A DNA stretch of 63,410 bases from a virus. The notes under the pieces were generated by a model, which had not been told where the DNA came from, made no database searches, and worked only from the letters and a program-made list of their open reading frames with translations. The stretch's first letter is position 1; each line of letters starts with the position of its first letter. Location of the stretch: positions 1 to 63,410 of the IMG/VR virus record IMGVR_UViG_3300012363_000003, one strand, 5' to 3'. The translations under genes and the position numbers were made by a program. This document shows positions 1 through 63,410 of this stretch, piece by piece.

Positions 1-123
1 ACAGGCTCATCACCAAGTTGAAGACCAGAGACTTTATCAGGTCTTGACCGGGAGTACTCAGGGAGTAGCCTAGCGGTAAGGTGTCTGCATTGGAAGCAGA
101 AGATCGGGGGTTCAAATCCTCCC
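1..123. repeat. Terminal overlap, exact copy of 63288..63410 (circular or terminally redundant genome, unit length 63287 bp)
   Basis: nt 1-123 read identically to the last 123 nt. nt 1-47 repeat the 3' end of the RNA ligase CDS and nt 59-123 repeat the tRNA start seen at 63346-63410. Confidence 0.95.
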
Positions 124-130
124 TCCCTGA
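59..130 (+). tRNA. tRNA-Pro (anticodon UGG), 72 nt, CCA not encoded
   Basis: Hand-folded cloverleaf. Acceptor CAGGGAG/CTCCCTG (C1-G72, A73), D arm GCCT-AGCGGTA-AGGT, anticodon arm TCTGC-ATTGGAA-GCAGA, variable AGATC, T arm GGGGG-TTCAAAT-CCTCC. Confidence 0.9.
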
Positions 131-241
131 CTGGCCTGAGCACTGCCCCCAGAACTGCTTCGTACCGTACTACGTAAGTGGCGGCGATTGGCCCACTCTT
201 AAAGCGGAATGAGTGGCGTATCCGGGCCGCGTTAGGGCCTC

Positions 242-300
242 GGGCGGGCGGGTGTAAAACTAAGCAGGACATCCGGCGAACGTGGCCCGCCCTTTATTAT
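242..300 (+). terminator. Possible intrinsic terminator after tRNA-Pro
   Basis: GGGCGGGC (242-249) pairs with GCCCGCCC (285-292) and is followed by TTTATTATT. The loop is long (35 nt), so this is tentative. Confidence 0.35.
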
Positions 301-318
301 TCGGTGAGAGGAAAGAGT

Positions 319-717
319 ATGTATCAAGAAGAGCAAGTAAGGCGGGGTATCGCGTTACTTGATGAGAAGTTACCCGACTGGCACAGGACCTTTGATCCGA
401 GTACGCTGAATGTGGGCAGTGCAGCTATGTGTGTTCTTGCTCAGGCGTCTGGTGGTGAATACGCGGATGGGCTAGTATTGCTTGGTCTCAGCGCAAGGGA
501 AGCACCAGACTACGGCTTTGCTATTCTACATATTCGTTTGGGTAATTGGGTGCCAGAGAGCGCCAAGCTTACTCAAACGTGGATAGTTCTGGAGTCTCGG
601 ACTCGAAGGAGCCTCGGACTCGAAGGAGTCTCGCCTCCTGAGAGCCTCGCCTCCGAAGAGCAAGAGGCAACGGACCTTCCAGCGCAACCATCGGCCAGGG
701 AACTTGTGTTGGTATAA
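319..717 (+). CDS. Hypothetical protein, paralogue A of a 3-member tandem family (132 aa)
   Basis: ATG at 319 follows GAGAGGAAAGAG. N-terminus MYQEEQVRRGIALLDEKLPDW matches the next two ORFs. The track ORF start at 178 is probably an upstream extension. Confidence 0.65.
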   Translation: MYQEEQVRRGIALLDEKLPDWHRTFDPSTLNVGSAAMCVLAQASGGEYADGLVLLGLSAREAPDYGFAILHIRLGNWVPESAKLTQTWIVLESRTRRSLGLEGVSPPESLASEEQEATDLPAQPSARELVLV

Positions 718-743
718 GGAGTCCGCAGACCCGGAGGGAGAAC

Positions 744-1079
744 ATGTATCAACAAGAACAAGCAGCGCGGGGGATTGCTCTGCTTAACGAGAAGAAACCA
801 GATTGGGCTACCAATTACTATCCCGCTACCCTGGATATGGCTACTGAGCATGCATGTGTGCTGGGCCAGGTCTTTGGGTCGGCTGCGGTAGGCATGAGTG
901 TTCTTGGGCTTTCACATGAAGAGTTAGAGAGTCATGGCTTTATTATCCCACTAGCTGAAACCCGAGCTATGGGACTGAAAAAAGGAGAACTAGTATCGCC
1001 CTTTACGCACCCCATCTTCTTCAGTCTATACAGACAACTTACCGGGACCTGGCTGGCACTCACGGGAGGGGAGAAGTAG
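744..1079 (+). CDS. Hypothetical protein, paralogue B (111 aa)
   Basis: MYQQEQAARGIALLNEKKPDW...CVLGQVFG aligns with the ORFs at 319 and 1080. Confidence 0.65.
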   Translation: MYQQEQAARGIALLNEKKPDWATNYYPATLDMATEHACVLGQVFGSAAVGMSVLGLSHEELESHGFIIPLAETRAMGLKKGELVSPFTHPIFFSLYRQLTGTWLALTGGEK

Positions 1080-1364
1080 ATGTATAAAGAGTTAGAAGTG
1101 CGTCGGGGGATTATGCTACTGGACGAGAAGGCCCCGGAATGGCGCGAGAAGTTCGACCCAGAGACCCTGGATATGCTTTACATTGGCGGGTGTGTCCTCT
1201 ATCAGGTCTTTGGGGGCTTCACTGAGGGGCTAGAGGCTTTAGGAATTAACTATGGTGGGCTGGAGTTTGATTACGGCTTCGACCTGGATATGCAGGCCCA
1301 CCATAAGGATGAGTTTAACGAGACCTGGAAGCAACTAGCACAGCCACAATTAGCTACGGCCTAA
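1080..1364 (+). CDS. Hypothetical protein, paralogue C (94 aa)
   Basis: MYKELEVRRGIMLLDEKAPEW...CVLYQVFGG aligns with the ORFs at 319 and 744. It starts directly after the stop of the previous gene. Confidence 0.65.
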   Translation: MYKELEVRRGIMLLDEKAPEWREKFDPETLDMLYIGGCVLYQVFGGFTEGLEALGINYGGLEFDYGFDLDMQAHHKDEFNETWKQLAQPQLATA

Positions 1365-1417
1365 GTGCCGGAGTTTCAACCTGAAGGCATCAACCTGAAG
1401 GAGAAGAGGAGTTCGCC

Positions 1418-2368
1418 TTGACAACAACTATTGAAGAGCGTATCGACAAGCAGGGTTCCTTGAATGCAGCCGTGCGGAGTGCCCTTCGTGTACCAATCCC
1501 GCAGAACAAGTTACTTTCACGTAAGGGGCCAGGAGGGACAACCTTAACCTACGCATCGACAGACTACCTGGAAGAGCGGCTCACGGCGGTGGACCCGGAC
1601 TGGCAGGTACTCTTCACGGCCCCCAGCCCAAACGTTGTGATCTGTACACTTACTCTGCTTGGGGTTCAACGCAGTGCAGTAGCCGGATATGTGATCCCCA
1701 AAGAGATGACGTATTGGGATGCAGAGGCACGAGCAACCAAGACACGCACAACAAAACCAGAGGATGCACACACCATCGTCACGAAGGCCCAAGCTGCATC
1801 TTTCCGTCGCGCATGTGCTATGGAGGGTCTCGGTGCAGAACTGTGGCCGGACAAGACACGCGAAGACCACGAAGATACCCCTGCTGCCCAAACCAGTAAG
1901 CCCATGCAGACCAAGGCACCTACGTACGCGGTCGAGGACGCTTCCGCACGTACGAGACCAAAAGGCCAGAGCAACGGCAAAGTAGCCCCCGAGGGTCGCG
2001 GGTCTGGGACTGATGAGGACCTGGCAAAGCTAGCGAAGGGATCAGGGTTTGCCACAGCATCGCAGCTTAAATTCCTTCGTGACGCCTTCTTCGTTCCGCC
2101 CGCCGTGGCCCGTGAGTTGACTTCGGGAGTGAATGGAACCACAAGCATGCTGATAGACTACATGAAGCAGAAGCAGACAGGGAACGATGACTTCGAGAGA
2201 GAGGCTCCCGGATACCTACATGAGGCACTTCTCCGTGGCTTCACAGCAAAGAACCGTGCTGGTGAGAGTGTTCGTGTTGACCCACACCAGCATCTCGTGA
2301 AATACGTGCCCATGTCCCGATCTGAGGAAAACGAAACTGTACCTGACGAGGATGACGACGAAGACTAA
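1418..2368 (+). CDS. Rad52/Sak-like single-strand annealing protein (316 aa, acidic tail)
   Basis: Motifs RKGPGGTTLTYASTDYLEERL and KAQAASFRRACAMEGLGAELW resemble the Rad52/Sak family. TTG start follows GGAGAAGAGGAGTTCGCC. Confidence 0.55.
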   Translation: MTTTIEERIDKQGSLNAAVRSALRVPIPQNKLLSRKGPGGTTLTYASTDYLEERLTAVDPDWQVLFTAPSPNVVICTLTLLGVQRSAVAGYVIPKEMTYWDAEARATKTRTTKPEDAHTIVTKAQAASFRRACAMEGLGAELWPDKTREDHEDTPAAQTSKPMQTKAPTYAVEDASARTRPKGQSNGKVAPEGRGSGTDEDLAKLAKGSGFATASQLKFLRDAFFVPPAVARELTSGVNGTTSMLIDYMKQKQTGNDDFEREAPGYLHEALLRGFTAKNRAGESVRVDPHQHLVKYVPMSRSEENETVPDEDDDED

Positions 2369-2386
2369 AGACATGGAGGGGAGCAC

Positions 2387-3232
2387 ATGTTTGCTCGGAA
2401 GACTTCTCAAGTGCTCCTCTCCTTACTCCTGATGAGAGAGACAGTGCTTACCCAACCGGAGTTCGCGTTCCGGGCGGGGGTGGTGGAAGGGTTACTCCCA
2501 TCAGTCCTGCGCGTAATTGAGCAAGCTGGTCTCATTCTGATTGTACCACAGAAGGTCAATGGGGCCGACAAGGAGATTATTCATGACTTGGTTGCGGCGT
2601 ATGTTGTACCCCTTGCTCTACCCTTACTACATCGTTCGGTACAGGCACACGATCAAGGAAGCACTAGCATTGGGGATAGAGGAGCAGTCCCGCCGATTAA
2701 TGGAAGAGGTCAGAACGGGGAGATACTATCGCCCAACCTGTTGCGAGGAGCTAGCGGAGGAGATTGGAAGGTTGATAGACTATCGCGGCGCGGGGGTAGT
2801 GACAGCGGAGGAGTTGGTGAGACAGATCAGGATGCAGATGGGTCTACGCTCGACCTCTGCCGAAGAGCAGACGAAGCAGGGAACAGAACCGATCAAATAA
2901 AGGCACTCCAGGCTGCATGGGACGAAGCATTCCCGGTGGATCAGTACGACTACGCATACCAGAGGCTTACTGATGCGACTGCTAAGAAGTTCCTGGTAGG
3001 GAGGACTGCTGAGGAGGTGGCTGAGGTTATACTTGATGCTCCCAGGCGTGCAGGAAAGCAGATAAAGTGGCTCAAGGCGTACATCGAGGCATCTCTGGCA
3101 GGCATAGATAGTAAGAAGCAGCAACAGTCTGAGGATGAACCGATTATTACTGATGAGCTTAGAGATTTAGTGAGATTAGCAGGAGAACAAAAGCGTGCAA
3201 AGCGTCGTGTCCAGCCCTCACAAGGCAATTAG
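2387..3232 (+). CDS. Hypothetical protein (281 aa); the middle part is ambiguous against the overlapping +1 frame ORF 2541..2900
   Basis: Good RBS GGAGGGGAG before ATG 2387. Residues ~85-170 are Gly/Ser/Asp/Arg-rich, while the alternative frame looks helical. Confidence 0.4.
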   Translation: MFARKTSQVLLSLLLMRETVLTQPEFAFRAGVVEGLLPSVLRVIEQAGLILIVPQKVNGADKEIIHDLVAAYVVPLALPLLHRSVQAHDQGSTSIGDRGAVPPINGRGQNGEILSPNLLRGASGGDWKVDRLSRRGGSDSGGVGETDQDADGSTLDLCRRADEAGNRTDQIKALQAAWDEAFPVDQYDYAYQRLTDATAKKFLVGRTAEEVAEVILDAPRRAGKQIKWLKAYIEASLAGIDSKKQQQSEDEPIITDELRDLVRLAGEQKRAKRRVQPSQGN

Positions 3233-4196
3233 TGCTGCAACTACCAGTGATGAGCTACTCAAGGACTTTGATGAAGCCCTCACCAACCCACGAGAAATCT
3301 TCGGCTATGGGCGGTACGGGGATGGACGTAGGTGGGCCAATTTGGACAAGCTGACGGGTGGCCTGCAAAAGAGGACCCTTTCTGTGTTGGCTGCTCGTCC
3401 CAAGGTAGGCAAGTCTATGCTGGCAACAGATATTGTACCCTTTATTGCGGAACAGGCACTCATGGAAGAGCGGGTCGTACGTATCATATCTCTGGAAATG
3501 TCCAGGAAGGCGTACCAGAGACGGATGGCTGCGATCATGGCAGGTGCAAACCCGAAGAATATCAGAACGGGGTTTGCGGATAAGTACGAGCAGAAGAGAT
3601 ATCGTGCGGCTCTGGCTACATTGGCGGCACTACCTATAGAATACTTGGCTGTGGAAAAAGACCTGGATGGGGATGAGACGCTGGTAGAAGGCAACTCGAC
3701 AATTACTATTGCTGATGTTATTCGGTTTGTTCGCGGGAGTGGGGATACCTATTGGTGGCTCTTGGATCACATAGGTTTACTCAGCGATCTGTCGGCCTAT
3801 AAGGATGTGACCACGAACATCTATGCCCTTGCGAATAAGTTAATGAACCTGGCCCATAGAACCGCTGCTGGCCTTGTTATTACTCACCTCAACCGGGCTA
3901 GTGCGGGGCGGCGTCCATCTATTGATAGTATAGCCAACAGCGATCAGGTAGGAAAGTGTGCCGACGTGCTTTTCTTTCTCAAGAGGCCCTTCTATGAGGA
4001 GGACATAAGTGAGGAGGATCGTGCTTTGGTTGAGCAGGAGAGAGTGGAGGCAGCCTTCCTTGAGTTTCAATCCAGGGATGAGGGTGGTGGTGTGGTCTAT
4101 CTCCAGTGGGACATGGACAGAGCAGCCTTCGATGAGATGCAACTTGCTCCTGGGGTAAGGCCGCGTATGCCCACAGCCAGGAGTCGCAGGAGGTGA
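3195..4196 (+). CDS. DnaB-like replicative helicase, RecA-type C-terminal domain only (333 aa)
   Basis: Walker A AARPKVGKS, ISLEMS motif and LLDHIGLL Walker B-like motif. It sits among replication genes. Confidence 0.7.
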   Translation: MQSVVSSPHKAISAATTSDELLKDFDEALTNPREIFGYGRYGDGRRWANLDKLTGGLQKRTLSVLAARPKVGKSMLATDIVPFIAEQALMEERVVRIISLEMSRKAYQRRMAAIMAGANPKNIRTGFADKYEQKRYRAALATLAALPIEYLAVEKDLDGDETLVEGNSTITIADVIRFVRGSGDTYWWLLDHIGLLSDLSAYKDVTTNIYALANKLMNLAHRTAAGLVITHLNRASAGRRPSIDSIANSDQVGKCADVLFFLKRPFYEEDISEEDRALVEQERVEAAFLEFQSRDEGGGVVYLQWDMDRAAFDEMQLAPGVRPRMPTARSRRR

Positions 4197-4200
4197 GGCA

Positions 4201-4566
4201 ATGAAGAGGGCAACAGTGCTTGAGTACGACAGCGGTGTTCCTGGACCGGAGGCTGGTTGTAAGGCTCTCTGGTTTATGTACCGCTGGGGTTTGTGGGGCT
4301 ACCTTGGGGACCTTGGGATGGAGAGGGCAGTTGCCGAGCCTGCACTGTTGGTGTTCGACCAAAGCAATGTTGTTATCAAGAAGCCAACGAAGACGCAATG
4401 CAGGCTGTTGGAGGAAGTGCCAGGCTTTGCAGATGCCAGGCGAGAGTTACAGCTTGCCTACATCTTAAAATACTACAGTGATGAGCAGGAGGCGAAGAAG
4501 AGTGGCAAAGTTTTATCACGCAGAAGTAAAGTCCATCCGGCCCGCAGACTCAGATCAACGGGCTGA
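4201..4566 (+). CDS. Hypothetical protein (121 aa)
   Basis: ORF in the co-directional array. Its 3' end overlaps the next ORF. Confidence 0.45.
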   Translation: MKRATVLEYDSGVPGPEAGCKALWFMYRWGLWGYLGDLGMERAVAEPALLVFDQSNVVIKKPTKTQCRLLEEVPGFADARRELQLAYILKYYSDEQEAKKSGKVLSRRSKVHPARRLRSTG

Positions 4567-4780
4567 GGGGTTGGCGCGGCATTGGGCCGGGGTGGTGAAG
4601 TCCCTTGGCGGCATGGTAGATGTGGTCAGGATGTATGGAGATGCCCCAGCGATCTTGGCATGTACATTTGAATATGATGTGGACTTGGGGGTACTCAACA
4701 ACCTATTCGGTCTTGAGTTCCGGGAGGTTCATGCTACCCAAGTTCAGGCGGTGAAAGATTATGGCATTCCAGGAGATTAA
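4478..4780 (+). CDS. Hypothetical protein (about 92-100 aa; GTG 4502 after AGGAGG is an alternative start)
   Basis: ORF in the array; start uncertain. Confidence 0.45.
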   Translation: MMSRRRRRVAKFYHAEVKSIRPADSDQRAEGLARHWAGVVKSLGGMVDVVRMYGDAPAILACTFEYDVDLGVLNNLFGLEFREVHATQVQAVKDYGIPGD

Positions 4781-5066
4781 GGCTTATGTGCCTGGACGGG
4801 TGTGGGAGGTGCTTGCTGGCAGCGAAGATGTGGAGGTAGAGGAGCTAATGGACGTGCAAGTAGGACTGACGTACCTCCCGCCAGCAGAGAGTACCTTCAT
4901 TATTCGGTTGAGTCAGGGGTATACCGGGAAGCAAGCTATGAGTGAGGCACATCTCAAAGGCAACCAAACCCGCTTAAAAACAGACATATTGATGAAACTA
5001 ACGGAGATAATCAATGGGAAAGGTGAAGATGACAAAGCTGGACCACATAAAGCAGCAGGCGCATAA
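4761..5066 (+). CDS. Hypothetical protein (101 aa)
   Basis: ORF in the array. Confidence 0.5.
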   Translation: MAFQEIKAYVPGRVWEVLAGSEDVEVEELMDVQVGLTYLPPAESTFIIRLSQGYTGKQAMSEAHLKGNQTRLKTDILMKLTEIINGKGEDDKAGPHKAAGA

Positions 5067-5247
5067 GCTCAGTCTCACGCGCAAAGAGGTGCTGGTGCTT
5101 ATGAACGAAATCACGAAGACGACCGAGGAGTTGAGGAAGCTCGGGGCTACTGTTGCCGGGGACTTTTCTGATGGTTTCGCCGTGACCCTGCCTGTCGAGG
5201 ACCTGATAAGCCCCGACCTACACAAGGAATGGATAGGAGAGAGCTAA
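5014..5247 (+). CDS. Hypothetical protein (77 aa; ATG 5029 is an alternative start)
   Basis: ORF in the array, predicted helical. Confidence 0.45.
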   Translation: MGKVKMTKLDHIKQQAHKLSLTRKEVLVLMNEITKTTEELRKLGATVAGDFSDGFAVTLPVEDLISPDLHKEWIGES

Positions 5248-5528
5248 TGGATGCACAGAACTTGATGTGGCAGTTAAATGAGTTGCATCGACGCAGGGTG
5301 ATAATAGAAGAGCAGCGAAACCGCCTGGGTGCAGAGATTAAATCACTGCAAACGCAAGCAGAGTCCATACTTTCCGATCTCAAAGAATTTGGGTTTGTGG
5401 CCGACTCTGGTACAACAGATTACCTGCGGATGGGCTACCAGTTTAGGATAGATCAGGAAAGCTTGTCTGATCTAGTTGGTGCGGGACAGCCAGTGGTCAC
5501 TGAATACAAGAGTGGGGGAGAGAGTTAA
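5229..5528 (+). CDS. Hypothetical coiled-coil protein (99 aa)
   Basis: ORF in the array. Its stop overlaps the next start (TAATG). Confidence 0.5.
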   Translation: MDRRELMDAQNLMWQLNELHRRRVIIEEQRNRLGAEIKSLQTQAESILSDLKEFGFVADSGTTDYLRMGYQFRIDQESLSDLVGAGQPVVTEYKSGGES

Positions 5529-5932
5529 TGGACGTTATGGCAAAACGCCGGGGAGATAGTCGTGTTCGGTTGCTCCATGTCAAATCAAATGTCTTCGGGG
5601 CACTCCATTGGGGTGACTCGATCCGTGTTGTAGACGAGGGGGAGGAGAGAATAGCTGGCGGAATTTATCGTTACAAGACAGTGACAGATTTCCTTTCTGA
5701 GTGGAACATCATCGTATCCAAGCAGAAAGAGGTTCGTGTGCCCTTCCTTCGCCACAAGTATGGCCTGGGAACGGTAGCGGGGGCCTTCTTCGCGCTGTTC
5801 GGCATCTATCCCAAGGGTGATTGTGGCTGTCCAGATCGGAAGAAATGGTGGAATTGGCTTATGGCATTTGTGCCTTGGAACTACTGGGGTGAAGAGGACG
5901 CAGAAGAGAACAATGAATTTGATGGTACATAA
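5528..5932 (+). CDS. Hypothetical protein (134 aa)
   Basis: ORF in the array. Confidence 0.55.
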   Translation: MDVMAKRRGDSRVRLLHVKSNVFGALHWGDSIRVVDEGEERIAGGIYRYKTVTDFLSEWNIIVSKQKEVRVPFLRHKYGLGTVAGAFFALFGIYPKGDCGCPDRKKWWNWLMAFVPWNYWGEEDAEENNEFDGT

Positions 5933-5944
5933 AGGAGGACGATA

Positions 5945-6457
5945 ATGGATGACACTTATAAGAGCCTGAACCTTGAGACCGGGCTGTTGGAAGACATAGA
6001 TGAGGTTAGGCAGGTAGGGTTGGTTTTATCCTCCCTGTTCAAGAAAATCCTCACCAACCCCGTGTTTTCTCTTATTGTTTCTGTAGGAATGCGGGTAGAC
6101 CTGGCGACAATCGTGGCTTCAAGTGAGGTTATGCTGCGTCCCACAAGTCAGGCGGCGTACATGCGGCAACTGCTGATGCTTACCTATGGCGTGCTGACTA
6201 CGGAGATGGAGGAGGCTATTCGTGCAGTAGGCTACTCTGAGACGCTGCCAACCACACATCCAGACGCCCCACAACCAGACGTGAGTGTAGACCCAAACAG
6301 CCCCGAGGTGGAGGGCAGTCAATTCCTTCAAAAGCTCCTGAAGGACGGGGCCATAAAGGCAGAAAAGAAGGAAGAGCCAAAGACAGATTTGCCCAAGAGC
6401 CTGGACGATTTCCTTGACGGGTTAGCAAACAGAACGTATAAGCCAGAAGAGGAGTAA
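5945..6457 (+). CDS. Hypothetical protein (170 aa)
   Basis: ORF in the array, RBS AAGGAGGA upstream. Confidence 0.55.
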   Translation: MDDTYKSLNLETGLLEDIDEVRQVGLVLSSLFKKILTNPVFSLIVSVGMRVDLATIVASSEVMLRPTSQAAYMRQLLMLTYGVLTTEMEEAIRAVGYSETLPTTHPDAPQPDVSVDPNSPEVEGSQFLQKLLKDGAIKAEKKEEPKTDLPKSLDDFLDGLANRTYKPEEE

Positions 6458-6461
6458 TGAC

Positions 6462-8732
6462 ATGGTAACGCTTCAGGAGGTCGAGGGGAGGGGGTCGGTT
6501 CGCGTCCTTGATCGCCTGGATGGGAACGTGCTGGCTGAGGTAAGTTGGATGCGCGGCTTGGGCGGGGATGTTGGGTTCGACATAGAGACCACAGACCTGA
6601 ACCCGATCAAGGACAGGATAGTGGCAATCCAGTTCAAGCCCAAAGGCAAACGGGCCACGATAATCGACGTGCGGCACTTCACAAAGGATGAGCTATATGA
6701 ACTAGGACTCATATTGGGGCCGTTGTTTGATGGGACCGTAACTCTTGTGGGGCACAATCTCCTCTTTGACCTTGGATTTGTCCTGGCTCATATGGGGATT
6801 GGCGCACACAAGGTCTACGATACACAGCTAGCAGAACAGACCATTTACGGGCTTGGCTGGTCGTCTGCTCATGAGAAGAAGATCGGTCTGAGCCTGGCTG
6901 CATTAGGCGAGAGATATGGGGTCAAGGTCCACAAGGAGGAGCGGTCATGGTTCGAGCACCTGGACGAGCGGCCTGAGGAGTGGAATGCACCCTTCCCGTC
7001 AGAGCAGATCAACTATATGCGTCAGGATGTATCCGTGGTTCACCGCATCAAGGACGCACAGAGACCAGCAATTGATGAGCTTAACCTGGTTGGGGCGCTT
7101 GACCTGGAGATGCGTGCCCTCCTGCCTGTGGTGGGGGTGGAGGTCTCCGGGGTTTCCATCGACCGGGAGGGCTGGCTCCGGGTGATCGACCGTGTTGAGG
7201 CCAGAGCTAAGGAGCTAGAGCAGATTGTACTTCTAGGCAAAGAGGGTGAATATGATGGGCTTGCTATTCATGTGCTGCGTGTACGTCAGGACAGGTACAT
7301 GAGCAGATGGCATCCTTACGAGGACTGGATGAAGGCCCGAGACGCTTTTGTTGCTACTGCTAAGCAAAGGTGGGAGACAGCGCAGGAATATGTGAAGGCG
7401 TTGGGGTACAAGAACTGGTCAGAGTACAAAAAGGCTACCCTTGAGTATTGGCACAATGAGCACGAGAGGATGGTCAAGCCACCTGAGAACAAGGCAGGGG
7501 TCAATTTGGGATCGTGGAAGCAGGTGATGGATGGGTTCAACGATCTTGGTATCCCTGTAACCTCGGTCAAGGAAGAGGCACTAAAGCCCTACATTGGCAA
7601 GCATCCTCTGGTTCACATCTACCTGGACTACGTAGGTGCCAGGAAGATAGTCACAGTCTACGGGCGTGAGAAGGGCAAGAAGAAGCGGGCGTTCATTGAT
7701 ATGCTCTCTCAGGACAATAGGCTCCGTGCGTCCTACCAGCCAATAGGTGCTGATACGGACAGGATGGCTAGCTATGAGCCTTGCCTGCACCAGATACCTG
7801 TGGATGGTGTGGGGGCCGAACTCAGGAACAATGTTATAGCGGCTCCTGGATATACCTTCGTCATTGCCGACTTTAGCAACATAGAGCTAAGGATTACGGC
7901 AGAACTTAGTGGTGACGAGTTTCTCCTAGCAGCATTCAAGTCGGGGAAAGATGTGCATTCGTACACGGCCAAGGTGATGTTCGGACTCACTGAGGAACAG
8001 GCGACGAAGGAGTGGACGGACTCTCACAACGCTGTGGTAGGTGGGAGGACTCTGGAGAATACTTCATACAGGAAGATTGCTAAGACGATCAACTTTATGC
8101 TCCTCTATGGGGCAGGAGTTCGTCGGTTGGCAGCCAAATTGGAGGTCAAGGAGTCCGAGGCCAAGGTACTTCTCGATATGTACTACAAAACCTTCGCTAC
8201 GGCAATCTCGTGGTTAAACAAGCAGAAGTTTCGTCTTGATATGGCCCGGAAGAAGGACGAGAGAAAGGTATTCGCTGAAACTCGTTCGGGATGGAAGCGA
8301 TGGTTTGATATCCCTGCGGCTCCTAAGCACCCAGCAAACGGCCAGCAGGTGAGCGTGGAGGCTATGGATATGTATAACCTGGCTGTGGACGAGTGGCGTA
8401 GTGCTAATGCTTCGATCAAGAGACAGCTAGCCAATACTCCAATCCAGGGGTTAAGCGCGGCAATCACCAAGCTGGCAGCGGCCTTGATTTACGAGAGCAT
8501 TGGGTACGACCCAAACATGCGCCTGGTAGCGATTATCCATGACGAGTTCATCATGGAAGTCAAAGAGGGAGTGTGGCAGAAGGCTCGTGGGCCGTTGGGT
8601 AAGGACATAACCTATGCCACCCTTGCTGCGGATATCCTTGAGACGAGAATGATGGCGGCTATGCAGAAATACTTGAAGGTGGTGGACCTGGGTGAGATAC
8701 ATGCCGTCCAAACCCCGTACTGGAGGCATTGA
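6462..8732 (+). CDS. Family A DNA polymerase with 3'-5' exonuclease domain (756 aa)
   Basis: Exo motifs FDIETTDL, HNLLFDLGF and YMRQDV. Pol motif A DFSNIELRI, motif B RKIAKTINFMLLYGAG, motif C IHDEFI. Confidence 0.9.
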   Translation: MVTLQEVEGRGSVRVLDRLDGNVLAEVSWMRGLGGDVGFDIETTDLNPIKDRIVAIQFKPKGKRATIIDVRHFTKDELYELGLILGPLFDGTVTLVGHNLLFDLGFVLAHMGIGAHKVYDTQLAEQTIYGLGWSSAHEKKIGLSLAALGERYGVKVHKEERSWFEHLDERPEEWNAPFPSEQINYMRQDVSVVHRIKDAQRPAIDELNLVGALDLEMRALLPVVGVEVSGVSIDREGWLRVIDRVEARAKELEQIVLLGKEGEYDGLAIHVLRVRQDRYMSRWHPYEDWMKARDAFVATAKQRWETAQEYVKALGYKNWSEYKKATLEYWHNEHERMVKPPENKAGVNLGSWKQVMDGFNDLGIPVTSVKEEALKPYIGKHPLVHIYLDYVGARKIVTVYGREKGKKKRAFIDMLSQDNRLRASYQPIGADTDRMASYEPCLHQIPVDGVGAELRNNVIAAPGYTFVIADFSNIELRITAELSGDEFLLAAFKSGKDVHSYTAKVMFGLTEEQATKEWTDSHNAVVGGRTLENTSYRKIAKTINFMLLYGAGVRRLAAKLEVKESEAKVLLDMYYKTFATAISWLNKQKFRLDMARKKDERKVFAETRSGWKRWFDIPAAPKHPANGQQVSVEAMDMYNLAVDEWRSANASIKRQLANTPIQGLSAAITKLAAALIYESIGYDPNMRLVAIIHDEFIMEVKEGVWQKARGPLGKDITYATLAADILETRMMAAMQKYLKVVDLGEIHAVQTPYWRH

Positions 8733-8733
8733 G

Positions 8734-8937
8734 ATGACAGTAGAAGAGCTTGAAGAATGGGCGAGGCAATGGGCACGGTGGCAGGCGGTGAATTGGGTAT
8801 ACCGTAGTGGTTCGGAGCAAGAGAATAAGCGACAAGCATTGGTGAGCGAGGCGCGTTCAAAAATAGAGGGGTTGGGCTACAAGATAACTACGGATGCTTG
8901 GGCCAATGTGATTATCGTGCTACCATTCAAAGTCTAA
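8734..8937 (+). CDS. Hypothetical protein (67 aa)
   Basis: ATG 8734 overlaps the polymerase stop (TGAGATG context). Confidence 0.45.
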   Translation: MTVEELEEWARQWARWQAVNWVYRSGSEQENKRQALVSEARSKIEGLGYKITTDAWANVIIVLPFKV

Positions 8938-8954
8938 AGGAAAGGAGAGAGAAG

Positions 8955-9110
8955 ATGATTGCTGATATTGGGTTAAGTGCCTCCCTAAACGGCCTGACCA
9001 TTGTATTGTCGGTAAATGTCTTATGGGTCGTGGGTGCTGGCCTTGCTGTCTACCTGTGGCGATTACTGCACTCACACCTGCCGCACCATTACGGCGGAGG
9101 CTCTAAGTGA
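8955..9110 (+). CDS. Small membrane protein (51 aa)
   Basis: RBS AAAGGAGAGAGAAG before ATG 8955; one hydrophobic span. Confidence 0.45.
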   Translation: MIADIGLSASLNGLTIVLSVNVLWVVGAGLAVYLWRLLHSHLPHHYGGGSK

Positions 9111-9307
9111 GCATACAAGAGTTGGCGCGGAGACTCGATGACCTTAAGGATGTGAGACGTGCAGCCAGGCGTGATGGGCACTTCGAGAGGGTCCATAACA
9201 GGCGGGTGGAGCTAGAGGACCTTCTTGAGCCACTCGGCCTGGGGCTTGCCTGGCAGGATAGTGATGAGTGCTACATGATCTATAGCTTCAAATCAATAAA
9301 GGAATAG
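9107..9307 (+). CDS. Hypothetical protein (66 aa)
   Basis: GTGA start/stop overlap with the previous ORF. Confidence 0.45.
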   Translation: MSIQELARRLDDLKDVRRAARRDGHFERVHNRRVELEDLLEPLGLGLAWQDSDECYMIYSFKSIKE

Positions 9308-9310
9308 AAC

Positions 9311-9529
9311 ATGGACATGACACAACTACTTCTAATAATCATGCTCTTCGCACTGGTGGGGAGCCTATTCCTCGGTCTCGTACTGACCCTGGTGATGTTC
9401 AACCACATCGAGAAGCGTTTGGGGCATCTGACCAGTGCTCATAATGGGCTGTCTGCACGTTCTAGCGGCCTGCATGAGCGAGTAGCCAAACTGGAGGTAC
9501 TGCATGAAGGTGCCCATCAACCCACTTGA
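9311..9529 (+). CDS. Small membrane protein (72 aa)
   Basis: N-terminal hydrophobic span LLLIIMLFALVGSLFLGLVLTLVMF. Confidence 0.5.
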   Translation: MDMTQLLLIIMLFALVGSLFLGLVLTLVMFNHIEKRLGHLTSAHNGLSARSSGLHERVAKLEVLHEGAHQPT

Positions 9530-10448
9530 GGTAGACATACGGTTGGCTGTTGGGGAGCCGCACGGAGACGCGCCAATTATGCTGATCTGCCCCTTCCATA
9601 AGGACGATGTAGGCTCCCTGGCTGTCTACCGGGGCAATCTTCACTGCTACGGGTGCAACTGGCATATTAAACGGCGCTACTCCTCTCTGGCCTTCCTGTT
9701 GGGGCTATGGAGTGGACGGGGGAGTGAGGACGGGATCATGGCGACGGATGCGGTGAAGAAGATTAATCTGGGGAAGTTTGTCAGCGGGAAGCCCGAGAGG
9801 GGTCCGGCAGCGAAGTTCATTCCGCCACCCCCCGACCCAACCACTGTAGAGGCATTCCACCAATACTTCCTGCGCTATGGCCCGCTGGAGAGCTTCATGA
9901 AGGAGAGGGGATTGAGCCTTGACACGATCAGAAAATACAAACTCGGGTATTCTACAACTCACTTTGTCATACCCGTGCCTAACTTGGAAGGAAGCTGGCA
10001 GACTCTTAGATACCGCTCGGACGATGGGCTGGTCGATAGTGGAGGCGAAGGTTACAAGAAGTACGACGGACTGTATGGAAGAAACCAGCCCGCCCTCTTC
10101 CCCCTATCATCACGTTTTCACGGAGCTGGGGCAATAGATGAGCTTTGGATCGTAGAAGGTGAGCTAGACTCGTTAGCAAGCATTCAGGCAGGTATGACTA
10201 CGTTGACTGTGACGGGTGGAGCGGGGGCTGTGGCAAAGGTCGCTGACATGATCGCTGACGAGTTGCCCTGGCTCCAGATCGGCAGGTGGGTCATTGCCAC
10301 GGACTTAGACCAGGCTGGTGAGGAATGTGCGAATAAACTGCTCGGTTACTTGGGGTGCAATGGTGTTCGAGCACGCTGGGGTCGAGGAAAGGACCTTGGC
10401 GAGTGGTATTCGTCCGGGGGTACAAGAGAGGGGATCAGATATCAATGA
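9504..10448 (+). CDS. DNA primase, CHC2 zinc finger plus TOPRIM (314 aa)
   Basis: CPFHKDDVGSLAVYRGNLHCYGCNWH zinc finger. TOPRIM motifs VEGELDSLA and ATDLDQAGEE. Confidence 0.8.
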   Translation: MKVPINPLEVDIRLAVGEPHGDAPIMLICPFHKDDVGSLAVYRGNLHCYGCNWHIKRRYSSLAFLLGLWSGRGSEDGIMATDAVKKINLGKFVSGKPERGPAAKFIPPPPDPTTVEAFHQYFLRYGPLESFMKERGLSLDTIRKYKLGYSTTHFVIPVPNLEGSWQTLRYRSDDGLVDSGGEGYKKYDGLYGRNQPALFPLSSRFHGAGAIDELWIVEGELDSLASIQAGMTTLTVTGGAGAVAKVADMIADELPWLQIGRWVIATDLDQAGEECANKLLGYLGCNGVRARWGRGKDLGEWYSSGGTREGIRYQ

Positions 10449-10624
10449 GGTACACACTACAGTTTTACCTCGTAGCGTTTGCAGATGGTATAAAACACTT
10501 CTATTGGGGCATTCGTGTGTGGCTGGACATGCACCTTATGCGATGCGAGAAGTGCGGCAAGCGTGGGTGCAGTGGACTTTGCTGCCTGTCTCTGCCCAAA
10601 ACACTACGAGGAGTTGATGGCTGA
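10445..10624 (+). CDS. Small Cys-rich protein (59 aa)
   Basis: ATGA overlap with the primase stop; CEKCGKRGCSGLCC motif. Confidence 0.4.
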   Translation: MRYTLQFYLVAFADGIKHFYWGIRVWLDMHLMRCEKCGKRGCSGLCCLSLPKTLRGVDG

Positions 10625-10650
10625 GTACATAAAGGCAACAGGAGGATGGG

Positions 10651-10998
10651 ATGATCGGTGAGTACATAAGAGGTTGGTGTATAGAGTGGGACGAGCGCCA
10701 GGTGCCGGATGTCTTCGAGTGTGAATGCCAGCGATCCGGGACAGAGATGGTCTACGTGCAGGTAGTAGATACGGACGAGGAGCGCATCTACCGTTCCTAT
10801 GCCTTTGGAGAGACCTTCTTCTTCCACCTCCCTCCAGCCCTGACGAAGCACCTCTCCTTGCTTGAGGAGGCGAAGAAGGGGCATGAGGGGGCGGTTGCGT
10901 ACATCAGGGGGCAGATGGACGTGTCTCGGGCGCTGCTGAATGCGGAGGACAAGCGGAAAGAGTTTGCCCCCGGACCAGATAGGCCCCCGAAGGAGTAG
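10651..10998 (+). CDS. Hypothetical protein (115 aa)
   Basis: ORF in the array, RBS GGAGGATGGG upstream. Confidence 0.5.
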   Translation: MIGEYIRGWCIEWDERQVPDVFECECQRSGTEMVYVQVVDTDEERIYRSYAFGETFFFHLPPALTKHLSLLEEAKKGHEGAVAYIRGQMDVSRALLNAEDKRKEFAPGPDRPPKE

Positions 10999-11001
10999 AG
11001 G

Positions 11002-11481
11002 ATGAAGCCAGAGACTGTTGCAAGATACAAGGAAGAGGGGCTGTGTTTCTCGTGTGGCAAGCCTACCGAGTCTAGTTTACGGTACTGCAAAAAACACACC
11101 GAAGGCCGCTATAAACTTGTGCGTGAGTGGGGCAAGAAAGTACTGGACCTGGGAGGGGGATACTTTGTAACACAAAAAAGAGCGAGCGTATGGTGGACAA
11201 AGTATAGGCATAGACCAGAGGATGTACTTATCATGTACCTGGATCAGGATGCCCGGTGTGCTATATGTGGGGATTACCTTGCTTGGGATGAGGTGTTTAT
11301 AGACCATGACCACAACCATCCAGGAGCTAGGCACCTAAAAAGTGGAAATTGCCAGGGCTGCTCAAAGGAGTCTGTCCGAGGTTTAGTACACGATTATTGC
11401 AATATAGGGCTTGGTAGCTTCCGAGAAAGCATAGAAAGGTTGCAGGGTGCTATCAGGTATCTCGGGGGTGTAGCATGTTAA
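11002..11481 (+). CDS. Recombination endonuclease VII family protein (159 aa)
   Basis: CAICG...IDHDHNHPG...RGLVHDYCNIGLG matches the T4 endo VII-type signature. Confidence 0.7.
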   Translation: MKPETVARYKEEGLCFSCGKPTESSLRYCKKHTEGRYKLVREWGKKVLDLGGGYFVTQKRASVWWTKYRHRPEDVLIMYLDQDARCAICGDYLAWDEVFIDHDHNHPGARHLKSGNCQGCSKESVRGLVHDYCNIGLGSFRESIERLQGAIRYLGGVAC

Positions 11482-12536
11482 AGGGTGTTCATTGTGTATT
11501 AGGCAACGTGTCGATGGAGGATCATTTACGGTGTCAGGCCCAAGCACTAGGTCCACCCTGCGGCCTGTCTCCAACACTGCTCCAAATAATACTTCGTCCG
11601 AACCGCGAGAGGGAAGAGTCGAAGGTTGTTTTCAGTCCTTCCTCGATTAGTTCTTGTCATAGGCAGGGTGCCCTCTCGGTAGAGCATGACTATTATGTTG
11701 ATGTCAAGCAGGCATATAAGGCCACTCGGGGCACGGTATTCCACAAAGGTTTGGAGAGTGAGCCTGCGCCACCGGGGGTACTTGGAGTGATCCGCGAGTT
11801 ACGCATGGAAGCCCAGGTAGACACGAAGTACGGGGAACAGACGTTTAAGGGAATGCCAGATGCGGTTTACCTGCTACACATGGAGGAGTACGTGAAAGTA
11901 GATGGACAAGACCCGGTTAAACACAGGCTCCATGTGAAGATAGAGGATGTGAAGACTCGAAGTGAGGTAGGGCACGACCTTGTGCGGGCAGACAGTAGGC
12001 ATACCCAGCAAATAAATCTTTACGCATGGCTCGTGCAACGCTTCCTCCCTGGCTGGCTCAATGAAGTCTTCACCACGTTGCATAGAGATATGGGTGTAGT
12101 AGAGAACCCACACCTCTTCATGAATGTGGAAAAGAACGACTTTATCCGCCTGTCACACATAGACGAGATCGTGGTAGATGAGCTTTCAATTCTCTATGCT
12201 GACATGGGGAAAACCAGGATATTCACCAGCCGTGGGTTTGGATATGACCAGGGCAAGCTGATCGGAGACCGGATAGGTGGGCATTGGGTGCGTAGGAAGC
12301 CAGTGGAGCACGAGGAGTTGGAGCTAGAGCCTGTACACCAGATGCAGGATCAGTACGTTGAGGGTATTATAAGGAAGGGAATTGAGAGGCAAATAGAAGC
12401 GAAGACTATGCTGGCTCCACCCCTGACGGAGCCGGAGGATGTTGGTCTTATGTGTAGATCATGTCCGGTCCGGCCATTTTGCATTGAAACAGGCAAGAAA
12501 GAGGGCTACAACATGGAACTTCAGGAGGCAATATGA
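11475..12536 (+). CDS. PD-(D/E)XK nuclease, Cas4/RecB-like with 4-Cys cluster (up to 353 aa; start uncertain)
   Basis: N-terminal Cys (SSCHRQ), IEDVKT catalytic-type motif and C-terminal CRSCPVRPFC. Confidence 0.6.
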   Translation: MLKGVHCVLGNVSMEDHLRCQAQALGPPCGLSPTLLQIILRPNREREESKVVFSPSSISSCHRQGALSVEHDYYVDVKQAYKATRGTVFHKGLESEPAPPGVLGVIRELRMEAQVDTKYGEQTFKGMPDAVYLLHMEEYVKVDGQDPVKHRLHVKIEDVKTRSEVGHDLVRADSRHTQQINLYAWLVQRFLPGWLNEVFTTLHRDMGVVENPHLFMNVEKNDFIRLSHIDEIVVDELSILYADMGKTRIFTSRGFGYDQGKLIGDRIGGHWVRRKPVEHEELELEPVHQMQDQYVEGIIRKGIERQIEAKTMLAPPLTEPEDVGLMCRSCPVRPFCIETGKKEGYNMELQEAI

Positions 12537-12685
12537 TAAGGTGGCTTCGTTTTACCTGGCTGCGTCTACGGCTGGCGTGGCTGCTGCGGGGTCTGTCACA
12601 GGAAAAGCGCAACGAAATACTTAATGATGTTTTGCTTGAGATGAACCTTGAGCAGTACTCAAGGAAGCTGCGAGGGCTAGAATGA
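12533..12685 (+). CDS. Small basic protein (50 aa), below the track cutoff
   Basis: ATGA overlaps at both ends couple it to the neighbouring genes (12533-12536 and 12682-12685). Confidence 0.4.
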   Translation: MIRWLRFTWLRLRLAWLLRGLSQEKRNEILNDVLLEMNLEQYSRKLRGLE

Positions 12686-12990
12686 GCAGGCTTTTCGAGA
12701 GATGGGCTACCTGGCTCAAGGGGAGGCTGCGGGATTGGTTGGATGTACCCACGGATGAAGACATCATAGACAGAGCACGAGACCAATATAGAGCTTTGGA
12801 GCGACGGTTGGAATTGGGGCTGAAGGAGCGGGAGCGGGCCTTGGTGCTGCGTGAGAGGGATATGGAGCGACTGGTAGGGGAGACCACGCTGGCTGTAGAG
12901 AAGACCATGACAGCGATACAGATGGCCGAACGCAACTGGCAGGCCGTTGTAAAGAGTCAGGAGAAGACCGATCAAAAACAGGCTGATTGA
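12682..12990 (+). CDS. Hypothetical coiled-coil protein (102 aa)
   Basis: ORF in the array. Confidence 0.5.
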   Translation: MSRLFERWATWLKGRLRDWLDVPTDEDIIDRARDQYRALERRLELGLKERERALVLRERDMERLVGETTLAVEKTMTAIQMAERNWQAVVKSQEKTDQKQAD

Positions 12991-12997
12991 GGATATT

Positions 12998-13231
12998 ATG
13001 CCCGAAGCCCAACTAGAGTCCATCGAGTTTCAGAACGGTGTGGTGGCCGGGTTTCACATGGCTGCATTCCACCTGGCACACAACGAGCCGCTCATCAAGC
13101 TCACGGAGAGGGCGGATTGGGATAGGGGCTTTAATGCTGGAATGCTTATCAGGCTGAACAAAGAGGCAGAGGGTTCCGGGGTGGCTCGGGCCTGGCTGGA
13201 GTTTTTCATGGAAAGGAACACAGATGAGTAA
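12998..13231 (+). CDS. Hypothetical protein (77 aa)
   Basis: ORF in the array. Confidence 0.5.
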   Translation: MPEAQLESIEFQNGVVAGFHMAAFHLAHNEPLIKLTERADWDRGFNAGMLIRLNKEAEGSGVARAWLEFFMERNTDE

Positions 13232-13451
13232 GGAGTATCGTGACGCATTGAAGGTAATATGGTTGGCCGTGTTAGCCGTGGTACTGGTAGGCTTCGTTGA
13301 CCCCTTTGTTTTTTGGCTGGTTATCCTGGGGCCACCTACGCCTGTTCCGTTCTGGTGGGTCTACGTTGTATGGGGAGGCGGTTTGGCTATGACTTTATCG
13401 GTCTGGCTACCTATCCACATCCTGAAGAATAGACCAGGGCAGACCAAGTGA
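13224..13451 (+). CDS. Membrane protein, 2 predicted TM spans (75 aa)
   Basis: Hydrophobic spans VIWLAVLAVVLVGFV and WWVYVVWGGGLAMTLSVWL. Confidence 0.5.
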   Translation: MSKEYRDALKVIWLAVLAVVLVGFVDPFVFWLVILGPPTPVPFWWVYVVWGGGLAMTLSVWLPIHILKNRPGQTK

Positions 13452-13942
13452 TGATACCGCAGATTTGGACGGACATAGTGATGGAGCGAGTGCGCTTGGG
13501 ACTGTCTGCGGATTTGCGGGAGAAATTTGATCTATACGACCTAGAACTGGTCTGGCTCCCTTTTGAGCTATCAGAGAAGGAGGAAGAGATGGCTGGATTT
13601 GGTGGCATATTGCCGTTTGGGAAGATAACAGCGAATGGGGTGGTGCCTGTTGTGCCTGCGGAGGCGATCAACTGGAAGGGGATGGTCTTCTTCTTCCTGC
13701 TGGACGTGATCCCTGACTACATCCAGAAAACCTTCGGAGTCAATGAGGAGGGGCGTTTTCCGGAGGGGGATGCGAGAAGGTCTGTGCGGTTACGGGAGGA
13801 CATCCCACTAGAGAACGTGGATGTGGCCGTGATCGTGTACAACATGTCAGAGCACCACCTGGACTTCGCGTATACTCTTATGAAGCAGCTTGAGTCTCTG
13901 GTTCCGAGAGCGCAGGTGGTGATGCTGCCGGTACAAGGGTGA
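13448..13942 (+). CDS. Hypothetical protein (164 aa)
   Basis: GTGATG start/stop overlap; ORF in the array. Confidence 0.55.
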   Translation: MMIPQIWTDIVMERVRLGLSADLREKFDLYDLELVWLPFELSEKEEEMAGFGGILPFGKITANGVVPVVPAEAINWKGMVFFFLLDVIPDYIQKTFGVNEEGRFPEGDARRSVRLREDIPLENVDVAVIVYNMSEHHLDFAYTLMKQLESLVPRAQVVMLPVQG

Positions 13943-13949
13943 GGTAAGT

Positions 13950-14276
13950 ATGGGAACGAATTTGGCAGTCATAAGAGAGGGGCCGAGTAATATAAAGGCA
14001 TACGTGGAGGAGTACCTGCGTAGAAGCAGCCCAGCGAGTTCAAAGTACCTTGTGACGCGCATCCGGGCCAATATTGATGCCGACTATGCATGGAAACCCG
14101 ACCCACCAGAGTCTACCCTGTTTGAGATGCAGATAGCGTTCGATGTGAGTGCGATCAATGCGGTGGATTGGTGTACTACGGTGGATATTCGTGTTAGGCT
14201 GGACTACGATGGAGAGCCACGGATAGAGCGCACCACCATTAGCTACCGTTGCCCGCCGCCTTGGAGTTGGGGGTGA
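13950..14276 (+). CDS. Hypothetical protein (108 aa)
   Basis: ORF in the array. Confidence 0.5.
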   Translation: MGTNLAVIREGPSNIKAYVEEYLRRSSPASSKYLVTRIRANIDADYAWKPDPPESTLFEMQIAFDVSAINAVDWCTTVDIRVRLDYDGEPRIERTTISYRCPPPWSWG

Positions 14277-14282
14277 GATCGT

Positions 14283-15473
14283 ATGGATGAGATTATAAAG
14301 TTTGTGCTCGGCGTGTTGGTGCTTGGGCTGCTGGTGGGGATACTTGCCTCCCTCTGGCCCTGGCACATCTTCCTCGCCTTTGGCCTTGTATTAATCGGTC
14401 TCTTTCTTGGTGGGGTGAAGCTGAGGTGGGAATGGGAAAAGCACCAGGTAGACATAGAGGCCAAGCGAAATAGGGCGCGTATTGTCCACGAGTCGGATAA
14501 AGGGGCCTTATACCTAGAGGAGGGTAGGATCAGTGGATATAGCCATGTACTTCCGCAGGCAAAAGTGCAGGAGAAGGCTAGCGGAGTTACAGTACCTATG
14601 CCTTCAAAACCTGGGTACCCCCCGGTCGAGAGACCCACGACACCAAGCACATTTAGCGAGTTGGTACGAGGGGGCTACGTTGCGCCAGGTTCGGATTTCG
14701 TGCTCGGATTTGACGAACGCTCTGAGCCAATTAGGATGTCCACCCTCACTTCTCTCGGGATCGGGGGAGGGCAAGGCTTCGGAAAGACAAGCACCGCTTA
14801 CTTAGTCCTGCTAGAGGCTGTGGTAAAGTATCGTGGAGATATTAGGTTCCTCTTAATCGACCCCCACATTGGAGTGGATGGGGAGGAGACCTTATACGCG
14901 AAAACGAAGGGCCTGGAGCCGTACTTCATGCGGTATGGCGGCTTACCGAACCCAACGGGGCTATACCACGGGGAGGGAGGGCATGTCGCTGGGTGGGTTC
15001 AATATTGGGAGAACGAGTTTATCAGCAGGATGCGCGGTGGAAAGGGGCCGATGTGGGTGCTGGTCATGGATGAAGGTGCGGCTGTGTTCTCTTCACCTGT
15101 TGCTGATGCTGTCAGTAAGCTCCTGGAGAACATAAATAGGCAGGCACGCAAGGTCAACATGTTTGCCATTGTGATCTCTCAGGAGTGGAAGGCATCACGG
15201 ACGGGGGGATCAGCGATGCGAGACTCTATCGTGACCTTCATGCTCCACAACATGCCTACCCGTATCTCTGAACTACTCGTGCCCTCGGATGTAGCCAGAC
15301 AGACACCAAGATTGCGTATAGGGGAGGCTATTCACTTCTGCCAGGGTACGGATAGGCGAGGTATGGTGCCCCAGGCGTCGGTGGAGGATGCGGAGAGGCT
15401 GGTGTCTCTGTACCGTCCCTTTGTTGATGGACTGGCGAGAGAGCTACCATTGCTGGGGGAAGGAAATGGATAG
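14283..15473 (+). CDS. Membrane-anchored FtsK/HerA-like P-loop ATPase (396 aa)
   Basis: Two N-terminal TM spans, Walker A GGGQGFGKTS and Walker B WVLVMDEGA. Confidence 0.5.
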   Translation: MDEIIKFVLGVLVLGLLVGILASLWPWHIFLAFGLVLIGLFLGGVKLRWEWEKHQVDIEAKRNRARIVHESDKGALYLEEGRISGYSHVLPQAKVQEKASGVTVPMPSKPGYPPVERPTTPSTFSELVRGGYVAPGSDFVLGFDERSEPIRMSTLTSLGIGGGQGFGKTSTAYLVLLEAVVKYRGDIRFLLIDPHIGVDGEETLYAKTKGLEPYFMRYGGLPNPTGLYHGEGGHVAGWVQYWENEFISRMRGGKGPMWVLVMDEGAAVFSSPVADAVSKLLENINRQARKVNMFAIVISQEWKASRTGGSAMRDSIVTFMLHNMPTRISELLVPSDVARQTPRLRIGEAIHFCQGTDRRGMVPQASVEDAERLVSLYRPFVDGLARELPLLGEGNG

Positions 15474-15726
15474 AGACCTGACTATTAGGATTACAGCAGA
15501 CGACCGAGACTTTCAGAGGATGATGGCAAAGGAAATAGCGTGGGTTTTTCGCATATCACCGTGGATGCTCGGACTTAACGATTGGTCTCCCGGATATGCT
15601 AGGATCGTGGAGAGTACTGCTGTTGTGCTGCCGTTGGAAGGTGAAGAGGATGATCGACTGGATAAAGAAACTGCTCGGACTGAAGAGCAATCCGACCGGG
15701 CTGTACTACGTATACACCCTGTCTGA
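15466..15726 (+). CDS. Hypothetical protein (86 aa)
   Basis: ATG 15466 overlaps the stop of the ATPase gene. Its 3' end overlaps the GIY-YIG ORF. Confidence 0.4.
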   Translation: MDRDLTIRITADDRDFQRMMAKEIAWVFRISPWMLGLNDWSPGYARIVESTAVVLPLEGEEDDRLDKETARTEEQSDRAVLRIHPV

Positions 15727-16033
15727 TCCACGCTTCAACCCACCCAAGGTCATATACATCGGGAAGGGTACGGAGGACAGGATGTACGACCACGAGAAGG
15801 AGCTAAGGAGGCTACTCAAGAGGGGGCGGGGTGGGGCTATGCGGCTAGGATGTAAGCATAAGAGGATACTGGAAATCTTAGACGACGGCAGGCAGGTTGG
15901 GTACTCTATCGTCTTCCGCACGGACAGTGAGGCGGAGGCGTATCGTGTGGAGTCGGCGTATATTGACCGGATCGGCCTGGAGCACCTGACCAACGAGACT
16001 TATGGATGGAAGCCAAGGAGAGTGGCAGCATGA
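15650..16033 (+). CDS. GIY-YIG nuclease domain protein (about 127 aa)
   Basis: GLYYVYTL...VIYIGKGTEDRMYDH...ESAYI matches the GIY-YIG pattern; start uncertain. Confidence 0.55.
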   Translation: MIDWIKKLLGLKSNPTGLYYVYTLSDPRFNPPKVIYIGKGTEDRMYDHEKELRRLLKRGRGGAMRLGCKHKRILEILDDGRQVGYSIVFRTDSEAEAYRVESAYIDRIGLEHLTNETYGWKPRRVAA

Positions 16034-16203
16034 ATACTTGTGAGGGTTTGGAGGCAGGGATGCTTGCGCGGTGGGTGGATGAGCCAGAGGATATGGTGAT
16101 AATCACTTGGGTAGATTGGCAGTATGAGTATGTGTACTTTAATGATCCAGAAGGTAAAGAGACCAGGACTCGGTGTATGAACTTGGAGGTAGTACCAGCA
16201 TGA
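16030..16203 (+). CDS. Hypothetical protein (57 aa)
   Basis: ATGA overlap with the previous stop. Confidence 0.4.
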   Translation: MNTCEGLEAGMLARWVDEPEDMVIITWVDWQYEYVYFNDPEGKETRTRCMNLEVVPA

Positions 16204-16436
16204 GGAAGGGCTTTTGTTCGGCATGCGGGACGAGGATTTACCGGGAGGAGCGGTGGAGGATCAAGCTCACAGGCACCCCATCGCTGTTTACTCAGATAGT
16301 AGAGGAGTGGCCTGATAAGCTGTCTCACACGGCTGAGAGGGTACAGTATCCGGTGTTTTTAGCTACTGAGATGGGTCCCGAGATATGCCACTGCCCACAC
16401 TGCGGATTGAGAATAGAGGGAGCAGAGTTATGCTAG
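16200..16436 (+). CDS. Zinc-ribbon-like protein (78 aa)
   Basis: CSACG...CPHCG pairs; ATGA overlap with the previous stop. Confidence 0.45.
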   Translation: MRKGFCSACGTRIYREERWRIKLTGTPSLFTQIVEEWPDKLSHTAERVQYPVFLATEMGPEICHCPHCGLRIEGAELC

Positions 16437-16723
16437 ACTGGATTGAGGACGAAGCGAATAGGTACTACTTGCAGTATAAGGACTTTGATGGTCATGTACG
16501 GTATTACCCCCGCAAGCCCCCACTAGACAACGAACCGATTAATATGCCAAGGCCACAGAAGGATGCCCTAAAGGATGAGCCTAACGTGTTCGAGGAATGG
16601 GAAGCTCTTTATCCACACAGCCCGTATTATATTGGGTATCCGCCGCAAGCCTCGACCCCGTTTCCTATTGGTGAGAGCGGCACAGTAGACTCTCCGCGTT
16701 GGATCACTACCCGGAGGAAATAA
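16430..16723 (+). CDS. Hypothetical protein (97 aa)
   Basis: ATG overlaps the previous stop. Last gene of the plus arm. Confidence 0.5.
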   Translation: MLDWIEDEANRYYLQYKDFDGHVRYYPRKPPLDNEPINMPRPQKDALKDEPNVFEEWEALYPHSPYYIGYPPQASTPFPIGESGTVDSPRWITTRRK

Positions 16724-16770
16724 AGAAACCCCATCAATGCTCAATCGGCACTGGTGGGGTCTTTCTTTTT
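16722..16770. terminator. Bidirectional terminator hairpin between the convergent arms
   Basis: AAGAAACCCCA ... TGGGGTCTTTCTT with flanking A/T runs. It lies between the stops at 16723 (+) and 16790 (-). Confidence 0.6.
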
Positions 16771-16789
16771 GCCTACGAATAGATGAGCT

Positions 16790-18403
16790 TTATATAGAGC
16801 CGCCCGAGTGCAACCCCGCTCTGGCTGCTGTCTCATTACGTAGCTTGCCTGCTTCCATATTTAGCTGCACGGTCAGGTCCAGAACCTTTGCTGGGTCCCT
16901 TACCAGACTTGCAGTACGAAGCTGTGCGGAGAGCCTGTCTATGTTGGCAAGCGCATCCTGGTTTACCGTTGTCGAGGCCAGCATACGTGCCGTTGCCGTA
17001 CTGATGGTGAGGTTAGCGGTTGTTAGGTCCACATGGATAGCTGCCAGGGACTTATTGCTCTTGATAATAATGTATGCTACCCCACCAAGCCCAGCCATGA
17101 AAGCTCCCATGAGGGCTAAGAGGATGTAGATTGGGTCAATTCCACCGAACACGAGTGTACCTCCGACGATTTGTGCATAGTTCATCACCTGCGCGTTAAC
17201 AGCCACATTCCCATTCATAACGAGCGTAATAGGGTTGGGTACTCCAATCAAGGCGGTACAGTTCAGCCCACCAGGACCGAATGTAAACTGAAACCGCTGT
17301 GCCATAAAAGCATACAGGTTTGTAGCTACTGCTGGCACCGGGGATGGGTTCCGTTGGAGGATTGCCCTATCTCTGGTCAGGAACCTGTATGGGGCTGCCA
17401 TAATAAGGTGCTGGCAATAGGACCGGGTACTTGCGTCTGCCGGGGCCGCCGCCTGTGCCTGGAATACGCCTGCACGATAGAGATTGGTCTTTGCCAGGTT
17501 GGGCGTACCACCTTCGAGTACCATCGGGTCTCCTTGTGGTACGAGAGCCTGTGGTGCAGCCTGGAACTTCGCGGCTTGTAGCTCATCTAGCGCCTGAGAC
17601 GGGGCCAGGATGCCATTATCGCCTATGTCCGGCACCATCCAAGGGGTACAACCAAGTGCAGGGTCCAGGAAGTTGGTCAGGAGCCGATTATCTGATGGGT
17701 TCTTAATGACTAATGCGTCGGTCAGAGCCAGCCTATTATTTGCCGTGTTCTGTGCAATCTGCCCGTTTACTGCAACGAGGTAGGTGGTCTGTACATTGTC
17801 ACTCTGGTCCTGGTCCACCACAGAGAAGTCTCGAACCGTTGGGCAGGGGAGACCATCCACAGCCACACCGAGCGGAGGAATAGTGACCTTCCCCATAGCC
17901 TCACCGAAGAAGCCCGCTGCGTTACAGAAGAAGACCTGACCGAATGGAGTTGTTAGTCCGTTCACACAGAATGCCGCGCCTGGGCCTACGAGGTGTGTTA
18001 CGTTGTTATCCCCACCACCCCAAATGCCAACCACAGCACCACGAGGGATGGCTGGTACTACCGGGGCGATTGCTGGGGTTGTGCCTGCATCTATCACGAG
18101 CGGGGAGTAGACTGAGAGGGCTTTTGTGGCAGGGTCAAAGATGGTAGCCTGCACGAACACGGAACTGGCATTCGTATCCGCTTCTACACAGGTACTCAGT
18201 CCATTGGAGAGTATCCACGGTGTAGCTAGCCCCGCCGCAGTTAGGGGAAAGCGGGGAACAGTCAACGTGCAATCACCCACTACCGCCCGCTTGTTATTCT
18301 CAAAGCTGTAGACATGCGAGGGAGCGAAGAGAAATGCCGACCCGAGTAATGCCAGGGCTATGAGTAGGAACGCTATACTTCTAAATGCATGAATTATGCG
18401 CAT
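16790..18403 (-). CDS. Large bitopic membrane/surface protein of unknown function (537 aa from ATG 18403; the track ORF extends to 18490)
   Basis: N-terminal signal-anchor IAFLLIALALLGSAFLF, a ~430-aa Cys-containing ectodomain, a second TM span ILLALMGAFMAGLGGVAYIII and a coiled C-tail. Confidence 0.6.
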   Translation of the reverse strand: MRIIHAFRSIAFLLIALALLGSAFLFAPSHVYSFENNKRAVVGDCTLTVPRFPLTAAGLATPWILSNGLSTCVEADTNASSVFVQATIFDPATKALSVYSPLVIDAGTTPAIAPVVPAIPRGAVVGIWGGGDNNVTHLVGPGAAFCVNGLTTPFGQVFFCNAAGFFGEAMGKVTIPPLGVAVDGLPCPTVRDFSVVDQDQSDNVQTTYLVAVNGQIAQNTANNRLALTDALVIKNPSDNRLLTNFLDPALGCTPWMVPDIGDNGILAPSQALDELQAAKFQAAPQALVPQGDPMVLEGGTPNLAKTNLYRAGVFQAQAAAPADASTRSYCQHLIMAAPYRFLTRDRAILQRNPSPVPAVATNLYAFMAQRFQFTFGPGGLNCTALIGVPNPITLVMNGNVAVNAQVMNYAQIVGGTLVFGGIDPIYILLALMGAFMAGLGGVAYIIIKSNKSLAAIHVDLTTANLTISTATARMLASTTVNQDALANIDRLSAQLRTASLVRDPAKVLDLTVQLNMEAGKLRNETAARAGLHSGGSI

Positions 18404-19226
18404 TGGACCACTCCAGTTGAACCATATATCCACCATCCCTACGAACCTTCCAGGCACAAATGTCGCCGATTTCCCCGTTCTTGTCGTCATACCAGCCAGT
18501 GCCGGGTACAGGGTCCGTAATCGCTTCGCAGACCTCGTGGGACGTGACTACCGTGAGTGCATCAAGTGCCGACATTCCAGCCGTGCATCCAGAGCAGTCC
18601 GGAAAGGGAAGAACCGCATAATAGATGGGCTTGCCGCCTATGGAGAAAGAGTCATGATACCCACAGAAGGTCTGGCAGGAGGCATCTTGTCCGAGGTCCA
18701 CCGCCACCCCACTAGGCGGGTAGAGGACGTAGAGGGTGCTACCATCCGGGCTGGGCGTGATAACCTCTCTATTTTGGATTGCCTGGGCGAGTCTGGTCTG
18801 TAGCTGCGCGTCTGTGATTACCGTTCCCGCTGGCCTACCGATACCGCGCTTCTTATGGATGTGCTTGCGAACGGCATACCCATTAGCCTGGAAGCAATCG
18901 ATAATACACTGCTCAAGACTGCCCGGAACAGGAGGTGGTGGGGGGCCGGGTGGTGGAGGAGGGGGTGGTGGAGGTGGAGGACTGCCACCCAGCGAGATGT
19001 GGGCTGCTCCCGAGTAGACACCAAGCCCGGTATTGTACTCAGCCAGTTCCGATAGCACGTCCGAGGTAGCCAGCCAGCTAAGGAAGCCACTCATCTCGGT
19101 GCTTAGGGAGAAGTCATCAAACATCACCGCGTAGAGTTCGACGTGTGTAAGCAAGGGGCCGCCGCGATCTGTGAGCAATGCCCCAGCCGCCTGCGCTCCA
19201 TGCCTACGAGGGTTGAATATTTCCAT
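18381..19226 (-). CDS. Two-domain protein with a ~24-residue proline-rich linker (PPPPPPPPPPPPGPPPPPVP) and a Cys-rich C-domain (281 aa)
   Basis: It sits in the position where an endolysin is expected (just after the holin-like gene). C-domain motif CSGC...SHEVCEAITDP...GEIGDICAW is not assigned to a family. Confidence 0.6.
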   Translation of the reverse strand: MEIFNPRRHGAQAAGALLTDRGGPLLTHVELYAVMFDDFSLSTEMSGFLSWLATSDVLSELAEYNTGLGVYSGAAHISLGGSPPPPPPPPPPPGPPPPPVPGSLEQCIIDCFQANGYAVRKHIHKKRGIGRPAGTVITDAQLQTRLAQAIQNREVITPSPDGSTLYVLYPPSGVAVDLGQDASCQTFCGYHDSFSIGGKPIYYAVLPFPDCSGCTAGMSALDALTVVTSHEVCEAITDPVPGTGWYDDKNGEIGDICAWKVRRDGGYMVQLEWSNAHNSCI

Positions 19227-19227
19227 A

Positions 19228-19581
19228 CTACGCACCTTTCTGTGGAGCGGCGGCGGGCAGGATAGGCGCTGCGTGGTTCATAGCATATACAGCAGCCTCT
19301 ACCAGGGTATTAAGCACATCCACGGGAACCTTTAGCCCGGCGTGGTCAAGCTGCTCCTGTACCCGTGCCAGAGCAAACTGCTTCTTTTCTGGATCACTAA
19401 GCACATTGGTGGCTTGCTGCTCTGTGGCCGCTACTGCCTTCGTAACCATGTCCAGGATGAGTGGTCGGGCATTGGATGGCAGACCCTCAAATGCACGCTT
19501 TACCAGGAAGGTGAGCAGGGCGAGTAGTGAGGGGAGTACGATAGGAATTACGATAAGTAGGATTGTAGCAAGTTCTGACAT
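19228..19581 (-). CDS. Holin-like membrane protein, LL-H-type architecture (117 aa)
   Basis: RBS AAAGGAGAG before ATG 19581. It has an N-terminal TM span and the tail KKQFALARVQEQLDHAGLKV...LVEAAVYAMN. Confidence 0.45.
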   Translation of the reverse strand: MSELATILLIVIPIVLPSLLALLTFLVKRAFEGLPSNARPLILDMVTKAVAATEQQATNVLSDPEKKQFALARVQEQLDHAGLKVPVDVLNTLVEAAVYAMNHAAPILPAAAPQKGA

Positions 19582-19606
19582 TTTACTCTCCTTTAAGAGG
19601 GTAGGA

Positions 19607-20272
19607 CTAACTGTATATGCCTCCGTAGCCATCTGACATACGTTTATGTGTGCTGCTACCGGTTGCCGAAAATCCGGGACTCACGATTTCTGCATCCCCA
19701 GCCACACCAGTAGCGGCGCTGTTGGACATGAAGACAGTGATAGTGCTTAGACTAGAGGACCCGGTAGTGATATTGACAATCCACACCTTGCAGAAGCGAT
19801 CACCCGTTGCGAATGCCATTGAACCTTCGGATGTGGCTGCAAGCGAATAGGTCGTTTTTGTGTTGTTGAGGGTCTGCCCGGTGAGAGCGATATCCCCAAC
19901 GACAACATAAGTGCCACCACCACTAGGACGCTTGAGAAGGACGCAATGGATATCAAGAGTAACAGAGGCTCCCAAATTACCCTGGAGAGTAATCTTGGGG
20001 GTCCAGTTGCCCGTTGCGAAGGTCTGCCCGTCAAAATCCGCCGAGTCATCCATCCAGCCGAAATTATTGCTATCTGTTATTGTTGGCTCGGAACCTGCAC
20101 CTGTTTGGCCTATGGCTGTTCCTTGAGACCTTAAGATAATCCAGCCCGTTGTACTGATGGTGATAGTTGTGTTGTTTGAGGTCTCAGTACCCCCAACCGC
20201 AGGAGCTAGCTTATTGGCCGTCGTGACTGTGGTGGCAGCAACACTACTACCGTTCCCCTGGTATGCAGTCAT
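19607..20272 (-). CDS. Tail fibre/receptor-binding-module protein (221 aa)
   Basis: Thr/Ser/Gly-rich beta-type sequence in the tail-tip region. Confidence 0.45.
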   Translation of the reverse strand: MTAYQGNGSSVAATTVTTANKLAPAVGGTETSNNTTITISTTGWIILRSQGTAIGQTGAGSEPTITDSNNFGWMDDSADFDGQTFATGNWTPKITLQGNLGASVTLDIHCVLLKRPSGGGTYVVVGDIALTGQTLNNTKTTYSLAATSEGSMAFATGDRFCKVWIVNITTGSSSLSTITVFMSNSAATGVAGDAEIVSPGFSATGSSTHKRMSDGYGGIYS

Positions 20273-21019
20273 TTATTGCCACTCGAAGTCTATGGAGAGG
20301 TCAGCCGCCCCTACAGCACCCGTATCCGCATTGGCTATACCTGTTGTCGTCGCCCAGGCAATCCCGGTGGTGAAGTTAAGCCCCGCAGGAAAGGCGCGGG
20401 CGTAGGAACCGTTTGCTGGTATCTCGAAGACCTTGACTGGAGTATCCGTACCCACTGTCGGCGCACTGGCTTTGTTGTAGAACTTGACGAAACGCACGGC
20501 GGCATTGACATTAGCGATATCCACTCCCCACAAAACTCCCGCCGAAGCCTTTGTTGATGTTGCATTGGTACTGGCTGCTGAGATAGTGTGCGAAGGCGTG
20601 GCCCCACCCGAAGCCCCCGCTTGTGGAGTTACTGGTTGCGTGGCCTGCCAGAACGTACCCGAGACTGGCTGGGTTGCTTGCCAGAAGGTGCCGGAGACGG
20701 GTTGGGTAGCCTGGAAGAAGTTACCCTGGACAGAGACATTATTAAACTTAACAAAGTCGAAAATGCCCTTCAGCAGTTGGATTACGGACCAAGCGGTGGT
20801 TGATCCATCTGTGGCCTTTGTCTGAGTAGTTGTACCCAGCGTCAAGTTATTCCCATCTTTACTATAGATGGAGACGGGTGCGACGGGGTTTCCTGAGTTG
20901 GCAACAGAAGGACCACCCTCGGTGGGCGTTGTGGTATTTGTCCCAAGTGCTATCACAGACGCCAGAGGGATAGGGGTTGGGGAGGAGGCATCAAGTAGTG
21001 TTGCGGTGTATACAGACAT
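20273..21019 (-). CDS. Tail fibre-associated protein with 3 tandem 11-aa repeats (248 aa)
   Basis: Contains FFQATQPVSGTFWQATQPVSGTFWQATQPV. It directly abuts the neighbouring genes. Confidence 0.5.
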   Translation of the reverse strand: MSVYTATLLDASSPTPIPLASVIALGTNTTTPTEGGPSVANSGNPVAPVSIYSKDGNNLTLGTTTQTKATDGSTTAWSVIQLLKGIFDFVKFNNVSVQGNFFQATQPVSGTFWQATQPVSGTFWQATQPVTPQAGASGGATPSHTISAASTNATSTKASAGVLWGVDIANVNAAVRFVKFYNKASAPTVGTDTPVKVFEIPANGSYARAFPAGLNFTTGIAWATTTGIANADTGAVGAADLSIDFEWQ

Positions 21020-21172
21020 TTACTTAATACCTCTTCCTATCCGGCGTCTGATTGCATCTATCCGGCTCGGCGACTTCTTGTCGTTCCAATGCCTGAGCAC
21101 ATCAAGGACTTCGACTATGAGAATGCCACCGACTAAAACAAGATCGAGGAAGGCAAGAAGTTCAATGGTCAT
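21020..21172 (-). CDS. Small single-TM protein (50 aa)
   Basis: ATGA overlap with the upstream stop. TM span LLAFLDLVLVGGILIVEVL followed by a basic tail. Confidence 0.4.
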   Translation of the reverse strand: MTIELLAFLDLVLVGGILIVEVLDVLRHWNDKKSPSRIDAIRRRIGRGIK

Positions 21173-21423
21173 GCTAGTAACTTTGCTCCTTGTGGGACTT
21201 CTGGTACACGCTCCAGCACCCCACGATCCAGGTCCAACAACCAACTATCCTTCATCACGTCCACCCGGTAGTGCTCAGTCAGTGTTCGTGCGAGGGTCTG
21301 CCGCAGTGCCATAAGTGTGGTTTCATGCTGCTCGATAGCCATGCGGATGGAGCGGAGTACGGGTATGTCCTCGGGCCTGAGTGGGATATTATTCGGTTGC
21401 TCTCTTCTTCTTCGTCTTGACAC
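21169..21423 (-). CDS. Hypothetical protein (84 aa)
   Basis: ORF in the late operon. Confidence 0.45.
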   Translation of the reverse strand: MSRRRRREQPNNIPLRPEDIPVLRSIRMAIEQHETTLMALRQTLARTLTEHYRVDVMKDSWLLDLDRGVLERVPEVPQGAKLLA

Positions 21424-21432
21424 AATTTTCTC

Positions 21433-21759
21433 CTAGAAGCCATAAGTCACAGGTGTGGACCAAGTATGTATGACAACTCCAGAGGCTTGTAGGGTTTGCA
21501 TATTAGAGATGATTGATACATCCCCGTCAGTTGTGGCTATAAACTCTACCTGCACACCCGCGTTTTTATTGATTGCCACAGTGAGAAGGCTTCCAAGCAG
21601 GTTGTAGGTGATTATTACCACTGGAACTATCAGGTTAGCTGGGCCGCCTATCAGGGTCGCAGCTATGTTCATTATGCCTGCTTCAGTGCTCGCTTTCCCC
21701 TGGTCAGTAGCACCAAAGTGAAGGAGAACAGTTCTGTGTACGCCCGGTGTGCTAGCCAT
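21433..21759 (-). CDS. Hypothetical protein (108 aa)
   Basis: ORF in the late operon, RBS GGGAGGGGG upstream. Confidence 0.5.
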   Translation of the reverse strand: MASTPGVHRTVLLHFGATDQGKASTEAGIMNIAATLIGGPANLIVPVVIITYNLLGSLLTVAINKNAGVQVEFIATTDGDVSIISNMQTLQASGVVIHTWSTPVTYGF

Positions 21760-21796
21760 TTAGCCCCCTCCCACAGAGTCGAGTCCCGAGACCCCT

Positions 21797-22918
21797 TTAG
21801 AATTTGATGGATAGGATGTAGACCGTAAGTGCAGCGCCAGTATCGTTACGCATATTGACCTGAGATGAGGTAGCATTTGGGAAGTCAATATAAATCTGGT
21901 GTATATTTGAAGTGCCCTGACCAGAGATTATAGGAATACAAACACTAGGCACCACACCAAGATTGTGATTATAGGCGGTTGATGTGTCGCTCGTGGTGTA
22001 CGGTCCAGCTAAAGCCATACGAGTAATGCTGCCTAGCGTAAAGTTAGTCGTATGCAGATTGCTCGTACCAGCCACGGTAAGAGCGCCATCCACCTTTAGA
22101 TCGTTGGCTACCTCAACCTGTGGAGTGGCATTATTGATGAGTAGCTGAGTAAGCCCACCATTGTCCTTGAGCAGTATCTTCGTACCACTCGCCGGAGCTA
22201 GCAACTGCGTGTTATTCGAGGAGTCCACACCAATGATGTTGCGGGCAGTCCCACCACTGTCCTTCCATTGCGTGAAGGTGTTGTTGTTGTTGATGGTACT
22301 AGCCCCACCCGCAGTAGTCAGGTTCCCAGCGCCATCGGAGTGGATCAACCCACCATCAAACGAGACCGAACCATCAGAGCGTATCAGCCCCTTAACCGTG
22401 CCCGTAGAGTCCTTGATAACCAAAGAACCACCAAACGTCGGGTTGGCTGGAGGCGGGGCGTTACCTACAATAGATGCATCAGTTGCAGTATCGGTGGTGG
22501 TGGTGGTGGTGTTATCTGCTATGGCCTTGACGAAGGTATAAGTAGAACCACCGACCTGGGTACGGTAGATATTCCTGGCTGTCGTACCTGTTGGACCCAC
22601 GGCAATGCTAGATAGTGCTGGGTTCTGGTTGCCGGAGGTGGTCGTCAGAGATGCTGATGGGGAGGGGAGAGACTCTCCATCAGGGCTAACAAAGGTATAC
22701 TTCCACAGATAGGCCCCAATCTGAAGCGCCGTACCCGCCCCAAGAGCCGCAGACAAAGCAGCCGGAGCCACACCAAGAGCCTTGAGAGCCAGGTTGTTGT
22801 TAAAGGTCACTTCTTGGTCGGTCATCACCCCGGTGAATAGCTTTAAGAAGTCGTTGAACCAGTCTGAGGTGATGACGTTTGGTGAGGAGCTACCGTTTGA
22901 GCGGGTCGTTAGAGGCAT
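21797..22918 (-). CDS. Tail fibre protein (373 aa)
   Basis: Gly/Thr/Ser/Asn-rich repeats such as SDGSVSFDGGLIHSDGAGNL. It lies downstream of the tail-tip genes. Confidence 0.55.
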   Translation of the reverse strand: MPLTTRSNGSSSPNVITSDWFNDFLKLFTGVMTDQEVTFNNNLALKALGVAPAALSAALGAGTALQIGAYLWKYTFVSPDGESLPSPSASLTTTSGNQNPALSSIAVGPTGTTARNIYRTQVGGSTYTFVKAIADNTTTTTTDTATDASIVGNAPPPANPTFGGSLVIKDSTGTVKGLIRSDGSVSFDGGLIHSDGAGNLTTAGGASTINNNNTFTQWKDSGGTARNIIGVDSSNNTQLLAPASGTKILLKDNGGLTQLLINNATPQVEVANDLKVDGALTVAGTSNLHTTNFTLGSITRMALAGPYTTSDTSTAYNHNLGVVPSVCIPIISGQGTSNIHQIYIDFPNATSSQVNMRNDTGAALTVYILSIKF

Positions 22919-22965
22919 AGTATGGCTACCTTAATTATACCTGAAACCAGTCAAAAGTTTTCGCC

Positions 22966-23691
22966 TTAGACAACCTGGAGTGTGTATGTGACATCTATCT
23001 CCAAATCGTTGAGGTTATTGTGCAGGTATCCGAGTGGCGCGTAGTTGTGCAGGTTCGTCCCTATAGCCCCAATCGTCAGCTTATCTGCCAAGCCTATATG
23101 TGCGAAGAAAAGGTTGGTTGCTGTCAGCCCGGAGAGAAAGAACTGCATGATGTTCTGACCCAGGCCGGGGGAGTAGGCAGCAGTCATAGTGGCACGGTTG
23201 TTCGGGTTGAAGGTTGGGTCATACTGTGCTTCGGATAGTACAGAGGCTATTGTATCCAACGCCGTAGGACCGCGCACCACAGCATCGCCTATCGGATGAG
23301 TGTTTAAGAGCGGAGCAGTGAGATTGAAGGTGACTGGTGCCGTACCTGACTTGCTGCTGAAGTTCACGGTTTCTTGCGCTGCCAGGCCCGCTGAAAGCAC
23401 AAGCTGGGTATCGCCGGAAACTGTGGGGTCTGCTGTGGTCTGGATTGCTACGTTGGATGGGTTGCCCTGAGCACTCATTGTTGTTTGGGCACTATCAATG
23501 ACCAGATAGATTGGTGGAATGTACTGTCCCGATGGAGCCGCAGCCAGCCCGGTTAAGCCGAAGTTTGTGACGAGATTATGGAACTCACGAACCACCACCC
23601 AGCGGCCACCACGTCTTTCTTTCACCACCCAATGTACTTTCGGCCATATAAGGTTAGGTGGAGATTGTAGCAAATCCTGGGAAGGCGTCAT
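22966..23691 (-). CDS. Tail-tip/baseplate protein (241 aa)
   Basis: Assigned by position between the 550-aa tail protein and the fibre. Confidence 0.45.
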   Translation of the reverse strand: MTPSQDLLQSPPNLIWPKVHWVVKERRGGRWVVVREFHNLVTNFGLTGLAAAPSGQYIPPIYLVIDSAQTTMSAQGNPSNVAIQTTADPTVSGDTQLVLSAGLAAQETVNFSSKSGTAPVTFNLTAPLLNTHPIGDAVVRGPTALDTIASVLSEAQYDPTFNPNNRATMTAAYSPGLGQNIMQFFLSGLTATNLFFAHIGLADKLTIGAIGTNLHNYAPLGYLHNNLNDLEIDVTYTLQVV

Positions 23692-25306
23692 GATTGTCTC
23701 CTAGTGCTGCGGCTCGTGCATAGTACGGCCCATTACCCACCGCCTTTGTCGTCCAGGCCGTGCTTACCTTGACTTGTACCAGGACTGATAGGATGGTGAT
23801 AAACTCAGTAACCTCATCCGTGGTGCTGTCCTGGAAGGTAGCAAGGGTTGGGAGCTTCATGAGGAAGTCCATCAGGTTCCAGTCCCAGGCCCCGAGCGTC
23901 AGGTGGAAGACAAAGTTGCCTCCTCCGTATGGTGCTACTTCCACGGATTGTACGAGATAGGTGCCGTCGATCCCGCGTAGAGCATTCGTAATCCTGATCG
24001 ACATGCCTGCCTGGATGCCTGCTTTGTAGGTGTCTACTTTCAGGGTGGTCAGACCGTATGCTTGCTGGGAGAGGAGAACCTTACACCTCTGGACTGCTGT
24101 GGTAAGGTCAAAGATTGTGCTATCGTCAATGGAGCCATCAAAGTACGCCCCGAAGAAGGTGTGGCTACCCTCATCAGTAAGCACCAAAGCTAGTGGAAAG
24201 TTATAGCGATATTTGACCAGGACGGTTACTCCCCCGGCTGGTGCCACATCAAAGGTGGCTATATCACTGCTTTGGTCAATGAGCACCTTCGCTAGGCCCC
24301 CCGCACTAATGAAGGTATTAGCTGGGTCGGACTCGTTTGCCACCCCAACCACCTGCTCCACACCGTTTAATGTGACGTGATACTTCCCATCGGTCTGCAC
24401 GAGTGGGTGGTAGGCCAGGGGGAAGGTCTTGTTGTTCCCATTGGCAAGCATGCTCACATCTTGGGTGAAGTTATTGGAGACCTTTGTTCCGCCATGAAAC
24501 AGAACACGATTGATGATGGAGTTGTCGTCTACCAGGAACTCGGCTACGTTGTGGGGGAAGGTGAGCACAAAGTCCGGTTGGTCACTCAGGTTGAATGGCG
24601 CGGCTGAGACAGATGTGGGGGATACGTAGTGCAGGAACTTCATAAAATCTATGTAGACCAAGAAGCCCGTAACCCCGGATATGGTCTGCAACACCTGCTC
24701 CACGGTCACATTACGGAAGTTCTTTCTCGGGAAGGTATACGCTCCACTCGTGGGAAGGAATGTCAGCTTGACCCAAGGCGCGTACTTCGTGATGATGGCC
24801 GAGATGATCTGTATGTCGGTTTGTGCAGTGAAGACTTCGTTGACCAGAGTGCGCTGTAGGCTGGTGGAATAATCAATCCCCTCCACAGCCGTAAAGTTCT
24901 GCTTCGTATTTCCCAGCACGGAGGTCGAGGTATCCGTCAGCTTCGTCGCATACCCACCAAATATGATCGTACCCCCGGCATCCGTAATAATGATCTCACC
25001 TTGACGTACCAGGCTGGGGAAAAGAGTGTAGTTGATTACCGGGCGTCCAGTCAGAGTACCGCCGAAAGTCCTTGGAACAAACTGGCTGGTGGTAAAATTG
25101 CCTGAAGGTGGAATGGCCTGACCCGCACCTATTGCTTTGTTCGCTGGGCCAAGGGACGTGTTGAACTTGGCGGTGGTTGCGCGGCCTTGTGTGGCACCAG
25201 ACCCGCCCGCACCCGCACCCTGTCCAAGCGTATCAGTGACTACAACGGATAGCTGGTCCACATACTTCGTGATATCCTGTCCAGCTAGAGTGATTGTGTA
25301 GGTCAT
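23654..25306 (-). CDS. Distal tail/tail-tip protein (550 aa)
   Basis: It lies immediately downstream of the tape measure gene, with stop and start abutting. Confidence 0.55.
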   Translation of the reverse strand: MTYTITLAGQDITKYVDQLSVVVTDTLGQGAGAGGSGATQGRATTAKFNTSLGPANKAIGAGQAIPPSGNFTTSQFVPRTFGGTLTGRPVINYTLFPSLVRQGEIIITDAGGTIIFGGYATKLTDTSTSVLGNTKQNFTAVEGIDYSTSLQRTLVNEVFTAQTDIQIISAIITKYAPWVKLTFLPTSGAYTFPRKNFRNVTVEQVLQTISGVTGFLVYIDFMKFLHYVSPTSVSAAPFNLSDQPDFVLTFPHNVAEFLVDDNSIINRVLFHGGTKVSNNFTQDVSMLANGNNKTFPLAYHPLVQTDGKYHVTLNGVEQVVGVANESDPANTFISAGGLAKVLIDQSSDIATFDVAPAGGVTVLVKYRYNFPLALVLTDEGSHTFFGAYFDGSIDDSTIFDLTTAVQRCKVLLSQQAYGLTTLKVDTYKAGIQAGMSIRITNALRGIDGTYLVQSVEVAPYGGGNFVFHLTLGAWDWNLMDFLMKLPTLATFQDSTTDEVTEFITILSVLVQVKVSTAWTTKAVGNGPYYARAAALGDNHDAFPGFATIST

Positions 25307-28033
25307 CTAACGGAAGCTCCTGCCAAGTCCGTTCATCTGCATCTGCCCGGCGATAAACTTCATGAACCACGAGGCAAGAGTCTGCCCGTCCAGGTTGAGG
25401 TTATATTGGTGCGTGCTGTTGCCTCCACCCCCACCACCACCTCCCGCACTAGCATGAGCAATACGGGCCGCAATCCTGCTGGACATCATATCTATTATTG
25501 GCATATTATCCTCGGCGGACTGTGCCATCATCTTCATCATGGTAGGCATCCACTTGTTGATATCCCGCAGTGGCCCTTCATCAGCAGGAGACTTGTGCGG
25601 CATGTGTGAGGCGATGGCGCTTGCAACAGCCTGTGCCGCCCGGATTATCGCACCTATCATAGCCATAATGCCATCTATAATGCCCTGGACTATATTCTTA
25701 CCCGCCTGCACTAGCCATTGCCCAGCCCCAGCAAAAACCGCTTTGATCTTACCTGGGAGGTCCGTGAAGAACTTGAGTACAGTTGCAATGCCCGTGGAGA
25801 CCGCTGTTTTGGCACCATTCATAGCATCCGTAAAGTGCTGCTGAATTTGGGCCTTGAGTACGAGTATATGAACCAGCACGTTTACCACAAAGGCAATGAA
25901 TAGGGCGATAAGCAAGGCCCAACCAGCACTCCACAGAGCCTTAACCAAATTGATGCCTGCCTGGATGTGTGCTACCAGATTGGCTGCAAATGCTACGATC
26001 TTGGCGATTACACCAGAGACCCAGGAGGCCACAGCAGAGATTATATTAGCAAAGAAAGTTACGAAGGCAGTCAGCATGGCCTTTAGCATATTCGGAATGA
26101 TCGAGTGGCCTACCAGAGCATTAGCTAGGTTGGTGAAGTAGCTAATAATTCCGCCGATGAAGTGGAGGACGAAGGCAAGGATACTCCCAAACAAGGTGTA
26201 GACCAGGCCAATAATTACGTTGAGTATGCCCTTGAAAAATTGAGCAACCCCCGTCCACAGCATATTCCACCCCTGGGATATCATCGCTCCGTTGCCATGC
26301 ATTATCCCAACAATAATCATCCCGAAGCCCTTGAGGATATTTATGATACCACCAAGAATACCGATAATTCCGGTAATAAGGTGTGTCACTCCGACCAATA
26401 CCGCAGCAATGGCACCGATAAAGGCATGTATTAAGCCAACCACTGCGGCACCAAAGACCAAAAGAAGGATCATGCCTAGCTGCTTGAGAAATGGAACTAT
26501 AGCGGCTATTTCGGGGGCGGCATCCTTAAATGCAGCTTTCATCTCGGTCCACACAGTTATAAATTGATCCCGAATAAGCGCGACAATATCGTTGAATATC
26601 CCACCGAGAGCGCCAAGTACCTTCCCCACATAGTACATGGCAATACCAACATCCCCCGTCTGGTTTCTCAGCCATGCCCATTTAGCAGCTAGCCAGGTAA
26701 TTCCTACAGCCAGCCCAGCCACAATCGCAACCACAGCAACCATGATACCGATGAGCAGGGCGAAGGGGGAGAGAGCAACGGCTACGATCAGACCCACCCC
26801 CGCCAACGCCGCGCCGATTAACAGGACCGAGGTAAACATTTTCGGGCTTGTATTGGATATATCAATGAGATGCTGCACAAAATCCCTGATACCTTTTGCT
26901 ATAGGCGTCAGGGTAGGCAGGAGGGAAAGGCCAAGGATGCCAGCAAGACTTTGCACATTCGTTTTGGCTGCTTGGACGGCTCCACTAAAGCTGTCCTCCT
27001 GCATCTGTGCGTAGTGTGCAGCGCCGCCTAGATTGTCGTGGGTTTTCTTGAGTTGCTTGAGGAGGTCGTCAAAGCTCTTTACATGGTTGATGAGAGCAAG
27101 GATACCCTGACTAGCACGAGTACCAAACATGGTGGAAAGAGCGGCAAACTTGTCCTTGTCCGACATGCCTGCCATCTTGTGTGCAAGCTCATCAATAACA
27201 CCAGCAAGGTCCATAGCCTTACCCTTGCTATCGAATAGGGATATACCTAGCTTCTGAAACTCCGCAGCAGCCTTGGCGGTGGCTGGGGCGGCAAGCTGGC
27301 GAAGGAAGTAATAGAGACCCGTGCCAGCCGTGTTCATGTTGCCCATAGCTCTCGCGGTAACATCCAGGGCGACCATGACCTCGTTTGTTGGCTCCCGGAG
27401 GGCGGCAGCTACAGGACCAATCTTAGCCAGAGCCGCAGTCATTCCTTGTGCCTGGAAGGTGCTGTGCTCCATCGAGAACTGGAGGAGGTCTGCAAAGTGG
27501 GCGGCGTCTTTAGCTTTCGCACCAAAAGCATTCATTGTGTTGGCAAGCAGAGTGAAGGCAACAACCGGGCTTACCTTAATGGCCTCGGCTAGGTTCTTAC
27601 CCGCCGTACCCATGCCATTCATGATCTCTGTTGCCGTGAAGCCGCGCTGACCGAGCAAAACGAAGCCCTGAGCCAACTGATCCACACTGTAGATAGAGGT
27701 GCCCGCAACAGAGATAATGTACGCCTGCATCCTCAGCATTTCAGCACTGGTAGCCGAGGTCGCCACCTGAATACGCAGCAGTGTTTGTTGGAGCTTGGAA
27801 CCCTGATCTACGGAATAGACGATGGCACCACCGAAGAGCAAGAAGGCAGCAGCAAGACCAGCAACAATCCCCAGGCCGACAAGGTTTTTGGACATGCTGC
27901 CAAAGCCAAGGCCCGCACGTTTGGTAAGGTTCTCCATATTAGCGAGATTACCATTCACCATGCGGAGTCCGGCATTTGCGGCATCGTCCAGAAAGATGCG
28001 TATTCCTATGTCTGCTGAGTTACTTGTGCCCAT
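25307..28033 (-). CDS. Tape measure protein (908 aa)
   Basis: Assigned by size, long helical and Gly/Ala-rich hydrophobic segments, and position after the chaperone pair. Confidence 0.85.
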   Translation of the reverse strand: MGTSNSADIGIRIFLDDAANAGLRMVNGNLANMENLTKRAGLGFGSMSKNLVGLGIVAGLAAAFLLFGGAIVYSVDQGSKLQQTLLRIQVATSATSAEMLRMQAYIISVAGTSIYSVDQLAQGFVLLGQRGFTATEIMNGMGTAGKNLAEAIKVSPVVAFTLLANTMNAFGAKAKDAAHFADLLQFSMEHSTFQAQGMTAALAKIGPVAAALREPTNEVMVALDVTARAMGNMNTAGTGLYYFLRQLAAPATAKAAAEFQKLGISLFDSKGKAMDLAGVIDELAHKMAGMSDKDKFAALSTMFGTRASQGILALINHVKSFDDLLKQLKKTHDNLGGAAHYAQMQEDSFSGAVQAAKTNVQSLAGILGLSLLPTLTPIAKGIRDFVQHLIDISNTSPKMFTSVLLIGAALAGVGLIVAVALSPFALLIGIMVAVVAIVAGLAVGITWLAAKWAWLRNQTGDVGIAMYYVGKVLGALGGIFNDIVALIRDQFITVWTEMKAAFKDAAPEIAAIVPFLKQLGMILLLVFGAAVVGLIHAFIGAIAAVLVGVTHLITGIIGILGGIINILKGFGMIIVGIMHGNGAMISQGWNMLWTGVAQFFKGILNVIIGLVYTLFGSILAFVLHFIGGIISYFTNLANALVGHSIIPNMLKAMLTAFVTFFANIISAVASWVSGVIAKIVAFAANLVAHIQAGINLVKALWSAGWALLIALFIAFVVNVLVHILVLKAQIQQHFTDAMNGAKTAVSTGIATVLKFFTDLPGKIKAVFAGAGQWLVQAGKNIVQGIIDGIMAMIGAIIRAAQAVASAIASHMPHKSPADEGPLRDINKWMPTMMKMMAQSAEDNMPIIDMMSSRIAARIAHASAGGGGGGGGNSTHQYNLNLDGQTLASWFMKFIAGQMQMNGLGRSFR

Positions 28034-28039
28034 TGACCT

Positions 28040-28396
28040 CTAGGTGCCCATGTCGCGTGGGTCTGCACAATCGTCACAATCGGTGCCTTGCCAGTAGTCG
28101 TTCGGATCGTCTTCACCGAAGCGGAAGTCCTCCTCAAACCCCGGCCTGAGACCGCTCTCGCGCTCCCCACCCCCCTCGTGTTCCATCTCTTTGTTCTTCT
28201 TGTATTGGTACGCCCCGACCTCCTCGAACATGATCGCCAGGTAGATCGCCTCCTCTTCGGGAAGCCGCCCCACCTGCTCATAGGTCCAACCAAACTCAGA
28301 GTAGCAAGAGTACCGAAATGCGAAGGAGGAGATGTCTAGTTCTGGGTGTGCTGTACCGCCAGTTAGGAGGCTTCGTCTGACGGACTCTCTAAAGGG
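28040..28396 (-). CDS. -1 frameshift extension of the tail assembly chaperone (GT-type product)
   Basis: The -1 frame opens exactly at the CCCTTTA heptamer and stays open across the chaperone stop to 28040. Confidence 0.55.
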   Translation of the reverse strand, partial: PFRESVRRSLLTGGTAHPELDISSFAFRYSCYSEFGWTYEQVGRLPEEEAIYLAIMFEEVGAYQYKKNKEMEHEGGGERESGLRPGFEEDFRFGEDDPNDYWQGTDCDDCADPRDMGT

Positions 28397-28872
28397 TCAA
28401 GCTCTGCCTTTTTGGGGGGCTGTGTGGCATTCAGAATGCGGGTGGCAATTTCATCAAGCAGGCTGCCATCCACCTCGGTTATCGTCTTCATGTTAATCGG
28501 TACGGGCTGACCGGGGGAGTACTCAAAGGGCCAAAACTTCAGACCGATTAATACAACCATCTTGGTATACGCCGACTGGTCCTGCTTAACGATAGTAGGC
28601 TTTCCGTCTTTGTCCAGGTCGATCTGAATAGCCGCCTTGTTCGCCTTCTGTCGCTCATCAATTGTCAGAGCACGCTTCACACGGATCGGGATTTCTTGCC
28701 CCCGCCAAAGAATGGAGGTCTCTATCCCACGATCATTCGCATCCGAGGAATAGTCCGACCATATGAAACGCTGCTCAATCATATCCTCAGCCATTTGTTG
28801 TGTCTTCTCCTTCAAGTAGGCCACCGTATCAACTATTAGGGGGTGGGACAATCTCTTATCTGGTTTCCGCAT
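28363..28872 (-). CDS. Tail assembly chaperone (169 aa)
   Basis: Assigned by position between the major tail and tape measure genes and by the downstream -1 frame extension. Confidence 0.65.
   Translation of the reverse strand: MRKPDKRLSHPLIVDTVAYLKEKTQQMAEDMIEQRFIWSDYSSDANDRGIETSILWRGQEIPIRVKRALTIDERQKANKAAIQIDLDKDGKPTIVKQDQSAYTKMVVLIGLKFWPFEYSPGQPVPINMKTITEVDGSLLDEIATRILNATQPPKKAELDPLESPSDEAS
28390..28396 (-). promoter_or_regulatory. Candidate -1 slippery heptamer C CCT TTA
   Basis: It has the X XXY YYZ pattern in the zero frame (gac cct tta), 27 nt before the chaperone stop. Confidence 0.5.
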
Positions 28873-30113
28873 TATGTCGTATACCCTGTATTGGGCACCG
28901 TGTTCTGGACAAAGCCTGTGATGAGCGCCGCACCTGCTGGAACAATCGCCTTACCCTTAGCCTTGATGAGTACATTGTCCTTCGTCGTATCGTGCTCCAC
29001 GGTGTCGTAGGTCGTATTCGGAAGCACTATGTTGAGTTCCTGCTGCGTGAGTATCTGAGCGCCGATGGAGAATGTGCCACCTGTCAGACCAGCACCAGAG
29101 CCAGTTAGAGGGTTGCCGTCGTTCAGGTTTGCCAACAGCAAGCTCACTGTGTATGGACCACCCGCCGAACCACTTACTATCGCTCCGCCAGCACCAACAG
29201 TGGAGATGGCAACGAGGGCAGCCTGTACAGCGGCAGCAGCGGCATTGAAGACGATAGTGCCCGTTGTGACGCCGTTGTAGGTCAGTGTAAAGTTGCCTGC
29301 CGAGGGCGCACCGAGGGTCACTACGAAAGTCTTGCCGATGTTCAATCCCAGGAGGTCGAAAGTGAGGGAGTCTATAACGTTATTGCGCCACCTGTCGTAG
29401 ATCGTGGTGTTGTCGAAGCGTGCGGTGAAGTCCAGGGTGATGTCACGCTCCCCGAAGTAGACCGTCACAAAGTCCTGGGTCCCGTTCGCAGGATACCAGA
29501 GGGTGATCTTCTGCGCGTATTCAATCTGGAGGTCTGCTACATCCTGGGACACCGCACCGTCTATGAACTTGATCGTCGGAGCGTATCCGGCGAATGGAAG
29601 GAGAGTCGAGTAGGAGGGGGTTGGTGGGGAGAGGTTGGGCTGCGCGAAGAGGCCGACCCAGTTGCTATCGAGTTCGAGGAGCTTCCCGTCAGCTACAAAG
29701 TGCAATATCCACTTCTCAACCACTGAGTAAGGGATATAGTAGAGGCGCGTGTCCAGGCTGCGGCTGATGGTGTAGCTTGGGGGCACGTCCTGTAGCTGGA
29801 AAGTATGCTTCCAGACAGACGGCAGGTTCACGCTATCCGGTTGGGCTGAGGATGGGAGTCCCATTCCGCCCCAAAGCTGGATCGGGGACACGTCGTTGTA
29901 GTACGGTCCCTTCATCTCTATGGCTGACTGGCGCACGGAGTCCACTACCCCATAGTTCGCATTCCGATCTCCGCGCTCTTCATTCAGGTACTCACGCTTT
30001 TTGCCACCCTTGAATACCGTTTTGGTTGGGAGGTACTTCGTAGGCACCGTAATAGCAGTACCCGGCGTGGTCTCCTTGGCTGTGGCTGTCCAAGATTTTT
30101 TACTTATACCCAT
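28872..30113 (-). CDS. Major tail protein with C-terminal Ig-like domain (413 aa)
   Basis: Assigned by position. C-terminal segment is FVVTLGAPSAGNFTLTYNGVTTGTIVFNAAAAAVQAALVAIS. Confidence 0.55.
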   Translation of the reverse strand: MGISKKSWTATAKETTPGTAITVPTKYLPTKTVFKGGKKREYLNEERGDRNANYGVVDSVRQSAIEMKGPYYNDVSPIQLWGGMGLPSSAQPDSVNLPSVWKHTFQLQDVPPSYTISRSLDTRLYYIPYSVVEKWILHFVADGKLLELDSNWVGLFAQPNLSPPTPSYSTLLPFAGYAPTIKFIDGAVSQDVADLQIEYAQKITLWYPANGTQDFVTVYFGERDITLDFTARFDNTTIYDRWRNNVIDSLTFDLLGLNIGKTFVVTLGAPSAGNFTLTYNGVTTGTIVFNAAAAAVQAALVAISTVGAGGAIVSGSAGGPYTVSLLLANLNDGNPLTGSGAGLTGGTFSIGAQILTQQELNIVLPNTTYDTVEHDTTKDNVLIKAKGKAIVPAGAALITGFVQNTVPNTGYTT

Positions 30114-30125
30114 TTGTATTATTCC

Positions 30126-30524
30126 TTATGGCAGCGCAACCAGATCGACGGTGATATCCCCAGCGACGTTATCCGCATTGCCGAGGGTGCCCTTGACCTG
30201 GATGAAGGTAGAGGTTGAGCCGATTGCTCCCTGCGTACTGTTTATGATGTATGGGACTGCCAGCACACCAACAGTAAGGAAGGCAGCAATCGCAGCACCA
30301 ACACGAGCCATACCCGAAAGCCCGCCAGCCACCGTGGTTGCGTCGAGTTCCCAAATGATCCCAGGTGTGGTGCCAGTAATAGCTGACCCATGCCTGATAA
30401 TCAGTACCCAACCAGCCTCGCCACCGTAGGGGATTAGTTTGGAGAGGTAAGTAACACCAAGGCCCGTCACGGCTGGGGTGAGGACCTCGTGCAACAGGAT
30501 TTGTTCCTGCCTAATAATTGACAT
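30126..30524 (-). CDS. Hypothetical protein, member of a 4-paralogue family (132 aa)
   Basis: Shares the ..ITGTTPG...STQGAIG..F(I)QV.. pattern with 30535, 30934 and 33039. Confidence 0.55.
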   Translation of the reverse strand: MSIIRQEQILLHEVLTPAVTGLGVTYLSKLIPYGGEAGWVLIIRHGSAITGTTPGIIWELDATTVAGGLSGMARVGAAIAAFLTVGVLAVPYIINSTQGAIGSTSTFIQVKGTLGNADNVAGDITVDLVALP

Positions 30525-30534
30525 TGCGAACTCC

Positions 30535-30930
30535 TTAGACTATCTGACCCACCAGATCAGCGTAGACCCCAGGGAACACGGGGCTTGTTCCGCCTACGGT
30601 AGCAATCACTCTTATAAAGTTTTGTGTGATAGCCCCCTGTGTAGTGCCTGTCGCGTATGGAGTAACCTGTACACCCACGGCAGTGATGTTTGCCAGCGCC
30701 GCACCCACCGTAGCCCACGTTATCTGATCGTTGCTTTGCTGCACTGCGAATACTAGTGTGGGGGTGGTTCCGGTTACTGTTCCCGCGACTCTGACCAGGA
30801 GAACCCACAAGGCAAAGGTATCTACTGTGTATGCTGAACTGGTATAGACCAGACCAGAAGTAAATGGTGCTGCGGCAGGACTGGGAAGTGTCTCGTTCGC
30901 TAAGATTGGAATAGCATGACCAATCGCCAT
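30535..30930 (-). CDS. Hypothetical protein, paralogue family (131 aa)
   Basis: AGTVTGTTPTLVFAVQQSNDQITW...GTTQGAITQNFIRV...GGTSPVFPGV is closely similar to 33039..33398. Confidence 0.6.
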   Translation of the reverse strand: MAIGHAIPILANETLPSPAAAPFTSGLVYTSSAYTVDTFALWVLLVRVAGTVTGTTPTLVFAVQQSNDQITWATVGAALANITAVGVQVTPYATGTTQGAITQNFIRVIATVGGTSPVFPGVYADLVGQIV

Positions 30931-30933
30931 CTT

Positions 30934-31326
30934 CTATGCTCCTATTAAGTCAATAAACACGCCTGTTGCTGGGGATACCGTTACTACAGCGTGTATCCGT
31001 AAGAAGGGTTCAACAATCGGCCCCTGTGCAGAAGCCTCAGCATATACGGTTCTCTGAATGACGCCAATCGTAGCCGCAGTCAGCGCTGGTCCGGCCTGTG
31101 CAAAGTTAATCCCGTCTACGCTTACCATCAGTGAGAGGAGCATAACGCCGCCCCCGCCTTGTAGCGCATACATCACCCACTCGCGGCGGCCATCGTTATT
31201 GATTATGGGACTATCAATAGCGCCTACAGCAAGCGTGGCATTAATGACGGCCTCCTCAACCCTAATTCCTGTAGTCTCTGCCATAACTCTCCTATGTCTG
31301 GTCCAGGTTGAACTCAGTGTGAACAT
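30934..31326 (-). CDS. Hypothetical protein, divergent paralogue (130 aa)
   Basis: LMVSVDGINFAQAGPALTA...AQGPIVEPFLRIHAV aligns with the family. Confidence 0.5.
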   Translation of the reverse strand: MFTLSSTWTRHRRVMAETTGIRVEEAVINATLAVGAIDSPIINNDGRREWVMYALQGGGGVMLLSLMVSVDGINFAQAGPALTAATIGVIQRTVYAEASAQGPIVEPFLRIHAVVTVSPATGVFIDLIGA

Positions 31327-31630
31327 TAAAATCGACCACCAACGCGACTGTCGGCTGTCCAGATACGGGGACCTGAGTAGTAGCGAGGTCTGTTGCAGTC
31401 ATGGAGATAGCCAGCCCGCCAAGTGCCTGATTAGGGATTGCCGCAAGGAACCGCATCCAGGGAACAGCGTATGCGTAGGCCCGGAGGAGGGAGTCGGCTA
31501 TCTCCGTGCGGCGAAAGAGGTGTTGCATGGTGTAGGTCAGGAGTACTCGTATCTTGCCATTGGTCTCATCCACGATCCTGCCCCTGGTGAAGCGAAGTAT
31601 GACAGCATTATCCCCCGGCACCCTATCCAC
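31292..31630 (-). CDS. Hypothetical protein (112 aa)
   Basis: First ORF after the internal non-coding gap. Confidence 0.5.
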   Translation of the reverse strand: MDRVPGDNAVILRFTRGRIVDETNGKIRVLLTYTMQHLFRRTEIADSLLRAYAYAVPWMRFLAAIPNQALGGLAISMTATDLATTQVPVSGQPTVALVVDFNVHTEFNLDQT

Positions 31631-31979
31631 CAGAGTTGGGTATACCTTCGTGATGGAGGGTATCTGGGTGACGATCAGAGCGGAGATGGCGTTGGCTATC
31701 GGGCCTATGAGGGTATCGTTTGGAGTAAATGGTCCGGGGATGTTACACCTTGCTTATCATTTATGGAAAAGTATATACGTGTTTGGTACTTTCGGGAATA
31801 AAAACGAGAAAAAATTTGTTATCTCTGATATAGACTGAGTTAAGTACAGAGCTACTTCAGAGAGTACTCTTCAGTAGTCAGTCACATACCAGAGCTAGCC
31901 GTAGCCACCCCATGCCCACAGGCACCAGGGCCAGGCACGCTGTTTAGGAAGAAGAGAGGAACCGATTAATATAAGGAGA

Positions 31980-32447
31980 TTAGAGACTCCACCCATCCCT
32001 ATCCAGACCTCTACCCCCAATTCCGCCCGCCCCCTCCTCCAAGTACTTCGCCATTCTACGGATTGCCTGCTCTCCCACGGGGTTCGGGCGGTTGCGGTCA
32101 CGTTCTATGCAGACCTCTAGCGGGACATTGGTAAAGTCTTGTATCTCCGCCTCAGCCTGACCAAGTACGAGCGCCTGGATTTGTTGCACATGGGTTGGGT
32201 TTATGTTGGTGTCGTCTACGATCACGACGTATCCCGCGTGCATAGCAAGCAAGATCGCCGCATCCCGCACGTTCCTCACAAGCTCTTCATTCTCCGGACT
32301 GTACACACCATCATCGAGCATCCCCCGTATATCGTCCTTGTTCACGCGCTTATAACAGCCGGGGCATTGGTGCATTTGCTCTTTGGCCCATGTGCTCTTC
32401 CCGCTCCCTGGAAGTCCTTTGGTGAGTATAACCTTAGCTTCCACCAC
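31980..32447 (-). CDS. pnk: Polynucleotide 5'-kinase (T4 Pnk kinase-domain-like), no phosphatase domain (155 aa)
   Basis: ILTKGLPGSGKSTWAKE P-loop, NKDDIR (Asp/Arg pair), VIVDDTNINP and ERDRNRP align motif-for-motif with the T4 Pnk kinase domain as I recall it. Confidence 0.7.
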   Translation of the reverse strand: MVEAKVILTKGLPGSGKSTWAKEQMHQCPGCYKRVNKDDIRGMLDDGVYSPENEELVRNVRDAAILLAMHAGYVVIVDDTNINPTHVQQIQALVLGQAEAEIQDFTNVPLEVCIERDRNRPNPVGEQAIRRMAKYLEEGAGGIGGRGLDRDGWSL

Positions 32448-32703
32448 GTACCTCGATCTTCCCCGTATACTTCCGATACTCTGATGAGGTGGCTTTGGGC
32501 GGGAACTCTACTTGCACATACGCTGATAGCTCCGGCAACTCGTGTCCCTCTTCTGCCTCCGGGATTTCTGTGGACTCGACAAGCATAGAGATCGTGCAGC
32601 TGAAGTCCTGGTGCTGTACCGTTCGTATGTGGTAGCCCTTGGGGAAGTATAGCGCACTCTCCAAGACACGAAGATCAACTTTTAAGACGCCTAATCCCAT
32701 CAT
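32434..32703 (-). CDS. Hypothetical protein (89 aa)
   Basis: ORF in the array; overlaps the kinase start. Confidence 0.45.
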   Translation of the reverse strand: MMGLGVLKVDLRVLESALYFPKGYHIRTVQHQDFSCTISMLVESTEIPEAEEGHELPELSAYVQVEFPPKATSSEYRKYTGKIEVRGGS

Positions 32704-33038
32704 CGGGCCTCTCTGCTCTTCAGGTAGTCCCTATGCTCACGGGCCACCTTCCGCACGTCCTCATGCGCGCTCTTCACCGCATCAGCAAACCAGTGCATGA
32801 AAATCTCCTCGGCATTATCCAGACCCCTCACCCTATCCATGAAGCTACCCACCACATTATGTGCGGTCTCGAACTTGCTACCCGCCCACTCTACGTCCTC
32901 TTCCAGCGCCTCGATCCACACCTTCGACTTCTCCCCTATCCACTCCTCGGCATCATTCACGCTGTCGTTGAGGTCGGGCACAATCGGGGCGGGTTTCCGG
33001 GTTGGCCTGGTTTTATTAATCGGTTTCTCTTCTTCCAT
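32700..33038 (-). CDS. Hypothetical acidic protein (112 aa)
   Basis: ORF in the array. Confidence 0.5.
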   Translation of the reverse strand: MEEEKPINKTRPTRKPAPIVPDLNDSVNDAEEWIGEKSKVWIEALEEDVEWAGSKFETAHNVVGSFMDRVRGLDNAEEIFMHWFADAVKSAHEDVRKVAREHRDYLKSREAR

Positions 33039-33398
33039 TTAGCAATCCAATCCTGTGAATGCTGTGGTTACATTGGGGAAGACCGGGGTAGTTCCGGCAA
33101 CGATCCAAGCAACCCTGATGAATGCTTCCACAATAGCCCCCTGCGTCGTGCCCGGTCCATATAAGGTTCGTTGGTTGCCTATTGCACTGAGGGTAGCCAA
33201 CGCCGCACCCTTCTGAGTCCATGTAACCCCATCAGGAGAGGTCTGCACGGCAAAGACAATTGTGGGGGTTGTACCAGTTGGTGTGCCTGCCAGCGCCACG
33301 GCAAGCAGGAAGCGTCTGGACTTTGGGTTAGGGAATGTTGCCGAGTTACCAGAAGTACTGATCGTGGCCTGGGTGTGTACTTTAGCGTGTAAGCTCAT
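33039..33398 (-). CDS. Hypothetical protein, paralogue family (119 aa)
   Basis: AGTPTGTTPTIVFAVQTSPDGVTW...GTTQGAIVEAFIRV...AGTTPVFPNV. Confidence 0.6.
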   Translation of the reverse strand: MSLHAKVHTQATISTSGNSATFPNPKSRRFLLAVALAGTPTGTTPTIVFAVQTSPDGVTWTQKGAALATLSAIGNQRTLYGPGTTQGAIVEAFIRVAWIVAGTTPVFPNVTTAFTGLDC

Positions 33399-33406
33399 CT
33401 ATACCT

Positions 33407-33625
33407 CTATGGGAACTCATTAGCGACTCCATTCTTCTTGTCGGCTAGCTTCTGCCTGGCACAAAGTATCGTCTTTAGCCAGCCGTCCGTACCAGCAGGC
33501 TCCCCCGTCTCAGCGAGGTAGTCCAGGTAGGCGCAGTCTGCGTGCCAGTTGCCTGTAAACCCGTCCCTGCGCTGCGTCACCTCACTGGCTGTCATATTCA
33601 CTCCACAAACCTGACACAAGGGCAT
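33407..33625 (-). CDS. Small Cys-containing protein (72 aa)
   Basis: CQVCG...HADC motif; ORF in the array. Confidence 0.45.
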   Translation of the reverse strand: MPLCQVCGVNMTASEVTQRRDGFTGNWHADCAYLDYLAETGEPAGTDGWLKTILCARQKLADKKNGVANEFP

Positions 33626-33638
33626 ATTTATTCTCCTT

Positions 33639-34079
33639 TTAGAATGGAACGCCTACACCCATCACACACATGCCGAGAGCTATGTTGACGTGGTAGAGCG
33701 CCCAGGTTTCCGTAGCCACCAGCCCATCACCCTGCGCGGTTAGGAAGAACATCTCCCTCGGGTCATTGGTGAACGTGGGCAGGCCAAGCGGATCACCCTC
33801 CTGGTACGCGACATAGATGCGCCGCCATGCCAGGAGTTGCTCTATGTTCTGAGCGAAGACCCATAGCAACTCATTCGTGGACGTACTCTGCTCGGGGATG
33901 AAGTCCATGTCTGCCTGCAATGCGCCTGTCAGGAAGGGGGTTCGCTGGATGATTAGTTCCTTCATGATATCCCCTAGCTCTGGCGTAAACTCGTGTAGCT
34001 CGTGGTTGATCGTACCCCATAGGTCCTGGTGAATAATCAGCCCGGTGCCCGCGATGATCTCGACGCTACCTACTTCCAC
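33639..34079 (-). CDS. Head-tail joining region protein (146 aa)
   Basis: Assigned by position between the capsid and tail genes. Confidence 0.45.
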   Translation of the reverse strand: MEVGSVEIIAGTGLIIHQDLWGTINHELHEFTPELGDIMKELIIQRTPFLTGALQADMDFIPEQSTSTNELLWVFAQNIEQLLAWRRIYVAYQEGDPLGLPTFTNDPREMFFLTAQGDGLVATETWALYHVNIALGMCVMGVGVPF

Positions 34080-34356
34080 TCATCACCTCCCGCAGTCTCT
34101 TGCATTCCTCTGGCGTGTGGTATTCCAGTACAACCATCCACTTACAGACGGGGCACTCCTCGCTTACATGGCCTGGGCAGAATGAGTCAGAAGGTATTGG
34201 TATGCCATTACGGGTAAAGTAGTAGTTCTGGAGGGTTCCATTCTCCCAACGGATGAGTATTGTTTCTGCATGGCGCGGTTTCTTACACCAGTGACAGACA
34301 ACAGGTTGGGGGTTCCATGAAGCTAAGGGATCATAGGTATTTGGTATATTGAACAC
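34066..34356 (-). CDS. Cys-rich protein (96 aa from GTG 34356; the track ORF extends to 34422)
   Basis: The GTG lies 2 nt after the upstream stop, with ACGAGG as RBS. Confidence 0.4.
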   Translation of the reverse strand: MFNIPNTYDPLASWNPQPVVCHWCKKPRHAETILIRWENGTLQNYYFTRNGIPIPSDSFCPGHVSEECPVCKWMVVLEYHTPEECKRLREVMSGSR

Positions 34357-34358
34357 GC

Positions 34359-35042
34359 TTACCTCGTTAAGAACCTCGTGCGGGCATACTTCCTGACGAT
34401 CCTCTGTACATCCACAGGCCAAGTCTTTAGGAACTTCTCCCTAACCCCACCCGTCTCTGCCACCAGATCGGCATAGTTGGTGTCCCTCATCTTGTAGTAA
34501 AAGATGGCGAGACGTATGCAGGCACGGCTTATATCCTCTGGCACGCCTGGGTAGGTCTGACCCGTGATGATGGGCTGTCCGAATATGCCCTTCACCGTGT
34601 AGTTCTGGTTTCCTTTGACGAAGGCCAGCCCGCTATTTCTGGTCATCTTCCTTGCAGACACGCCAGAGGCCAGGTAATTATTAGGCTTCAGAATAATGTC
34701 GGCAGTGATATCTGTCGTGACTGGTGTGCCTGTGATCCAGATACCCCCGCTGGAGAGGAAGCTATTCACTGCTGTCTCGAACACGGCTCCGGCAGTTGTG
34801 CTGAAAAGGGACACGAGGTCATCAATCGCCAGGAAGTCCTCGCCTATCCCGTCATAGAGGCGTGTGGCCGGGGTGCCCGAGGTTCCGTCTTGCTGGAATG
34901 AGTAGCCTATCTCAGCGTCCAGGTCCATTTGAGCCTGCGTGATGCTCCTCCCAATGAAGGTATCATCCGTGTTGCCTAGGTTGGGGTCCAGAAACAGCTT
35001 CACATCACCAGTCGTGCAATATACCTGTGTACTCCAAGCCAT
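34359..35042 (-). CDS. Head-tail connector/adaptor candidate (227 aa)
   Basis: First gene after the major capsid gene. Confidence 0.45.
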   Translation of the reverse strand: MAWSTQVYCTTGDVKLFLDPNLGNTDDTFIGRSITQAQMDLDAEIGYSFQQDGTSGTPATRLYDGIGEDFLAIDDLVSLFSTTAGAVFETAVNSFLSSGGIWITGTPVTTDITADIILKPNNYLASGVSARKMTRNSGLAFVKGNQNYTVKGIFGQPIITGQTYPGVPEDISRACIRLAIFYYKMRDTNYADLVAETGGVREKFLKTWPVDVQRIVRKYARTRFLTR

Positions 35043-35089
35043 TCAAGCCCCCTGGAGAGGTATGATGCCCCCCTCCAGGCAGCTATAGC

Positions 35090-36088
35090 TTAGAACACCT
35101 TAGCGCAAGTGATAACTACTGCACGTTCTGGATGCAGGAGTTGGATGTCGAAGTCAGCGAGGACTCCGAAGCGCCGTCTGCGTCCCAGGTCGTAGAGGGT
35201 TGGGTCAACGATCACCTCTGGCCGACGCTTGTACGCGATAGCCGCCCAGCGAGGAGCCACCATGATATTCTTGACCACTGAGATCGAGTTCTCTGTGAGG
35301 GCTGCGTTACCCGTCGCACCAGGGAGGTAGTTGGAGAGGATAAGGCGCACACCGTAGACTACCCCTTGATCGCCATTCAGCAATCGCTCGGGAGCCGCAT
35401 ACCGCAAGTCTTGGCGGATATTGGCATCCATGATGAGTGACTGGAAGGCGTCAGGAGACAGGAAGAGCCAGTAGTTACCGTCTGGGAAGGGAACGTTGTC
35501 ATACTGCTGGAGCTTGGCAACGGCCTTGGAGAGTACATCTGCACTCATCACGTCCGTAGTAACCACGTTCGCGCTTGTGTGGCCGAGTGGGTAGAGTACG
35601 GGGATTGTGGTCAGTGTTGCGCCGCCGAATGGAGACTGCGAGTTAGGCAGGCCCGCATTGGCTGTGGCGTTGTACAGAGCCGCAACGTTGGTCTCGATAC
35701 GGATGCTCATAGCGTAGGCGAGGCGGTCGATGAGGGCCACCATACCGTCGTACTTGATCCTATCGAGAGCCTTACGAGTGACCTCAACCAGCTTCCCAAA
35801 TTCGGCTGGGGTGAGTGAGACTGAGGCGGCGTTCGAGATGGCGTATGGGGTCTGGTCGGTGCCTTCTGTCAATGCATCAGCAGCGACGATATCGGGGAGG
35901 GCTGGGATGTAGACTTTATCGCCTGCACCCGGAACCAGGAGGTCAGTGTTCACCAACAAGGACTGTTCCAATACTGCCCTTCGGCGCAGGTTCAGTTCCA
36001 TGAGGCTGGCCCATATTTGGGGGATGAGCGCCTGGAGGTTGGCAACACTGGTAGCCTTTTTGATTAAGGCATCGGTAGCCAAAGACAT
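35090..36088 (-). CDS. Major capsid protein, HK97-fold type (332 aa)
   Basis: Assigned by size, position after protease and scaffold, and the N-terminal motif LIPQIWASLMELNLRRRAV typical of this capsid family. Confidence 0.75.
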   Translation of the reverse strand: MSLATDALIKKATSVANLQALIPQIWASLMELNLRRRAVLEQSLLVNTDLLVPGAGDKVYIPALPDIVAADALTEGTDQTPYAISNAASVSLTPAEFGKLVEVTRKALDRIKYDGMVALIDRLAYAMSIRIETNVAALYNATANAGLPNSQSPFGGATLTTIPVLYPLGHTSANVVTTDVMSADVLSKAVAKLQQYDNVPFPDGNYWLFLSPDAFQSLIMDANIRQDLRYAAPERLLNGDQGVVYGVRLILSNYLPGATGNAALTENSISVVKNIMVAPRWAAIAYKRRPEVIVDPTLYDLGRRRRFGVLADFDIQLLHPERAVVITCAKVF

Positions 36089-36194
36089 AGGGGTTACTCC
36101 GTAGGGTCTCGGACTTGAGGAGTTCCTCGACTCCGAGAGGTGAATAGGGAAGGAGGGGTCTCGGACTCACGTAGGGTCCTCGACTCGACGGGAG

Positions 36195-36665
36195 TTACTC
36201 TGCTTCGCGCTGATCCAGGATCATTCCGCTTGACAGGGCACGATAGGTCATTTCCCAAAGTATACGCTTTTCAACATCGTCATAGTCGGGGTCCTTGCCA
36301 GCGGAAGCAGCAGTACGGCCCTTCTTGAGCAGGTAGGCCACAGGGTCGGCATCGCGCTCGTCCTCTGGTGTAGCAATGGTGCTCTTACGCAGACCAGTCT
36401 TGGCAAGAGTCTCATCACTCTCAAGGGCCTTCTTCACTGCGGCTGCCATCTTGTCTTCGAGGTGCCCCAGCAGCGTCTCAGCCATTGTTGTCTCCAGGTT
36501 TTTGCCAAAGGTGTCGAGAGCCATGTTAATTTGTTCCCTCGTCACATAGCCTTTCCTGAGAGCATCTTCTGCCTGTTGCGCTGCGGCCTTTTCAGCAGCC
36601 ACCACAAGCAACTGCTCCAGCAAGTCCTTTGGCTGTTCCTGAGTTTCTTTCTTATCTTCAGGCAT
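36195..36665 (-). CDS. Scaffolding-like protein (156 aa)
   Basis: Acidic, helical and Ala/Glu/Lys-rich. It lies between the protease and capsid genes. Confidence 0.45.
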   Translation of the reverse strand: MPEDKKETQEQPKDLLEQLLVVAAEKAAAQQAEDALRKGYVTREQINMALDTFGKNLETTMAETLLGHLEDKMAAAVKKALESDETLAKTGLRKSTIATPEDERDADPVAYLLKKGRTAASAGKDPDYDDVEKRILWEMTYRALSSGMILDQREAE

Positions 36666-36724
36666 GTGTGTTTCCTTGGCAGCCTTGGCCGGGGGTACCC
36701 GGGTATGGGGGCTGCATTAACTAG

Positions 36725-37519
36725 TTACTTAAAGTAATCAACAAATGTTTTTCGTTGCGGGAAGTTCTGGCGGTAGTAATCGTTTTGTTCGTCCAGGCTA
36801 GCTTTGATAACCCTTTCAGCAGCTTCCCTGACTCCCATAGCCTCAACTGCCACATCAATGACCATTGGGTTCGCATAGAGTTCCATCAGGTTGATCTCCG
36901 GCGTGTACCCTTGGGCCTTAGCAATCCGCATCGCCGCCTGGTTATTAACCGGGAAGCCAGTCAGTGTTACCTCTATGAGTGGATCAATAGCACCAGGCTC
37001 AGAGAAGTGCCTTCCGCCATCCGGTTGGTCCTTCCACTTTATGGGCATTCCAATCCAGGAGAAGTACCTGACCGTGCCCTTCATAACCCCAAGTCCGGCT
37101 TTCTGATCGTAGATGTTTGCCAGGCCATACCATCCAGTTCCACCATCGAAGTGCTTGAACTCTACTCGCTCGTGGAGAGGGTTATCCGCTGCCTCTATGA
37201 TATTGCCATCCCGTACCAGCACAGCCTTCTGTAGAAAACCCACCGGCAGGTATCTTGTGCCATGCTCCACGCTGATGGGTGCCCCGCCATCCATATATGC
37301 CTTGAGTGCCGGACTGAAGCTCTCCGGCTCTAGCATGTCTTTGTCGAGGTCCTTATTGGGTTTGCTGATCCACCCCTCGGACTCTATCGAACCATCATCT
37401 AGCACCCTGGCCTTCATCATGGCTAAAGAAGAAGAGAAGACGAAGGACTTACCCATCGGCACCCCAGGCTTGCGAGCTTTCGATAGCAGGTAGTTGATGG
37501 CCTCTTCAGTCGTGAACAT
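36725..37519 (-). CDS. Prohead protease, HK97/S78-like (264 aa)
   Basis: ISVEHG (His), FSWIGMPI (Ser) and EVTLTGFPVNNQAAM motifs. It lies after the portal gene. Confidence 0.55.
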   Translation of the reverse strand: MFTTEEAINYLLSKARKPGVPMGKSFVFSSSLAMMKARVLDDGSIESEGWISKPNKDLDKDMLEPESFSPALKAYMDGGAPISVEHGTRYLPVGFLQKAVLVRDGNIIEAADNPLHERVEFKHFDGGTGWYGLANIYDQKAGLGVMKGTVRYFSWIGMPIKWKDQPDGGRHFSEPGAIDPLIEVTLTGFPVNNQAAMRIAKAQGYTPEINLMELYANPMVIDVAVEAMGVREAAERVIKASLDEQNDYYRQNFPQRKTFVDYFK

Positions 37520-37812
37520 TAGAACCTCTCATTGCTCCAGAATGGTGACGCCTTCTGGGATGCGGGTACAGAGCAACCGTGGGACCTGGCATAGCTCTTG
37601 ATGCAGCCGAGGGAAGGATGTCCATGACCGGATAATGCCAGATGAAATGCTGCTCCTACGTGTTCGCATCCGGGTCCGAGGGGGTAAGACTCGTGTGGCC
37701 CGCAATGGGTCGTGGCTGCATGGCGTTCGGCGGCTGTGATAGACTTCCAGTAGGGTTGGATGTCCCTCCGCTCGTTCCACTTCAACACCTTGTCTACATA
37801 TTGCTCAGTCAT
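37519..37812 (-). CDS. Hypothetical protein (97 aa)
   Basis: ORF in the array. Confidence 0.45.
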   Translation of the reverse strand: MTEQYVDKVLKWNERRDIQPYWKSITAAERHAATTHCGPHESYPLGPGCEHVGAAFHLALSGHGHPSLGCIKSYARSHGCSVPASQKASPFWSNERF

Positions 37813-38054
37813 GATTTATTCTCCAACAGGCCATTCTCCCAGGGGTATTGTTCCTCGACCTGCCTCTGCCCTTCTTCATAGCAATCGGCACACCACATAA
37901 CTTTAGGTCCCTCAAGGTATTCCGTGGGTCCTTTAATAAGCCAATCGCACTTAACGCATTTGCCTTCTCGTTGGCCTGTTTGTATCAGGTCCTTCAGGTA
38001 GTGCCGCCAGCAGTAGATTACTTGCTTGTGGACTCTCCAGTATGGTCTCTTCAC
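37809..38054 (-). CDS. Cys-rich small protein (81 aa)
   Basis: CVKCDW...CADCY pairs; ORF in the array. Confidence 0.45.
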   Translation of the reverse strand: MKRPYWRVHKQVIYCWRHYLKDLIQTGQREGKCVKCDWLIKGPTEYLEGPKVMWCADCYEEGQRQVEEQYPWENGLLENKS

Positions 38055-39652
38055 GGTCCCGATCCTAACTGGCGGGCTATCTCACTCGACGCGCCTCTAT
38101 TGTGCCCATTGCCTGTTTGCTCGCCTGCTCCACTCCTGGTCGGGCCACCAGCGGAGGAGCGTACTCTGATCTGTGAAGAACCCTCTGGACCGGAGAGACC
38201 CACCGCCGTAGATGCACCCTCAACCGCAATGACCTCTTCAGCCATCTTGCGTACCATGTCTACGGGTATCCATGCATTACCAGTGAATATTAAGGACTCT
38301 TCGCCACCTGGGATACTGGTCAGCCCCTTGCGGTTCCTGATCTCGTTCGGCTTGAGAATGCCCATCTTCTGATAGTTCGTGTCGATCTGGCTCATCAGGA
38401 AGTCGTCCCGCGAGTCGATCTCTTCGTAGTAGAACTCCAGGTCCGTGTAGCCGAGGGTGTTCCAAAGCAGCTTTCTGGTCATGGTCTGGCAAATCTCGTC
38501 CAGGAGTGGCTCGATGGCTCTCTTCTTGAAGGTGAAAGATAAGTTATACCCATTCGACCGATTAACGTCCTGGCTCTCCCCTAGCTCCTGCATGGTCACA
38601 CCGAGAATGCCCATGATCTTCATGCGGAACTCTTTGAGAAGCTCTACGGCCTCCAGGTCCTTCAGGTGGTAGCCGAAAGGTATCCACTTGGACCCAGCAC
38701 CCTTGGAGCCGGTCATGAGGATGCGGTTGCCTGTCTTGCCCTGGTCATTCCAGTTAGCAATCGCCGCCTTTAGCTCGGTCTCGGTCACATCCCCTAAATC
38801 AAAGACGCCAAACGGGATGTTGGAGTCCGTAAAGCGCTCGGAGATAAACTGCATCATCGTGTCTTCCAGGATTGCAGCAGTAAACAATTGGACTATCCTG
38901 GAGTGTGGGTAGACGGACTCTGATATGGGATTGAGCGAGAAGAGCATGACCTCCTCCGGCTCCCACCCATGTAAGCTGGTCCCAGGTGCAGCGTTGGCAT
39001 CTATCGAGGTTGCACTAGAGCCGCCGTAGTTCGGAGCAGATGGGTGCGAGGTTACTCCCATATTCATACCCTGCGGGAACTCGTACATGCTACTACCATG
39101 GGGCTTCCCGATGATTGGCGTGCCTCTGGCGTCAAGCATGTCGTAGCCCCGGATGTACCCGTGCTCATCGAAGTCAATACGAAGGCGGGCTGAGTCCATC
39201 ACCCACATATCAGGGCTTTCGGGGTCGTCGGTAGGGACCAGTTCCACAGCCCCATACCCGAATGTGATGATGTCCCGCATTAAGGTCAGGATAAACTGCC
39301 GCTTGGTCTGGTCATCGTTTGGCTTCTGGAGTATGCGGCGGACTTTCCTGGCCTGGTTCTTGGGTACGGGCTTGGCAGGGTCTACATTCCGTATATCTAT
39401 CTTGACCCCACCAGCAAAGTCCAGGATGGCATTCATACAAGCAGCCGCCGTAGGAGTTCTCAGCACGACTTCCCTCATACGTGGCCGGGAAATCAGACCT
39501 GTTGCGTCCTGTGCCACCTGCTCCGGGTATGGCTGGCCCCAAAGCGGAGAGACACCGAGAGCAAAGCCCGAAACCGTCCCGCGCCCAGCAGAAGACTCAT
39601 TCCTTTGTGGTGATATGAGCGTTCTGAGAGCCTTAGTCAGTAGGTTTGGCAT
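38051..39652 (-). CDS. Portal protein (533 aa)
   Basis: Assigned by size and by its position directly downstream of the large terminase. Confidence 0.75.
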   Translation of the reverse strand: MPNLLTKALRTLISPQRNESSAGRGTVSGFALGVSPLWGQPYPEQVAQDATGLISRPRMREVVLRTPTAAACMNAILDFAGGVKIDIRNVDPAKPVPKNQARKVRRILQKPNDDQTKRQFILTLMRDIITFGYGAVELVPTDDPESPDMWVMDSARLRIDFDEHGYIRGYDMLDARGTPIIGKPHGSSMYEFPQGMNMGVTSHPSAPNYGGSSATSIDANAAPGTSLHGWEPEEVMLFSLNPISESVYPHSRIVQLFTAAILEDTMMQFISERFTDSNIPFGVFDLGDVTETELKAAIANWNDQGKTGNRILMTGSKGAGSKWIPFGYHLKDLEAVELLKEFRMKIMGILGVTMQELGESQDVNRSNGYNLSFTFKKRAIEPLLDEICQTMTRKLLWNTLGYTDLEFYYEEIDSRDDFLMSQIDTNYQKMGILKPNEIRNRKGLTSIPGGEESLIFTGNAWIPVDMVRKMAEEVIAVEGASTAVGLSGPEGSSQIRVRSSAGGPTRSGAGEQTGNGHNRGASSEIARQLGSGP

Positions 39653-39664
39653 TAATCGGGCTTT

Positions 39665-41125
39665 CTATGCATCTAAGTTGGCAAAAGGATCGTAATTATC
39701 ATGGATTTCGCGGTTTTGGGGTGAATTTTGGCTGAAATCCTTAATTCCGCCGAGGAAAAAGCCTGTGTAGTCGGGTCTAGAGGCTAATTTGCCGGCGAGG
39801 GAGAGACTCATTACATAGTCGTCATGCCCGGTCTTGGCTTCCATCTTGAGGACCTTCGCTGGGGTGAACTTGTACTGGAAGTGTTTAAGCTCATCAACAA
39901 GTTCACGGATCAGAGGGATGGCGATACGGTGCTCATTGAAGAGTCGAACCAGGCCATGCACTATGTCGTATTTCGCCTCGTTTCCTCCAAACTTGTATCC
40001 CTCAGCCGATATGTCCTCAAGGTCTTCCACAACACTCTCTCCCAGCGAGGTGGCATCAACGAGTGTTCTGGCTGAGTTGTAAGCATCGTAGTTAGCTCTT
40101 GTAACCGCCTTGTATGCAGCATAACCCTTTTTCTGCATCCTGTCGTGTCGAACCTGCACTGCAAGGCGTGGATCAGTCGTGTCCAGGACCGTCGCAACGA
40201 AGTAGTCGCGTATGTTCGCCAGGTCAGTTCCTTGCACATACCGATGCCCCCTCTGCACCCCCACCGGGTACTCTATTCGGCCTTCCTTCGTCTGGTATGG
40301 GTAGTTCTCGTATGCCCACTTGATGTCGGATGAAGAGAACACTGCGAGGTCCGAGTCAGCAAACTCAGCCAGATATTCCGTTTTCCAGAGGAGGCTATCT
40401 TCGCCGTACCGTTCTCGTATTGCAACCAGACGCCCTTTATCTGCATACGGGTTGTCAAGCGCCGTGAAGTGGAGGGCCTTTGACTTTCCTGATGTATCCT
40501 TCTGAGCCGCCATGTACCCGTCCTGGAAGTCTCCTTCACCAAACGGAGTGGATATGCGGATGATCCCTGCGTGCTCCTGCGTCGAGGTGACGTTGAACAT
40601 CGGCTCAATTTCGCGGCTGTGTATTCCATCTTTGAAGTATGCCGCCTCATCCTCGATCAATAGGTGGACCAGCTTACCACGGAGGTACTTAGGAGAATTG
40701 GCCCCCCTGCCGTGTACGTGCGAACCGTTGGCTAGCTGGATGTGGGGGAAGGGGAAGTCTACGGGCTTACTCTTCAGCATGACCCGCAGTGGCCCGGAGA
40801 AGTGCCTGTCTACCTCGTCATAGATGATCCTGGCCTGGTCGAGGGAGGGGGCGACTATGTAGACATGACGGTTGGCGAAGTGGAGGACGTACCACACAAC
40901 CAGCCAGGCAAGCAATACGGACTTCCCGAACTGCCTGCCCGCCATGATAACCAGATCGAAGACCCCGGACACAAAGGCGTTGAGGATTGCTATCTGTGCT
41001 TCGTGGGGTTGGATCGGGGTTCCGTCCGGCCATGTGAGGAAGGTCGTGATGAAGGTTACGGGGTCATCAAACGCGGGGTCAGTGGGTTTGAGTTTACCTG
41101 CCGACCGCCATTTGGTCGTCGCCAC
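39665..41125 (-). CDS. terL: Terminase large subunit (486 aa)
   Basis: Walker A AGRQFGKS, Walker B LLIEDEAAY and a C-terminal nuclease-type region. Confidence 0.85.
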   Translation of the reverse strand: MATTKWRSAGKLKPTDPAFDDPVTFITTFLTWPDGTPIQPHEAQIAILNAFVSGVFDLVIMAGRQFGKSVLLAWLVVWYVLHFANRHVYIVAPSLDQARIIYDEVDRHFSGPLRVMLKSKPVDFPFPHIQLANGSHVHGRGANSPKYLRGKLVHLLIEDEAAYFKDGIHSREIEPMFNVTSTQEHAGIIRISTPFGEGDFQDGYMAAQKDTSGKSKALHFTALDNPYADKGRLVAIRERYGEDSLLWKTEYLAEFADSDLAVFSSSDIKWAYENYPYQTKEGRIEYPVGVQRGHRYVQGTDLANIRDYFVATVLDTTDPRLAVQVRHDRMQKKGYAAYKAVTRANYDAYNSARTLVDATSLGESVVEDLEDISAEGYKFGGNEAKYDIVHGLVRLFNEHRIAIPLIRELVDELKHFQYKFTPAKVLKMEAKTGHDDYVMSLSLAGKLASRPDYTGFFLGGIKDFSQNSPQNREIHDNYDPFANLDA

Positions 41126-41663
41126 CCGGCTCTGCTCCGTTCCCCATCACACCAGGCCCACTACTGTACGAGTCCTGCAAGCCCTGTGGCGCTGGACCAC
41201 CGTAGAAGCCAAGGCCCTGCATGGAGTCAATACCCTGCGTACCTACACCATTCGGCGCTGCTGGATAACCCTGGTTCGGGATGGCTCCAACAGGAAGGCC
41301 AGCCATTGATGGACCGAGACTAGTACCGCTCTGCTCCCCACCATTAAGCTGTGGCACGGGGGCGTACATCTCCTCGAAGCTATCAATCATGTGGAAGCCC
41401 GCCGAAGAAGCCTCAGCATTCGTGTCAATCCCCGGACCTTCTAGCACGCCCATGTTCATACCAGCAGGCACAGGGTCCACAGAGGCCATCTCACGCATGT
41501 CAGACCCATCCAGCCAGCCTGCCTCTTCATGGGTGGCCCCAAATGGCATACGCACACCCTCGGGATCGGTTCCTATTGGTGCCTGCCAATGCATATCCTC
41601 GCCTGTCGCGTCGAAACCGGCCTCAACACTTGCGTCATCCGGCCCCGGTAACTGTACTCCCAT
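41094..41663 (-). CDS. Gly/Pro-rich low-complexity protein (189 aa)
   Basis: ORF upstream of terL. It does not resemble a small terminase. Confidence 0.4.
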   Translation of the reverse strand: MGVQLPGPDDASVEAGFDATGEDMHWQAPIGTDPEGVRMPFGATHEEAGWLDGSDMREMASVDPVPAGMNMGVLEGPGIDTNAEASSAGFHMIDSFEEMYAPVPQLNGGEQSGTSLGPSMAGLPVGAIPNQGYPAAPNGVGTQGIDSMQGLGFYGGPAPQGLQDSYSSGPGVMGNGAEPGGDDQMAVGR

Positions 41664-41847
41664 TTAACTCATCCTTTACTAACTTCTTGAGTTCTTCTAA
41701 AAGTCGCGGTATTTCGTCCCTGTGGATCAAGGTATCCCCGCCAGTGTCATCACGAAGAGTAACAAACCCATCATCATAATCGGGGTGGACATTTGGAACG
41801 ACCAGCCATAACTCTTCTTCCTTTATGGTGATGTACTGATCGGTCAC
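41635..41847 (-). CDS. Hypothetical protein (70 aa from GTG 41847)
   Basis: GTGA overlap with the upstream stop. Confidence 0.4.
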   Translation of the reverse strand: MTDQYITIKEEELWLVVPNVHPDYDDGFVTLRDDTGGDTLIHRDEIPRLLEELKKLVKDELNGSTVTGAG

Positions 41848-42317
41848 TTGACACCCAGGCACTTGCTGAGGGTTGCTGGAGTGACTAGGTGTACGTCCAA
41901 GTCCAGCCCGCAAAGTTCCACGCCCCCTGCCTTCACCAAGAACTCTGTACACATGGCCGAGCAGTCGTAGTGGCCTGGATTGATAAAGTAGAAGAACTTA
42001 ACGAGCGGATTGATGTTCGTGAAAAAGTCCACATACCCGTAAGTCGTGTGTTGCCGTACCAGTTCCTTGAGCCACGCCACCGCAGTAATCATGTCCTTGG
42101 CGTCCGTGTCCTCTACGCTCTTCGAGTAAGACCAAACCGCAGCATCTTTGAGGTCCAACGGCTTCTCGATAACCCCATCAATACCGGACTCGATCTGCCT
42201 GCCCCCACCAATGTCCACTGCGGTGTGAGAGAAGCGTGAGTGTGTCCAGAATGAGATCGCCCAATTGATGAGGTTTCCTGACTTGCTCTTATCATAAAAG
42301 ATAACATCACCTAACAT
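41844..42317 (-). CDS. NlpC/P60-superfamily, YiiX-like permuted papain-fold hydrolase (157 aa)
   Basis: GDVIFY...SRFSHTAVDIG (His) followed by HYDCSAMCTEFL (Cys). Confidence 0.45.
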   Translation of the reverse strand: MLGDVIFYDKSKSGNLINWAISFWTHSRFSHTAVDIGGGRQIESGIDGVIEKPLDLKDAAVWSYSKSVEDTDAKDMITAVAWLKELVRQHTTYGYVDFFTNINPLVKFFYFINPGHYDCSAMCTEFLVKAGGVELCGLDLDVHLVTPATLSKCLGVK

Positions 42318-42374
42318 GCATCTCTCTCCTTTGTATCGCCCAGCATCCCTATCTCCTTATATTAATCGGTCTCG

Positions 42375-42680
42375 TCAGCTTCCTACTACTTCACCATCCG
42401 CAGACCAAAGGAACTCCGATACTGGCAGGTGCATCCGACAACCCACACAATACGTTGCTCCATAGAATTTTGGGTCCCTCGCATACGTAGATGACAGGGC
42501 CTCTCCCATTATTGTTTCCACCCCACAGCGCTGGTGTATATACTTGTTCCTGAATGGCCGCACAAACCCCTTGACTAGCTCTTCTTCGGACAGCACCAAG
42601 TAGACCTCGTGTTGCTGCTGTGGTTCGCTATCAACACCGTGTCCGAGTCGTGGGTCTTTTGGGTCAGTAGTAAGTGCCAC
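42375..42680 (-). CDS. Hypothetical protein, first gene of the late operon (101 aa)
   Basis: GTG start after GAGGAGATAGG; contains HQRCG and CVGC. Confidence 0.5.
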   Translation of the reverse strand: MALTTDPKDPRLGHGVDSEPQQQHEVYLVLSEEELVKGFVRPFRNKYIHQRCGVETIMGEALSSTYARDPKFYGATYCVGCRMHLPVSEFLWSADGEVVGS

Positions 42681-43878
42681 CCTATCTCCTCGTCTGGTTT
42701 CTATCCTTGGCTTACGCTCAGGCTAAAGGTCCTATCTCACGGGAAATAATCAGGGAGTATTGTTCACGCAGCCCCCTCGCCCATTAAGCCTTACGACCCC
42801 GATAGCTTCTGCGACTTCCCGGCTAGCCCACTCATCGTGTTGGGAAATAATGGCTGGACTGTTTAACGTGATGCAGCCACATGTCCACGATCTACCAGCA
42901 GACTAGACTTTATCCGCCATAAGGAGTGGAGCGGGTCTACCGATTAAGAGATAGCTGGTCTCTTGGTAAAGCTGCCCATGCGCCTGGAAAACTCCTCCTT
43001 TTACCTCCCCTGAAGAGTCACACTGGCAAATACTCGGGGAGCCTTTTTACGTGCTATCCCCACTTATGGCCTGAGTACACGATTTCTACTAGTATCCTGA
43101 ACGAGGTCAACCGGAAACCCCCAAGAGCATACCAGCCGAAATATCCACCAGCAGACCAGGACATGATCGTACTGGCAGAAGCTAGCTGGCGTTATAACGT
43201 GTAGGCACCCCACGATCTACCTGTTCTTCTCAGCCTAGATATACGCCGACAGAACGAATATATCCTTGGCTCAGAACGGCACATGTCTCTGTCACACGGC
43301 CTGGCAAATATCTGGCGCGGGGATGGGGGTCCCTTAGACCCGAGGGGGCTTCGGACCAGAGGGCTTTCCGCACGCCAGCCGGAGAGAGGGTTCGTAAGTG
43401 AGTCTCATGCCCGCGAATGGACCGTACTTAAACTCGAAACTCTGCAAGGCTATATACCTTTACCTACACATACATTATACCATTTCTATAACCTATTTTT
43501 AATTACACTAGAACCACCTATAATCCCTAGTTTATTCAGAGAAATAAGAAAAGGAAAGGAGCCGATTAATATGTGGGGAGGGGGAGAGAGTATGGGCGAG
43601 CCTGCGTGGGAGTGGTTCTAGAGGTGGTGGTATTTTGAGAGACAAGTACCGGGGCGGTCGGCGCGGCAAGCTCAGCAATACCCGCATACCGTCTGCTTGC
43701 TTACTGTGGCTCTACAGGCTGGTCCATGGCATACTTATCGCCTCAACGGATGTGCTTATCCAGCTAGCGACCAGTGTACTGTGGACTGGCCCTGGGAGCG
43801 GGTCGGTGGCGGGCTGGAGCTTGAAGGCGTGATAGCACTATTATCAAACACATCACTGCTATGCTTGCTTCCATCGGC

Positions 43879-43906
43879 TTGACAGGCTGTGGGAGTGGCA
43901 TATCGT
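43879..43906 (+). promoter_or_regulatory. Sigma70-like promoter candidate
   Basis: TTGACA, 16-nt spacer, TATCGT. Confidence 0.3.
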
Positions 43907-44531
43907 GGCAATGGTAGAGCTTAATGCTATGGATTGGCTTCGGACCTACAGTATGGCTCTACAGGCTGGTTGAGAGGCAGTATCCTGAGAAGTGGGCTTG
44001 TGGCACTGTGGCCTACACACTGCAAGGAGGTGCTGTGATAGAGCAGCAGCATGTAACCGTTCCTATATAGGCATATGACATGAATGGTTGAGCTTATTGC
44101 CAGTATGCCTGGAATAGCTCACTAGAGACACGTAGGACAGAGACGATTAATAAGACTGCTACCAGGCATAGCTAGCATCACCCCTGCCTTCCCTATCCCC
44201 GCATATTAATCGGTTGCCTCTCTCTATTCCCTAGCAGCACATACTTGACAGATAGCAAAGGGTATAGCAGGAATATACCAATATGTAGCATAGATACAAC
44301 ATGTGCTCAATACTCGTGTAGACCAGCCTGAGAAGCGTGTTCCAGCGATTTAGGCAATTCTAGAATTCTAGTCACTACTGGTACTTATGTATGGCTAGGT
44401 CCTATGCTATTGATGAGCTTATTCCGCAATTGCTAGAATGAGGTCTGGAGTGGCTTTACACATCAAACCAGGACTAATTGGCTATGCAAACAGGACCTCT
44501 AAAGCATAGGAAAATAGTACCAATGGTCCCC

Positions 44532-44560
44532 TTGCAATAACTAGAATTTTCGCCTATACT
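44532..44560 (+). promoter_or_regulatory. Sigma70-like promoter candidate for the rightward early arm
   Basis: TTGCAA, 17-nt spacer, TATACT. It would give a leader of about 400 nt before the first CDS. Confidence 0.5.
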
Positions 44561-44964
44561 TGGAATGAGCACAAAAGCTCACGGGACTGCTGAACGAAAG
44601 CACCACTCAGTTCCAACCTTAACAACCGAATAGAACGGGTCCCAATGGCAAGCAGGGGTCAAGGACAAGTGAGAAGCGGTCGGTACATTCTTCCCTTCGA
44701 TACTTTCGAGAGTCAAGGTCCTAGCGGTTGGGGTTACGGATTGTACAGAGTGGCACACTGAATAGGTGCGCCCGGAATTGCACGCCGATTAGATGCTGCA
44801 CGAACAGGCAAGAATGAACCAGGAAAAACGCGGCATACAGCTACTACCTGGGTTAATGACAAGTAGGCAATCGCTGAACGTCGGTTGGCTATTCTTGCTA
44901 GTTATTGCGTGTGAAATGGCTACTGTGGCCGTTTCATAGGTTATAGCTAAGAAGGGAATTGATA

Positions 44965-45264
44965 ATGGCAACTTTCGGTCACAACGCATCAAACGAACGT
45001 GATACCCTACCAGCCAGCGACTACTACGCCGCTCTTGGCTGTCAGAAACAAGCAATCAAGATCACCCACACCTGTTCTATTTGTGGGTATGGATACAACT
45101 ACAAGCTAGTTGAATTCCAGGCAGATGGAACAATGGAGTGTGGACATCACTGGACAGACCTCGTATGTGGATTGAATGACCTCCCTGAATTTAGTTACAT
45201 CGGTGAGGAAGATTTATGTAGACACACTGCACGGCGCATTGACTGGGCAGCAATTCTCGACTAG
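44965..45264 (+). CDS. Hypothetical Cys-containing protein (99 aa)
   Basis: ATG 44965 after GAAGGGA; contains CSICG. Confidence 0.5.
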   Translation: MATFGHNASNERDTLPASDYYAALGCQKQAIKITHTCSICGYGYNYKLVEFQADGTMECGHHWTDLVCGLNDLPEFSYIGEEDLCRHTARRIDWAAILD

Positions 45265-45269
45265 GTTGG

Positions 45270-45317
45270 CAGATGCTGCGGAACGGCTTTCCAGGCGGTT
45301 CCGTGGTAGTGTGCTAA
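45270..45317 (+). repeat. R1, conserved intergenic RNA hairpin element
   Basis: AGATGCTGC-GGAACGGC-TTTCCAG-GCGGTTCC-GTGGTAGTGTGCTAA. Confidence 0.7.
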
Positions 45318-45359
45318 TTTGGCACTAACACGTCTCTCTAAGAAAAGGAGTTCGCACAC

Positions 45360-45695
45360 ATGTTCCAAGTCACGGTAACTCTGCCTGTCAAGCGTAACGA
45401 CGGGTATGACAATGGAGTAGCAATCACAGCCATTGAGCAAGAGATTGCTAAGACATACGGCGGTTTTACTCATCAGAACGTTTCTGGGGGCTGGTTTGAT
45501 AGTGATACGGGCCTGTTTTATGCTGATGAAAGTACACAAGTTTATACCTTTGTTGAGACTGAAGAGGCCGTGGAAGCGCTTCTGAGGCGGGCCGAGGTGT
45601 GGGCCTTGTGGCTAGAACAGATAGAACTACTTGTCACTATCTCTGAGGTGTCGCCGCATTTCATCAAGGGTGTTCGCAGGCCAATCGCTGCTTGA
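45360..45695 (+). CDS. Hypothetical protein (111 aa)
   Basis: RBS AAAGGAGTTCGCACAC before the ATG. Confidence 0.55.
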   Translation: MFQVTVTLPVKRNDGYDNGVAITAIEQEIAKTYGGFTHQNVSGGWFDSDTGLFYADESTQVYTFVETEEAVEALLRRAEVWALWLEQIELLVTISEVSPHFIKGVRRPIAA

Positions 45696-45743
45696 TCGAT
45701 GCTGCCAACCGGCTCTACAGGCTGGTTGGTAGTAGTGGGTTAA
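45695..45743 (+). repeat. R2 hairpin element
   Basis: GATGCTGC-CAACCGGC-TCTACAG-GCTGGTTG-GTAGTAGTGGGTTAA. Confidence 0.65.
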
Positions 45744-45776
45744 GATAGTTTGACTAGTAAAGAGAGGATACAAGCG

Positions 45777-46049
45777 ATGTCACAAGAGTTTAATAGGACT
45801 AGAGAAAAGCGGGTTGCGCTTCTAACCCTGCTTCGTGAGCTTCGATTGGCCGCGCAAGCCGAGAGAGTGGTTACATACCAGGGCAATCCCGTTTATGGTG
45901 CGCGTTTAAGTACCCTGGGTGACTTTGTGGTAGTCTACTACTCCATTGATGGGAAAAAATACCGCGAGAGTGATGGCGGGGTTTATGCTAGTGGTATTTG
46001 GCCGTTTACACCCGCCTATGAAGCTCTTTTAGGGCAATTAACAAGTTAG
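45777..46049 (+). CDS. Hypothetical protein (90 aa from ATG 45777; the track starts at TTG 45750)
   Basis: RBS AAAGAGAGGA lies 7 nt before ATG 45777. Confidence 0.5.
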   Translation: MSQEFNRTREKRVALLTLLRELRLAAQAERVVTYQGNPVYGARLSTLGDFVVVYYSIDGKKYRESDGGVYASGIWPFTPAYEALLGQLTS

Positions 46050-46097
46050 TAGATGCTGCGAACGGGCCTGTCAAGCCTGTTCGTGGTAGTGTGCTAA
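46050..46097 (+). repeat. R3 hairpin element
   Basis: TAGATGCTGC-GAACGGGC-CTGTCAA-GCCTGTTC-GTGGTAGTGTGCTAA. Confidence 0.7.
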
Positions 46098-46155
46098 TTT
46101 GGTACAGTATCTAAATCAAGGGTGGATGTGTGTTCAGCAATAAAAGGAGTTTGCG

Positions 46156-46863
46156 ATGGTTGCTATAACTAAGCTTAGACCGCGAGTGACGGCTAGGCCC
46201 GCTTCCCAGGTCACTCTAGAGCAAACGCAAAAGGCAATGCAAGAGCTTATAATTCCGGGCAAGGTACCGAACGGTAAGCTTGCATTCTACTTTGCTATCT
46301 GTACAATCCGTACCAGGCTTACTGTAACGGGTCGGTATGCAAAAGTCCTGCGTGGTTATGCCGATAATCCCTTGCCAGTCAACCACGATGAGTTACGGGC
46401 AAAGCTCCCAGGCATTATGGAAACGCAACTAGAGGCATTGTACGCGGTTGAAAACCTCTGGAACGTACGTATTATCCATTTTAATACGGGCAGCACGTTC
46501 CAAGAGCAGTTTATATGGCGCGAAACCATGACCAGTGCAATCCCAGGGATGGGACATAAGACTGTGAGCTTTGCTTTGCACATATTCAATCCTGAGAGGT
46601 GCTTACTGCTCACGGTTGACTGCTGGCATATACGGCGCATACGCGGTCTAGGAACAAACGAGTCTTTACCGCGCAAGAAGTACCTAGACATAGAGCAGGT
46701 CCTACGGGAAGATATCACTTGCCTCGCAGAACAAGAAGGACAAGGTTTCTGGACAGTGACATACGCCGCTTGTCTCTGGGAACGTACCAGGCAAGGTTAT
46801 GGCGCGTCTGAATGCTGCGACGGTGAGTACCAGTCACATGCCGAGTTATCCTGCTACCTTTAG
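46156..46863 (+). CDS. HhH-GPD (EndoIII-like) DNA glycosylase superfamily protein (235 aa)
   Basis: IPGMGHKTVSFALHIFNPERCLLLTVDCWHIRRIRGLG matches the helix-hairpin-helix LPGVGxKTA ... VDTHVxR signature, with Lys and Asp in place. Confidence 0.55.
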   Translation: MVAITKLRPRVTARPASQVTLEQTQKAMQELIIPGKVPNGKLAFYFAICTIRTRLTVTGRYAKVLRGYADNPLPVNHDELRAKLPGIMETQLEALYAVENLWNVRIIHFNTGSTFQEQFIWRETMTSAIPGMGHKTVSFALHIFNPERCLLLTVDCWHIRRIRGLGTNESLPRKKYLDIEQVLREDITCLAEQEGQGFWTVTYAACLWERTRQGYGASECCDGEYQSHAELSCYL

Positions 46864-46886
46864 CGTTGCGTAAGCCAAGGGTCTGA

Positions 46887-46934
46887 TAGATGCTGTGAAC
46901 AGGCTTCATAGGCTTGTTCATGGTAGTGTGTCAA
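46887..46934 (+). repeat. R4 hairpin element
   Basis: TAGATGCTGT-GAACAGGC-TTCATAG-GCTTGTTC-ATGGTAGTGTGTCAA. Confidence 0.7.
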
Positions 46935-46964
46935 GGCGTTTATCTAGTCAAGAGAAGGAGCATC

Positions 46965-47102
46965 ATGTATACGCTTATCGTTACCAGTGTCAAGTATCAC
47001 TCAACCAGGTGCTACTACGGTACACTGCAAGAGTTACTAGCGGTTATTGCTCAGTTTAATGCAGCAGGACAGTACACCTTTATCATAACCAAGAATGTCT
47101 GA
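46965..47102 (+). CDS. Small protein (45 aa)
   Basis: RBS AGAAGGAG before ATG 46965. Confidence 0.4.
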   Translation: MYTLIVTSVKYHSTRCYYGTLQELLAVIAQFNAAGQYTFIITKNV

Positions 47103-47150
47103 TAGATGCTGCCGACGGGCTTCAGAGGCTTGTCGGTGGTAGTGTGTTAG
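47103..47150 (+). repeat. R5 hairpin element
   Basis: TAGATGCTGC-CGACGGGC-TTCAGAG-GCTTGTCG-GTGGTAGTGTGTTAG. Confidence 0.7.
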
Positions 47151-47191
47151 ATGTTGAATAGTTCAAGAGAGAGAGAGGAAGGGAACAAGCA

Positions 47192-47353
47192 ATGAAAAAC
47201 AGAAAGTGTGAGAAGTGCCACAAGCGGGCAATCTGGGAAAGCGTAACGGGGTTGTGTGAGCCTTGTTACGACAAGTTGAGTGAGTCTTGTGCTCAGGTCA
47301 AAACACTAAAAATGGATAATAAGACCTGGTGCAAGATTGTAACAGGAAAGTAG
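47192..47353 (+). CDS. Zinc-ribbon mini-protein (53 aa), below the track cutoff
   Basis: MKNRKCEKCH...LCEPCY. RBS-like GAGAGGAAGGGA upstream. The stop TAG overlaps the tRNA-like minihelix. Confidence 0.45.
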   Translation: MKNRKCEKCHKRAIWESVTGLCEPCYDKLSESCAQVKTLKMDNKTWCKIVTGK

Positions 47354-47394
47354 CTAGAATGGCACTCTGCCCGGTTCGAGTCCGGGTCTAGCTC
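47352..47394 (+). ncRNA. tRNA-like minihelix (acceptor stem plus T arm only)
   Basis: AGCTAGA-ATGGCACTCTG-CCCGG-TTCGAGT-CCGGG-TCTAGCT-C. It has a perfect 7-bp acceptor-type stem and a canonical T loop but no D or anticodon arm. Confidence 0.5.
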
Positions 47395-47461
47395 TTTGGT
47401 ATGTTGTCAAATCTTTAGGCTGAGGCCAACAGGCTGAAGCTAGGCAGGAAGGGAGTTTACA

Positions 47462-47671
47462 TTGAGCGACAATCAATCATGGTATGACTACAAGAATGAG
47501 CAAGAGGCAGAGCGGTATCCAAGCAAGCAAGCCCGTCTGAATGAGGCACTCGCTAACATCGGCAAGTACGATGAGCTTATGCAACGTGCGGATACTCCTA
47601 GGCAACGCGCAACCTACAAGGGACTGCTCAGGCGTTGGCAGGGCACATTTGAAGCAATCCGGGACGAGTAG
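47462..47671 (+). CDS. Hypothetical protein (69 aa, TTG start)
   Basis: RBS AGGGAGTTTACA before the TTG. Confidence 0.45.
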   Translation: MSDNQSWYDYKNEQEAERYPSKQARLNEALANIGKYDELMQRADTPRQRATYKGLLRRWQGTFEAIRDE

Positions 47672-47725
47672 TCGAGATCAGCCGATGGGTCAGGTGCTTG
47701 TCGGTTGTCATGGGCTATTAGTTAA
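47672..47725 (+). repeat. R6, degenerate hairpin element
   Basis: GAGATCAGC-CGATGGG-TCAGGTG-CTTGTCGG followed by TTGTCATGGGCTATTAG. Confidence 0.4.
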
Positions 47726-47747
47726 CTAGATCAAGGAAGGAAGCATC

Positions 47748-48047
47748 ATGAAACAGTTTGTTATCGTTACCGCTAGTGAGCAGGACTCGCTAGATGTGCG
47801 TGTGAGCTTTAGTGAGTATGAGGACCTGACCGCAGCATACAAGGACAATGGCCTGGACGCAGACGGGGAGACAGGGTATGGCATCGAGTTCTGTGATGAC
47901 CCAAGCCAACACGCCCCAGGACAATTAGAGTGTGATTATTGTAGTAAAAGTGTGGTGGAAGAACGCAGCGGGTATAGCACCACTATAGTGCTTGAGGTGC
48001 CACCAATCGGCTCCAGAGGTGAGTCGGCATACTTCACCAACGGATAG
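47748..48047 (+). CDS. Hypothetical acidic protein (99 aa)
   Basis: RBS AAGGAAGGAAG upstream. Confidence 0.5.
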   Translation: MKQFVIVTASEQDSLDVRVSFSEYEDLTAAYKDNGLDADGETGYGIEFCDDPSQHAPGQLECDYCSKSVVEERSGYSTTIVLEVPPIGSRGESAYFTNG

Positions 48048-48053
48048 GCTTAG

Positions 48054-48101
48054 TAGATGCTGTAACCCTGCTCCATAGGCGGGGTTATAGTAGTGTGCTA
48101 A
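48054..48101 (+). repeat. R7 hairpin element
   Basis: TAGATGCTGT-AACCCTGC-TCCATAG-GCGGGGTT-ATAGTAGTGTGCTAA. Confidence 0.7.
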
Positions 48102-48130
48102 GTTGGACCAAGGAAAGAAGGGAGTTTGCA

Positions 48131-48244
48131 TTGTTGAGCTTAAATTGGGACGGCTATATTGGTTTCGTACGTTGTCTTTATCGGCGTATCACGTTCAATC
48201 GTCGCTCTCTCAAGTCTGTAGCCATGTATATGTGTTGCAAGTAG
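48131..48244 (+). CDS. Small basic protein (37 aa, TTG start), below the track cutoff
   Basis: The conserved RBS context AGGGAGTTTGCA precedes the TTG. Confidence 0.3.
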   Translation: MLSLNWDGYIGFVRCLYRRITFNRRSLKSVAMYMCCK

Positions 48245-48257
48245 GAAGGAGCAGGCA

Positions 48258-48470
48258 ATGGCAACGTTTCTAGTAACCAAGACAGATGAGCTTGATGGTA
48301 TCCGCACAGCCACGGTCGCAATACAAGCAGGCAGTGTGGACGAAGCATTGGAGCGGGCTGCGAGGTACTTCGAGGACTGGAACCTTAGTGCAGACTACAC
48401 AGAAACGGCAATTGTAGAGCTTCCAGAGACGTTTGAGGATGTGCGGTACATCACAAGCTACAGCAGATAG
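48258..48470 (+). CDS. Hypothetical protein (70 aa)
   Basis: RBS GGAAGGAGCAGGCA before the ATG. Confidence 0.5.
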   Translation: MATFLVTKTDELDGIRTATVAIQAGSVDEALERAARYFEDWNLSADYTETAIVELPETFEDVRYITSYSR

Positions 48471-48479
48471 GAGCACACT

Positions 48480-48776
48480 ATGACCAACAACAGATACCCT
48501 GACCACACGCAGGCGGGCCAGGTCCTAGACGCCAACCATGGCATAGAGCATATCCGGGAAGGTAGCCGGGACGCATACTATCCCTGGTTTCGCAATGCCG
48601 AACACAAGGCGATCTACTACCTGACAGATGAGAACCTGCCCTGGACGCGAGTGCGTAAAACCAGTTACGGCGAGGCATACAACTTCCTAGCATATCAGCG
48701 CGGGCTAACGCAGCATCTACTGCCTTACCCGATAGTTCAAGGCATGGAGCTTGAAGAGGAGAATAGGAATGGATGA
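48480..48776 (+). CDS. Hypothetical protein (98 aa)
   Basis: ORF in the array. Confidence 0.5.
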   Translation: MTNNRYPDHTQAGQVLDANHGIEHIREGSRDAYYPWFRNAEHKAIYYLTDENLPWTRVRKTSYGEAYNFLAYQRGLTQHLLPYPIVQGMELEEENRNG

Positions 48777-49074
48777 GTTTAAGATACCAGAGACCGCTGT
48801 AGAGATGGCTGGGGCATTCCCTTGGCTGAAAAAGAATATTGATGATCTTAACCGGGAGGAAGCGATGCCACCATTTAACATCGACACTGTGTATGCCTTT
48901 GAAGCCTGGGAGGAGCCTGGGGGTATGATCGACCTCACTATCAGGACGAGTGATGGTGAGGTGCAAGGGCTTATCACCAAGGACGAGGCGGTTGACCTTG
49001 TTGCCCGGCTGTTGGAGCACTACCCGCAGTGGAAGCGAGAGATAGGCTCACCACAGCGCTCCATGACCGAATAG
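48769..49074 (+). CDS. Hypothetical protein (101 aa)
   Basis: ATG 48769 overlaps the previous stop. Confidence 0.5.
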   Translation: MDEFKIPETAVEMAGAFPWLKKNIDDLNREEAMPPFNIDTVYAFEAWEEPGGMIDLTIRTSDGEVQGLITKDEAVDLVARLLEHYPQWKREIGSPQRSMTE

Positions 49075-49078
49075 TTTC

Positions 49079-49125
49079 GTAGACGCCAGCACAGGGGCCA
49101 GCTACTCCTGTGTTGCAGCCTGTCA
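49079..49125 (+). repeat. R8, divergent hairpin element
   Basis: GTAGACGCCAG-CACAGGGG-CCAGCTA-CTCCTGTG-TTGCAGCC. Confidence 0.4.
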
Positions 49126-49187
49126 AGCGAGACGGGAAGAGAAGAAACCGTTTAATATGGCTAGCAAGCATTAAGGAGTTTGCACCG

Positions 49188-50048
49188 ATGAAGACAAGAA
49201 ACACCGTTCAGAACTACGACGGCCTATCAGAACAAGAGATGCGCTACTTTGTCCCGGCGATCTACGCTGAGCAGCCTCACGAAGACCGCTCTGACAAGTA
49301 TGCCTTCTTCCCCACAGGACGCTCTATCCTGCCTCCACTGGCTGAAGTTGGGCTTGTACCCGTCATGGCGATGCAACAGAAGTCCCTCCGACCAGGACAG
49401 CAGGGCTTCGGCAAACATCTTGTTGAGCTTTGCCCGCGTAGTGAGCTTGGGTATCGAAGAGATGGTGGGGCAACCCGCATCATCATCGTGAACAGCCACA
49501 ATGCATCGTGCTCCTACGTCATCATGGCTGGTCGTATCCGCTTCATCTGCGAGAACGGCGTCATATCGGGGGACATCGACAGCACCCTGCGAATACCCCA
49601 CAAAGGAAACGTGGTGGAGAACGTAGTAGCTGCCTCGATCAAGGTTACATTGCTGGCAGGGAAGCTGGCAGAGGAGCTAGAGTCATGGAAGCACATTATG
49701 CTCTCCCAGGCCGAAAAGCTCATCTTCGCCAGGTACGCCATTGCAGAGCGTTTCGACCAAGTAGTAGATGCCGACCCCCAGCCAGCAGCAGTGACCCTCT
49801 ACCGACCAGAGGACGCTATTCGCCCGCAGCGCCAGCAAGACTACGGTGACTCGCTGTATAAGACCTATCAAGTGGTGGAAGAGCGTCTCACCAAGGGCGG
49901 ATACAACGGCATAGTTGGGACCAGCCGTGACGATCATGGGAACCGCCAACGCCGACGCGCACGGGCATTAGGTAGCATAGACGGTAAGGTGAGCTTTGAG
50001 CAACGGCTGCACCTGCTGGCTCGTGAGATGGCCGCGCAGAAAGGGTAA
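49188..50048 (+). CDS. DUF932-like phage/plasmid protein (286 aa)
   Basis: IIIVNSHNASCSYVIMAGRIRFICENGVISGD resembles the DUF932 core. RBS TAAGGAGTTTGCACCG upstream. Confidence 0.5.
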   Translation: MKTRNTVQNYDGLSEQEMRYFVPAIYAEQPHEDRSDKYAFFPTGRSILPPLAEVGLVPVMAMQQKSLRPGQQGFGKHLVELCPRSELGYRRDGGATRIIIVNSHNASCSYVIMAGRIRFICENGVISGDIDSTLRIPHKGNVVENVVAASIKVTLLAGKLAEELESWKHIMLSQAEKLIFARYAIAERFDQVVDADPQPAAVTLYRPEDAIRPQRQQDYGDSLYKTYQVVEERLTKGGYNGIVGTSRDDHGNRQRRRARALGSIDGKVSFEQRLHLLAREMAAQKG

Positions 50049-50259
50049 TCCCCACCCGGCATATTAATCGGTTTCGTCCCATTCATTGAGTCTGGAGGTG
50101 TGACATGTAATGGTGCTTGAGGCCACACAAATAGCCACCCACATAACCCCATAGCGTTGGAACTTCAGCGTAAACCTTGGGTGGCTCATACTTCCCTGCT
50201 CCACACCACGGCGTCGTGCTTAGGGTGAGGCAGAGCAGTGTGAGATAGGAGTTCGCACA

Positions 50260-50532
50260 ATGGCACGAGAGAGAAAAGATGGTCGTTTGCAGGTGCTTAT
50301 TGAAGAGGTGCGTAGTGAGTCATTTGTAGAAGGGTATCACGCGACCGATGCGGAGTGCCTGGGCCTTATTCTGGCATGGCACTTTAACTGGGGTGGCCTG
50401 GAAATACTCAGGACCGCGTATGCTGCGCTTGAGGATAGCAACTGGCACACGGAGAACGAGACCATCCAGGCGTTGATTGACAAGGCGCAGGGTCCAGGCA
50501 AGAACCCAAAGACAGGAAGGGGGCCGCGATGA
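50260..50532 (+). CDS. Hypothetical protein (90 aa)
   Basis: RBS TAGGAGTTCGCACA before the ATG. Confidence 0.5.
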   Translation: MARERKDGRLQVLIEEVRSESFVEGYHATDAECLGLILAWHFNWGGLEILRTAYAALEDSNWHTENETIQALIDKAQGPGKNPKTGRGPR

Positions 50533-50774
50533 GTGGTCGTTGGTACTGCATCAGGAAGGTAGGCCAGGGCACAGTCCGTACTGATGAGATTATCAAGCAA
50601 CACCAGGAAGGATATGTCGCTCAGTGGATACCCTTGGGCAGAGCATACGGCAAGGCAGACCAGTGGAGCACATACCCCGACAGCAAGCCTGGGACCTGGA
50701 CTGCGGCGTATGCTTGTCTGGAGCGCCACGCCAACGCAGCAGATTTGGAAGTTAACTTTGTAGGGACATTCTGA
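50529..50774 (+). CDS. Hypothetical protein (81 aa)
   Basis: ATGA overlap with the previous stop. Confidence 0.5.
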   Translation: MSGRWYCIRKVGQGTVRTDEIIKQHQEGYVAQWIPLGRAYGKADQWSTYPDSKPGTWTAAYACLERHANAADLEVNFVGTF

Positions 50775-50786
50775 GAGGAGCAACAC

Positions 50787-50927
50787 ATGGGGTATAGACT
50801 TTGGGGGTTTTGCGCAGCCTGTGCTGTGTGCGAAAGGGAGCACAAGAAGTGGAAGAAGAGGTACAACATACGCACAATCACCGTGACTTGCAAGGTATGC
50901 GGGCACAAACATAGCTTCTCAAGATAG
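50787..50927 (+). CDS. Zinc-ribbon mini-protein (46 aa), below the track cutoff
   Basis: CAACAVC...CKVCGH; RBS GAGAGGAG upstream. Confidence 0.4.
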   Translation: MGYRLWGFCAACAVCEREHKKWKKRYNIRTITVTCKVCGHKHSFSR

Positions 50928-50938
50928 GAGGCAAGCTG

Positions 50939-51145
50939 ATGGAGCGCGGTGTCTTATCACAACAGTCACTATGGAGTAAGCAATGGAAACACTGGCCTGT
51001 ATGGAGGCACAAGCCGGGACAACCGTGGAACTACTACAAAGAGCGCGGAAAGGTGCGTTGGTTTATCACTGAGAACGCCGCGCTCAACTATATCGAAAGG
51101 AAGTCTCGGGCTGTCTCGACTCTGAGGGAGGCAAGCAATGGATGA
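50939..51145 (+). CDS. Hypothetical protein (68 aa)
   Basis: ORF in the array. Confidence 0.45.
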   Translation: MERGVLSQQSLWSKQWKHWPVWRHKPGQPWNYYKERGKVRWFITENAALNYIERKSRAVSTLREASNG

Positions 51146-51746
51146 GGTTATTCGCCCGAAGTCAGTCTTTGTAATGCATGATCGTAGCCTGGAAGAGTAT
51201 ATACGTTGGCTGAACAGTCAGGCCAGGGAAGAGTTAACCGCCTTCCTCGGCATCACTGAAGTAGCTGAGATAGAGAAGGAGAAAGCAATGAACACACCAA
51301 TGGATGAGCTTGTACAACAGTTAGAGAGAAATACCACGAAGCAGATCAGGCCAGGCGACTCGGTACGTGATGCAGTGACGAAGGAGTACCTGGGAAAGGT
51401 GTTGCGGGTAGAGACCGTCAACTATGCCCACATCCAGACCAAGGACGGTGATGGAGCGCGGGTGAACATGGCACGTATCGAGACAGCACCCAAGCTGACC
51501 CCGGAGCAGGCTTGGTCGCAATTGCCACTGGACATCGTGAAGGAACTGGCTGCACTCAAGGAAAGCCCATTTAACCATTCGTGGGGAGGGGCCACGAGCC
51601 TTTATGCATCGGGCTATACTGACCTGCGGCGTCAATGCTACGTCTTGCTCGGTGGTGCAGGAGTGAAAGTTACGGAGGAGGTCAAGGGGCGCGTTCGGAG
51701 CATCATCGAGACCTTAGCCGGGCACCTGGGCATTCGCATCGTCTGA
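51138..51746 (+). CDS. Hypothetical protein (202 aa)
   Basis: ORF in the array. Confidence 0.55.
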   Translation: MDEVIRPKSVFVMHDRSLEEYIRWLNSQAREELTAFLGITEVAEIEKEKAMNTPMDELVQQLERNTTKQIRPGDSVRDAVTKEYLGKVLRVETVNYAHIQTKDGDGARVNMARIETAPKLTPEQAWSQLPLDIVKELAALKESPFNHSWGGATSLYASGYTDLRRQCYVLLGGAGVKVTEEVKGRVRSIIETLAGHLGIRIV

Positions 51747-51755
51747 GGAGGCAAC

Positions 51756-51944
51756 ATGCAGAAAGAAACAGACAGCATAGTGGTTAAAGGTGACAAGCGT
51801 GTTCGCAGGCATGTCTTTGCAGGCAGATGGTTGGGAAGCTATCGACCGAGCAAGCGACAACTACTGCGGCCACGATCTATCAAGGAGAGGTGGGAGGCCC
51901 TGGACAGGATAACAGCGACTAAATTTTATGGGAGGTACATATAA
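51756..51944 (+). CDS. Hypothetical basic protein (62 aa)
   Basis: RBS GAGGAGGCAAC before the ATG. Confidence 0.45.
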   Translation: MQKETDSIVVKGDKRVRRHVFAGRWLGSYRPSKRQLLRPRSIKERWEALDRITATKFYGRYI

Positions 51945-52034
51945 GCCCCAAATATATACAAATGTCGATACTCTTTGGTGTATACTTAGGCTAGGGAGAC
52001 GTGCCTAGTACACATCAGAGGGAGTCAAAGGGAG

Positions 52035-52241
52035 ATGTTTTACCTTGTCGAGGGCTACAGGCGGGTGCGAGGAAGGAAGCTGGCTGAGGAACCAGTACGC
52101 ACCTCCGTCGTGGCCGTACAGCAGCTAACCAGCACGATTGTAGCCTTCTTGAAAGAGGTAGATGTCGTGCAAACGGAACCAACCAGCGAGGAAGTCTTTG
52201 CTGCGTTCTACCAGGAGAGGAGGAAGAAAGCCAATGAATGA
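52035..52241 (+). CDS. Hypothetical protein (68 aa)
   Basis: RBS AAAGGGAG before the ATG. Confidence 0.45.
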   Translation: MFYLVEGYRRVRGRKLAEEPVRTSVVAVQQLTSTIVAFLKEVDVVQTEPTSEEVFAAFYQERRKKANE

Positions 52242-52479
52242 GTCCAGCAGACCCGAAGTCCTGCCAGACCGAGGGTACCTGATACCAGAGGAGCCTGAGT
52301 ACCGCATCTACGCATCGAGCCAGGATGGAGTGCCCGTTATCAGGGACATTTGTGGTGATGAACGGCTTCGGCTGGCTCTGGCAGTAGTCAGAGAGTGGTT
52401 CCCGGAGGATACGATCTTTGTACGTGAGGTCATTGAGATTGTCAGAGAGGCAGCAGGACCGATTAATACCACAGGGTAA
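52234..52479 (+). CDS. Hypothetical protein (81 aa)
   Basis: ATG 52234 overlaps the previous stop. Confidence 0.45.
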   Translation: MNESSRPEVLPDRGYLIPEEPEYRIYASSQDGVPVIRDICGDERLRLALAVVREWFPEDTIFVREVIEIVREAAGPINTTG

Positions 52480-52521
52480 GCTCATCAATTCAGACTGATG
52501 AGAGGAACATTTTTATTAGGA

Positions 52522-52549
52522 GCCTGAAGAGCCAATCTTCGGGCTTTTT
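52522..52549 (+). terminator. Intrinsic terminator
   Basis: GCCTGAAGA-GCCAA-TCTTCGGGC (9 bp, one G-U) followed by TTTTT. Confidence 0.65.
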
Positions 52550-52574
52550 CTATTGAGAGAAGGAGTTCGCAACA

Positions 52575-52892
52575 ATGGCAGAATTGAATTTGACCAAGAA
52601 GCAGACGAGTGAATACCTGGACCATGTAGAGAAGGAGACCGGGGATCGCTTCGCCTACGCAGGCACAGCGGCCACGCACAACCACTGTCCACTGGCTTTA
52701 GCGTATCGGCACCATCACCCCAAGGCAGTAGTATCCTTCAATGGAGAATTTGCCGATGTTGATGGGCACCAATATGACTATCGCAACTGGCAGAAGCGGT
52801 TCATAGAAGAAAGTGACCAGCTATCATCGGGGTACAGGGATGAAGTCGAAGTCACAGCAGACTATGCCCGCAGCCTGCTAGGGAGGGTGTAG
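52575..52892 (+). CDS. Hypothetical protein sharing the HCPLA..AY motif (105 aa)
   Basis: RBS AAGGAGTTCGCAACA. The HNHCPLALAY motif is shared with 53585 and 53848. Confidence 0.5.
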   Translation: MAELNLTKKQTSEYLDHVEKETGDRFAYAGTAATHNHCPLALAYRHHHPKAVVSFNGEFADVDGHQYDYRNWQKRFIEESDQLSSGYRDEVEVTADYARSLLGRV

Positions 52893-52894
52893 AG

Positions 52895-53107
52895 ATGGCA
52901 GACACATTGGTGGGCAGAAACCACAAGGTCAGTTCGGAGTCCTGGGATGGGATACACACGAAGCACTACCCAATGCACTACAACCTGCTCCTGGGCTGGC
53001 GCTACTACGAGAACAGGAATGCTGAGGACGGGAGTGGTAGGTTGTACTTCTTGTTCGAGGATGGTGCTGTCAGGAACCTGAAGGGCAAGATAGAGAGGGG
53101 GCAATAA
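52895..53107 (+). CDS. Hypothetical protein (70 aa)
   Basis: ORF in the array. Confidence 0.45.
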   Translation: MADTLVGRNHKVSSESWDGIHTKHYPMHYNLLLGWRYYENRNAEDGSGRLYFLFEDGAVRNLKGKIERGQ

Positions 53108-53108
53108 G

Positions 53109-53375
53109 ATGGAAACGAGGAATACTAGCAGGTTCAACAAAGGGAAGGCAATCGAGAGGCTGGTCCGGGAGTTCTTCATCGCACATGCCGGGGAGACCTT
53201 CCTTGGCCTTACCACAACTGATGAGGTTATCCAGGCAATTGCACTGAGGCTACCACCGAACAGGCACCTTACGGAACTGAACGCTAGCTGGGCCTATGAC
53301 CTCATCTGCGAGCTAGGTCCGTGTGGTGAAAACCAGACGGAGTGGCTCAAACGCTGGGGGGAGGCTGGTGCATGA
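53109..53375 (+). CDS. Hypothetical protein (88 aa)
   Basis: ORF in the array. Confidence 0.5.
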   Translation: METRNTSRFNKGKAIERLVREFFIAHAGETFLGLTTTDEVIQAIALRLPPNRHLTELNASWAYDLICELGPCGENQTEWLKRWGEAGA

Positions 53376-53584
53376 AAAATCGTTGGATACCTTTGCCTTT
53401 TTGGTTTGCTTGGCTGGTCTGGTCATGGTTGTTGATATTCCCTGGCATGTCAGCAGCCACCCTATATGCCAGCCTTATATACAACCTGGGACCAATAGTG
53501 ACCTTTATTATTGGCCTGATAGGAGCAGGGCTTGGCGGCTTTGTGTCAGCAGTGGTATCGCGTAGACTACACGGAGAGAGGTAA
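53372..53584 (+). CDS. Membrane protein, 2 TM spans (70 aa)
   Basis: ATGA overlap with the previous stop; Trp-rich hydrophobic spans. Confidence 0.5.
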   Translation: MKNRWIPLPFWFAWLVWSWLLIFPGMSAATLYASLIYNLGPIVTFIIGLIGAGLGGFVSAVVSRRLHGER

Positions 53585-53845
53585 ATGGACGCAGAAGAGA
53601 TAAGGTTCATTGCCTGGGTGAGGAAGCAGCCCGCTACCAGGACCTTCATGACGAGGAACAGCGGTGGGTGCCCGATGGCTGCGTACTACAGGGAGGTACA
53701 CAAGCAGGACTTTAGCAAGCTTCCCCACGGAGTATGGATAGGGAGGTTCATACTCTGGTTCGATTTGAGTGGCGGGGAACATTCCGTAAAGCAAACATTG
53801 GCAGGCGTAGAGACCTGGATAGCTTCAGAGATGAAAGGAGCATAA
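53585..53845 (+). CDS. Hypothetical protein, tandem paralogue 1 (86 aa)
   Basis: MDAEEIRFIAWVRKQPATRTFMTRNSGGCPMAAYYREV. Confidence 0.55.
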   Translation: MDAEEIRFIAWVRKQPATRTFMTRNSGGCPMAAYYREVHKQDFSKLPHGVWIGRFILWFDLSGGEHSVKQTLAGVETWIASEMKGA

Positions 53846-53847
53846 GA

Positions 53848-54132
53848 GTGGATGCAGAGGAGAAGAGGTTTATCGAGTGGCTCAGGAAGCAGCCCAAGAC
53901 CCGGCACTTCGAGACAAGAAACAACGATCACTGCCCGCTTGCTGCATACTATCAGGAGGTATGGAGCCTGAAGTTTGCCCAAAGCATTGACTTTGCATGG
54001 CAGCGGCAGTTTATGTACTGGTTTGACCGTGGCCCATACTCACCAGGACCAATGTTCCGTACCCTGGATGGTGTGGAGCAGTGGATAGATGCCGAGGAGA
54101 GGTTTGGGGGGTTGCCTTTGCCGACATATTAA
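53848..54132 (+). CDS. Hypothetical protein, tandem paralogue 2 (94 aa, GTG start)
   Basis: VDAEEKRFIEWLRKQPKTRHFETRNNDHCPLAAYYQEV; RBS AAAGGAG upstream. Confidence 0.55.
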   Translation: MDAEEKRFIEWLRKQPKTRHFETRNNDHCPLAAYYQEVWSLKFAQSIDFAWQRQFMYWFDRGPYSPGPMFRTLDGVEQWIDAEERFGGLPLPTY

Positions 54133-54145
54133 TCGGTTCGGAGCC

Positions 54146-54174
54146 TTGACTGCATAGGTGGTAGCTGGTATACT
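54146..54174 (+). promoter_or_regulatory. Sigma70-like promoter
   Basis: TTGACT, 17-nt spacer, TATACT. An ATTAATCGG motif copy lies 10 nt upstream. Confidence 0.55.
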
Positions 54175-54258
54175 CTATAGGTGCGGTTTGTCTCGTACTT
54201 GTCGCACTTGTTTCGATAGTTTCCAGGCATAAGTAAGTGTGCGTGGACAAGCTTGGGA

Positions 54259-54313
54259 GGAGGGATGGCAGAGTGGACTATTGCGGCTGTCTTGAAAGTA
54301 ACCGCCCTCCCCA
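54259..54313 (+). other. tRNA-Ser(UGA)-like 5' portion (acceptor, D arm, anticodon arm; no T arm). Candidate attP core
   Basis: GGAGGGA-TG-GCAG-AGTGGACTA-TTGC-G-GCTGT-CTTGAAA-GTAAC then CG-CCCTCC-CCA. It lies 64 nt upstream of int. Confidence 0.45.
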
Positions 54314-54376
54314 CCCCTCTCCCCAGGCTGGTCCGCTACACCTACGCCCCAAAGATGCAGTTGTCAAGGAGGGCAT

Positions 54377-55312
54377 GTGGACCTACACGGAGCCATCGAG
54401 GAGTTCCTATTGAGCAAAGGGACCTCGTGGACAGCAAAAACATTCAAGTGGAACAGCTATTTTTTAGGCCGTTTTGAGAAGTGGTGCAGGGAGAAAAGCA
54501 GCCCGATTAATAAGCTGGAGCAGATAACCCCCACCCTGGTCCAAGCCTTCGCCGCCGACACCACCCCCAACACCCACACCCGCCACGCCCGCGCTCAGAT
54601 TGTGAAGGGCTTCCTCTCATGGTGTGCAAGCGATGCGGAGACCGGAGTGAAGCGGGGAATGGTGGAGCGGATAGAGATGCCCAGGCTGGTGCAGTCGGAC
54701 GTAGAATTGTTTTCTGCGGAGGACATTAATCGGTTGCTGCGTACATGCGAGGGCCTTTACTACCCGCACAGGAACAAGGCACTCATCCACGTCCTGCTCG
54801 ACACCGGGATACGCGCCTCAGAGTTGTGCTTCGACAGTGATCGGCCTGCGGAGCTTACTGGCCTGCGTATGGAGAACCTTTACCTGAGCCGGGGAGAGGA
54901 TGCATACCTACGTGTCATGGGGAAGGGACAGAAGGGACGCACTGTTGGGTTTGGGCACGAGACGAGCCTGGCAGTGCGGCGCTACCTGAACCGAGAACGT
55001 GTGGGCAGCAGCGAGTTCGTATTCCTGGCTCAAGGGGGAGCACCACTCTCTGTTCGTATGTTGCAGCACTTTCTTGACGATCTTGGGGAGCGGGCTGGCG
55101 TACCTGACTGCCACGCACACCGCTTCAGACATACCTTTGCAGTCAGTCAACTTATGGCGGGCACCAGCGACCTAGTATTGATGAGGTTACTGGGCCACAC
55201 GTCCTTGGAGGCAACAAAAATCTACACCCGTGCTATGACCCAGGTGCAGGCGAGACGGGCGGCACCGAGCATCATGGACAGAATGAAAGGGAGGAGTTCG
55301 CATGTTAGATAA
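54377..55312 (+). CDS. int: Tyrosine recombinase/integrase, XerC/D-like (311 aa)
   Basis: C-terminal catalytic pattern TGIRASEL ... HRFRHTFAVSQL ... LLGHTSLEATKIYT (R, HxxR, H, Y). Confidence 0.85.
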   Translation: MDLHGAIEEFLLSKGTSWTAKTFKWNSYFLGRFEKWCREKSSPINKLEQITPTLVQAFAADTTPNTHTRHARAQIVKGFLSWCASDAETGVKRGMVERIEMPRLVQSDVELFSAEDINRLLRTCEGLYYPHRNKALIHVLLDTGIRASELCFDSDRPAELTGLRMENLYLSRGEDAYLRVMGKGQKGRTVGFGHETSLAVRRYLNRERVGSSEFVFLAQGGAPLSVRMLQHFLDDLGERAGVPDCHAHRFRHTFAVSQLMAGTSDLVLMRLLGHTSLEATKIYTRAMTQVQARRAAPSIMDRMKGRSSHVR

Positions 55313-55541
55313 GGTACAGGAGCTAGTAGATGCAGAAGCCTGCTTGGGCGCTATGCTTGAGCAGCTAAAGGGACAAGAGACAGTATTGGAAGCCCAAGAG
55401 TTACCTTTCTCGCTACGTAGTGCATTGGATTGGGTTGGTAGTGAGGTTGCCAATGTAGAGGCCGCATTATATGAGTTACGCCAGGCTGTGCAGAATGTAG
55501 AGAGACGTGCAAAGAGACTTCAGGAGGCAGGCAACCTATGA
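55302..55541 (+). CDS. Hypothetical coiled-coil protein (79 aa)
   Basis: RBS GGAGGAGTTCGC before the ATG; overlaps the int stop. Confidence 0.5.
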   Translation: MLDKVQELVDAEACLGAMLEQLKGQETVLEAQELPFSLRSALDWVGSEVANVEAALYELRQAVQNVERRAKRLQEAGNL

Positions 55542-55783
55542 CACGAGATGAGGCACTACAGATCATTGACGAGACAGAGACCAACAATACACAGCCCCAG
55601 CACATCCTGATCGGTCTGCAAATCTTAGCCAGGCACGATGAGGTCTTGGAGTGTTCCTTTGAGCACGACCAGATGTGGGTGAGCAACTTCAATAGGACCG
55701 TTGGGAAGATGAGTGAGGACGAGGTGTGGGAGATGGCCCGCGCTGGTTGGTTCGAGGACGAAAATAGCTGGTCACACTGGTAA
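55538..55783 (+). CDS. Hypothetical protein (81 aa)
   Basis: ATGA overlap with the previous stop. Confidence 0.5.
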   Translation: MTRDEALQIIDETETNNTQPQHILIGLQILARHDEVLECSFEHDQMWVSNFNRTVGKMSEDEVWEMARAGWFEDENSWSHW

Positions 55784-55814
55784 TACGCGAAAGCAGGAAG
55801 GAAAGGGGAGAGAT

Positions 55815-56036
55815 ATGGATAAGAATGTACTGATAGGGGTTAGGCAGGCAACCAAGGACCTGCCAACTGATGAGCTTATGTCATTCTACCTGATCGCCTG
55901 GGGTGGCAAAGACCCGAGGGGCACGGCATGGTACGAGAAGGTGAAGGGGCTATTCACGGAGGATGGTGGGACGAAGGTACACAGCGACGTACTGAAGGCC
56001 CTTGAGATCATCACGAGTGAGAGGATAGGAGCATGA
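55815..56036 (+). CDS. Hypothetical protein (73 aa)
   Basis: RBS GGAAAGGGGAGAGAT before ATG 55815. Confidence 0.5.
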   Translation: MDKNVLIGVRQATKDLPTDELMSFYLIAWGGKDPRGTAWYEKVKGLFTEDGGTKVHSDVLKALEIITSERIGA

Positions 56037-56884
56037 ACAAGGATAATGGCCTTGGAACAGCACTACGCTGGGTTCGCACTGCACAACACTACGCAGCGGT
56101 TTTCGCAGAGGGGCTGATCTTGCTTGCGTTTGCTATGTCCAGTGTGGATGTATCCATTGGGGGCAGGCTGGCAAGTATACCTTTGTTGGCGTGGATGTGG
56201 GCTGCTGCGTTCGCTTTAGGCATTGACACTTCGTTCATCCTGTCATGGATACGAGTGCGGGAGATCATACGGGACAAGAAAACGAAGAAGCGGCATCTTT
56301 GGTGGGCGATCCCATTGGCGCTAGGAATGGGCTTCATTGTGTTCCAGCCTGTCGCCGTTCAACAGCTACAGCAGTCAATGAACATTAGTTTCAACGCTGC
56401 CCTCGCCAACCTGGGGATAAACCTGAACGTATTAGTCTACGCGAGGAGCCTGGTAGCAGTGATGCTCGGCGCTGTTCTGGCGATGACCAATGTTGAACAG
56501 GCACCCAAGACAGATGCACATAAAGTTGTCCGGGTAGTGGCAGAACCAGTGGCAGAGGTGAAAGCGAATATACCCGCTGAGTTGCCAGAGAAGGCGGAGA
56601 GTCTGGTGAACAAAGAGGTGATAATGGCGAAGTTGCTGGCGAACCCAGGCGAAAGTATGGCGAACCTGGCGAAGGAAACAGGAGTCCCACGGTCAACCCT
56701 GCGATACTGGCAGCAGAAAGGGCAGTTTCCGCAGGGCAAACCGGACAAGCTGAGGTTAACCCTGGATACACTGCAAGACAACCCAGGCATTACTGACGAA
56801 GAGTTGGCGAGGGTACTATCAATTAGCCGACCGTCCGCCGCAAGGTTCTGGCGGTTGAAGGCAAAGGAGTTAGGCAATGATTGA
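56033..56884 (+). CDS. Polytopic membrane protein with C-terminal helix-turn-helix regions (283 aa)
   Basis: Four to five hydrophobic spans, then NLAKETGVPRSTLRYWQQKG and ITDEELARVLSISRPSAARFW. Confidence 0.55.
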   Translation: MNKDNGLGTALRWVRTAQHYAAVFAEGLILLAFAMSSVDVSIGGRLASIPLLAWMWAAAFALGIDTSFILSWIRVREIIRDKKTKKRHLWWAIPLALGMGFIVFQPVAVQQLQQSMNISFNAALANLGINLNVLVYARSLVAVMLGAVLAMTNVEQAPKTDAHKVVRVVAEPVAEVKANIPAELPEKAESLVNKEVIMAKLLANPGESMANLAKETGVPRSTLRYWQQKGQFPQGKPDKLRLTLDTLQDNPGITDEELARVLSISRPSAARFWRLKAKELGND

Positions 56885-57077
56885 GGAAAGACTACTGATG
56901 TTCCTTGGTGGGCGCTTCAGGTTGACATACAATGTTGATGGCACCGTAGAAGAGTTGCGTCTGGAGCTTCACAAAGGACCTGAGATTGTGATACGTAGCA
57001 AGTCGGGGAAGGACATACCCGAACAGATTTTTGAGTTGCTGAGAGAGTGTGAGGTACAGAGGAATGACCAGCTATGA
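56877..57077 (+). CDS. Hypothetical protein (66 aa)
   Basis: ORF in the array. Confidence 0.45.
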   Translation: MIEERLLMFLGGRFRLTYNVDGTVEELRLELHKGPEIVIRSKSGKDIPEQIFELLRECEVQRNDQL

Positions 57078-57294
57078 GGAACTGACACCAGAGCAGCAAG
57101 CACAGGTAGACAAAGCACTGACAATGGAATGGGTAGGAATGAGCTTGGACGATAAGAACAAGTCCGTGCTCCGTGAGGCCCTGAGTGCTCTGTTACTCGC
57201 TGGTGCTCTCAGTGTGGGAATAAGTTTCCTCGCGCCAGATAAATTTTCTATCAAAAGTACCTGGAATGGGGGGAACAATGACCACGAGTTATGA
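57064..57294 (+). CDS. Hypothetical protein (76 aa); N-terminus paralogous to the next gene
   Basis: MTSYEELTPEQQAQVDKAL aligns with MTTSYEELTQESKEQVDAF. Confidence 0.5.
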   Translation: MTSYEELTPEQQAQVDKALTMEWVGMSLDDKNKSVLREALSALLLAGALSVGISFLAPDKFSIKSTWNGGNNDHEL

Positions 57295-57634
57295 GGAGTT
57301 AACCCAGGAGAGCAAAGAGCAGGTGGATGCATTCATGGGCAACGCTATGGTTGGTGATCTGTACAGCATTGCAGACTTCCAAGTGGACTGGCTGAGGGAG
57401 CACGTCAGCAACCTCGTCCAGACCGTGACGAAGAAGAAGGATAATAAGGCAACGATCTTGACCAGCCGGGAGTGGAAGAGCTTATCACGGGCCTACCTGA
57501 ACCTCTATAACCTACTCTCGGGTATGCCTAGCTACATGGGGGACTACTTCACTGGTAGGGAGCATGAGTTCAAGGACGTGGAGCGGTGGGAAGAGAGGCT
57601 TTCGGAACCGATTAATAAAAGGAGCAAGAGGTGA
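57278..57634 (+). CDS. Hypothetical protein (118 aa)
   Basis: ORF in the array. Confidence 0.5.
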   Translation: MTTSYEELTQESKEQVDAFMGNAMVGDLYSIADFQVDWLREHVSNLVQTVTKKKDNKATILTSREWKSLSRAYLNLYNLLSGMPSYMGDYFTGREHEFKDVERWEERLSEPINKRSKR

Positions 57635-57924
57635 GTATGGACTGTAGAGATGTTGTTGCCAGATACGTGCGCCTCGATGGGGGTCTGTCTTCCGTCGCAT
57701 TCTCGTGGCACAACACGAAAACTTGTCTGGATGCAGAAGTAAGTATTGTCGGGGGCTTTGAACGCATCCTTCTTTCCCCATCAGCAGCACTTGGATTGCT
57801 AAAGTGGTTACAAGAGAACGAGGCATTACTAAAGGAATTAGAGGGGGTCGAGGAGAAACCCCTTCCCATCTCTCCCTACACAGGCGAACCATACGACCCG
57901 GAGTGGGGATGGGGGATTAGATGA
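57631..57924 (+). CDS. Hypothetical protein (97 aa; GTG 57631 or ATG 57637)
   Basis: CCGATTAATAAAAGGAG lies upstream. Confidence 0.5.
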   Translation: MSMDCRDVVARYVRLDGGLSSVAFSWHNTKTCLDAEVSIVGGFERILLSPSAALGLLKWLQENEALLKELEGVEEKPLPISPYTGEPYDPEWGWGIR

Positions 57925-58157
57925 GGTTTTTCATTACCCGGACCAGCATATCAATCTATAATCCAATACAACCCTGCGAGGAGGCAACACGAAGCAAGGT
58001 ACTCAACGACTATGGCATACCAAGGTGGGAGGTGAGCATCACCACCCTGAAGCAACTGTTGGAACTCAACGAGAAGTATGGTGGTCGGATCATTCTCAAT
58101 CAAAACACCATTGGAGAGTCGCCTGAGATTGAGATTTATGATGACTACAGGGAGTGA
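57921..58157 (+). CDS. Hypothetical protein (78 aa)
   Basis: ATGA overlap with the previous stop. Confidence 0.5.
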   Translation: MRFFITRTSISIYNPIQPCEEATRSKVLNDYGIPRWEVSITTLKQLLELNEKYGGRIILNQNTIGESPEIEIYDDYRE

Positions 58158-58170
58158 AGGAGTTCGATTG

Positions 58171-58272
58171 ATGATTTGGGTGTACATTTCCGTTGGCTTT
58201 GTGGTGGCAGTAGTCGTTCTGGTTGCCGCTGTGTCTATAGTGGGATCAATTTTGGATAGGAGCAGACGATGA
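58171..58272 (+). CDS. Single-TM mini-protein (33 aa)
   Basis: RBS AAGGAGTTCGATTG before the ATG; span ISVGFVVAVVVLVAAVSIVGSIL. Confidence 0.4.
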   Translation: MIWVYISVGFVVAVVVLVAAVSIVGSILDRSRR

Positions 58273-58622
58273 AGGACAGAACCTTGGGTAGCCCAAAGCG
58301 AGCCTATACATTCACCAAGGACGGCCAGGAGTACGAGACGAGCAACCTGATGGCCTTTTGCCGGGAGCACGGGCTTCAGCGGAGGCACATAAATGAGGTC
58401 GTCCAGGGGATCAGGAAGTCACACCACGGCTTCTCGTACTCTGCTGAGGATCAGAAAGACGTAGAGCTAGAGACCGTGCTACAGGCTGCGGAGATAGCGG
58501 CAAGGTCCAGCGGGGATGCGGATTACGAGGCGTTGGTACTGCGGAGAACGGCGAAGGTCAGGGCTGGCGAGCCGATTAATATACGGCAAGATAAGTACGG
58601 CTCGATCACCGTTCTCGACTGA
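58269..58622 (+). CDS. DNA-binding-type protein with NUMOD1-like HTH (117 aa)
   Basis: NLMAFCREHGLQRRHINEVVQGIRKSHHGFSY resembles the HTH module of homing-endonuclease-associated proteins. It ends 29 nt before the site array. Confidence 0.4.
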   Translation: MKDRTLGSPKRAYTFTKDGQEYETSNLMAFCREHGLQRRHINEVVQGIRKSHHGFSYSAEDQKDVELETVLQAAEIAARSSGDADYEALVLRRTAKVRAGEPINIRQDKYGSITVLD

Positions 58623-58650
58623 TGGTCTCGCTGACTCTCGACCCTTCGAT

Positions 58651-58766
58651 GGGTACACTTGTCACCATAAGGGTGCAACCGCGAGGGGTACATATGTCAC
58701 CACTATGGGTACAATTGTCACCATTGTGGGTGCATGTGTACCCATCGAGGGGGTGCGTTTGTACCC
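58651..58766. repeat. Array of 5-6 imperfect palindromic 16-17-bp sites (GGGTRCA-NN-TGTMACC), phased at about 21 bp
   Basis: Sites start at 58651, 58671 (weak), 58686, 58707, 58728 and 58751. Confidence 0.75.
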
Positions 58767-58852
58767 ATACCCAACTCGGTATAAATCGGCCACCCTTTAG
58801 CTTGGGGAGTGGGGCCAGGTGGGTAAGCTCTGCTGTGTGGATCGGCCAAAAG

Positions 58853-58874
58853 GTAAGTATGTTTATATACTTAC
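58853..58874. repeat. AT-rich inverted repeat GTAAGTAT-GTTTAT-ATACTTAC, followed by an 85-nt polypyrimidine tract
   Basis: Read directly. The tract 58875-58960 is almost entirely C/T on the plus strand. Confidence 0.7.
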
Positions 58875-58972
58875 TCTTTATCTTCTATCTCTCTTATATT
58901 AATCGGTATTTTCCCCCTCTCTATTCCTATCCCCTACCCCTTTCCCTTCCTCTCCCCCAAATCAAAATGCAC

Positions 58973-59001
58973 TTGACTTTTAGTTGGCTATGAACTATAC
59001 T
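58973..59001 (+). promoter_or_regulatory. Sigma70-like promoter
   Basis: TTGACT, 17-nt spacer, TATACT. Confidence 0.55.
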
Positions 59002-59050
59002 TTGATTGAACAGTTCTAGTCGGAAATAGGACCTTTGGGGGAGTTCGTAG

Positions 59051-59365
59051 ATGCAGTATTCTGAGTGCGGCAGAAAATGTAGAGAGGAATTACGGGCATT
59101 ACAGGCTGGTCAGTGTGCAATCTGCGGCAGGCGCGTCCATCTGGTTTTGGATAATGACCACGATACCGGGGAGGTGCGTGAGTTTTTGTGTAATAGATGT
59201 AACGTTGGGTTGGGACATTTTCAAGACAGTGATCTTTTGTTGGCCCTTGCTGGTGCCTATATTCGCAAGCATACTCAACGCTTGGATGTGTTTAAGCTAC
59301 CAAAGGAGAAGCCACGCAAGTACCCTATTGAGCCTACTACACAACCCTGGGATAATGTAGCATAG
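59051..59365 (+). CDS. Recombination endonuclease VII family protein, second copy (104 aa)
   Basis: CAICGRRVHLVLDNDHDTGEVREFLCNRCNVGLGHF. Confidence 0.65.
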   Translation: MQYSECGRKCREELRALQAGQCAICGRRVHLVLDNDHDTGEVREFLCNRCNVGLGHFQDSDLLLALAGAYIRKHTQRLDVFKLPKEKPRKYPIEPTTQPWDNVA

Positions 59366-59384
59366 CATTGAGAGGAGTCATGGC

Positions 59385-59675
59385 ATGCCAGGGGACGAAA
59401 ACGCGACTGAGGAAATGTGCATCGTCACCCAACTCGTTAACGCAGCCAGGCTCACACGCTTCCTCCGTGACACGGCAATCCAGGAGTTCTACGCGCAGGG
59501 CCAGAGCTATCCAGATTTCGAGGAGCACTTCTACCACCACGGCGGGACAGATGAGGACCTGGATGTGGTGTTCGGAGACCTGGCTGCTATGGATGAGGAA
59601 GAGAAACCGCTTAATGTGCCCGAGGAGGAGCCTGGTATGTCCTTTGAGCAGTTCACTAAGTTAATGGGAGGATAA
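59385..59675 (+). CDS. Hypothetical acidic protein (96 aa)
   Basis: ORF in the array. Confidence 0.5.
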   Translation: MPGDENATEEMCIVTQLVNAARLTRFLRDTAIQEFYAQGQSYPDFEEHFYHHGGTDEDLDVVFGDLAAMDEEEKPLNVPEEEPGMSFEQFTKLMGG

Positions 59676-59676
59676 C

Positions 59677-59943
59677 ATGCAAATCACAGTAACACAACTC
59701 GCCATTGTAGGCCCTACCATTAGGGAAGTCACCAAGGTACACTCCACGCGGCTTTTCACGTCGGAGATGAACACAGCCTGCCACTCGCACTATGTTTTCC
59801 TGAACATTCAAGCCGAGGTGAACAGGTCTCTCAATTTGGCAGGGATAAGTTGGGACTATATCACGGATGAGGTGGACTGTACGGACATCATATGCGCTCA
59901 GATGCGGGCGGATGGCTATACCGAATGCGTGGATTGTCTGTAA
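59677..59943 (+). CDS. Hypothetical protein (88 aa)
   Basis: ORF in the array. Confidence 0.5.
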   Translation: MQITVTQLAIVGPTIREVTKVHSTRLFTSEMNTACHSHYVFLNIQAEVNRSLNLAGISWDYITDEVDCTDIICAQMRADGYTECVDCL

Positions 59944-59993
59944 ATCTGGAGGGAGTTTCGGGTAGGCTTGGGTAGCCGGAAAAGAGGGGGGCT

Positions 59994-60386
59994 ATGAGCA
60001 GTTACCTTTATGATGCTGTATATGAGGAGGCAGCGATGAACTTGATGGCCCTTTTGGAAGCCCCCACATGGAACCCAACACTTTTTACTGGTGCTTTGGT
60101 GGCTGCTGGATATCGTCCATACTATCTGCGCTCGACAAGCAAGATTGTGTGGGCAACTTCAATGGAAGATGTAGCGGCCAGATTTAGCGGTGCGGTGCTG
60201 CTGAGGATGGAAAAAGGAACCAGGGTCAATGCGGATGATATTGTCCTGGTTGCTAAGGATGATGTGCCGGGTGATCCCAGCGAACGCGTTGGGGTGCCTA
60301 TTACTATTGTTGCTAAGAAAACCCCTGAGTACAAGCGGCTGGAGTTTGCTCGTTGGTTGTATACACAGGGGCGTATTGGTGGATAG
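59994..60386 (+). CDS. Hypothetical protein (130 aa)
   Basis: ORF in the array. Confidence 0.5.
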   Translation: MSSYLYDAVYEEAAMNLMALLEAPTWNPTLFTGALVAAGYRPYYLRSTSKIVWATSMEDVAARFSGAVLLRMEKGTRVNADDIVLVAKDDVPGDPSERVGVPITIVAKKTPEYKRLEFARWLYTQGRIGG

Positions 60387-60423
60387 CCTGTAGTGGGCTG
60401 ATTAAAGAAAGGGAACCGAGAGA

Positions 60424-60966
60424 ATGTGTATTGATGTGAGTATTGAGCAGTACCGTAATGGCTGGCGTGACTATACCGTTGTGGCAGAGTACACTCACAC
60501 GGAGACGGGTAAGGAAGCGATCATTGCGAAGAGTCCGGCTGGGCACCTCTTCAACACGTACAACGCTAAAGGCTCCAGCTACCAGGGCTTCTGGAACTAC
60601 GGTGAGACGCCTGAAGAGTTGATGCGCCGGGCACACGAGGCCATGACCGAGCGTGGGTTCATCCTCAAAGGTGAAGTTCTCAAGTCCGATGCGTCTGCCC
60701 TGGTTACGGTGCAAGGTCGTACCCTGGACGAGTGGGAAGAGCAGGGCCGCATAAACGCCACCCTCCTGCCTGAAGAGCGTATCCATCCAGTACTGTCCAC
60801 TGTTGAGACCGAGGACGAGAAGTTGGCCTATGTTGCCAGCATGACCCCGATGGAAGCTGCACTGGCGATGGGCGTGGCTGGCTTCGAGGCACAGGCAGAA
60901 GTCACGAAGAAGACTCGCGCCTCCCGCCCCCGCCGACAACGCGCTTTGGTCTCGAACTTGCAGTAG
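60424..60966 (+). CDS. Hypothetical protein (180 aa)
   Basis: ORF in the array. Its 3' end converges on and overlaps the minus-strand gene by 65 nt. Confidence 0.5.
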   Translation: MCIDVSIEQYRNGWRDYTVVAEYTHTETGKEAIIAKSPAGHLFNTYNAKGSSYQGFWNYGETPEELMRRAHEAMTERGFILKGEVLKSDASALVTVQGRTLDEWEEQGRINATLLPEERIHPVLSTVETEDEKLAYVASMTPMEAALAMGVAGFEAQAEVTKKTRASRPRRQRALVSNLQ

Positions 60967-61456
60967 GCAGTCCTCGACCGCCGGATGCAGGCTTAGATGG
61001 GCGTTCGCTGAGACCCATTAAGAAGCGTTTCAGGTCAGCAGTCTCGGGGTCCTCATCGGCCTTCCTGCCTGCTGTCCTGGCCTTGCGAGTGACCGAGAGT
61101 TGATCTGCTAGCCCACGGAAATTGACTGCTGGGTGTTGCCTGGCCTGAGAAATTACGCGCCCGGTATCAAGCTCCTCCGCGATAATCCTAAGCCATTTTA
61201 TGTATTCTAATGCCATGAGGTGCAGGAGTATATAGTCTGTCGGCACCAGATCGGGATATTGATCTTTGTAGGCTGCCAAAAAGTAGTCGAACAGGTCACG
61301 CTCCAGGTCCGTCATCGTCATCTCTGGAAGTGGGGGCATGACGAGCTTCTCTGGTCTGCCTACGGGTCTCGGTTTCGGCTGCTGGGCTACCGTGAGTGGC
61401 CGCGCCTGAAGAGTCTGTGTATAGTGGTCTGCGTCTGAGTGAGGAGGGGTTGTCAT
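60902..61456 (-). CDS. Lone minus-strand gene, small-terminase-like (184 aa), low confidence
   Basis: The helical core LFDYFLAAYKDQYPDLVPTDYILLHLMALEYIKWLRI and HPAVNFRGLADQLSVTRKART is reminiscent of TerS proteins. The termini are basic or disordered. Confidence 0.3.
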   Translation of the reverse strand: MTTPPHSDADHYTQTLQARPLTVAQQPKPRPVGRPEKLVMPPLPEMTMTDLERDLFDYFLAAYKDQYPDLVPTDYILLHLMALEYIKWLRIIAEELDTGRVISQARQHPAVNFRGLADQLSVTRKARTAGRKADEDPETADLKRFLMGLSERPSKPASGGRGLPTASSRPKRVVGGGGRRESSS

Positions 61457-61712
61457 GAAGTCTATTCCTGGAAGAAAGATACTCGTCAGGTCTGCGGGAT
61501 ACCGTATAGGTAAGTCACAGGCTGAACGAGAGCACTACTACAATGTTGCGGTAGAGGGGGTGAACTTTGCCGAGATTTTTATTGATGAGCTTATCCCGGA
61601 GGCAGAGGCCGGGTATGCTAAGGGTCTTGCATTCCAGCGTGAGAAATACGCAGAACAGGCACGGGCGAATGCTAAGCGACAGATAGAGAGGTACGGACGT
61701 GTCATATCCTAA
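61455..61712 (+). CDS. Hypothetical protein (85 aa)
   Basis: Its start codon overlaps the divergent start at 61456 by 2 nt. Confidence 0.45.
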   Translation: MKSIPGRKILVRSAGYRIGKSQAEREHYYNVAVEGVNFAEIFIDELIPEAEAGYAKGLAFQREKYAEQARANAKRQIERYGRVIS

Positions 61713-61971
61713 TATTGGTATGAGAGGCATCATTCCAGGCGACCCGGAGTGGACTGCCTCAGTGATTGAGAAGTTGCTGCGTGACGGGCACCACATCTAC
61801 TTCGAGGATAATGTAGGGCCGTTGGGTAGGGCAGAGTTTAAGGATGGGTTGTTCAAATTTATACGCGACCCTCTCAATACTGGCGGTCTTGAGGATATTG
61901 TGGCAAAGGAGACTGACTCGTTCCTTGAGTTCGCAGCATGGGCAGCCTTCTACGGGCGGGACTTCCTATGA
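61699..61971 (+). CDS. Hypothetical protein (90 aa, GTG start)
   Basis: GAGAGG lies 7 nt upstream. Confidence 0.45.
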   Translation: MSYPNIGMRGIIPGDPEWTASVIEKLLRDGHHIYFEDNVGPLGRAEFKDGLFKFIRDPLNTGGLEDIVAKETDSFLEFAAWAAFYGRDFL

Positions 61972-62156
61972 AAATGATCCAGGTAAGTAGGAACCTCTTT
62001 GTTACCGCACGCCCATCAGTCTACGGAGATGCCATTGAGCTTCAGAGTTATGGTGAGATAGTGGTAATTGACCGCGTGGACATACCCAGGCTGATCGAGG
62101 TCCTGGCAGCGCACATTCAAAAGTCAGAGGATAAGTCACTCAGACCAAAGTGCTAA
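61968..62156 (+). CDS. Hypothetical protein (62 aa)
   Basis: ATGA overlap with the previous stop. Confidence 0.45.
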   Translation: MKMIQVSRNLFVTARPSVYGDAIELQSYGEIVVIDRVDIPRLIEVLAAHIQKSEDKSLRPKC

Positions 62157-62221
62157 TCACCCCTCTTTAAGTATAGCACATATTGCCTGGTACTTTATGG
62201 CTATCAAACTAGAAAGTGTAC

Positions 62222-62250
62222 TTGACAGGGTTCAAAAAATAGTGCATACT
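62222..62250 (+). promoter_or_regulatory. Sigma70-like promoter of the ncRNA operon
   Basis: TTGACA, 17-nt spacer, CATACT. Confidence 0.55.
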
Positions 62251-62256
62251 CTCTGT

Positions 62257-62367
62257 AGACCCGGAAGATCGGGAGGGCGGGGGGAGTCCGGGCAGGGGGA
62301 GGTAAATCTGGTGAAGCCTTCGAGGGTCGGGCGCTTTCATCCAGTCGATGCCACCCCCTTATTTCTT
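62257..62367 (+). ncRNA. G-rich structured leader RNA
   Basis: Five G-runs at 62271-62302. Long-range pairing between GGGGGAGG (62295-62302) and CCACCCCC (62351-62358), with nested helices. No ORF. Confidence 0.4.
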
Positions 62368-62458
62368 GGGCACGTCGGGTTAGGCCAGGCCAATTAGTGC
62401 GACTGCGAAGCTCATGAGGCTTTTGGCGACGTGGGTTCGACTCCCACCGTGTCCACCA
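62368..62458 (+). ncRNA. Non-canonical 91-nt tRNA-like RNA with G3:U70, A73 and genomically encoded CCA
   Basis: Acceptor GGGCACG/CGTGTCC with a G3-T70 wobble. Perfect T arm GTGGG-TTCGACT-CCCAC. No D stem. The anticodon arm is replaced by GCCAA...TTGGC enclosing AAGC-TCATGAG-GCTT and a 14-nt bulge. Confidence 0.5.
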
Positions 62459-62525
62459 GACCACACGAGATAGGCTGACAACCTGTGGGGCTGTGGTCTA
62501 CGTGGGGGCTAGTCACCTCCACCGA

Positions 62526-62590
62526 CGCGAGGTAGAGGAGTGGTCGTCCTCGCCAGTTGGAGACCGTGGGTTCAAATCCCATCCTCGCTA
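62526..62590 (+). ncRNA. Truncated 65-nt tRNA-like RNA (acceptor, D arm, T arm; anticodon arm replaced by 14 nt)
   Basis: CGCGAGG-TA-GAGG-AGTGGTCGT-CCTC-GCCAGTTGGAGACC-GTGGG-TTCAAAT-CCCAT-CCTCGCT-A. The 1:72 pair is a C/T mismatch. Confidence 0.45.
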
Positions 62591-62593
62591 CTA

Positions 62594-62667
62594 CGAGACC
62601 GAAATATAGTTCCGGACGTGGGCCTACCGTTTGGGTAGTCTGAGAAGAAAGGTCCCGGTCTCGTTTT
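62594..62667 (+). terminator. Terminator-like long hairpin ending the ncRNA operon
   Basis: CGAGACCG (62594-62601) pairs with CGGTCTCG (62656-62663) and is followed by TTTT. There is an inner CTACC/GGTAG hairpin. Confidence 0.45.
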
Positions 62668-62684
62668 CATTTGGAGGGGGCAGT

Positions 62685-63334
62685 ATGCAGGAGTACACTA
62701 AAATACAGACCATTTTAAGCGGGATATGGCCGTGAAGGGAGCACCTGTCATCCTGGGAGCCTACACCATGCCAGAGTTCGAGTACCTGAAGGACAATGCA
62801 TGGGTCTTCACTGAGAAGGTAGATGGGACGAACGTGCGTGTGGCCTGGGATGGAGAGCAACGGATTTTTGGTGGTAGAACAGATAACGCGCAGATGCCAA
62901 CCTTCCTGCTCTCACACCTCCAACAGCTATTCCCGGATCGAGAGATGTTCGCCCAGCACTTTCCTCCCGTTGTTGGCTCACAGACCAATGTAATCCTTTT
63001 TGGTGAGGGCTACGGGGCCAGGATACAGAAGGGGGGCGGCAACTACATCCCGAACGGTGTGGGCTTTGTACTCTTCGACGTACTGGTGGGTGACTGGTGG
63101 CTGCGTAGGGAGGATGTGGAGGATGTTGCGGCTCACTTCGGCTTGAAGACGGTGCCCATCGTGGGTGAGGGTACATTGGCAACGGCGGTTGAGGTGGTGC
63201 GACGGGGGTTTGACTCGTGGTGGGGAAACTTTCCTGCTGAGGGTCTGGTGCTGCGGCCAAAGGTGGAGTTACGTACCAGGGCGGGGTACAGGCTCATCAC
63301 CAAGTTGAAGACCAGAGACTTTATCAGGTCTTGA
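62685..63334 (+). CDS. ATP-dependent RNA ligase family protein (KxDG nucleotidyltransferase), interrupted by a 1-nt frameshift in a T4 run at 62713-62716
   Basis: EKVDGTN lysine motif. ATG 62685 has RBS GGAGGGGG and encodes MQEYTKIQT. The track ORF (62726..63334) continues as FKRDMAVKG one frame over. One extra T would give KIQTIFKRD and a continuous 216-aa ORF. Confidence 0.65.
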
Positions 63335-63410
63335 CCGGGAGTACTCAGGGAGTAGCCTAGCGGTAAGGTGTCTGCATTGGAAGCAGAAGATCGGGGGTTC
63401 AAATCCTCCC
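63288..63410. repeat. Terminal overlap, exact copy of 1..123
   Basis: See the first feature. Confidence 0.95.
63346..63410 (+). tRNA. Same tRNA-Pro(UGG) as 59..130, truncated by the window end
   Basis: Identical sequence inside the terminal overlap. Confidence 0.9.

Follow-up and report, generated by a model that had tools for sequence, protein, structure and literature searches.

We analysed a window of 63,410 nt (the whole stretch of DNA under study), a complete 63.4-kb temperate siphovirus from soil, and found the 9-bp word CCGATTAAT scattered over it on both strands. Most likely, the phage's own DNA-binding protein reads this word to control phage genes. In the reading that we prefer, with a probability of roughly 45%, a regulator encoded by the phage, possibly the 101-aa protein P0001, would bind the dispersed copies, which resemble stoperators in concept without belonging to the stoperator family.

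Enrichment of the word in the phage genome

The 18 exact copies of CCGATTAAT reported in the first-pass annotation were all recovered with the same coordinates and strands, nine on each strand and interleaved. Dinucleotide shuffles gave an expectation of 0.24, and none of 100 shuffles reached 18. The word was the most enriched of the genome, and its family headed the enrichment ranking at k = 8–12. A higher-order background had been proposed as a check; under a third-order Markov model the expected number was 0.23, and the enrichment stood. The longer form ACCGATTAATA was found 12 times (0.02 expected), and 24 sites in the window fit the degenerate CCGWWTAAT. One-mismatch copies of CCGATTAAT numbered 18 in total, compared with about 8 expected, and the seven listed earlier all exist. 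Variant CCGAATAAT lies on the minus strand at 296–304, at 4899–4907 (inside the candidate reader gene) and, with a purine run, at 21388–21396; variant CCGTTTAAT lies at 9666–9674 (minus), 24363–24371 (plus) and 49148–49156 (plus, with a purine run). The extended consensus given earlier was correct but incomplete: the fuller motif is a 12–15-nt purine run (GAAGAGArrAA) followed by ACCGATTAATA(T), and the run precedes the core regardless of how the core is oriented to genes. Longer flanks shared at 42347/44191 and at 44218/58917 were also present.

Two lines of evidence, a tRNA-Ser fragment in attP and the related prophages, assign the host to the Ktedonobacteria (Chloroflexota). Five Ktedonobacteria genomes sharing this fragment (4.8–9 Mb each) were used as candidate hosts for the proposed frequency check. 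They contained 6–36 copies each, or 1–4 per Mb, whereas the phage has 284 per Mb; the word is thus about 70–260 times rarer there, indicating that it is not a host-wide motif. This result bears on the idea that the word is a by-product without function, arising from composition, codon use, a repeated peptide or a host-wide motif. Sense copies within genes, variants counted, are in frame CCG-ATT-AAT (Pro-Ile-Asn) in 10 of 10 cases, and one copy in relatives arises from the conserved polymerase peptide LNPI(N/K)D. However, the frame bias is expected from the in-frame TAA of one frame and, as we infer, the CGA/TTA/ATA codons of the other; copies also lie on both strands and in non-coding DNA. Together with the Markov result and the poverty of host genomes in the word, these findings largely refute the by-product reading, which we regard as hardly credible.

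Placement and orientation of the copies

Eleven of the 18 copies lay outside deep coding sequence, compared with 32% expected (P = 0.01), and copies were enriched at gene boundaries and in two regulatory gaps, at 42.3–44.3 kb and 54–59 kb. The other seven were deep within genes. These, like most copies in the related prophage G146a described below, are odd for pure expression signals and speak against the preferred reading.

Within genes, copies were found in sense at 2693–2701 (plus; gene 2387–3232, frame CCG-ATT-AAT) and 16535–16543 (plus; ORF 16385/16430–16723), and in antisense at 14390–14398 (minus; gene 14283–15473) and 28544–28552 (plus; gene 28363–28872). The integrase gene carries a sense copy (54503–54511, plus) and an antisense copy (54725–54733, minus). 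The copy at 33015–33023 (minus) covers codons 6–8 of ORF 32700–33038, and two others lie at 3' ends, at 52459–52467 (plus; ORF 52234–52479) and 58572–58580 (plus; a NUMOD-like HTH gene).

Several copies are of the long form. That at 31962–31970 (plus; purine run, core and AAGGAGAT) is intergenic, 10 nt past the kinase gene stop and directed back into this gene; it and copy 33015 converge on the kinase cassette as a pair that encloses it. Those at 42361–42369 (minus) and 57608–57616 (plus) lie directly 5' of the ribosome-binding sites of the first late gene and of ORF 57631–57924, and the respective start codons (GTG in the latter) begin 23 nt past the first C. As reported before, all three are followed by AAGGAG, which begins 2 nt past the 9-mer. 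L009 and L010, like the window, have a copy right before the ribosome-binding site of the first late gene, in non-homologous surroundings, which favours the preferred reading. The long-form copy at 58898–58906 (minus) lies in a polypyrimidine tract to the right of a palindrome array, with copy 58572 to the left of the array.

Most other associations from the first-pass annotation held as well. The copy at 39651–39659 (minus), between the terminase stop and the portal start, overlaps the portal ATG (39652). In the ORF-poor hub, the copy at 43562–43570 (plus) is directly followed by the mini-ORF ATG at 43571, and that at 44205–44213 (minus) stands 31 nt before a TTGACA; together they make up an imperfect inverted pair (about 35 nt). 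The copy at 54128–54136 (minus) overlaps the stop codon of 53848–54132 and lies 9 nt before a promoter-like TTGACT-17-TATACT, itself ahead of attP and int; a second such promoter-like sequence begins 66 nt after copy 58898. A further copy, at 50063–50071 (minus), lies 15 nt past the DUF932 gene stop and is directed back into that gene.

Copies showed no orientation bias relative to local transcription: about 9 had the same direction, 6 the opposite, and 3 were undecidable. Spacing was not regular (CV 1.02). No fixed −10 or −35 partner box was found at 36 sites examined, and no RNA run was found to contain this phage.

These data allowed us to weigh a promoter function, in which the word, with its −10-like TAATAT, would define a class of promoters specific to the phage, with the word as their core, served by host RNA polymerase carrying a phage factor. 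As with the 8-bp late promoter of T4, transcripts would begin about 7 nt further downstream. TAATAT is included in the core of 10 of the 18 copies, GATAG(G/A)G is common to five long-form copies, in which an A stands 17 nt past the first C, the expected start position, and the sigma-domain protein P0001 is a candidate partner. Three relatives also have a copy ahead of the first late gene. However, many copies are deep in genes, and 6–8 of the 18 are directed against local transcription. In the best-placed copies, a start 7 nt downstream would hit the 3' edge of AAGGAG, and the resulting leaders would have only 6–7 nt and no ribosome-binding site. No sigma region-2-like partner was found, and the fold of P0002, the protein that accompanies P0001, was not recognised. 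A promoter function is therefore unlikely.

Conservation of the word and turnover of its positions in related phages

At 65–83% nucleotide identity, relatives keep CCGATTAAT (G001, 5 copies in 29 kb; L055, 6 in 13.6 kb; L059, 4 in 5.2 kb). The positional conservation proposed as a check was seen for copy 31962, kept in G001, but not for copy 28544, and most positions in relatives are unlike those of the window. The polymerase gene of L055 and L059, for example, has an antisense copy built with the Leu codon TTA, and the window has CTT GTG there.

More distant prophages have sister words with CCGAT in common with the window word. G146a has 34 copies of GCCGWWTGA and none in 33 kb of flanks, and its density of the longer form GCCGATTGAG exceeds that of the remaining genome about 50-fold. 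G049, a genome of 7 Mb, has seven copies of GCCGATGATATGA, six of them in the two prophage regions with a P0001-like gene; the seventh adjoins a near-copy on contig C2. A phage-specific word with sister words, whose positions turn over and which is enriched outside deep coding sequence, fits the genome-wide regulator or operator suggested earlier; the stoperator, restriction and HTH-reader parts of that interpretation did not fare well.

In G146a, 27 of the 34 copies are inside genes, they are spaced more evenly than chance would give (CV 0.60, P = 0.0006), and they tend to alternate strand (24 of 33, P = 0.01). Even spacing and strand alternation hint at an architectural or replication role and count against the preferred reading. 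The copies could accordingly be replication, recombination or architecture sites that mark the phage chromosome at intervals and whose reader would belong to the replication module (for example a loop anchor, a primase cofactor, or a protein acting at an origin or in helicase loading). The indifference of the G146a copies to gene boundaries suits this idea, as do the clustered, iteron-like sister word in a 700-bp gene-free region of G049, the tandem palindromic arrays in the matching region of G148 and G146b, and the position of the P0001 gene between those for a DnaB-like helicase and a DNA polymerase. In the window, by contrast, spacing is irregular, copies prefer gene boundaries and fixed sites beside ribosome-binding sites, and the interleaved strands show no origin-marking switch; moreover, we know of no replication protein with a sigma region-4 domain. 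We consider such a role improbable.

Strand alternation in G146a is also reminiscent of Type III and Type ISP enzymes, which require head-to-head sites, and this prophage encodes a 1221-aa TIR/Type ISP-like methyltransferase fusion. The asymmetric word of about 9 bp could then be what a phage methyltransferase or nickase acts on, or could serve as a decoy or self-mark in relation to a host defence system. However, the fusion gene is absent from the window, and a scan of about 70 window proteins revealed neither a methyltransferase domain nor a matching nuclease domain. Restriction targets are usually avoided rather than enriched, and known Type ISP and BREX sites are 6–7 bp long. The modification or restriction alternative raised in the first-pass annotation thus gained no support and is very unlikely.

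A candidate reader encoded among the replication genes

Beyond the group-wide genes, only the integrase and the pair P0002 (121 aa; 4201–4566, plus) and P0001 (4761–5066, plus), which occur together in related phages, were present in both the window and G146a and had no BLAST match in G148, G146b or G168; G049 also has this integrase. A profile search found P0001 homologs in both G049 prophages, which have one recognition helix and one motif. P0001 homologs were thus present in lineages with a CCGAT-type word, a co-occurrence covering only three lineages. In G146b, which has a distant P0001 homolog, no CCGAT-type word was found, an observation at odds with the preferred reading.

Structure and homology together identify P0001 as a stand-alone sigma-factor region-4 (−35-binding) domain with an HTH. 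Its AlphaFold2 model has a mean pLDDT of 81.5. Nearly all of the top 24 structural matches were sigma region 4 or −35-binding domains, with Z scores of 5–7, modest values given that the domain is small and helical. P0001 itself had no match in Pfam or to the RinA or ArpU families; Sigma70_r4_2 matched 5 of 47 family members, and when the family profile was run on Chloroflexota genomes it picked up genuine ECF sigma factors at their region 4. Sigma region 4 usually recognises the −35 promoter element; it does so as a monomer, and its site is asymmetric and 7–9 bp long. A stand-alone region 4 could equally be a protein–protein module that does not contact DNA.

Comparison with known systems

The first-pass annotation had likened the word to mycobacteriophage stoperators, at which an immunity repressor bound in the lysogen blocks elongation and silences the prophage, as in L5-like phages; here the repressor might be the two-HTH protein 56033–56884. 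Like Cluster A phages (L5 gp71; asymmetric sites of about 12–13 bp, about 20–35 copies over both arms, a reader presumed monomeric), the window phage is a temperate siphovirus, with a tyrosine integrase and attP, and its asymmetric site is absent from the host as a motif, dispersed in about 20 copies with a preference for short intergenic gaps, and varies among related phages as between subclusters. However, stoperators lie predominantly in one orientation relative to transcription (PMC6550527), and the window word does not (about 9 copies against 6). Their reader is an immunity repressor (HTH plus stirrup), whereas the candidate reader here, P0001, the sole protein tracking the word, is a sigma region-4 domain whose gene belongs to a lytic operon. 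Of the proteins proposed as readers, the HTH proteins 56033 and 58269 have no homolog in G146a despite its sister word, whereas P0001 has one; no divergently transcribed repressor gene was recognised in the window, and host phylum and sequence are unrelated. Classical stoperators are thus an unlikely explanation.

The SAS/ESAS repeats of Cluster K are likewise short and asymmetric, have an unknown reader, are absent from the host, are conserved across subclusters and often lie beside translation starts (PMC3203893). A subset of window copies has a comparable fixed distance, with the start codon 23–24 nt past the first C. SAS, however, occupy the ribosome-binding position 3–7 bp from the start codon, in one orientation and only in the non-structural half of the genome (PMC3203893), whereas the window word occurs in both orientations, inside genes and in the structural arm, and of 36 copies only about 6 precede a normal AAGGAG.

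A published parallel in favour of the preferred reading is RinA, a late activator of staphylococcal phages. Its gene is transcribed together with replication genes, its C-terminal half is similar to sigma region 4, and the protein binds DNA upstream of terS (PMC3152322). P0001 would match the RinA/ArpU type as a small region-4-similar phage protein encoded with replication genes and with a DNA target ahead of the first packaging gene. The action of RinA is confined to one promoter region, whereas the window word is dispersed in about 24 copies, and P0001 is shorter (about 85–100 aa) and comprises region 4 only. In T4, MotA boxes and late promoters are also short words in tens of copies that redirect host RNA polymerase with a sigma-domain-like phage factor; they differ in being orientation-bound, with a fixed partner element or start site. 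With the C1 repressor of phage P1 and with KorA/KorB of plasmid RK2, one regulator controls an entire mobile genome from scattered copies of one site, at least a dozen in number, and P1 operators are asymmetric like the window word. Their readers belong to unrelated families and their sites are at promoters, those of KorA/KorB being palindromic.

We infer that a protein binds the word, that P0001 is the binder, and in which direction transcription is affected. In the preferred reading, ACCGATTAATA after a purine run, or CCGWWTAAT, would be the recognition site of a sequence-specific phage-encoded protein, most likely P0001, which would act on phage transcription genome-wide through sites spread over the genome. 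Because its gene lies inside the replication (early/middle) operon, P0001 would act in lytic growth, for example at the late-gene switch, and not as a lysogenic immunity repressor. The kind of system is already known; the phage group and the candidate reader are new.

Enrichment and sequence of the word

The nonamer CCGATTAAT occurred 18 times in the whole 63.4-kb window, nine times on each strand, and every copy lay exactly where the first-pass annotation had placed it. Dinucleotide shuffles predicted 0.24 copies (none of 100 shuffles gave more than one) and a third-order Markov model predicted 0.23. The reported enrichment thus survived a higher-order background, which rules out a compositional artefact as its source; the chance that the enrichment is an artefact is negligible. 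CCGATTAAT and its extensions headed the enrichment ranking at each k from 8 to 12, and ACCGATTAATA was observed 12 times versus 0.02 expected. One-mismatch forms were about twofold enriched (18 versus about 8 expected), and the degenerate form CCGWWTAAT had 24 copies. Alignment of the 18 exact copies showed an A at position -1 in 13 and at position +9 in 15. A purine-rich run of 12-15 nt (75% purine) lay immediately 5' of the word, also at copies antisense to the local gene. The copies at 31962, 42361, 57608 and 58898 extended into a long form, (T/A)AAGGAGAT(A)G(R)G, to which the copies at 43562 and 44205 were related.

A second word, (T)AAGCTCATC(AAT), was also enriched in the window, with 16 exact copies versus 0.55 expected (for example at 3152, 7074, 27185, 44412, 52478 and 61584); TAAnCTCAnC had 25 copies. 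Thirteen of the 16 exact copies were within called genes, about 11 of these 13 antisense to the gene, which gives GAT-GAG-CTT (Asp-Glu-Leu) on the sense strand; the remaining three were intergenic. The enrichment of this word may stem from a peptide or from codon use, or the word may be a DNA signal with strand polarity.

Phage, host and phage specificity

Direct terminal repeats are present in the window, which is an entire virus record. Its minus strand carries the genes for terminase, portal, major head and tape-measure proteins, and the replication and nuclease genes of the phage specify a DnaB-like helicase, a family A DNA polymerase, a primase, a PD-(D/E)XK nuclease, a LEM-3-like GIY-YIG nuclease (15596-16033) and two endonuclease VII proteins (11002-11481 and 59051-59365), two copies in one phage. 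A tyrosine integrase is also encoded. No DNA-level similarity to catalogued phages was found in the phage collection searched, and the terminase shared <30% identity with its counterparts in Thermus, Halorubrum and other phages. A 35-nt piece of the tRNA-Ser-like fragment upstream of int was found exactly in seven genomes, all Ktedonobacteria or unplaced Chloroflexota, and terminase homologs of 51-54% identity led to syntenic prophages in four of 169 genomes of the class Ktedonobacteria. Because of these sequence matches, the predicted host is a member of Ktedonobacteria. Contigs from soil runs matched only 54259-54297 (39 nt, tRNA-Ser-like), with a depth spike, and diverged on both sides, which fits an attP core shared with host tRNA-Ser genes.

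In five candidate Ktedonobacteria hosts, CCGATTAAT occurred 6-36 times in 4.8-9 Mb, corresponding to 1-4 copies per Mb, near the density of a reversed-word control, versus 284 per Mb in the phage. The phage specificity for which the first-pass annotation had suggested comparing host frequencies therefore holds, and a host-wide motif (uptake sequences, Chi, polar motifs) is ruled out on these five genomes. That CCGATTAAT is a modification-related word has a very small chance of being correct; no methyltransferase or matching nuclease for it was found in the about 70 window proteins scanned, several of which had no family match.

Placement and orientation of the copies

With gene boundaries taken from our own heuristic gene call, 11 of the 18 copies were intergenic or ≤45 nt from a gene end, versus an expectation of 32% (P = 0.01). 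About nine copies had the same orientation as local transcription, six the opposite one, and three were undecidable. The opposite-oriented copies at 31962, 50063 and 54128 lay at or just past a stop codon, directed back into the gene. All ten sense copies inside genes, variants included, were in the frame CCG-ATT-AAT. Because one of the other frames contains TAA and the third needs the codons CGA, TTA and ATA, we infer that this bias reflects a coding constraint.

At 42361 and 57608, and also in the related contigs L009 and L010, a start codon lay 23-24 nt past the first C of the word, with AAGGAG between. Start-associated sequences of Cluster K phages are located 3-7 bp upstream of start codons, replace the ribosome-binding site and have one orientation (PMC3203893). 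This placement rule failed here, as only six of 36 copies had a start codon at the 23-24-nt distance given above, their AAGGAG was separate, and both orientations occurred.

Two identical promoter-like sites, TTGACT-17-TATACT, had a reverse copy of CCGATTAAT upstream, at 9 nt for the site at 54146-54174, which precedes attP and int, and at 66 nt for the site at 58973-59001, which precedes the second endonuclease VII gene. Among 36 non-redundant sites, no -10-like (TANNNT) or -35-like (TTGMMW) hexamer rose above background at a fixed offset, and a bipartite sigma-70-type promoter element (-35 or MotA-box-like) was rejected on this ground. A single-block promoter, for which the TAATAT core and the GATAG block speak, is an unlikely reading of the word.

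Two convergent copies at 31962-33023, with about 25 nt in common (GGAAGAAGAGA..ACCGATTAATA), bracket a kinase cassette of three genes (31980-33038); the related contig G001 has only the 31962-side copy of this pair. At 43540-44240, the copies 43562(+) and 44205(-) pair as an inverted repeat of about 35 nt that is imperfect, ..CCGATTAATATGYGGGGA..GGGA.., and the 640 bp between its arms contain a promoter-like TTGACA-16-TATCGT at 43879. Invertible segments between convergent copies (43562/44205, 54503/54725 and 58572/58898) were rejected, since strand-changing joints were absent from the contigs of four soil runs; this absence is weak evidence, because contigs drop rare forms. The interval 58622-58993 combines a phased palindrome array of the GGGTACA..TGTCACC type with an inverted repeat rich in A and T and with a long polypyrimidine tract, and the ORF with these coordinates is probably not a gene.

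Conservation of the word among relatives

Viral contigs with an 88-91% identical terminase contained CCGATTAAT (five copies in 29 kb of G001, and one or two each in L009, L010 and L012), and no copies were found in contigs with a 63-67% identical terminase. The copy at 31962 was kept in G001, inside a region of 75% identity. Those at 28544 and 39651 were not kept there, and some of the relatives' copies fell on near-misses of the window. Metagenome contigs covering the replication module (64-77% nucleotide identity) were denser still, with six copies in 13.6 kb of L055 and four in 5.2 kb of L059, at places where the window has no copy. The word was kept at differing positions; it is therefore maintained while single sites appear and vanish. 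In the contigs L053-L055 and L059, the polymerase gene holds a convergent pair, whose antisense copy has ACA-TTA-ATC-GG in place of the window's ACT-CTT-GTG-GG; this spelling looks like selection at the DNA level.

G002, a 20-kb relative with a 67% identical terminase, is without CCGATTAAT. Dispersed over both of its strands are 10 copies of ACCCGnAGnC, with ACCCGGAGAC exact in four or five; this may be the counterpart of the word in G002.

Sister words in related prophages

The Ktedonobacteria prophage G146a, with a terminase 53-54% identical to that of the window, contained GCCGWWTGA 34 times, at 24.7-71.3 kb of the stretch examined, and 33 kb of its flanks contained none. GCCGATTGAG occurred 33 times in the 10.7-Mb G146 genome, six of these times within this 47-kb prophage. 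The middle two positions varied alike in the window and G146a words (ATT, TTT or AAT). Of the GCCGWWTGA copies, 27 of 34 were inside genes on either strand (10 sense, 17 antisense); successive copies tended to lie on alternate strands (24/33, P = 0.01), at a spacing evener than chance (CV 0.60, P = 0.0006). Regular spacing of CCGATTAAT was not seen in the window (CV 1.02). That CCGATTAAT copies are replication or architecture sites, as the even spacing of the G146a word irrespective of genes would suggest, seems improbable to us.

In the genome G049, the 13-mer GCCGATGATATGA occurred only seven times in 7 Mb. Upstream of the late operon, a stretch of 700 bp devoid of genes contained four copies and one variant, and two copies were in a second related prophage on a different contig. 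CCGAT is common to CCGATTAAT, GCCGWWTGA and GCCGATGATATGA. In the matching region, between early and late operons, the prophages G148 and G146b have tandem palindromic arrays instead (GAACATGTTC at about 13390-13620 of L038 in G148; CGTTCATTnnAnTGAACA at 22-bp spacing at L042:12679-12817 in G146b), which look like iterons or operators. GCGAnTGAnG, found in the same two prophages, was rejected as a sister word; it is mostly sense-oriented and reads Ala-x-Asp/Glu, and its enrichment is probably a codon effect.

G146b also has 5-6 copies of GGAGAAAACACAAC (six sites of L042, 13.3-31.6 kb). Five of the six directly precede a start codon and the sixth (13284) has none nearby; GGAGAAAACACAAC is start-associated and includes the ribosome-binding site. 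Next to its integrase, the G146a prophage carries a gene for a 1221-aa protein (L036:6614-10279) in which TIR is joined to Type ISP-like coupler, N6-methyltransferase and specificity domains; this fusion looks like a prophage-borne defence gene.

A candidate reader

We compared all window ORFs with five prophage regions by BLAST. With group-wide genes set aside, only the ORFs of the 121-aa P0002 (4201-4566, +) and the 101-aa P0001 (4761-5066, +) and the integrase were present in the window and G146a and had no BLAST match in G148, G146b or G168; the integrase is also present in G049. P0001 was 27% identical (E 1e-10) to its G146a counterpart, which is encoded at L035:15700-15951. The two HTH proteins that the first-pass annotation had put forward as readers, encoded at 56033-56884 (two HTH motifs) and 58269-58622 (NUMOD-like), dropped out, having no counterpart in G146a. 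An FtsK-like reader (14283-15473) was also rejected, with a weak P-loop match only and no homolog in G146a.

P0001 itself had no Pfam match; an exhaustive profile search gave a family of 52 clusters, every one of 69-119 aa. AlphaFold2 modelled it as a five-helix domain (pLDDT 81.5). Nearly all of its best 24 structural matches among 48,161 representative chains were sigma region 4 or -35-binding domains (Z 5-7). The matches included SigL (Z 7.0, rmsd 3.1, 67 residues), SigD4 (Z 6.9) and BldN (Z 6.8, rmsd 1.9, 57 residues), and SigmaE region 4 bound to -35 DNA was also among the best 24. Foldseek returned the same families with E-values that were not significant. The best solved-structure match of the family profile was an ECF sigma factor (E 0.03), Sigma70_r4_2 (Pfam) matched five of 47 family members (best E 9e-5), and in Chloroflexota genomes the profile picked region 4 of Pfam-confirmed ECF sigma factors. 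Because the model, the structural matches, the family Pfam matches and the profile agree on the fold, P0001 is predicted to be a sigma region-4 domain standing alone. A sigma region-4 module binds the asymmetric -35 element as a monomer.

The P0002 model had a pLDDT of 72.5 and mixed structural matches (best Z 5.0). A word search for its homologs found the query alone, and Pfam scans of the window proteins found no region-2 domain. With no recognisable fold and mixed matches at Z 5 or below, P0002 gave no support for a region-2 identity, and a two-piece sigma factor is therefore unsupported.

By profile search, each of the two G049 prophages was found to have a P0001 homolog and G146b a more distant one; where neighbouring genes were mapped (G049 on C4, and G146b), the homolog's gene lies between those for helicase and polymerase. 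The recognition helix is NQTRLK in the window group, which has CCGATTAAT, NSTRLY in G146a, which has GCCGWWTGA, and SPKRQY in both G049 prophages, which have GCCGATGATATGA. This pairing, seen in three lineages only, agrees with co-evolution of helix and word. No matching CCGAT-type word was found in G146b with its distant homolog, and scans of viral contigs with the P0001-family alignment A1 and the members P0009, P0014 and P0016 gave no matches.

Discussion

Phage specificity, persistence of the word with turnover of its positions, lineage-specific sister words and the lack of a strand or orientation rule together point to a trans-acting reader. We propose that a phage-encoded reader would recognise CCGATTAAT sequence-specifically in double-stranded DNA. 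A role in gene expression is favoured by the excess of copies at gene boundaries, by the constant position upstream of ribosome-binding sites and by the first-late-gene copy in non-homologous contexts. At slightly below even odds (about 45%), we read the copies as dispersed predicted binding sites of a phage regulator of transcription. If there is such a regulator, P0001 is probably its reader.

The location of the P0001 gene in the replication operon speaks for the candidate reader being a factor of lytic development and makes an immunity repressor less likely. RinA is encoded with replication genes, is region-4-like and binds upstream of terS (PMC3152322); P0001 is likewise a predicted region 4 encoded in the replication operon.

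The first-pass annotation had likened the copies to an operator system such as stoperators. Like the stoperators of Cluster A phages, CCGATTAAT is a short asymmetric site with many dispersed copies (18 exact, 24 degenerate) that is scarce in the host, and this part of the comparison stands. Stoperators are predominantly in one orientation relative to transcription (PMC6550527); this rule failed here, with about nine copies in the same and six in the opposite orientation in the window and 10 and 17, respectively, in G146a. A true stoperator system with a repressor as reader is distinctly improbable, given that the sole protein co-occurring with the word is encoded in the replication operon.

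A more far-reaching version of the regulator reading, which we consider doubtful, is that a detached region-4 domain is a free-standing reader of a -35-like word sown genome-wide, with word and helix co-evolving across Ktedonobacteria phages. CCGATTAAT would then mark 'self' DNA for the host RNA polymerase, or couple transcription to replication, with no need for a complete sigma factor or for a bipartite promoter.

One word with one reader over a whole mobile genome, as proposed here, is also the arrangement of stoperators, P1 C1 operators and the KorA/KorB regulons. The phage group (Ktedonobacteria) and the word are new, and the candidate reader class is not known in such a role; neither phages of Ktedonobacteria nor the regulation of such phages were the subject of a paper in the literature searched. 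Control of a whole genome through a single word is well worked out for few phages only, such as the L5-like phages and P1. The 11-nt word and the about 100-aa protein provide a clean, testable pair. Since natural specificity variants exist in sequenced genomes with related prophages, a region-4 recognition code could be read off directly. If P0001 binds the word, a -35-reading sigma module can regulate a phage independently. Should P0001 not bind it, a different reader is needed for CCGATTAAT, which is still a strong and conserved signal specific to the phage. In both cases, CCGATTAAT would be a useful marker to recognise this phage group and its prophages.

Follow-up and report, generated by a model that had tools for sequence, protein, structure and literature searches.

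How phages control their late genes is, to our knowledge, understood in only a few model systems. In lambdoid phages, late control involves the PR'-qut-tR' region and the antiterminator Q. The HK022 putL and putR sites and the lambda nut sites (boxA-boxB) are phage-leader RNAs that make RNA polymerase resistant to terminators; put consists of two stacked stem-loops (~70 nt) located just downstream of the promoter and requires no protein factor, and boxB is a 15-nt hairpin with a GNRA-like pentaloop, accompanied by the linear boxA element. RNase III sites are found in the T7 early mRNA (R0.3, R0.5) and as a hairpin in the lambda N leader.

The locus described here is of a kind that is ordinary for phages, and its parts match no catalogued family. 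It lies in a 63.4-kb circular assembly (IMG/VR record IMGVR_UViG_3300012363_000003), the whole 63,410-nt stretch of which was analyzed and is referred to as the window. In our view, the locus is probably a divergent early/late transcription-control hub of a temperate, uncultured soil phage. Among the explanations offered by an earlier, sequence-only reading, a regulatory or immunity switch is the best supported, given two conserved divergent promoters and a three-copy operator-like repeat, unique in the genome, at the early promoter.

That reading had found no credible gene between positions 42681 and 44958, and our analysis bears this out. Using a 3-periodic Markov model, the coding score is nowhere positive from ~42700 to ~44950 in any of the six frames, and all ORFs of at least 30 amino acids within the gap score negatively; the model was trained on 40 long ORFs of the same genome, and true genes score 0.043 ± 0.041 bits/nt, so its discrimination is weak. 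The two weak ORFs in the gap (92 and 112 amino acids) match nothing in Pfam or PHROGs; the larger (43283-43621) can be aligned to the only close relative, L002, only by passing through an in-frame stop codon, and the gap is the largest in the genome even when both ORFs are taken as genes. Unannotated micro-ORFs, which had also been proposed, find no support, as all six frames are equally conserved with L002 and indels (including ones of 1 nt and 10 nt) do not come in multiples of three. The marks of a protein gene or pseudogene (positive coding potential, homologs, frame-specific conservation) are all absent from the gap. Nor do the two related genomes in which the spacer is covered carry intact genes here, an outcome that would have pointed to decayed pseudogenes: L002 and L137 are both ORF-poor as well. 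The more distant relatives L007 and L139 have genes, not a gap, upstream of the terminase operon. For annotators, this 2.3-kb hole is regulatory, not a missed gene.

The phage belongs to a lineage without a cultured relative, in which no antiterminator, sigma factor or repressor is recognizable. A six-frame search of the whole 63-kb genome for Q-family genes (PF06530, PF03589) gave none at E≤1, and sigma70_r2 and sigma70_r4_2 had no match in the genome. Pfam searches of 20 early-region proteins identified one with helix-turn-helix domains (56033-56884), a DUF932 protein, an endonuclease VII and a NUMOD-like domain, with no classical repressor among them. The region had no blastn match in cultured phages, the terminase shares less than 30% identity with its best counterpart among cultured phages, TerL (as single sequence and as profile) revealed no prophage relative in 185,579 species genomes, and a 235-amino-acid early protein had no relatives in IMG/VR. 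A metagenome scan with a 22-base conserved pattern recovered only L002 and a 100% identical copy of the window; the contigs covering the region in sequencing runs are all identical to the window, without variants, and none of the runs containing the region is an RNA run. In Rfam searches of the whole window, tRNAs alone reached the gathering score. Both strands of 42300-45400 gave no match even at E≤5 to any family, including GOLLD, ROOL, raiA, HEARO, group I and II introns, riboswitches and phage RNAs of the C4/CI type, and the regions of the relatives yielded only a spurious mir-297 match on a GT-rich tract.

Features of the early/late intergenic region, in window positions. RNA features are written as RNA; promoters, leaders and operator-like sites are predictions.
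Feature	Position	Strand	Basis or remark
Late-operon promoter, TTAAAA-17-TATAAT with TGn extended -10	43502->43474	-	Sigma-70-type; promoter scan and relatives
Late (packaging/structural) operon leader, untranslated, ~790 nt	42681-43467	-	Negative coding scores; no second promoter-like site on this strand in promoter scan
Promoter-proximal hairpin, CUGGCGUG...CGCGCCAG, then AUAUUUG	43305-43378	-	29-nt flanking block identical in L002
Module copy A: AUCGUG-GAC-AUG, stem UGGCUG/CAGCCA, loop CAUCACGUUAAACAGUC, tail UUAUUUC	42842-42895	-	
Module copy B: AUCGUG, N17, stem UGGGGA/UCCCCG, loop UAGCACGUAAAAAGGC, tail GAGUAUUUG	43025-43087	-	
Decayed module copy C: 5' box and CACGUUAUAA loop left, stem gone	43140-43220	-	
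Window-specific insertion relative to L002 and L003, with copy B and most of copy C	42896-43209		Alignment
Left arm of 24-nt inverted repeat, extended copy of genome-wide motif (CCGATTAATATGTGGGGAGGGGGA)	43562-43585	+	
Spacer interior, fast-evolving	43586-44189		~170-nt internal duplication; decayed R-type hairpins (+ strand)
Right arm of 24-nt inverted repeat (CCGATTAATATGCGGGGATAGGGA read on - strand)	44190-44213	-	
Conserved block upstream of early promoter	44305-44531		Perfect 20- and 21-nt runs in common with L002
Operator-like site O3, GCAATTCTAGAAT	44354-44366	+	Kept in L002 with one mismatch
Operator-like site O2, GCAATTGCTAGAAT	44426-44439	+	Lost in L002 through a 10-nt deletion
Early promoter, TTGCAA-17-TATACT	44532-44560	+	Promoter scan and L002
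Operator-like site O1, GCAATAACTAGAAT	44534-44547	+	Overlaps -35 hexamer and spacer of early promoter
Early operon leader, untranslated, ~400 nt	44565-44964	+	74-80% identity to L002
R0, 22-bp irregular hairpin	44899-44949	+	Just before SD GAAGGG (44951-44956); first early gene ATG at 44965

The two promoters are arranged back-to-back, about 1 kb apart, and flank the spacer 43503-44531. The leftward one, absent from the earlier list, is the best promoter in the region, with a predicted start near 43467 (- strand); it is housed in an AT-rich block (43441-43560; GC 0.31 versus 0.53 for the genome). Positional homologs occur in L002 (TTAAAA/TATAAT), L034 (TTAAAT/TATAAT) and L137 (GTAAAA/TATACT), so that judging from sequence, (T/G)TAAA(A/T)-17-TATA(A/C)T is present at the same position in four related phages, with TGn in three of the four; L034 and L137 have kept the hexamers while the spacers have diverged. 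The rightward, early promoter has a predicted start at ~44564-44567 (+ strand), and its position in L002 is occupied by TTGAAT-17-CATAAT with an unrelated spacer. The 2.5 kb of L002 contain exactly two promoter-like sites, and these are the positional homologs of the two promoters of the window. Of the three promoters named in the sequence-only reading, then, the one at 44532 is conserved in L002, but those at 43879 and 44410 are not and were rejected as promoters: the TTGACA element at 43879 corresponds to the loop in one of the decayed R hairpins, and the TAGAAT of the 44410-44439 site is part of a repeated operator-like site deleted in L002.

From its predicted start, the late leader runs to the Shine-Dalgarno sequence (GAGGAG) and GTG codon of the first late ORF (42680..42375). 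Its length varies among relatives, at ~320 nt in L002, ~770 nt in L034 and ~140 nt in L137. Like the early leader, it contains more G than C on the proposed sense strand. One pair of the promoter-proximal hairpin, U.G in the window, reads U-A in L002 and pairs on the - strand only; the folding energy of the hairpin is unexceptional (z -0.2 and -1.4). This hairpin and the modules described below end in UAUUU, and the late strand of the window has no canonical terminator; between promoter and first gene, L137 carries, in place of the modules, a hairpin of -22 kcal/mol (z -3.6) with a U-rich tail.

The late leader of the window harbors two good copies (A and B) and one decayed copy (C) of a ~55-nt hairpin module, composed of a 5' box (AUCGUG), a 6-bp stem of free sequence, a 16-18-nt loop and a UAUUU tail. 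Seven copies are found in four phages, one to three per leader; the module is located 240-620 nt from the late promoter. The loop core AnCACGUWAAA...GNC is invariant across copies; the four distinct stems form all six pairs with their own partner strands and two to four of six with those of the others, a covariation drawn from few sequences. Copy A is 96-100% conserved in L002 and L034, where its flanks diverge, has a counterpart in L003 with the stem GGCAAG/CUUGCC, and is also present in an otherwise unrelated short contig from two soil runs. The covariance model R1 assigns copy A 80.9 bits and copy C (43177-43220) 8.9 bits (E 0.029 for a 921-nt stretch), and a model built from A-type modules detects copy B weakly (3.2 bits). 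Copy B is 92% identical to positions 1409-1468 of L034, where it is differently placed within the leader. The insertion that carries it is bounded by the 5' boxes of hairpin modules, with boundary repeats CCACGATCTACC, the reverse complement of GGUAGAUCGUGG. This direct repeat had been noted before and is real, but its copies start at 42885 and 43210 and correspond to the 5' parts of the repeated module. Thermodynamically the modules are ordinary (z -0.03 to -2.5, with one copy at +1.5). The loop may possibly form a covarying 3-4-bp pseudoknot with the 5' side of the module (GAC/GUC, GCC/GGC, CCAU/AUGG). The conserved CGUG and CACG boxes could also pair, but not together with the covarying GNC/GNC pairing. 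In a search for the module outside this clade, the ~100 IMG/VR pattern matches were, apart from L034, all due to chance; the most similar of these (L060/L049) corresponds to the terminal part of a coding sequence.

On the early side, the pattern GCAAT-N1-2-CTAGAAT has three exact sites within 194 bp and none elsewhere in the 63 kb (0.00 expected); allowing up to one mismatch, there are four sites versus 0.23 in shuffled sequences. Judged by its sequence, this triple direct repeat is likely an operator; only O3 is kept in L002. The conserved block in which O3 and O2 are located contains further repeats (CAAACCAGGAC at 44464 and CAAACAGGAC at 44487); its conservation is not frame-specific, and for 44305-44530 the indication of RNA structure is unconvincing (z -2.1 forward, -0.4 reverse).

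The early leader can be compared with L002, the only relative covering it, and consists of conserved blocks alternating with two variable inserts, preceded by a 5'-terminal hairpin (44566-44581). A ~400-nt leader with many local helices had been described earlier; outside the final hairpin, R0, the fold signal is weak and not strand-specific. R0 folds with z -6.3 in the window and -5.8 in L002, and between the two has three compensatory changes, three one-sided changes and none that breaks a pair. In contrast, the leader without R0 gives a modest signal on both strands (z -2.5 forward, -3.5 reverse), although the consensus fold of the whole is better on the + strand (z -7.8 versus -4.9). Candidate helices with compensatory changes (44639-45/44728-34, 44779-82/44797-800 and 44808-15/44891-98) were selected from the two sequences together, and a global fold is not confirmed when tested without this bias; the minimum-free-energy structure of the window is mostly broken in L002 outside R0. 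By model score (window, 15.3 bits; L002, 14.8 bits; consensus of 22 pairs), R0 counts as a distant member of the R hairpin family, found after six of the next early genes. These six, confirmed with the same model, lie between early cistrons at 45266-48104, just after stop codons. Lower stems and flanks of R0 and the R hairpins share the conserved sequence GAUGCUGY...RUGGUAGUG, and their size and position (~20-22 bp, leader or intercistronic) are those of RNase III sites, for which they are candidates.

Between the promoters, the spacer evolves fast and is bracketed by inverted copies of a genome-wide motif, CCGATTAAT. This motif is over-represented in the genome (36 matches versus 8.6 expected, with one mismatch), but its previously listed copies in the gap include only two exact ones. 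The 24-nt inverted repeat formed by its extended copies (43562-43585 and 44190-44213) is missing from the earlier list. Its left arm is kept in L002 (1771-1779 region) and L137 (about 975-995), and the right arm has a counterpart, CCGATTAACAGGTGGGG, at 524 in L137. The interior resembles L002 in islands only. Here the R-element model gives weak + strand matches at 43702-43731, 43771-43820, 43861-43904 and 43955-43967, and the two partial copies of the R loop reported earlier are real but start at 43707 and 43954, not 43705 and 43953. The 9-bp inverted repeat 44104/44162 is at chance level and not conserved. Every other feature listed for the gap is likewise present, with some coordinates shifted by 1-2 nt.

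The bracketing repeat raises the question of a stand-alone structured RNA. Structured RNA had been proposed, and it is supported only as cis-acting parts of two mRNA leaders (the covarying stems and R0), but not as a GOLLD/ROOL-like RNA. One or more such large RNAs, with a ~650-nt + strand RNA (43562-44213) closed by the inverted repeat as main candidate, seem to us very unlikely. The + strand of 43555-44220 does fold with z -3.5 and paired ends, and equivalent repeat-bounded segments also fold well in L002 (z -4.6) and L137 (z -4.5), but the favored strand is inconsistent: both strands of L002 are near -4.6, and the late strand of L137 is the better one. Although one U.G pair of the closing helix is U-A in L002, pairing on the + strand only, each arm is a copy of a motif with 18 occurrences in the genome, and both change in step with all its other copies (window, CCGATTAAT; L137 and L034, CCGATTAAC), which fits a protein-binding site rather than a helix. 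An excess of G over C on the + strand would suit an RNA; the interior is nevertheless poorly conserved, with duplications and deletions, no conserved + strand promoter is located upstream, and Rfam contains no match.

Repeats might also mark a DNA element, either a replication origin or a pac/cos region whose modules are sites of the small terminase subunit. The spacer lies directly upstream of the terminase operon, between inverted motif copies, and the surroundings offer modules, operator-like sites, the ~170-nt duplication and the AT-rich block, together with alternating purine-pyrimidine tracts in the L002 and L137 spacers; we still regard this explanation as unlikely. The cumulative GC-skew minimum near 43000-43300 coincides with the switch in transcription direction, the AT-rich block is accounted for by the conserved late promoter, there are no DnaA boxes within the gap, and fully compensatory stems would be unexpected for double-stranded protein sites. 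It is improbable, too, that the gap as a whole represents decayed coding DNA (former small early genes with their intercistronic hairpins) or micro-ORFs. Decayed coding DNA is possible for the interior only, about 43690-44300, where the decayed R-type hairpins (43702-43967, + strand) are found. The extra duplication in the window and the early-gene-like base composition, with G exceeding C on the + strand, agree with it, as do four + strand copies of ATGNWTGAGCTTAT in the spacer (two of them with at most one mismatch, the other two with two), a sequence also found at the start of the ORFs at 14283 and 51138 and, in frame, within genes. On the other hand, conservation of the modules, the early leader and the promoter-proximal blocks is well above the interior background; the two spacer-covering relatives lack intact genes there, and neither the pattern of conservation nor the 1- and 10-nt indels follow a reading frame.

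In the favored reading, a divergent control hub, leftward transcription would begin at the sigma-70 extended -10 promoter and proceed through the long untranslated leader into the small-gene/terminase/portal operon. The modules would serve either to stop or pause transcription conditionally or to bind a phage factor, and the late genes would be switched on only after that factor is made, a form of gated termination or antitermination. The three direct repeats at the early promoter would be the operator of a repressor or autoregulator, candidates for which are the Cys-rich product of the first early gene (44965-45264) and the helix-turn-helix protein, R0 may serve as a double-strand-specific processing site (RNase III type) or in translational control, and the middle ~1 kb would be mostly drifting DNA with relics of early-region modules. 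Against this reading, the large loops of the modules are unlike classical terminators, searches of the genome detect no Q-type antiterminator or sigma factor that could be the trans factor, and the covariation involves few sequences. If the reading is true, the module, the R0/R hairpins and the three-site operator would be concrete parts of a new early/late switch, and two RNA motifs would be suitable for family databases. A more far-reaching proposal, which we put forward tentatively and consider doubtful, is that the module represents a new class of cis-regulatory RNA, a factor- or ligand-responsive tandem terminator that times the late genes and that, with the R0/R hairpins and the early leader, forms an RNA-centered early/late switch in a lineage without a recognizable Q, N, sigma or CI-type regulator.

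Among the known systems, the lambdoid PR'-qut-tR' region resembles this locus, judged by sequence, in having a strong, constitutive host-type promoter separated from the late operon by a leader with hairpin-plus-U signals, which would have to be read through for late expression. In contrast to that region, there is no Q-family gene here and no gene adjoining the promoter, and the leader is far longer, with one to three conserved-loop hairpins in place of one canonical terminator. With put and nut, the modules share their nature as short cis RNA elements past a phage promoter, combining a linear box with a variable-stem hairpin and occurring more than once per genome. Unlike put, each has one stem only, of 6 bp, with a large invariant loop and possibly a pseudoknot, at a distance from the promoter; unlike nut, they have AUCGUG as the 5' box and loops of 16-18 nt around a CACGUWAAA core. 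The modules are also found in the late, not the early, leader, have no sequence similarity to put or nut, and are of putative function. R0 and the R hairpins are comparable to the RNase III sites of T7 and lambda, being irregular hairpins of ~22 bp before the first early gene (R0 adjoining its ribosome-binding site) and between early cistrons, but differ in the sequence conservation of their lower stems and flanks. The control regions of mycobacteriophages L5 and D29 bear no sequence or family relationship to this locus, and the ~1-kb inter-promoter spacer here is unusually long; they nevertheless share with it the organization of an ORF-free hub of early/late divergence, with back-to-back promoters and hairpin-rich untranslated leaders.

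The genome is a complete 63,410-bp IMG/VR record, with terminal repeats marking a circular assembly, in which structural and packaging genes occupy the minus strand from ~17 kb to 42.68 kb and small plus-strand genes run from 44959/44965 onward. TerL identity to the nearest cultured phages is below 30%, a TerL search of 185,579 species genomes found no prophage relatives, and soil metagenome runs of five studies contain the region without any change. Coverage of the gap between the two gene blocks (42681-44958) is sparse: the contig of a close relative, L002 (TerL 89% identical), spans all of it, L003 reaches window position 43310, and L034 (TerL ~71-74%) and L137 (TerL 74%) cover its late side.

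The gap is gene-free, as a sequence-only reading had proposed. Under a 3-periodic Markov model that was trained with 40 long ORFs from this genome and discriminates weakly (true genes score 0.043 +/- 0.041), no frame of the six exceeds 0.009 bits/nt from ~42700 to 44950 and every ORF of at least 30 aa within the gap scores negative, against 0.04-0.09 bits/nt for flanking genes. The two largest ORFs have no Pfam or PHROGs match, the 112-aa ORF can be aligned to L002 only across an in-frame stop, similarity to L002 is equally strong across six frames, and its best-conserved part carries indels of 1 and 10 nt. That reading had also allowed for decayed copies of genes intact in relatives; the equivalent interval is likewise ORF-poor in L002 (~1.7 kb), and in L137 no ORF occurs over at least 1.2 kb at this place, whereas the more distant L007 and L139 carry a large co-directional gene instead of the gap. 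The left boundary, 42681, is right, because the first late ORF (42680..42375) carries a good SD, GAGGAG; ATG 44965 is the probable start of the first early gene.

A consensus scan of 2.5 kb of L002 finds exactly two promoter-like sites, both positional homologues of sites in the window. At the early promoter, L002 keeps the hexamers (TTGAAT/CATAAT) around an unrelated 17-nt spacer; at the late promoter, hexamers and spacing are kept and the spacer has diverged in both L034 (TTAAAT/TATAAT, with TGn) and L137 (GTAAAA/TATACT). This minus-strand late promoter, overlooked in the sequence-only reading, accounts for the AT-rich block (GC 0.31) in which it sits. Three promoter-like sites had been listed, of which the one at 44532 is conserved in L002 but those at 43879 and 44410 are not: a decayed R hairpin (an element otherwise found after early genes) has the TTGACA at 43879 as its loop, and TAGAAT at 44434-44439 is part of a repeated site whose L002 counterpart is deleted.

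Coordinates of features in and near the gap (window positions unless a relative is named)
Feature	Position	Strand	Remarks
TerL	39665-41125	-	late block
CCGATTAA copy ahead of first conserved late gene	42361-42369; L002 2155; L003 193; L034 1483; L137 1197	- (window)	
Module copy A	42895->42842	-	
Module copy B	43087->43025	-	
Module copy C	43220->about 43140	-	decayed
Late promoter	43502->43474	-	TTAAAA-17-TATAAT with TGn; positional homologue in L002
Inter-promoter spacer	43503-44531		between early and late promoters
Early promoter	44532-44560	+	TTGCAA-17-TATACT; positional homologue in L002
Early leader	44565-44964	+	untranslated (predicted); precedes first early gene

The predicted untranslated late leader extends from ~43467 to 42681 (~790 nt; ~320 nt in L002, ~770 nt in L034, ~140 nt in L137). 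Its promoter-proximal part includes a block of 29 nt that L002 shares without change, and a hairpin, CUGGCGUG...CGCGCCAG, with AUAUUUG after it. One pair of this hairpin, U.G in the window, is U-A in L002; that pair forms on the minus strand only. Farther downstream the leader carries a repeated module of ~55 nt, consisting of RUCGUG, 6-17 nt, a 6-bp stem, the loop AnCACGUWAAAnn-GNC, the stem return, 1-3 nt and UAUUU(C/G); L002 has one copy, L003 one and a half, and L034 three. Four stems surround the invariant loop (UGGCUG/CAGCCA, GGCAAG/CUUGCC, UGGGGA/UCCCCG and GAGAGG/CCUCUC), and pairing is 6/6 within each stem but 2-4/6 when partners are exchanged between stems. Pairing is also possible between a triplet 5' of the stem and the final bases of the loop; homologous positions show covariation here (A type GAC/GUC, B type GCC/GGC, L034 copy 2 CCAU/AUGG), which suggests, rather than proves, that this pairing is real. 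Direct repeats noted from sequence alone are the 5' boxes of these modules; such boxes also edge a window-specific 314-nt insertion (42896-43209), and the array therefore evolves by recombination between copies.

Thermodynamically, the late modules are ordinary. In L137 the canonical module is missing, and its place is taken by a hairpin of -22 kcal/mol (z -3.6) that has a U-rich tail. Scanning IMG/VR with a degenerate pattern did not find the module in other lineages. Copy A (42845-42890) recurs with three mismatches in 441-454-nt contigs from two soil runs (X3, X5), whose flanks are unlike the window: the loop motif GGCTTAACGTGAC appears a second time in one flank, and a TTAATCGG motif in the other; these contigs probably derive from a further, unsampled relative. 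Adjoining the late promoter of L034, and divergent from it, is a 122-aa ORF (266-634, minus strand) in which an endonuclease VII-type motif, CxxCG...DHNHD...CxxCN, can be read by eye; the endonuclease VII gene of the window is at 59051-59365.

The early leader shares with L002 conserved blocks of up to 19 nt, separated by two variable inserts. It contains R0 (44899-44949), an irregular 22-bp hairpin that ends just 5' of the SD, with folding z-scores of -6.3 (window) and -5.8 (L002). The two copies differ by 3 compensatory and 3 one-sided changes, with none that breaks a pair, a result that holds with the window-only structure. R0 is a distant member of the R family, since a covariance model of six downstream R hairpins (consensus 22 pairs) scores it at 15.3 bits and its L002 homologue at 14.8 bits. 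The same model matches at 20550-20597 (plus strand; 16.5 bits, E 0.019), a long way from the early operon, inside the minus-strand late region. Evidence outside R0 is weaker: three helices with compensatory changes (44639-45/44728-34, 44779-82/44797-800 and 44808-15/44891-98) and a further 4 bp formed between 44617-20 and the SD, also with compensatory changes, were picked with both sequences in view, the consensus-fold z without R0 is -2.5 forward and -3.5 reverse, and the window-only MFE structure is mostly broken in L002. We therefore describe a conserved leader with one proven hairpin and no defined 400-nt fold. An invariant CAACCG has two possible invariant partners, CGGUUG and CGG(A)UUG (window 44623-44628, 44725-44730, 44741-44747), so that these pairings could be alternatives; the former of the two partners shares positions with the 3' arm of the covarying helix 44639-45/44728-34. 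Of the structured RNAs suggested earlier, folded elements within the two leaders stand, both leaders having G>C on the proposed sense strand. No part of the region matches an Rfam family.

Upstream of the early promoter, the block 44305-44531 matches L002 at 80% identity or more, including uninterrupted identical stretches of 20 and 21 nt, and gave no RNA-structure signal. GCAAT-N1-2-CTAGAAT occurs three times in the genome, always on the plus strand and always here (44354, 44426 and 44534, the last overlapping the -35 hexamer); at up to one mismatch there are four sites genome-wide, versus 0.23 in shuffles. Judged by sequence, the three repeats are an operator signature. In L002 the site at 44426 is deleted, that at 44534 differs and that at 44354 is kept with one mismatch, a pattern that differing immunity specificities or, equally, weak constraint would produce. 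A 283-aa protein with two C-terminal helix-turn-helix motifs (HTH_24, MerR-like; 56033-56884, plus strand) is the sole clear DNA-binding protein among 20 early-region ORFs, and thus a candidate factor binding the operator or the genome-wide motif.

The interior of the inter-promoter spacer is poorly conserved and contains a ~170-nt duplication, several weak plus-strand matches to the R-hairpin model, and four copies of ATGNWTGAGCTTAT, a word that recurs in frame in genes of this phage, at a few of their start codons. It has 18 sites at up to two mismatches in the window (2.3 expected; 16 on the plus strand), including 43911, 44084 and 44409, and encodes (M/I)DELI at the ORF starts 14283 and 51138 and within genes. 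We tentatively read the spacer as drifting DNA in which relics of early-region modules survive. Conceivably it has a DNA-level role, in origin function, packaging or looping. A 24-nt inverted repeat (43562-43585/44190-44213, 88% complementary), conserved in L002 and L137, encloses 604 nt, and its arms are extended copies of CCGATTAAT, a motif over-represented genome-wide. Both arms in L137, and the copy before its first late gene, read CCGATTAAC, a joint change that fits sites co-evolving with a protein better than an RNA helix; the bracketed segment has low folding z-scores, but the three phages disagree on which strand folds better. The spacers of L002 and L137 contain long GT/GC-rich tracts of alternating purines and pyrimidines (at 1217-1262 and 340-430, respectively), with a weak trace at the corresponding place in the window; one relative's tract accounts for a spurious mir-297 match. 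Ahead of their first conserved late gene, all relatives have CCGATTAA(T/C), next an A-rich run and finally the SD. This motif ends in ...AAT in the window, L002 and L003 and in ...AAC in L034 and L137, and the remaining L137 copies change along with it. Its 18 exact copies genome-wide have a purine-rich 5' flank and mixed orientation relative to genes; six lie directly before an ATG, the last of these overlapping it.

Whereas regions of this kind, divergent hubs that lack genes and have folded leaders, are familiar, no description of the multi-copy late module, the R0/R family or the three-site operator was found in the sources searched. On the late side, a constitutive promoter would lead into stop or pause signals, which some phage function would have to overcome, a logic like that of lambdoid PR'-tR' control; the signals here, unlike those, are repeated modules with conserved loops, and a Q-type protein or sigma factor was not found in this genome. 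On the early side, an operator-covered promoter would feed a leader ending in the 22-bp hairpin, and R0, together with the R hairpins positioned after early cistrons, matches in size and placement the RNase III sites of T7 early mRNA and the lambda N leader.

Follow-up and report, generated by a model that had tools for sequence, protein, structure and literature searches.

Bacterial tmRNA (ssrA; Rfam RF00023) joins a tRNA-like domain (TLD) to an mRNA part. The TLD has a G3:U70 pair, discriminator A73, a CCA end, a GUUCGANUC-type T loop, no D stem and a helix, P2, that leaves from the elbow; the mRNA part brings a resume codon, a tag open reading frame (ORF), a stop codon and pseudoknots. Alanyl-tRNA synthetase (AlaRS) needs only G3:U70 and A73, and SmpB binds the TLD elbow (PMC3968760). 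How much of such a molecule can be given up? In organelles, nearly everything outside the TLD: tmRNAs without a coding sequence (CDS) occur in some mitochondria and, in forms of about 65 bp, in the plastids of Mallomonadaceae (PMC11915505), where the reduced molecule is the sole tmRNA of a reduced system and is thought to aid rescue together with imported SmpB. Among phages, TLD-only RNAs, a rare kind, were noted earlier for a single one, the mycobacteriophage DS6A (a temperate siphovirus of about 60 kb), whose "TLD only" tmRNA (tmRNA Website ID 11587; JN698994, 28478-28560) was tied to one experiment suggesting a block of trans-translation. That inhibitory effect was reportedly seen in one E. 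coli experiment with a DS6A-like molecule, as related by secondary citation (PMC11915505).

The window considered here, the whole stretch of 63,410 nt of DNA from a soil phage that was analysed, has a gap before its RNA ligase gene that was first described as free of any credible ORF. So it is: the only ORFs listed in 62157-62684 are two overlapping ones of 66 and 86 aa, neither of them called by independent annotation. The first-pass annotation had read this gap as a promoter-to-terminator operon of non-canonical RNAs. The features as we now see them are these.

62222-62250, + strand: sigma-70-type promoter TTGACA-17 nt-CATACT, 10/12 consensus matches, the putative driver of the small-RNA cluster
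62251-62367, + strand: leader of ~110 nt with a G-rich run, specific to the window
62368-62458, + strand: TLD-only tmRNA-like RNA ("mini-tmRNA"), assigned by Rfam tmRNA, covariance model R1 and six-sequence covariation
62459-62525, + strand: spacer with two hairpins, MFE -28 kcal/mol, z -1.33, not significant
about 62458-62499, + strand: hairpin AGACCACA/UGUGGUCU
62502-62524, + strand: hairpin GUGGGGG-CUAGUCA-CCUCCAC, then CG
62526-62590, + strand: deletion derivative of the lineage's tRNA-Met(CAU), with 9 nt, ACTCATAAC, missing between 62556 and 62557
62594-62667, + strand: long-range stem CGAGACCG/CGGTCTCG, then UUUU, enclosing 54 nt in the 5' region of the ligase gene, z -1.15
62685-63334, + strand: RNA ligase gene (PF09414, E 1.4e-18), inserted between tRNA-Met and tRNA-Pro
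63346-63410, continuing at window positions 59-131, + strand: canonical tRNA-Pro(UGG), called by ARAGORN and Rfam, last gene of the ancestral RNA cluster

The explanation that we favor is that the cluster ancestrally ran promoter, TLD-only tmRNA-like RNA, tRNA-Met(CAU), tRNA-Pro; that the 91-nt RNA, a competitor in host ribosome rescue, is its only unusual working part; that the 65-nt element is a tRNA-Met pseudogene; and that the ligase is a later insertion upstream of tRNA-Pro, confined to the sub-lineage of the window and its relative L008 and without functional tie to the RNAs. We put the probability of this explanation, taken as a whole, at about 0.6.

The 91-nt RNA had been described as a tRNA-like molecule that has a 7-bp acceptor stem with G3:U70, A73, an encoded CCA and a perfect T arm but lacks a D stem, and it is exactly that. 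Its parts are as follows.

62368-62374 / 62448-62454, + strand: acceptor stem, 7 bp, with G3:U70
62375-62383, + strand: unpaired D-loop analogue
62384-62388 / 62423-62427, + strand: helix P2, GCCAG/UUGGC, paired by homology
62389-62422, + strand: variable cap
62428-62430, + strand: GAC linker
62431-62447, + strand: T arm, perfect
62455, + strand: discriminator A73
62456-62458, + strand: encoded CCA

A helix under the TLD does exist where GCCAA/TTGGC had been proposed, with the partner of UUGGC corrected by homology to GCCAG. Nothing that marks a tmRNA TLD is thus missing: G3:U70, the discriminator A, the CCA, the T arm and the stemless D loop are all in place. On the Rfam tmRNA model the RNA scores 37.6 bits, below the family threshold of 47, and only the TLD is aligned: 51 nt stand against the central 326 positions of the model, which are skipped, pseudoknots PK1-PK4 being absent, and against the roughly 270-330 nt of bacterial tmRNA. 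There is no tag-like ORF in any frame, so that a hidden one can be rejected, and no resume codon or stop codon; with these and the pseudoknots missing, the mRNA half of trans-translation is impossible for this molecule. ARAGORN calls no tmRNA at the locus. A permuted two-piece tmRNA (RF04321) was also rejected (13.4 bits, E 1.6), the order in the window being the standard 5'-to-3' one, and the proposal of a Y-RNA-like effector failed, there being no Rfam match to Y RNA or YrlA at E up to 10 in 62150-62700 and no Ro or RtcB gene recognized near the locus. Judged by its sequence, the 91-nt RNA is a tmRNA TLD without the mRNA part, that is, a TLD-only relative of tmRNA.

It is not the only one. 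At least 40 similar TLD-only RNAs of 80-85 nt are found in other viral contigs, and ARAGORN calls none of the phage TLD-only RNAs found there. These RNAs from uncultivated phages (IMG/VR contigs L110, L058 and L128, for example) have the same architecture as the window RNA, and some lie within phage tRNA arrays (L086, L020, L152). A covariance model seeded with 12 of these other phage TLD-only RNAs (R1), in which P2 covaries at 8/8 pairs, aligns the window RNA over its full length (positions 1-82) at 34.5 bits and E 5e-6, a score that overlaps those of ordinary tRNA-Ala genes (28-40 bits), core family members scoring 42-99. The core family is marked by a GG(U)UUCGAC D-loop analogue, a cap with AAA and a CCGCACGCGG-type sequence, and GGAC before the T arm. 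The window RNA has the GAC before the T arm, but it reads UCGGGUUAG in the D-loop analogue where GGUUCGAC is usual, and its cap differs from that of the core. On Rfam tmRNA, core members reach 54-69 bits, above the threshold, whereas the window lineage reaches 34-39 (with L396 and L384 undetected); the latter scores 22-35 bits on R1, at lengths of 91-105 nt. The window lineage is, on these comparisons, a separate and divergent sub-family of phage TLD-only RNAs.

Set beside DS6A, the likeness is one of design. Both RNAs are phage-encoded and shorter than 100 nt, both have the 7-bp acceptor with G3:U70 and A73, a D-loop analogue that is not paired, a P2 that is short and capped by a small hairpin, a 3-nt linker (CAC in DS6A, GAC in the window) and a T arm, neither has a tag reading frame, and both fall under the Rfam tmRNA threshold (DS6A at 43.2 bits) with only the TLD aligned. 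The phages themselves are alike in the temperate siphovirus character and size of DS6A. Beyond the common features of tmRNA, however, the two show no sequence relationship: DS6A has the usual D-loop analogue GGUGGUCGAC and the conserved CCGCACGCGG cap, whereas the cap in the window is different and longer; the 3' end is CUA in DS6A and CCA in the window; and the DS6A gene is solitary, whereas the window gene heads a tRNA cluster.

Is this RNA maintained, or is it simply what remains of something larger? In five relatives (L384, L386, L392, L394 and L396), located through a protein-database search with a 316-aa neighbor protein, the conserved promoter is likewise followed by a homologous RNA, of 100-105 nt. 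A nucleotide similarity search of GenBank phages with 62150-62700 gave nothing, and no Pfam or PHROG annotation was found for the neighboring proteins. Across the six lineage sequences the acceptor, P2 and T helices are kept, with 99% of cells paired and 8/17 pairs changed on both sides; none of 500 shuffles reached the observed covariation, and slid controls were paired at 34-53%. G3:U70 is present in 6/6 homologues, in a sequence set that was not selected for it. The 3' end is CCG instead of CCA in two relatives. The compensatory changes among the six sequences argue that the structure is maintained by selection.

On the opposite reading everything here is decay: some tmRNA, of phage or host, lost its middle and left the 91-nt RNA as a relic, and all of the non-canonical RNAs are without function. 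The locus does show a deletion bias (the 9-nt loss from tRNA-Met, a shorter internal arm in the TLD, a frameshifted ligase, possibly a microhelix remnant), and the score of the 91-nt RNA lies under the Rfam threshold. In the relatives the internal arm is 9-14 nt longer, and the shortness of the window arm could itself be decay. However, a relic would not be expected to keep G3:U70, A73 and a perfect T arm amid diverging spacers (those flanking the TLD cannot be aligned among relatives), and compensatory changes keep the TLD helices across six lineage members. A promoter conserved directly ahead of the TLD in four relatives and a large family of the same design in unrelated phages, with P2 strongly covarying, also count against decay, and we consider it unlikely for the locus as a whole.

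The promoter deserves a closer look. A consensus scan found 1 site against 0.4 expected. Ahead of the TLD, 5/5 relatives have identical -35 and -10 elements, again 17 nt apart, and the promoter claimed at 62222 is confirmed. The leader is another matter. Between the -10 element and the TLD, four relatives have 12-14 nt, L384 has 69 nt and the window has 117 nt; no Rfam match to the leader was found, and it folds no better than shuffled sequence (z -0.12). The G-quadruplex-capable run pointed out earlier is a peculiarity of the window; we rejected it as a functional feature, the leader not being conserved among relatives, and regard the leader as probably an insertion without a conserved role. 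Nor does the operon have the end that it was given. The terminator search of the locus found no canonical intrinsic terminator and called no terminator-like site at 62594-62667; the CGAGACCG/CGGTCTCG stem encloses 54 nt, and its sequence is not common to L008 or the other relatives. We rejected it as an intrinsic terminator. The leader, the two hairpins and the region as a whole fold no better than shuffled sequence (z +0.1 to -1.5). A conserved promoter thus survives from the proposed operon, and the terminator does not.

At the far end of the cluster, tRNA-Pro was correctly described as canonical. It scores 66.1 bits on the Rfam tRNA model at 59-130 and 48.1 bits at 63346-63410, where it is cut by the window end; it runs on at 59-131 because the record, which has a 123-bp terminal overlap, is circular. 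It comes after tRNA-Met in L386, L392 and L396.

The 65-nt element is where the relatives tell us most. It was presented as a tRNA-like RNA with acceptor, D and T arms and no anticodon arm, and these arms are there: it scores 39.3 bits on Rfam tRNA (RF00005; threshold 29), although only 8 nt are left of the anticodon arm and ARAGORN rejects it. It is, however, an ordinary tRNA-Met minus 9 nt. The deleted ACTCATAAC, present in L386, L392 and L396, is the anticodon loop plus its closing positions, and the intact 74-nt tRNA-Met of these relatives is otherwise nearly identical to the window copy (alignment A8), which differs from it at 2-3 positions while the spacers are unalignable. So few changes fit a very recent deletion and fit equally well continued selection on the truncated RNA. 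In L394 the same gene carries a 37-nt duplication, and in L384 it is missing. Ordinary full-length tRNAs at the homologous loci had been named beforehand as the observation that would speak for degraded remnants, and they are what the relatives hold; the suggestion of decayed tRNA genes fits this element well. The acceptor marks are initiator-like (a C1xU72 mismatch, with A11:U24), and the initiator tRNA of an Actinomycetota genome (L378) shares the CGCGAGG acceptor strand, the 1:72 mismatch, A11:U24 and the T loop UUCAAAU. In contrast to bacterial initiator tRNA-fMet, the window element has no anticodon loop and hence no CAU anticodon; the initiator anticodon stem has three G:C pairs, a run that is lacking from the CCAGA/CCTGG of the intact relatives, and in the window the stem is deleted. 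A functional tRNA-Met(CAU) has a 7-nt loop with CAU, which this element lacks. We infer from the 9-nt deletion of the anticodon loop that the element cannot decode and has lost its function; it is most likely a pseudogene.

One might nevertheless suppose that these truncated molecules are the point. The TLD-only RNA, the anticodon-less tRNA-Met, a microhelix in the spacer and a minihelix elsewhere in the genome would then be working "top halves," decoys that sponge up host factors or defense toxins reading the acceptor/T-arm end of tRNA, such as enzymes that modify or cleave CCA ends. The minihelix is a third anticodon-less tRNA-like element, of 42 nt, at 47352-47393 in the same phage, and it hints that anticodon-less top halves are perhaps not accidents. 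In favor of a decoy set, three to four elements without an anticodon arm, all with perfect stems, stand in one genome: a descriptor scan for them gave 4 hits where 0.3 were expected, and the T-loop motif was found 5 times where the expectation is 0.2. In its favor as well, the truncated tRNA-Met has hardly changed apart from its deletion, against neighboring spacers that have diverged beyond alignment; the genotype of the locus is identical in at least four assemblies; and tRNAs with the same arm truncated turn up in a minimum of one other viral contig (L245) and perhaps in a second (L372, which is imperfect). However, relatives keep the tRNA-Met intact, or have it broken in another way or missing, as one expects of a dispensable gene. 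The anticodon-less form is also very rare: a pattern search of 2.9 million viral contigs gave 5 hits, no more than 2-3 of them comparable. The exact mini-tRNA pattern had no match in viral contigs, and a metagenome DNA scan with a loose combined pattern turned up a few unrelated truncated tRNAs among the matches listed. No defense or anti-defense protein was recognized among the neighbors, and we know of no toxin that targets these particular RNAs. We regard a decoy set, targets included, as improbable.

The microhelix in question is the second of two spacer hairpins reported at 62458-62499 and 62502-62522. Both sequences are there, with a stability not beyond that of shuffled sequence (z -1.33). 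The second resembles an alanine acceptor microhelix, with a G:U third pair followed by ACCG, and scores 9.1 bits (E 0.15) against the tmRNA acceptor stem in Rfam; L394 and L384 have a non-canonical tRNA-like element of 79-80 nt after the TLD, where the window has the spacer alone. The hairpin is perhaps what is left of another tRNA-like gene. A bolder version of the decoy reading would see in all four of the top halves named above, the tRNA-Met with its initiator-like marks and the alanine-type microhelix among them, a kit of anticodon-less mimics, deliberately kept as decoys or sponges for SmpB, EF-Tu, formyltransferase or defense toxins that alter or cleave the CCA end. If so, the precise loss of an anticodon loop would be adaptive and not decay. 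We think that the odds are heavily against it.

Our favored explanation also leaves the ligase aside. RNA ligase (PF09414), tRNA-Pro and kinase (AAA_33) are all present as first described, and the tRNA-like RNAs were proposed to be substrates or cofactors of RNA repair; one might add guides, serving the adjacent ligase and the distant kinase in the way that YrlA sits beside RtcB. The ligase starts 95 nt past the second element on the same strand, and DS6A, too, has a gene for an RNA ligase, one of the RtcB type. The adjacent gene is indeed there, but its start lies at 62685, and at about 62713-62716 a 1-nt lesion shifts the frame, which reopens at ATG 62726; once the protein is repaired, its homologues can be aligned from the first residue onward, and the lesion is identical in three further assemblies. 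No relative of the ligase with a solved structure was found by sequence. In L008 (895 bp), the closest relative, the ligase is 87% identical and intact, and it lies exactly between the tRNA-Met/tRNA-Pro spacer and tRNA-Pro, so that the insertion point is visible; at the homologous loci of the relatives (5/5) there is no ligase at all. Six ligase relatives in other phages (L001, L002, L004, L005, L009/L010 and L011) have no tRNA-like RNA beside the gene. Neither this ligase nor RtcB occurs among the 120 TLD-pattern viral loci listed (1.03 Mb), about 40 of which carry a TLD-only RNA, and co-occurrence with RNA ligase, RtcB or kinase genes was rejected among those 120. In DS6A itself the ligase and TLD genes are about 21 kb apart. 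With a frameshifted ligase here, and no YrlA or Y RNA match at the locus, a link to RNA repair strikes us as very improbable.

Equally hard to credit is the idea that the pieces are 3' ends of host genes in the attP of a temperate phage that integrates at ssrA or tRNA genes: the phage does encode a tyrosine integrase (54377-55312), integration often takes place at tmRNA and tRNA genes (PMC10865867), and some shorter hits in viral contigs resemble such attachment-site fragments, but both elements include the 5' acceptor strand and are thus whole folded units rather than 3' fragments, the locus is 7 kb from the integrase, the exact 25-nt 3' end of the window TLD is absent from viral contigs and from the genomes of 185,579 species, which argues against an attP or host-copy origin, the 91-nt element has its own conserved promoter, and DS6A integrates at tRNA-Lys and not at its TLD (PMC10865867).

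What, then, could a tmRNA without a message do for a phage? Most likely, by analogy with the one cited experiment on a similar molecule, the 91-nt RNA receives alanine and then rivals the tmRNA of the host for access to SmpB and the ribosome, so that ribosome rescue in the host is probably disturbed. The RNA would be freed from its transcript by RNase P and 3' trimming, host AlaRS would charge it through G3:U70 and A73, and SmpB would bind it at the elbow, as would EF-Tu. Having no template for resuming translation, it would be a competitor, one that soaks up SmpB or occupies stalled ribosomes, and the outcome would be a lowering of host trans-translation in infection or lysogeny. Charging, SmpB binding and inhibition of trans-translation are what we infer here, and SmpB binding by the window RNA is uncertain because its D-loop analogue departs from the usual sequence. 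The organellar tmRNAs without a CDS are likewise natural derivatives of tmRNA, little more than a TLD (PMC11915505). Unlike them, the window RNA would be an extra, viral copy in a cell that presumably has a full tmRNA of its own. The earlier suggestion of an alanine-chargeable tmRNA-like effector suits a TLD-only relative of tmRNA that is conserved with covariation in its lineage.

For annotators there is some caution in all of this: the "tRNA-like RNA" beside the mini-tmRNA is a tRNA-Met with a 9-nt deletion, and the neighboring RNA ligase is an unrelated, damaged insertion. For phage biology, the window locus represents a second, divergent lineage, after DS6A, that keeps a TLD-only RNA under its own conserved promoter, and dozens of similar RNAs lie in uncultivated phages, invisible to ARAGORN, a standard tRNA and tmRNA finder. 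If our proposal is true, these molecules would be a widespread, RNA-only means by which phages tune the main ribosome-rescue pathway of their hosts.

How should one read two anticodon-less RNAs lying side by side in a phage genome? The first-pass annotation took both to be non-canonical tRNA-like RNAs, and the locus comprises:

62222-62250, promoter TTGACA-17-CATACT
62368-62458, 91-nt RNA resembling the tRNA-like domain (TLD) of tmRNA
62526-62590, 65-nt tRNA-like element
62685-63334, + strand, RNA ligase (PF09414)

Both RNAs are indeed tRNA-like. The 91-nt RNA matches Rfam tmRNA at 37.6 bits (threshold 47), in an alignment confined to the two TLD halves, with 51 nt replacing 326 model positions; the 65-nt element matches Rfam tRNA at 39.3 bits (threshold 29), with 2 nt in the anticodon arm vs 11 in the model. 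ARAGORN, run on the window, reported neither. We argue that the first is a new divergent member of the phage TLD-only tmRNAs, which are known yet barely studied, and that the second is a tRNA-Met deletion pseudogene.

The window, which comes from soil metagenomes, is a circular, complete phage genome of 63,287 bp, with 123 bp repeated at both ends. Because it encodes terminase, portal, capsid and tape-measure proteins, a family-A DNA polymerase, primase and DnaB-type helicase, and a tyrosine integrase, it is probably a temperate tailed phage; GenBank phages include no close relative. Positions 62151-63340 recur at 100% identity in three further assemblies (JGI, NCBI and ENA), so that the odd features are real and assembly error is ruled out. 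Elsewhere, amid the plus-strand early genes, a 184-aa minus-strand ORF (60902-61456) lies in a 490-bp gap left uncalled in one annotation; Pfam and PHROG returned zero matches for it, and it is a candidate gene.

A TLD-only tmRNA has been described in mycobacteriophage DS6A. We located it at 28478-28560 (Rfam tmRNA 43.2 bits, TLD only), and its layout is like that of the window RNA: a 7-bp acceptor stem with G3:U70, a 13-nt unpaired D-loop analogue, a 6-bp P2 helix with a small cap, CAC, the T arm, the acceptor strand and A. A degenerate pattern for this architecture gave at least 120 matches in IMG/VR, and among the matches listed, after an acceptor-pairing filter, were about 40 elements of 80-84 nt of one design. 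Twelve sequences, DS6A included, formed a clean seed alignment in which 92% of cells were paired and 16 of 23 pairs had changed on both sides (8/8 in P2). The covariance model built from this seed, R1, aligned the window element over its full length at 34.5 bits (E 5e-6), a modest score, since core members reach 42-99 bits and ordinary tRNA-Ala genes 28-40. Because the score falls below the core range and overlaps that of tRNA-Ala genes, the 91-nt RNA would, on sequence, be a divergent relative outside the core. Core members score 54-69 bits on Rfam tmRNA, above threshold, and drew zero calls from ARAGORN.

The IMG/VR genes of this kind (80-85 nt; contigs L110, L058, L053, L099, L128, L152, L238 and at least some 35 more) are mostly solitary, those of L086, L020 and L152 sitting inside tRNA arrays. 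Two further IMG/VR contigs, L035 (3609-3713) and L383, of 120 and 234 kb, carry an identical 105-nt TLD-like RNA that shares the GGGTTAGGC motif and GTGGG/CCCAC T stem with the window but has a larger, multi-hairpin interior.

Is the fold maintained? Through two conserved downstream proteins, of 316 aa (1418-2368) and 94 aa (1080-1364), we found five distinct relatives (L384, L386, L392, which equals L393, L394 and L396), each with a gene-free gap at the equivalent place; in the window, 62157-62684 likewise holds no credible ORF, as had been claimed. The gap opens in all five with a promoter, TTGAC(A/T), 17 nt, (C/T)AT(A/T)CT, and the window's own promoter, also proposed earlier, is the sole promoter-like site in 900 bp (0.4 expected). 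A TLD-only RNA of 100-105 nt follows in every relative (34-39 bits on Rfam tmRNA in 4/5). Its 5' part aligns without gaps to the window's, the D-loop analogue reading AAAGGUUCG in the relatives and UCGGGUUAG in the window. Across the six sequences, 99% of cells in the acceptor, P2 and T helices are paired and 8 of 17 pairs have changed on both sides, a level that 0/500 shuffles attained (slid controls, 34-53% paired); G3:U70 and A73, on which the set was not chosen, are invariant. As the helices are kept by covariation while the flanking spacers cannot be aligned between window and relatives, the fold is under purifying selection. That the 91-nt RNA is a relic without function is thus unlikely, contradicted as it is by the covariation and by the conserved promoter.

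Less survives of its surroundings. The distance from the -10 element to the RNA is 12-14 nt in four of the five relatives (69 nt in L384) but 117 nt here, which suggests that the G-rich leader is an insertion specific to the window. The structured leader and hairpins of the first-pass annotation fold, as does the whole region, no better than shuffled sequence, and a canonical terminator was not found there. L394 (857-935) and L384 (7358-7437) bear, 3' of the TLD RNA, an additional non-canonical tRNA-like element of 79-80 nt (GGGTGCG...TGCACCCACCG) with a good T arm, no Rfam tRNA match and, for the L384 copy, a doubtful ARAGORN tRNA-Ser; the window microhelix at 62502-62524 may be what is left of such an element.

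The 65-nt element has a plainer origin. L386, L392 and L396 carry, 3' of the TLD RNA, a 74-nt tRNA-Met(CAU) called by ARAGORN and Rfam (54.7-54.9 bits), and the window element is this gene minus ACTCATAAC (the anticodon loop and closing positions; gap between 62556 and 62557), with 2-3 differing positions outside the deletion. With an ordinary full-length tRNA-Met in the homologous loci, an outcome that the first-pass annotation had itself named as refuting, its reading as a non-canonical RNA falls. The gene was disrupted independently a second time in L394 (1030-1143), where 37 internal nt, reaching from the D loop to where the T stem starts, are duplicated in tandem, and L384 lacks it altogether; tRNA-Met would thus be a dispensable gene, lost by different routes in the window, L394 and L384. 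The truncated copy is most likely inert, being unable to decode. At its acceptor end the lineage gene resembles an initiator (CGCGAGG, C1xU72, A11:U24, UUCAAAU T loop), and a search with its 3' half led to an Actinomycetota genome whose initiator tRNA has the same marks; the lineage gene, however, is without the G:C run of initiator anticodon stems. As in the window, tRNA-Pro closes the cluster in the relatives.

In that Actinomycetota genome, the MAG L378, the initiator tRNA (1884-1958) and, ~1.2 kb off, a 3'-half copy from anticodon loop to ACCA (~3090-3145) resemble the termini of a small element that integrated into tRNA-fMet. Initiator-like tRNAs of 51-68 nt (CGCGGGG...CCCCGCAACCA) in IMG/VR contigs L146 (2460-2510), L188, L251, L141, L142, L169 and L219 keep a CUCAUAA anticodon loop and encoded CCA and have no normal D arm; these phage contigs carry tRNA-Met-like genes in reduced form, truncated in the opposite way to the window's.

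One might instead imagine all the anticodon-less elements acting together as decoys. The truncated tRNA-Met is suspiciously well preserved, and elsewhere in the genome lies a further tRNA "top half," a minihelix of 42 nt:

47352-47393, + strand, 7-bp acceptor-like stem AGCTAGA/TCTAGCT and perfect T arm CCCGG-TTCGAGT-CCGGG, with 11 nt replacing the D and anticodon arms

It starts within the stop codon of a 53-aa CxxC...CxxC ORF (47192-47353) and has no Rfam match; a descriptor scan for such top halves gave 4 matches in the genome vs 0.3 expected. However, decay is favored by three observations: some relatives keep the gene intact, L394 and L384 have lesions of other kinds, and anticodon-less forms are rare. 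We think the decoy idea improbable.

The RNA ligase is present as annotated, though as a frameshifted gene. Its conserved N terminus (MQEYTKIQTI...) is encoded in a different frame, from 62685 on, and once the frame is repaired homologues align to the protein from residue 1; measured against its closest relative, intact and 87% identical, the gene lacks one base at ~62713-62716. Because the lesion is identical in four assemblies, it is real, and the gene is either a pseudogene or one that yields a protein shortened at its N terminus. Translation might restart at the ATG at 62726, slightly before the end (62735) of a leader ORF of 16 codons. In all five relatives the cluster is free of a ligase. 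In contig L008, the ligase is preceded directly by the spacer that separates tRNA-Met from tRNA-Pro in L392, and its stop codon overlaps tRNA-Pro; the gene was therefore inserted directly 5' of tRNA-Pro. In six other phage contigs the ligase homologue has nothing tRNA-like beside it, the 120 viral loci (1.03 Mb) listed for the TLD pattern encode neither this ligase nor an RtcB, and DS6A does encode an RtcB, at a distance of ~21 kb from the TLD gene. The ligase is a passenger, and what looked like an operon beside it is a tRNA cluster into which a gene, now damaged, was later inserted; that the RNAs serve the adjacent enzyme as cofactors is, on these comparisons, very improbable. Equally remote is the notion that they are attachment-site leftovers, given two complete folds, an integrase 7 kb away and, for the 3' end of the TLD, no match in the genomes of 185,579 species.

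What, then, might a TLD without a message do? AlaRS keys on G3:U70 and A73, SmpB binds the TLD elbow and holds its single-stranded D loop, and EF-Tu brings the charged complex to stalled ribosomes, according to two papers (PMC3968760; PMC3985003). The 91-nt RNA appears to retain all of these surfaces, and a tag-frame check found in it nothing on which translation could resume. On these two grounds, we propose that it would compete with host tmRNA for SmpB, or act as a dead-end A-site ligand, and that trans-translation would thereby be lowered. The proposal is consistent with a cited experiment on a DS6A-like molecule, and we give its steps roughly even odds. The phage could gain if its proteins translated from cleaved or truncated mRNAs escaped tagging, or if rescue shifted to other pathways. 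The by-product may prove the more useful: mini-tmRNAs, covarying and overlooked by ARAGORN, a standard tRNA/tmRNA finder, are common in uncultivated phages.
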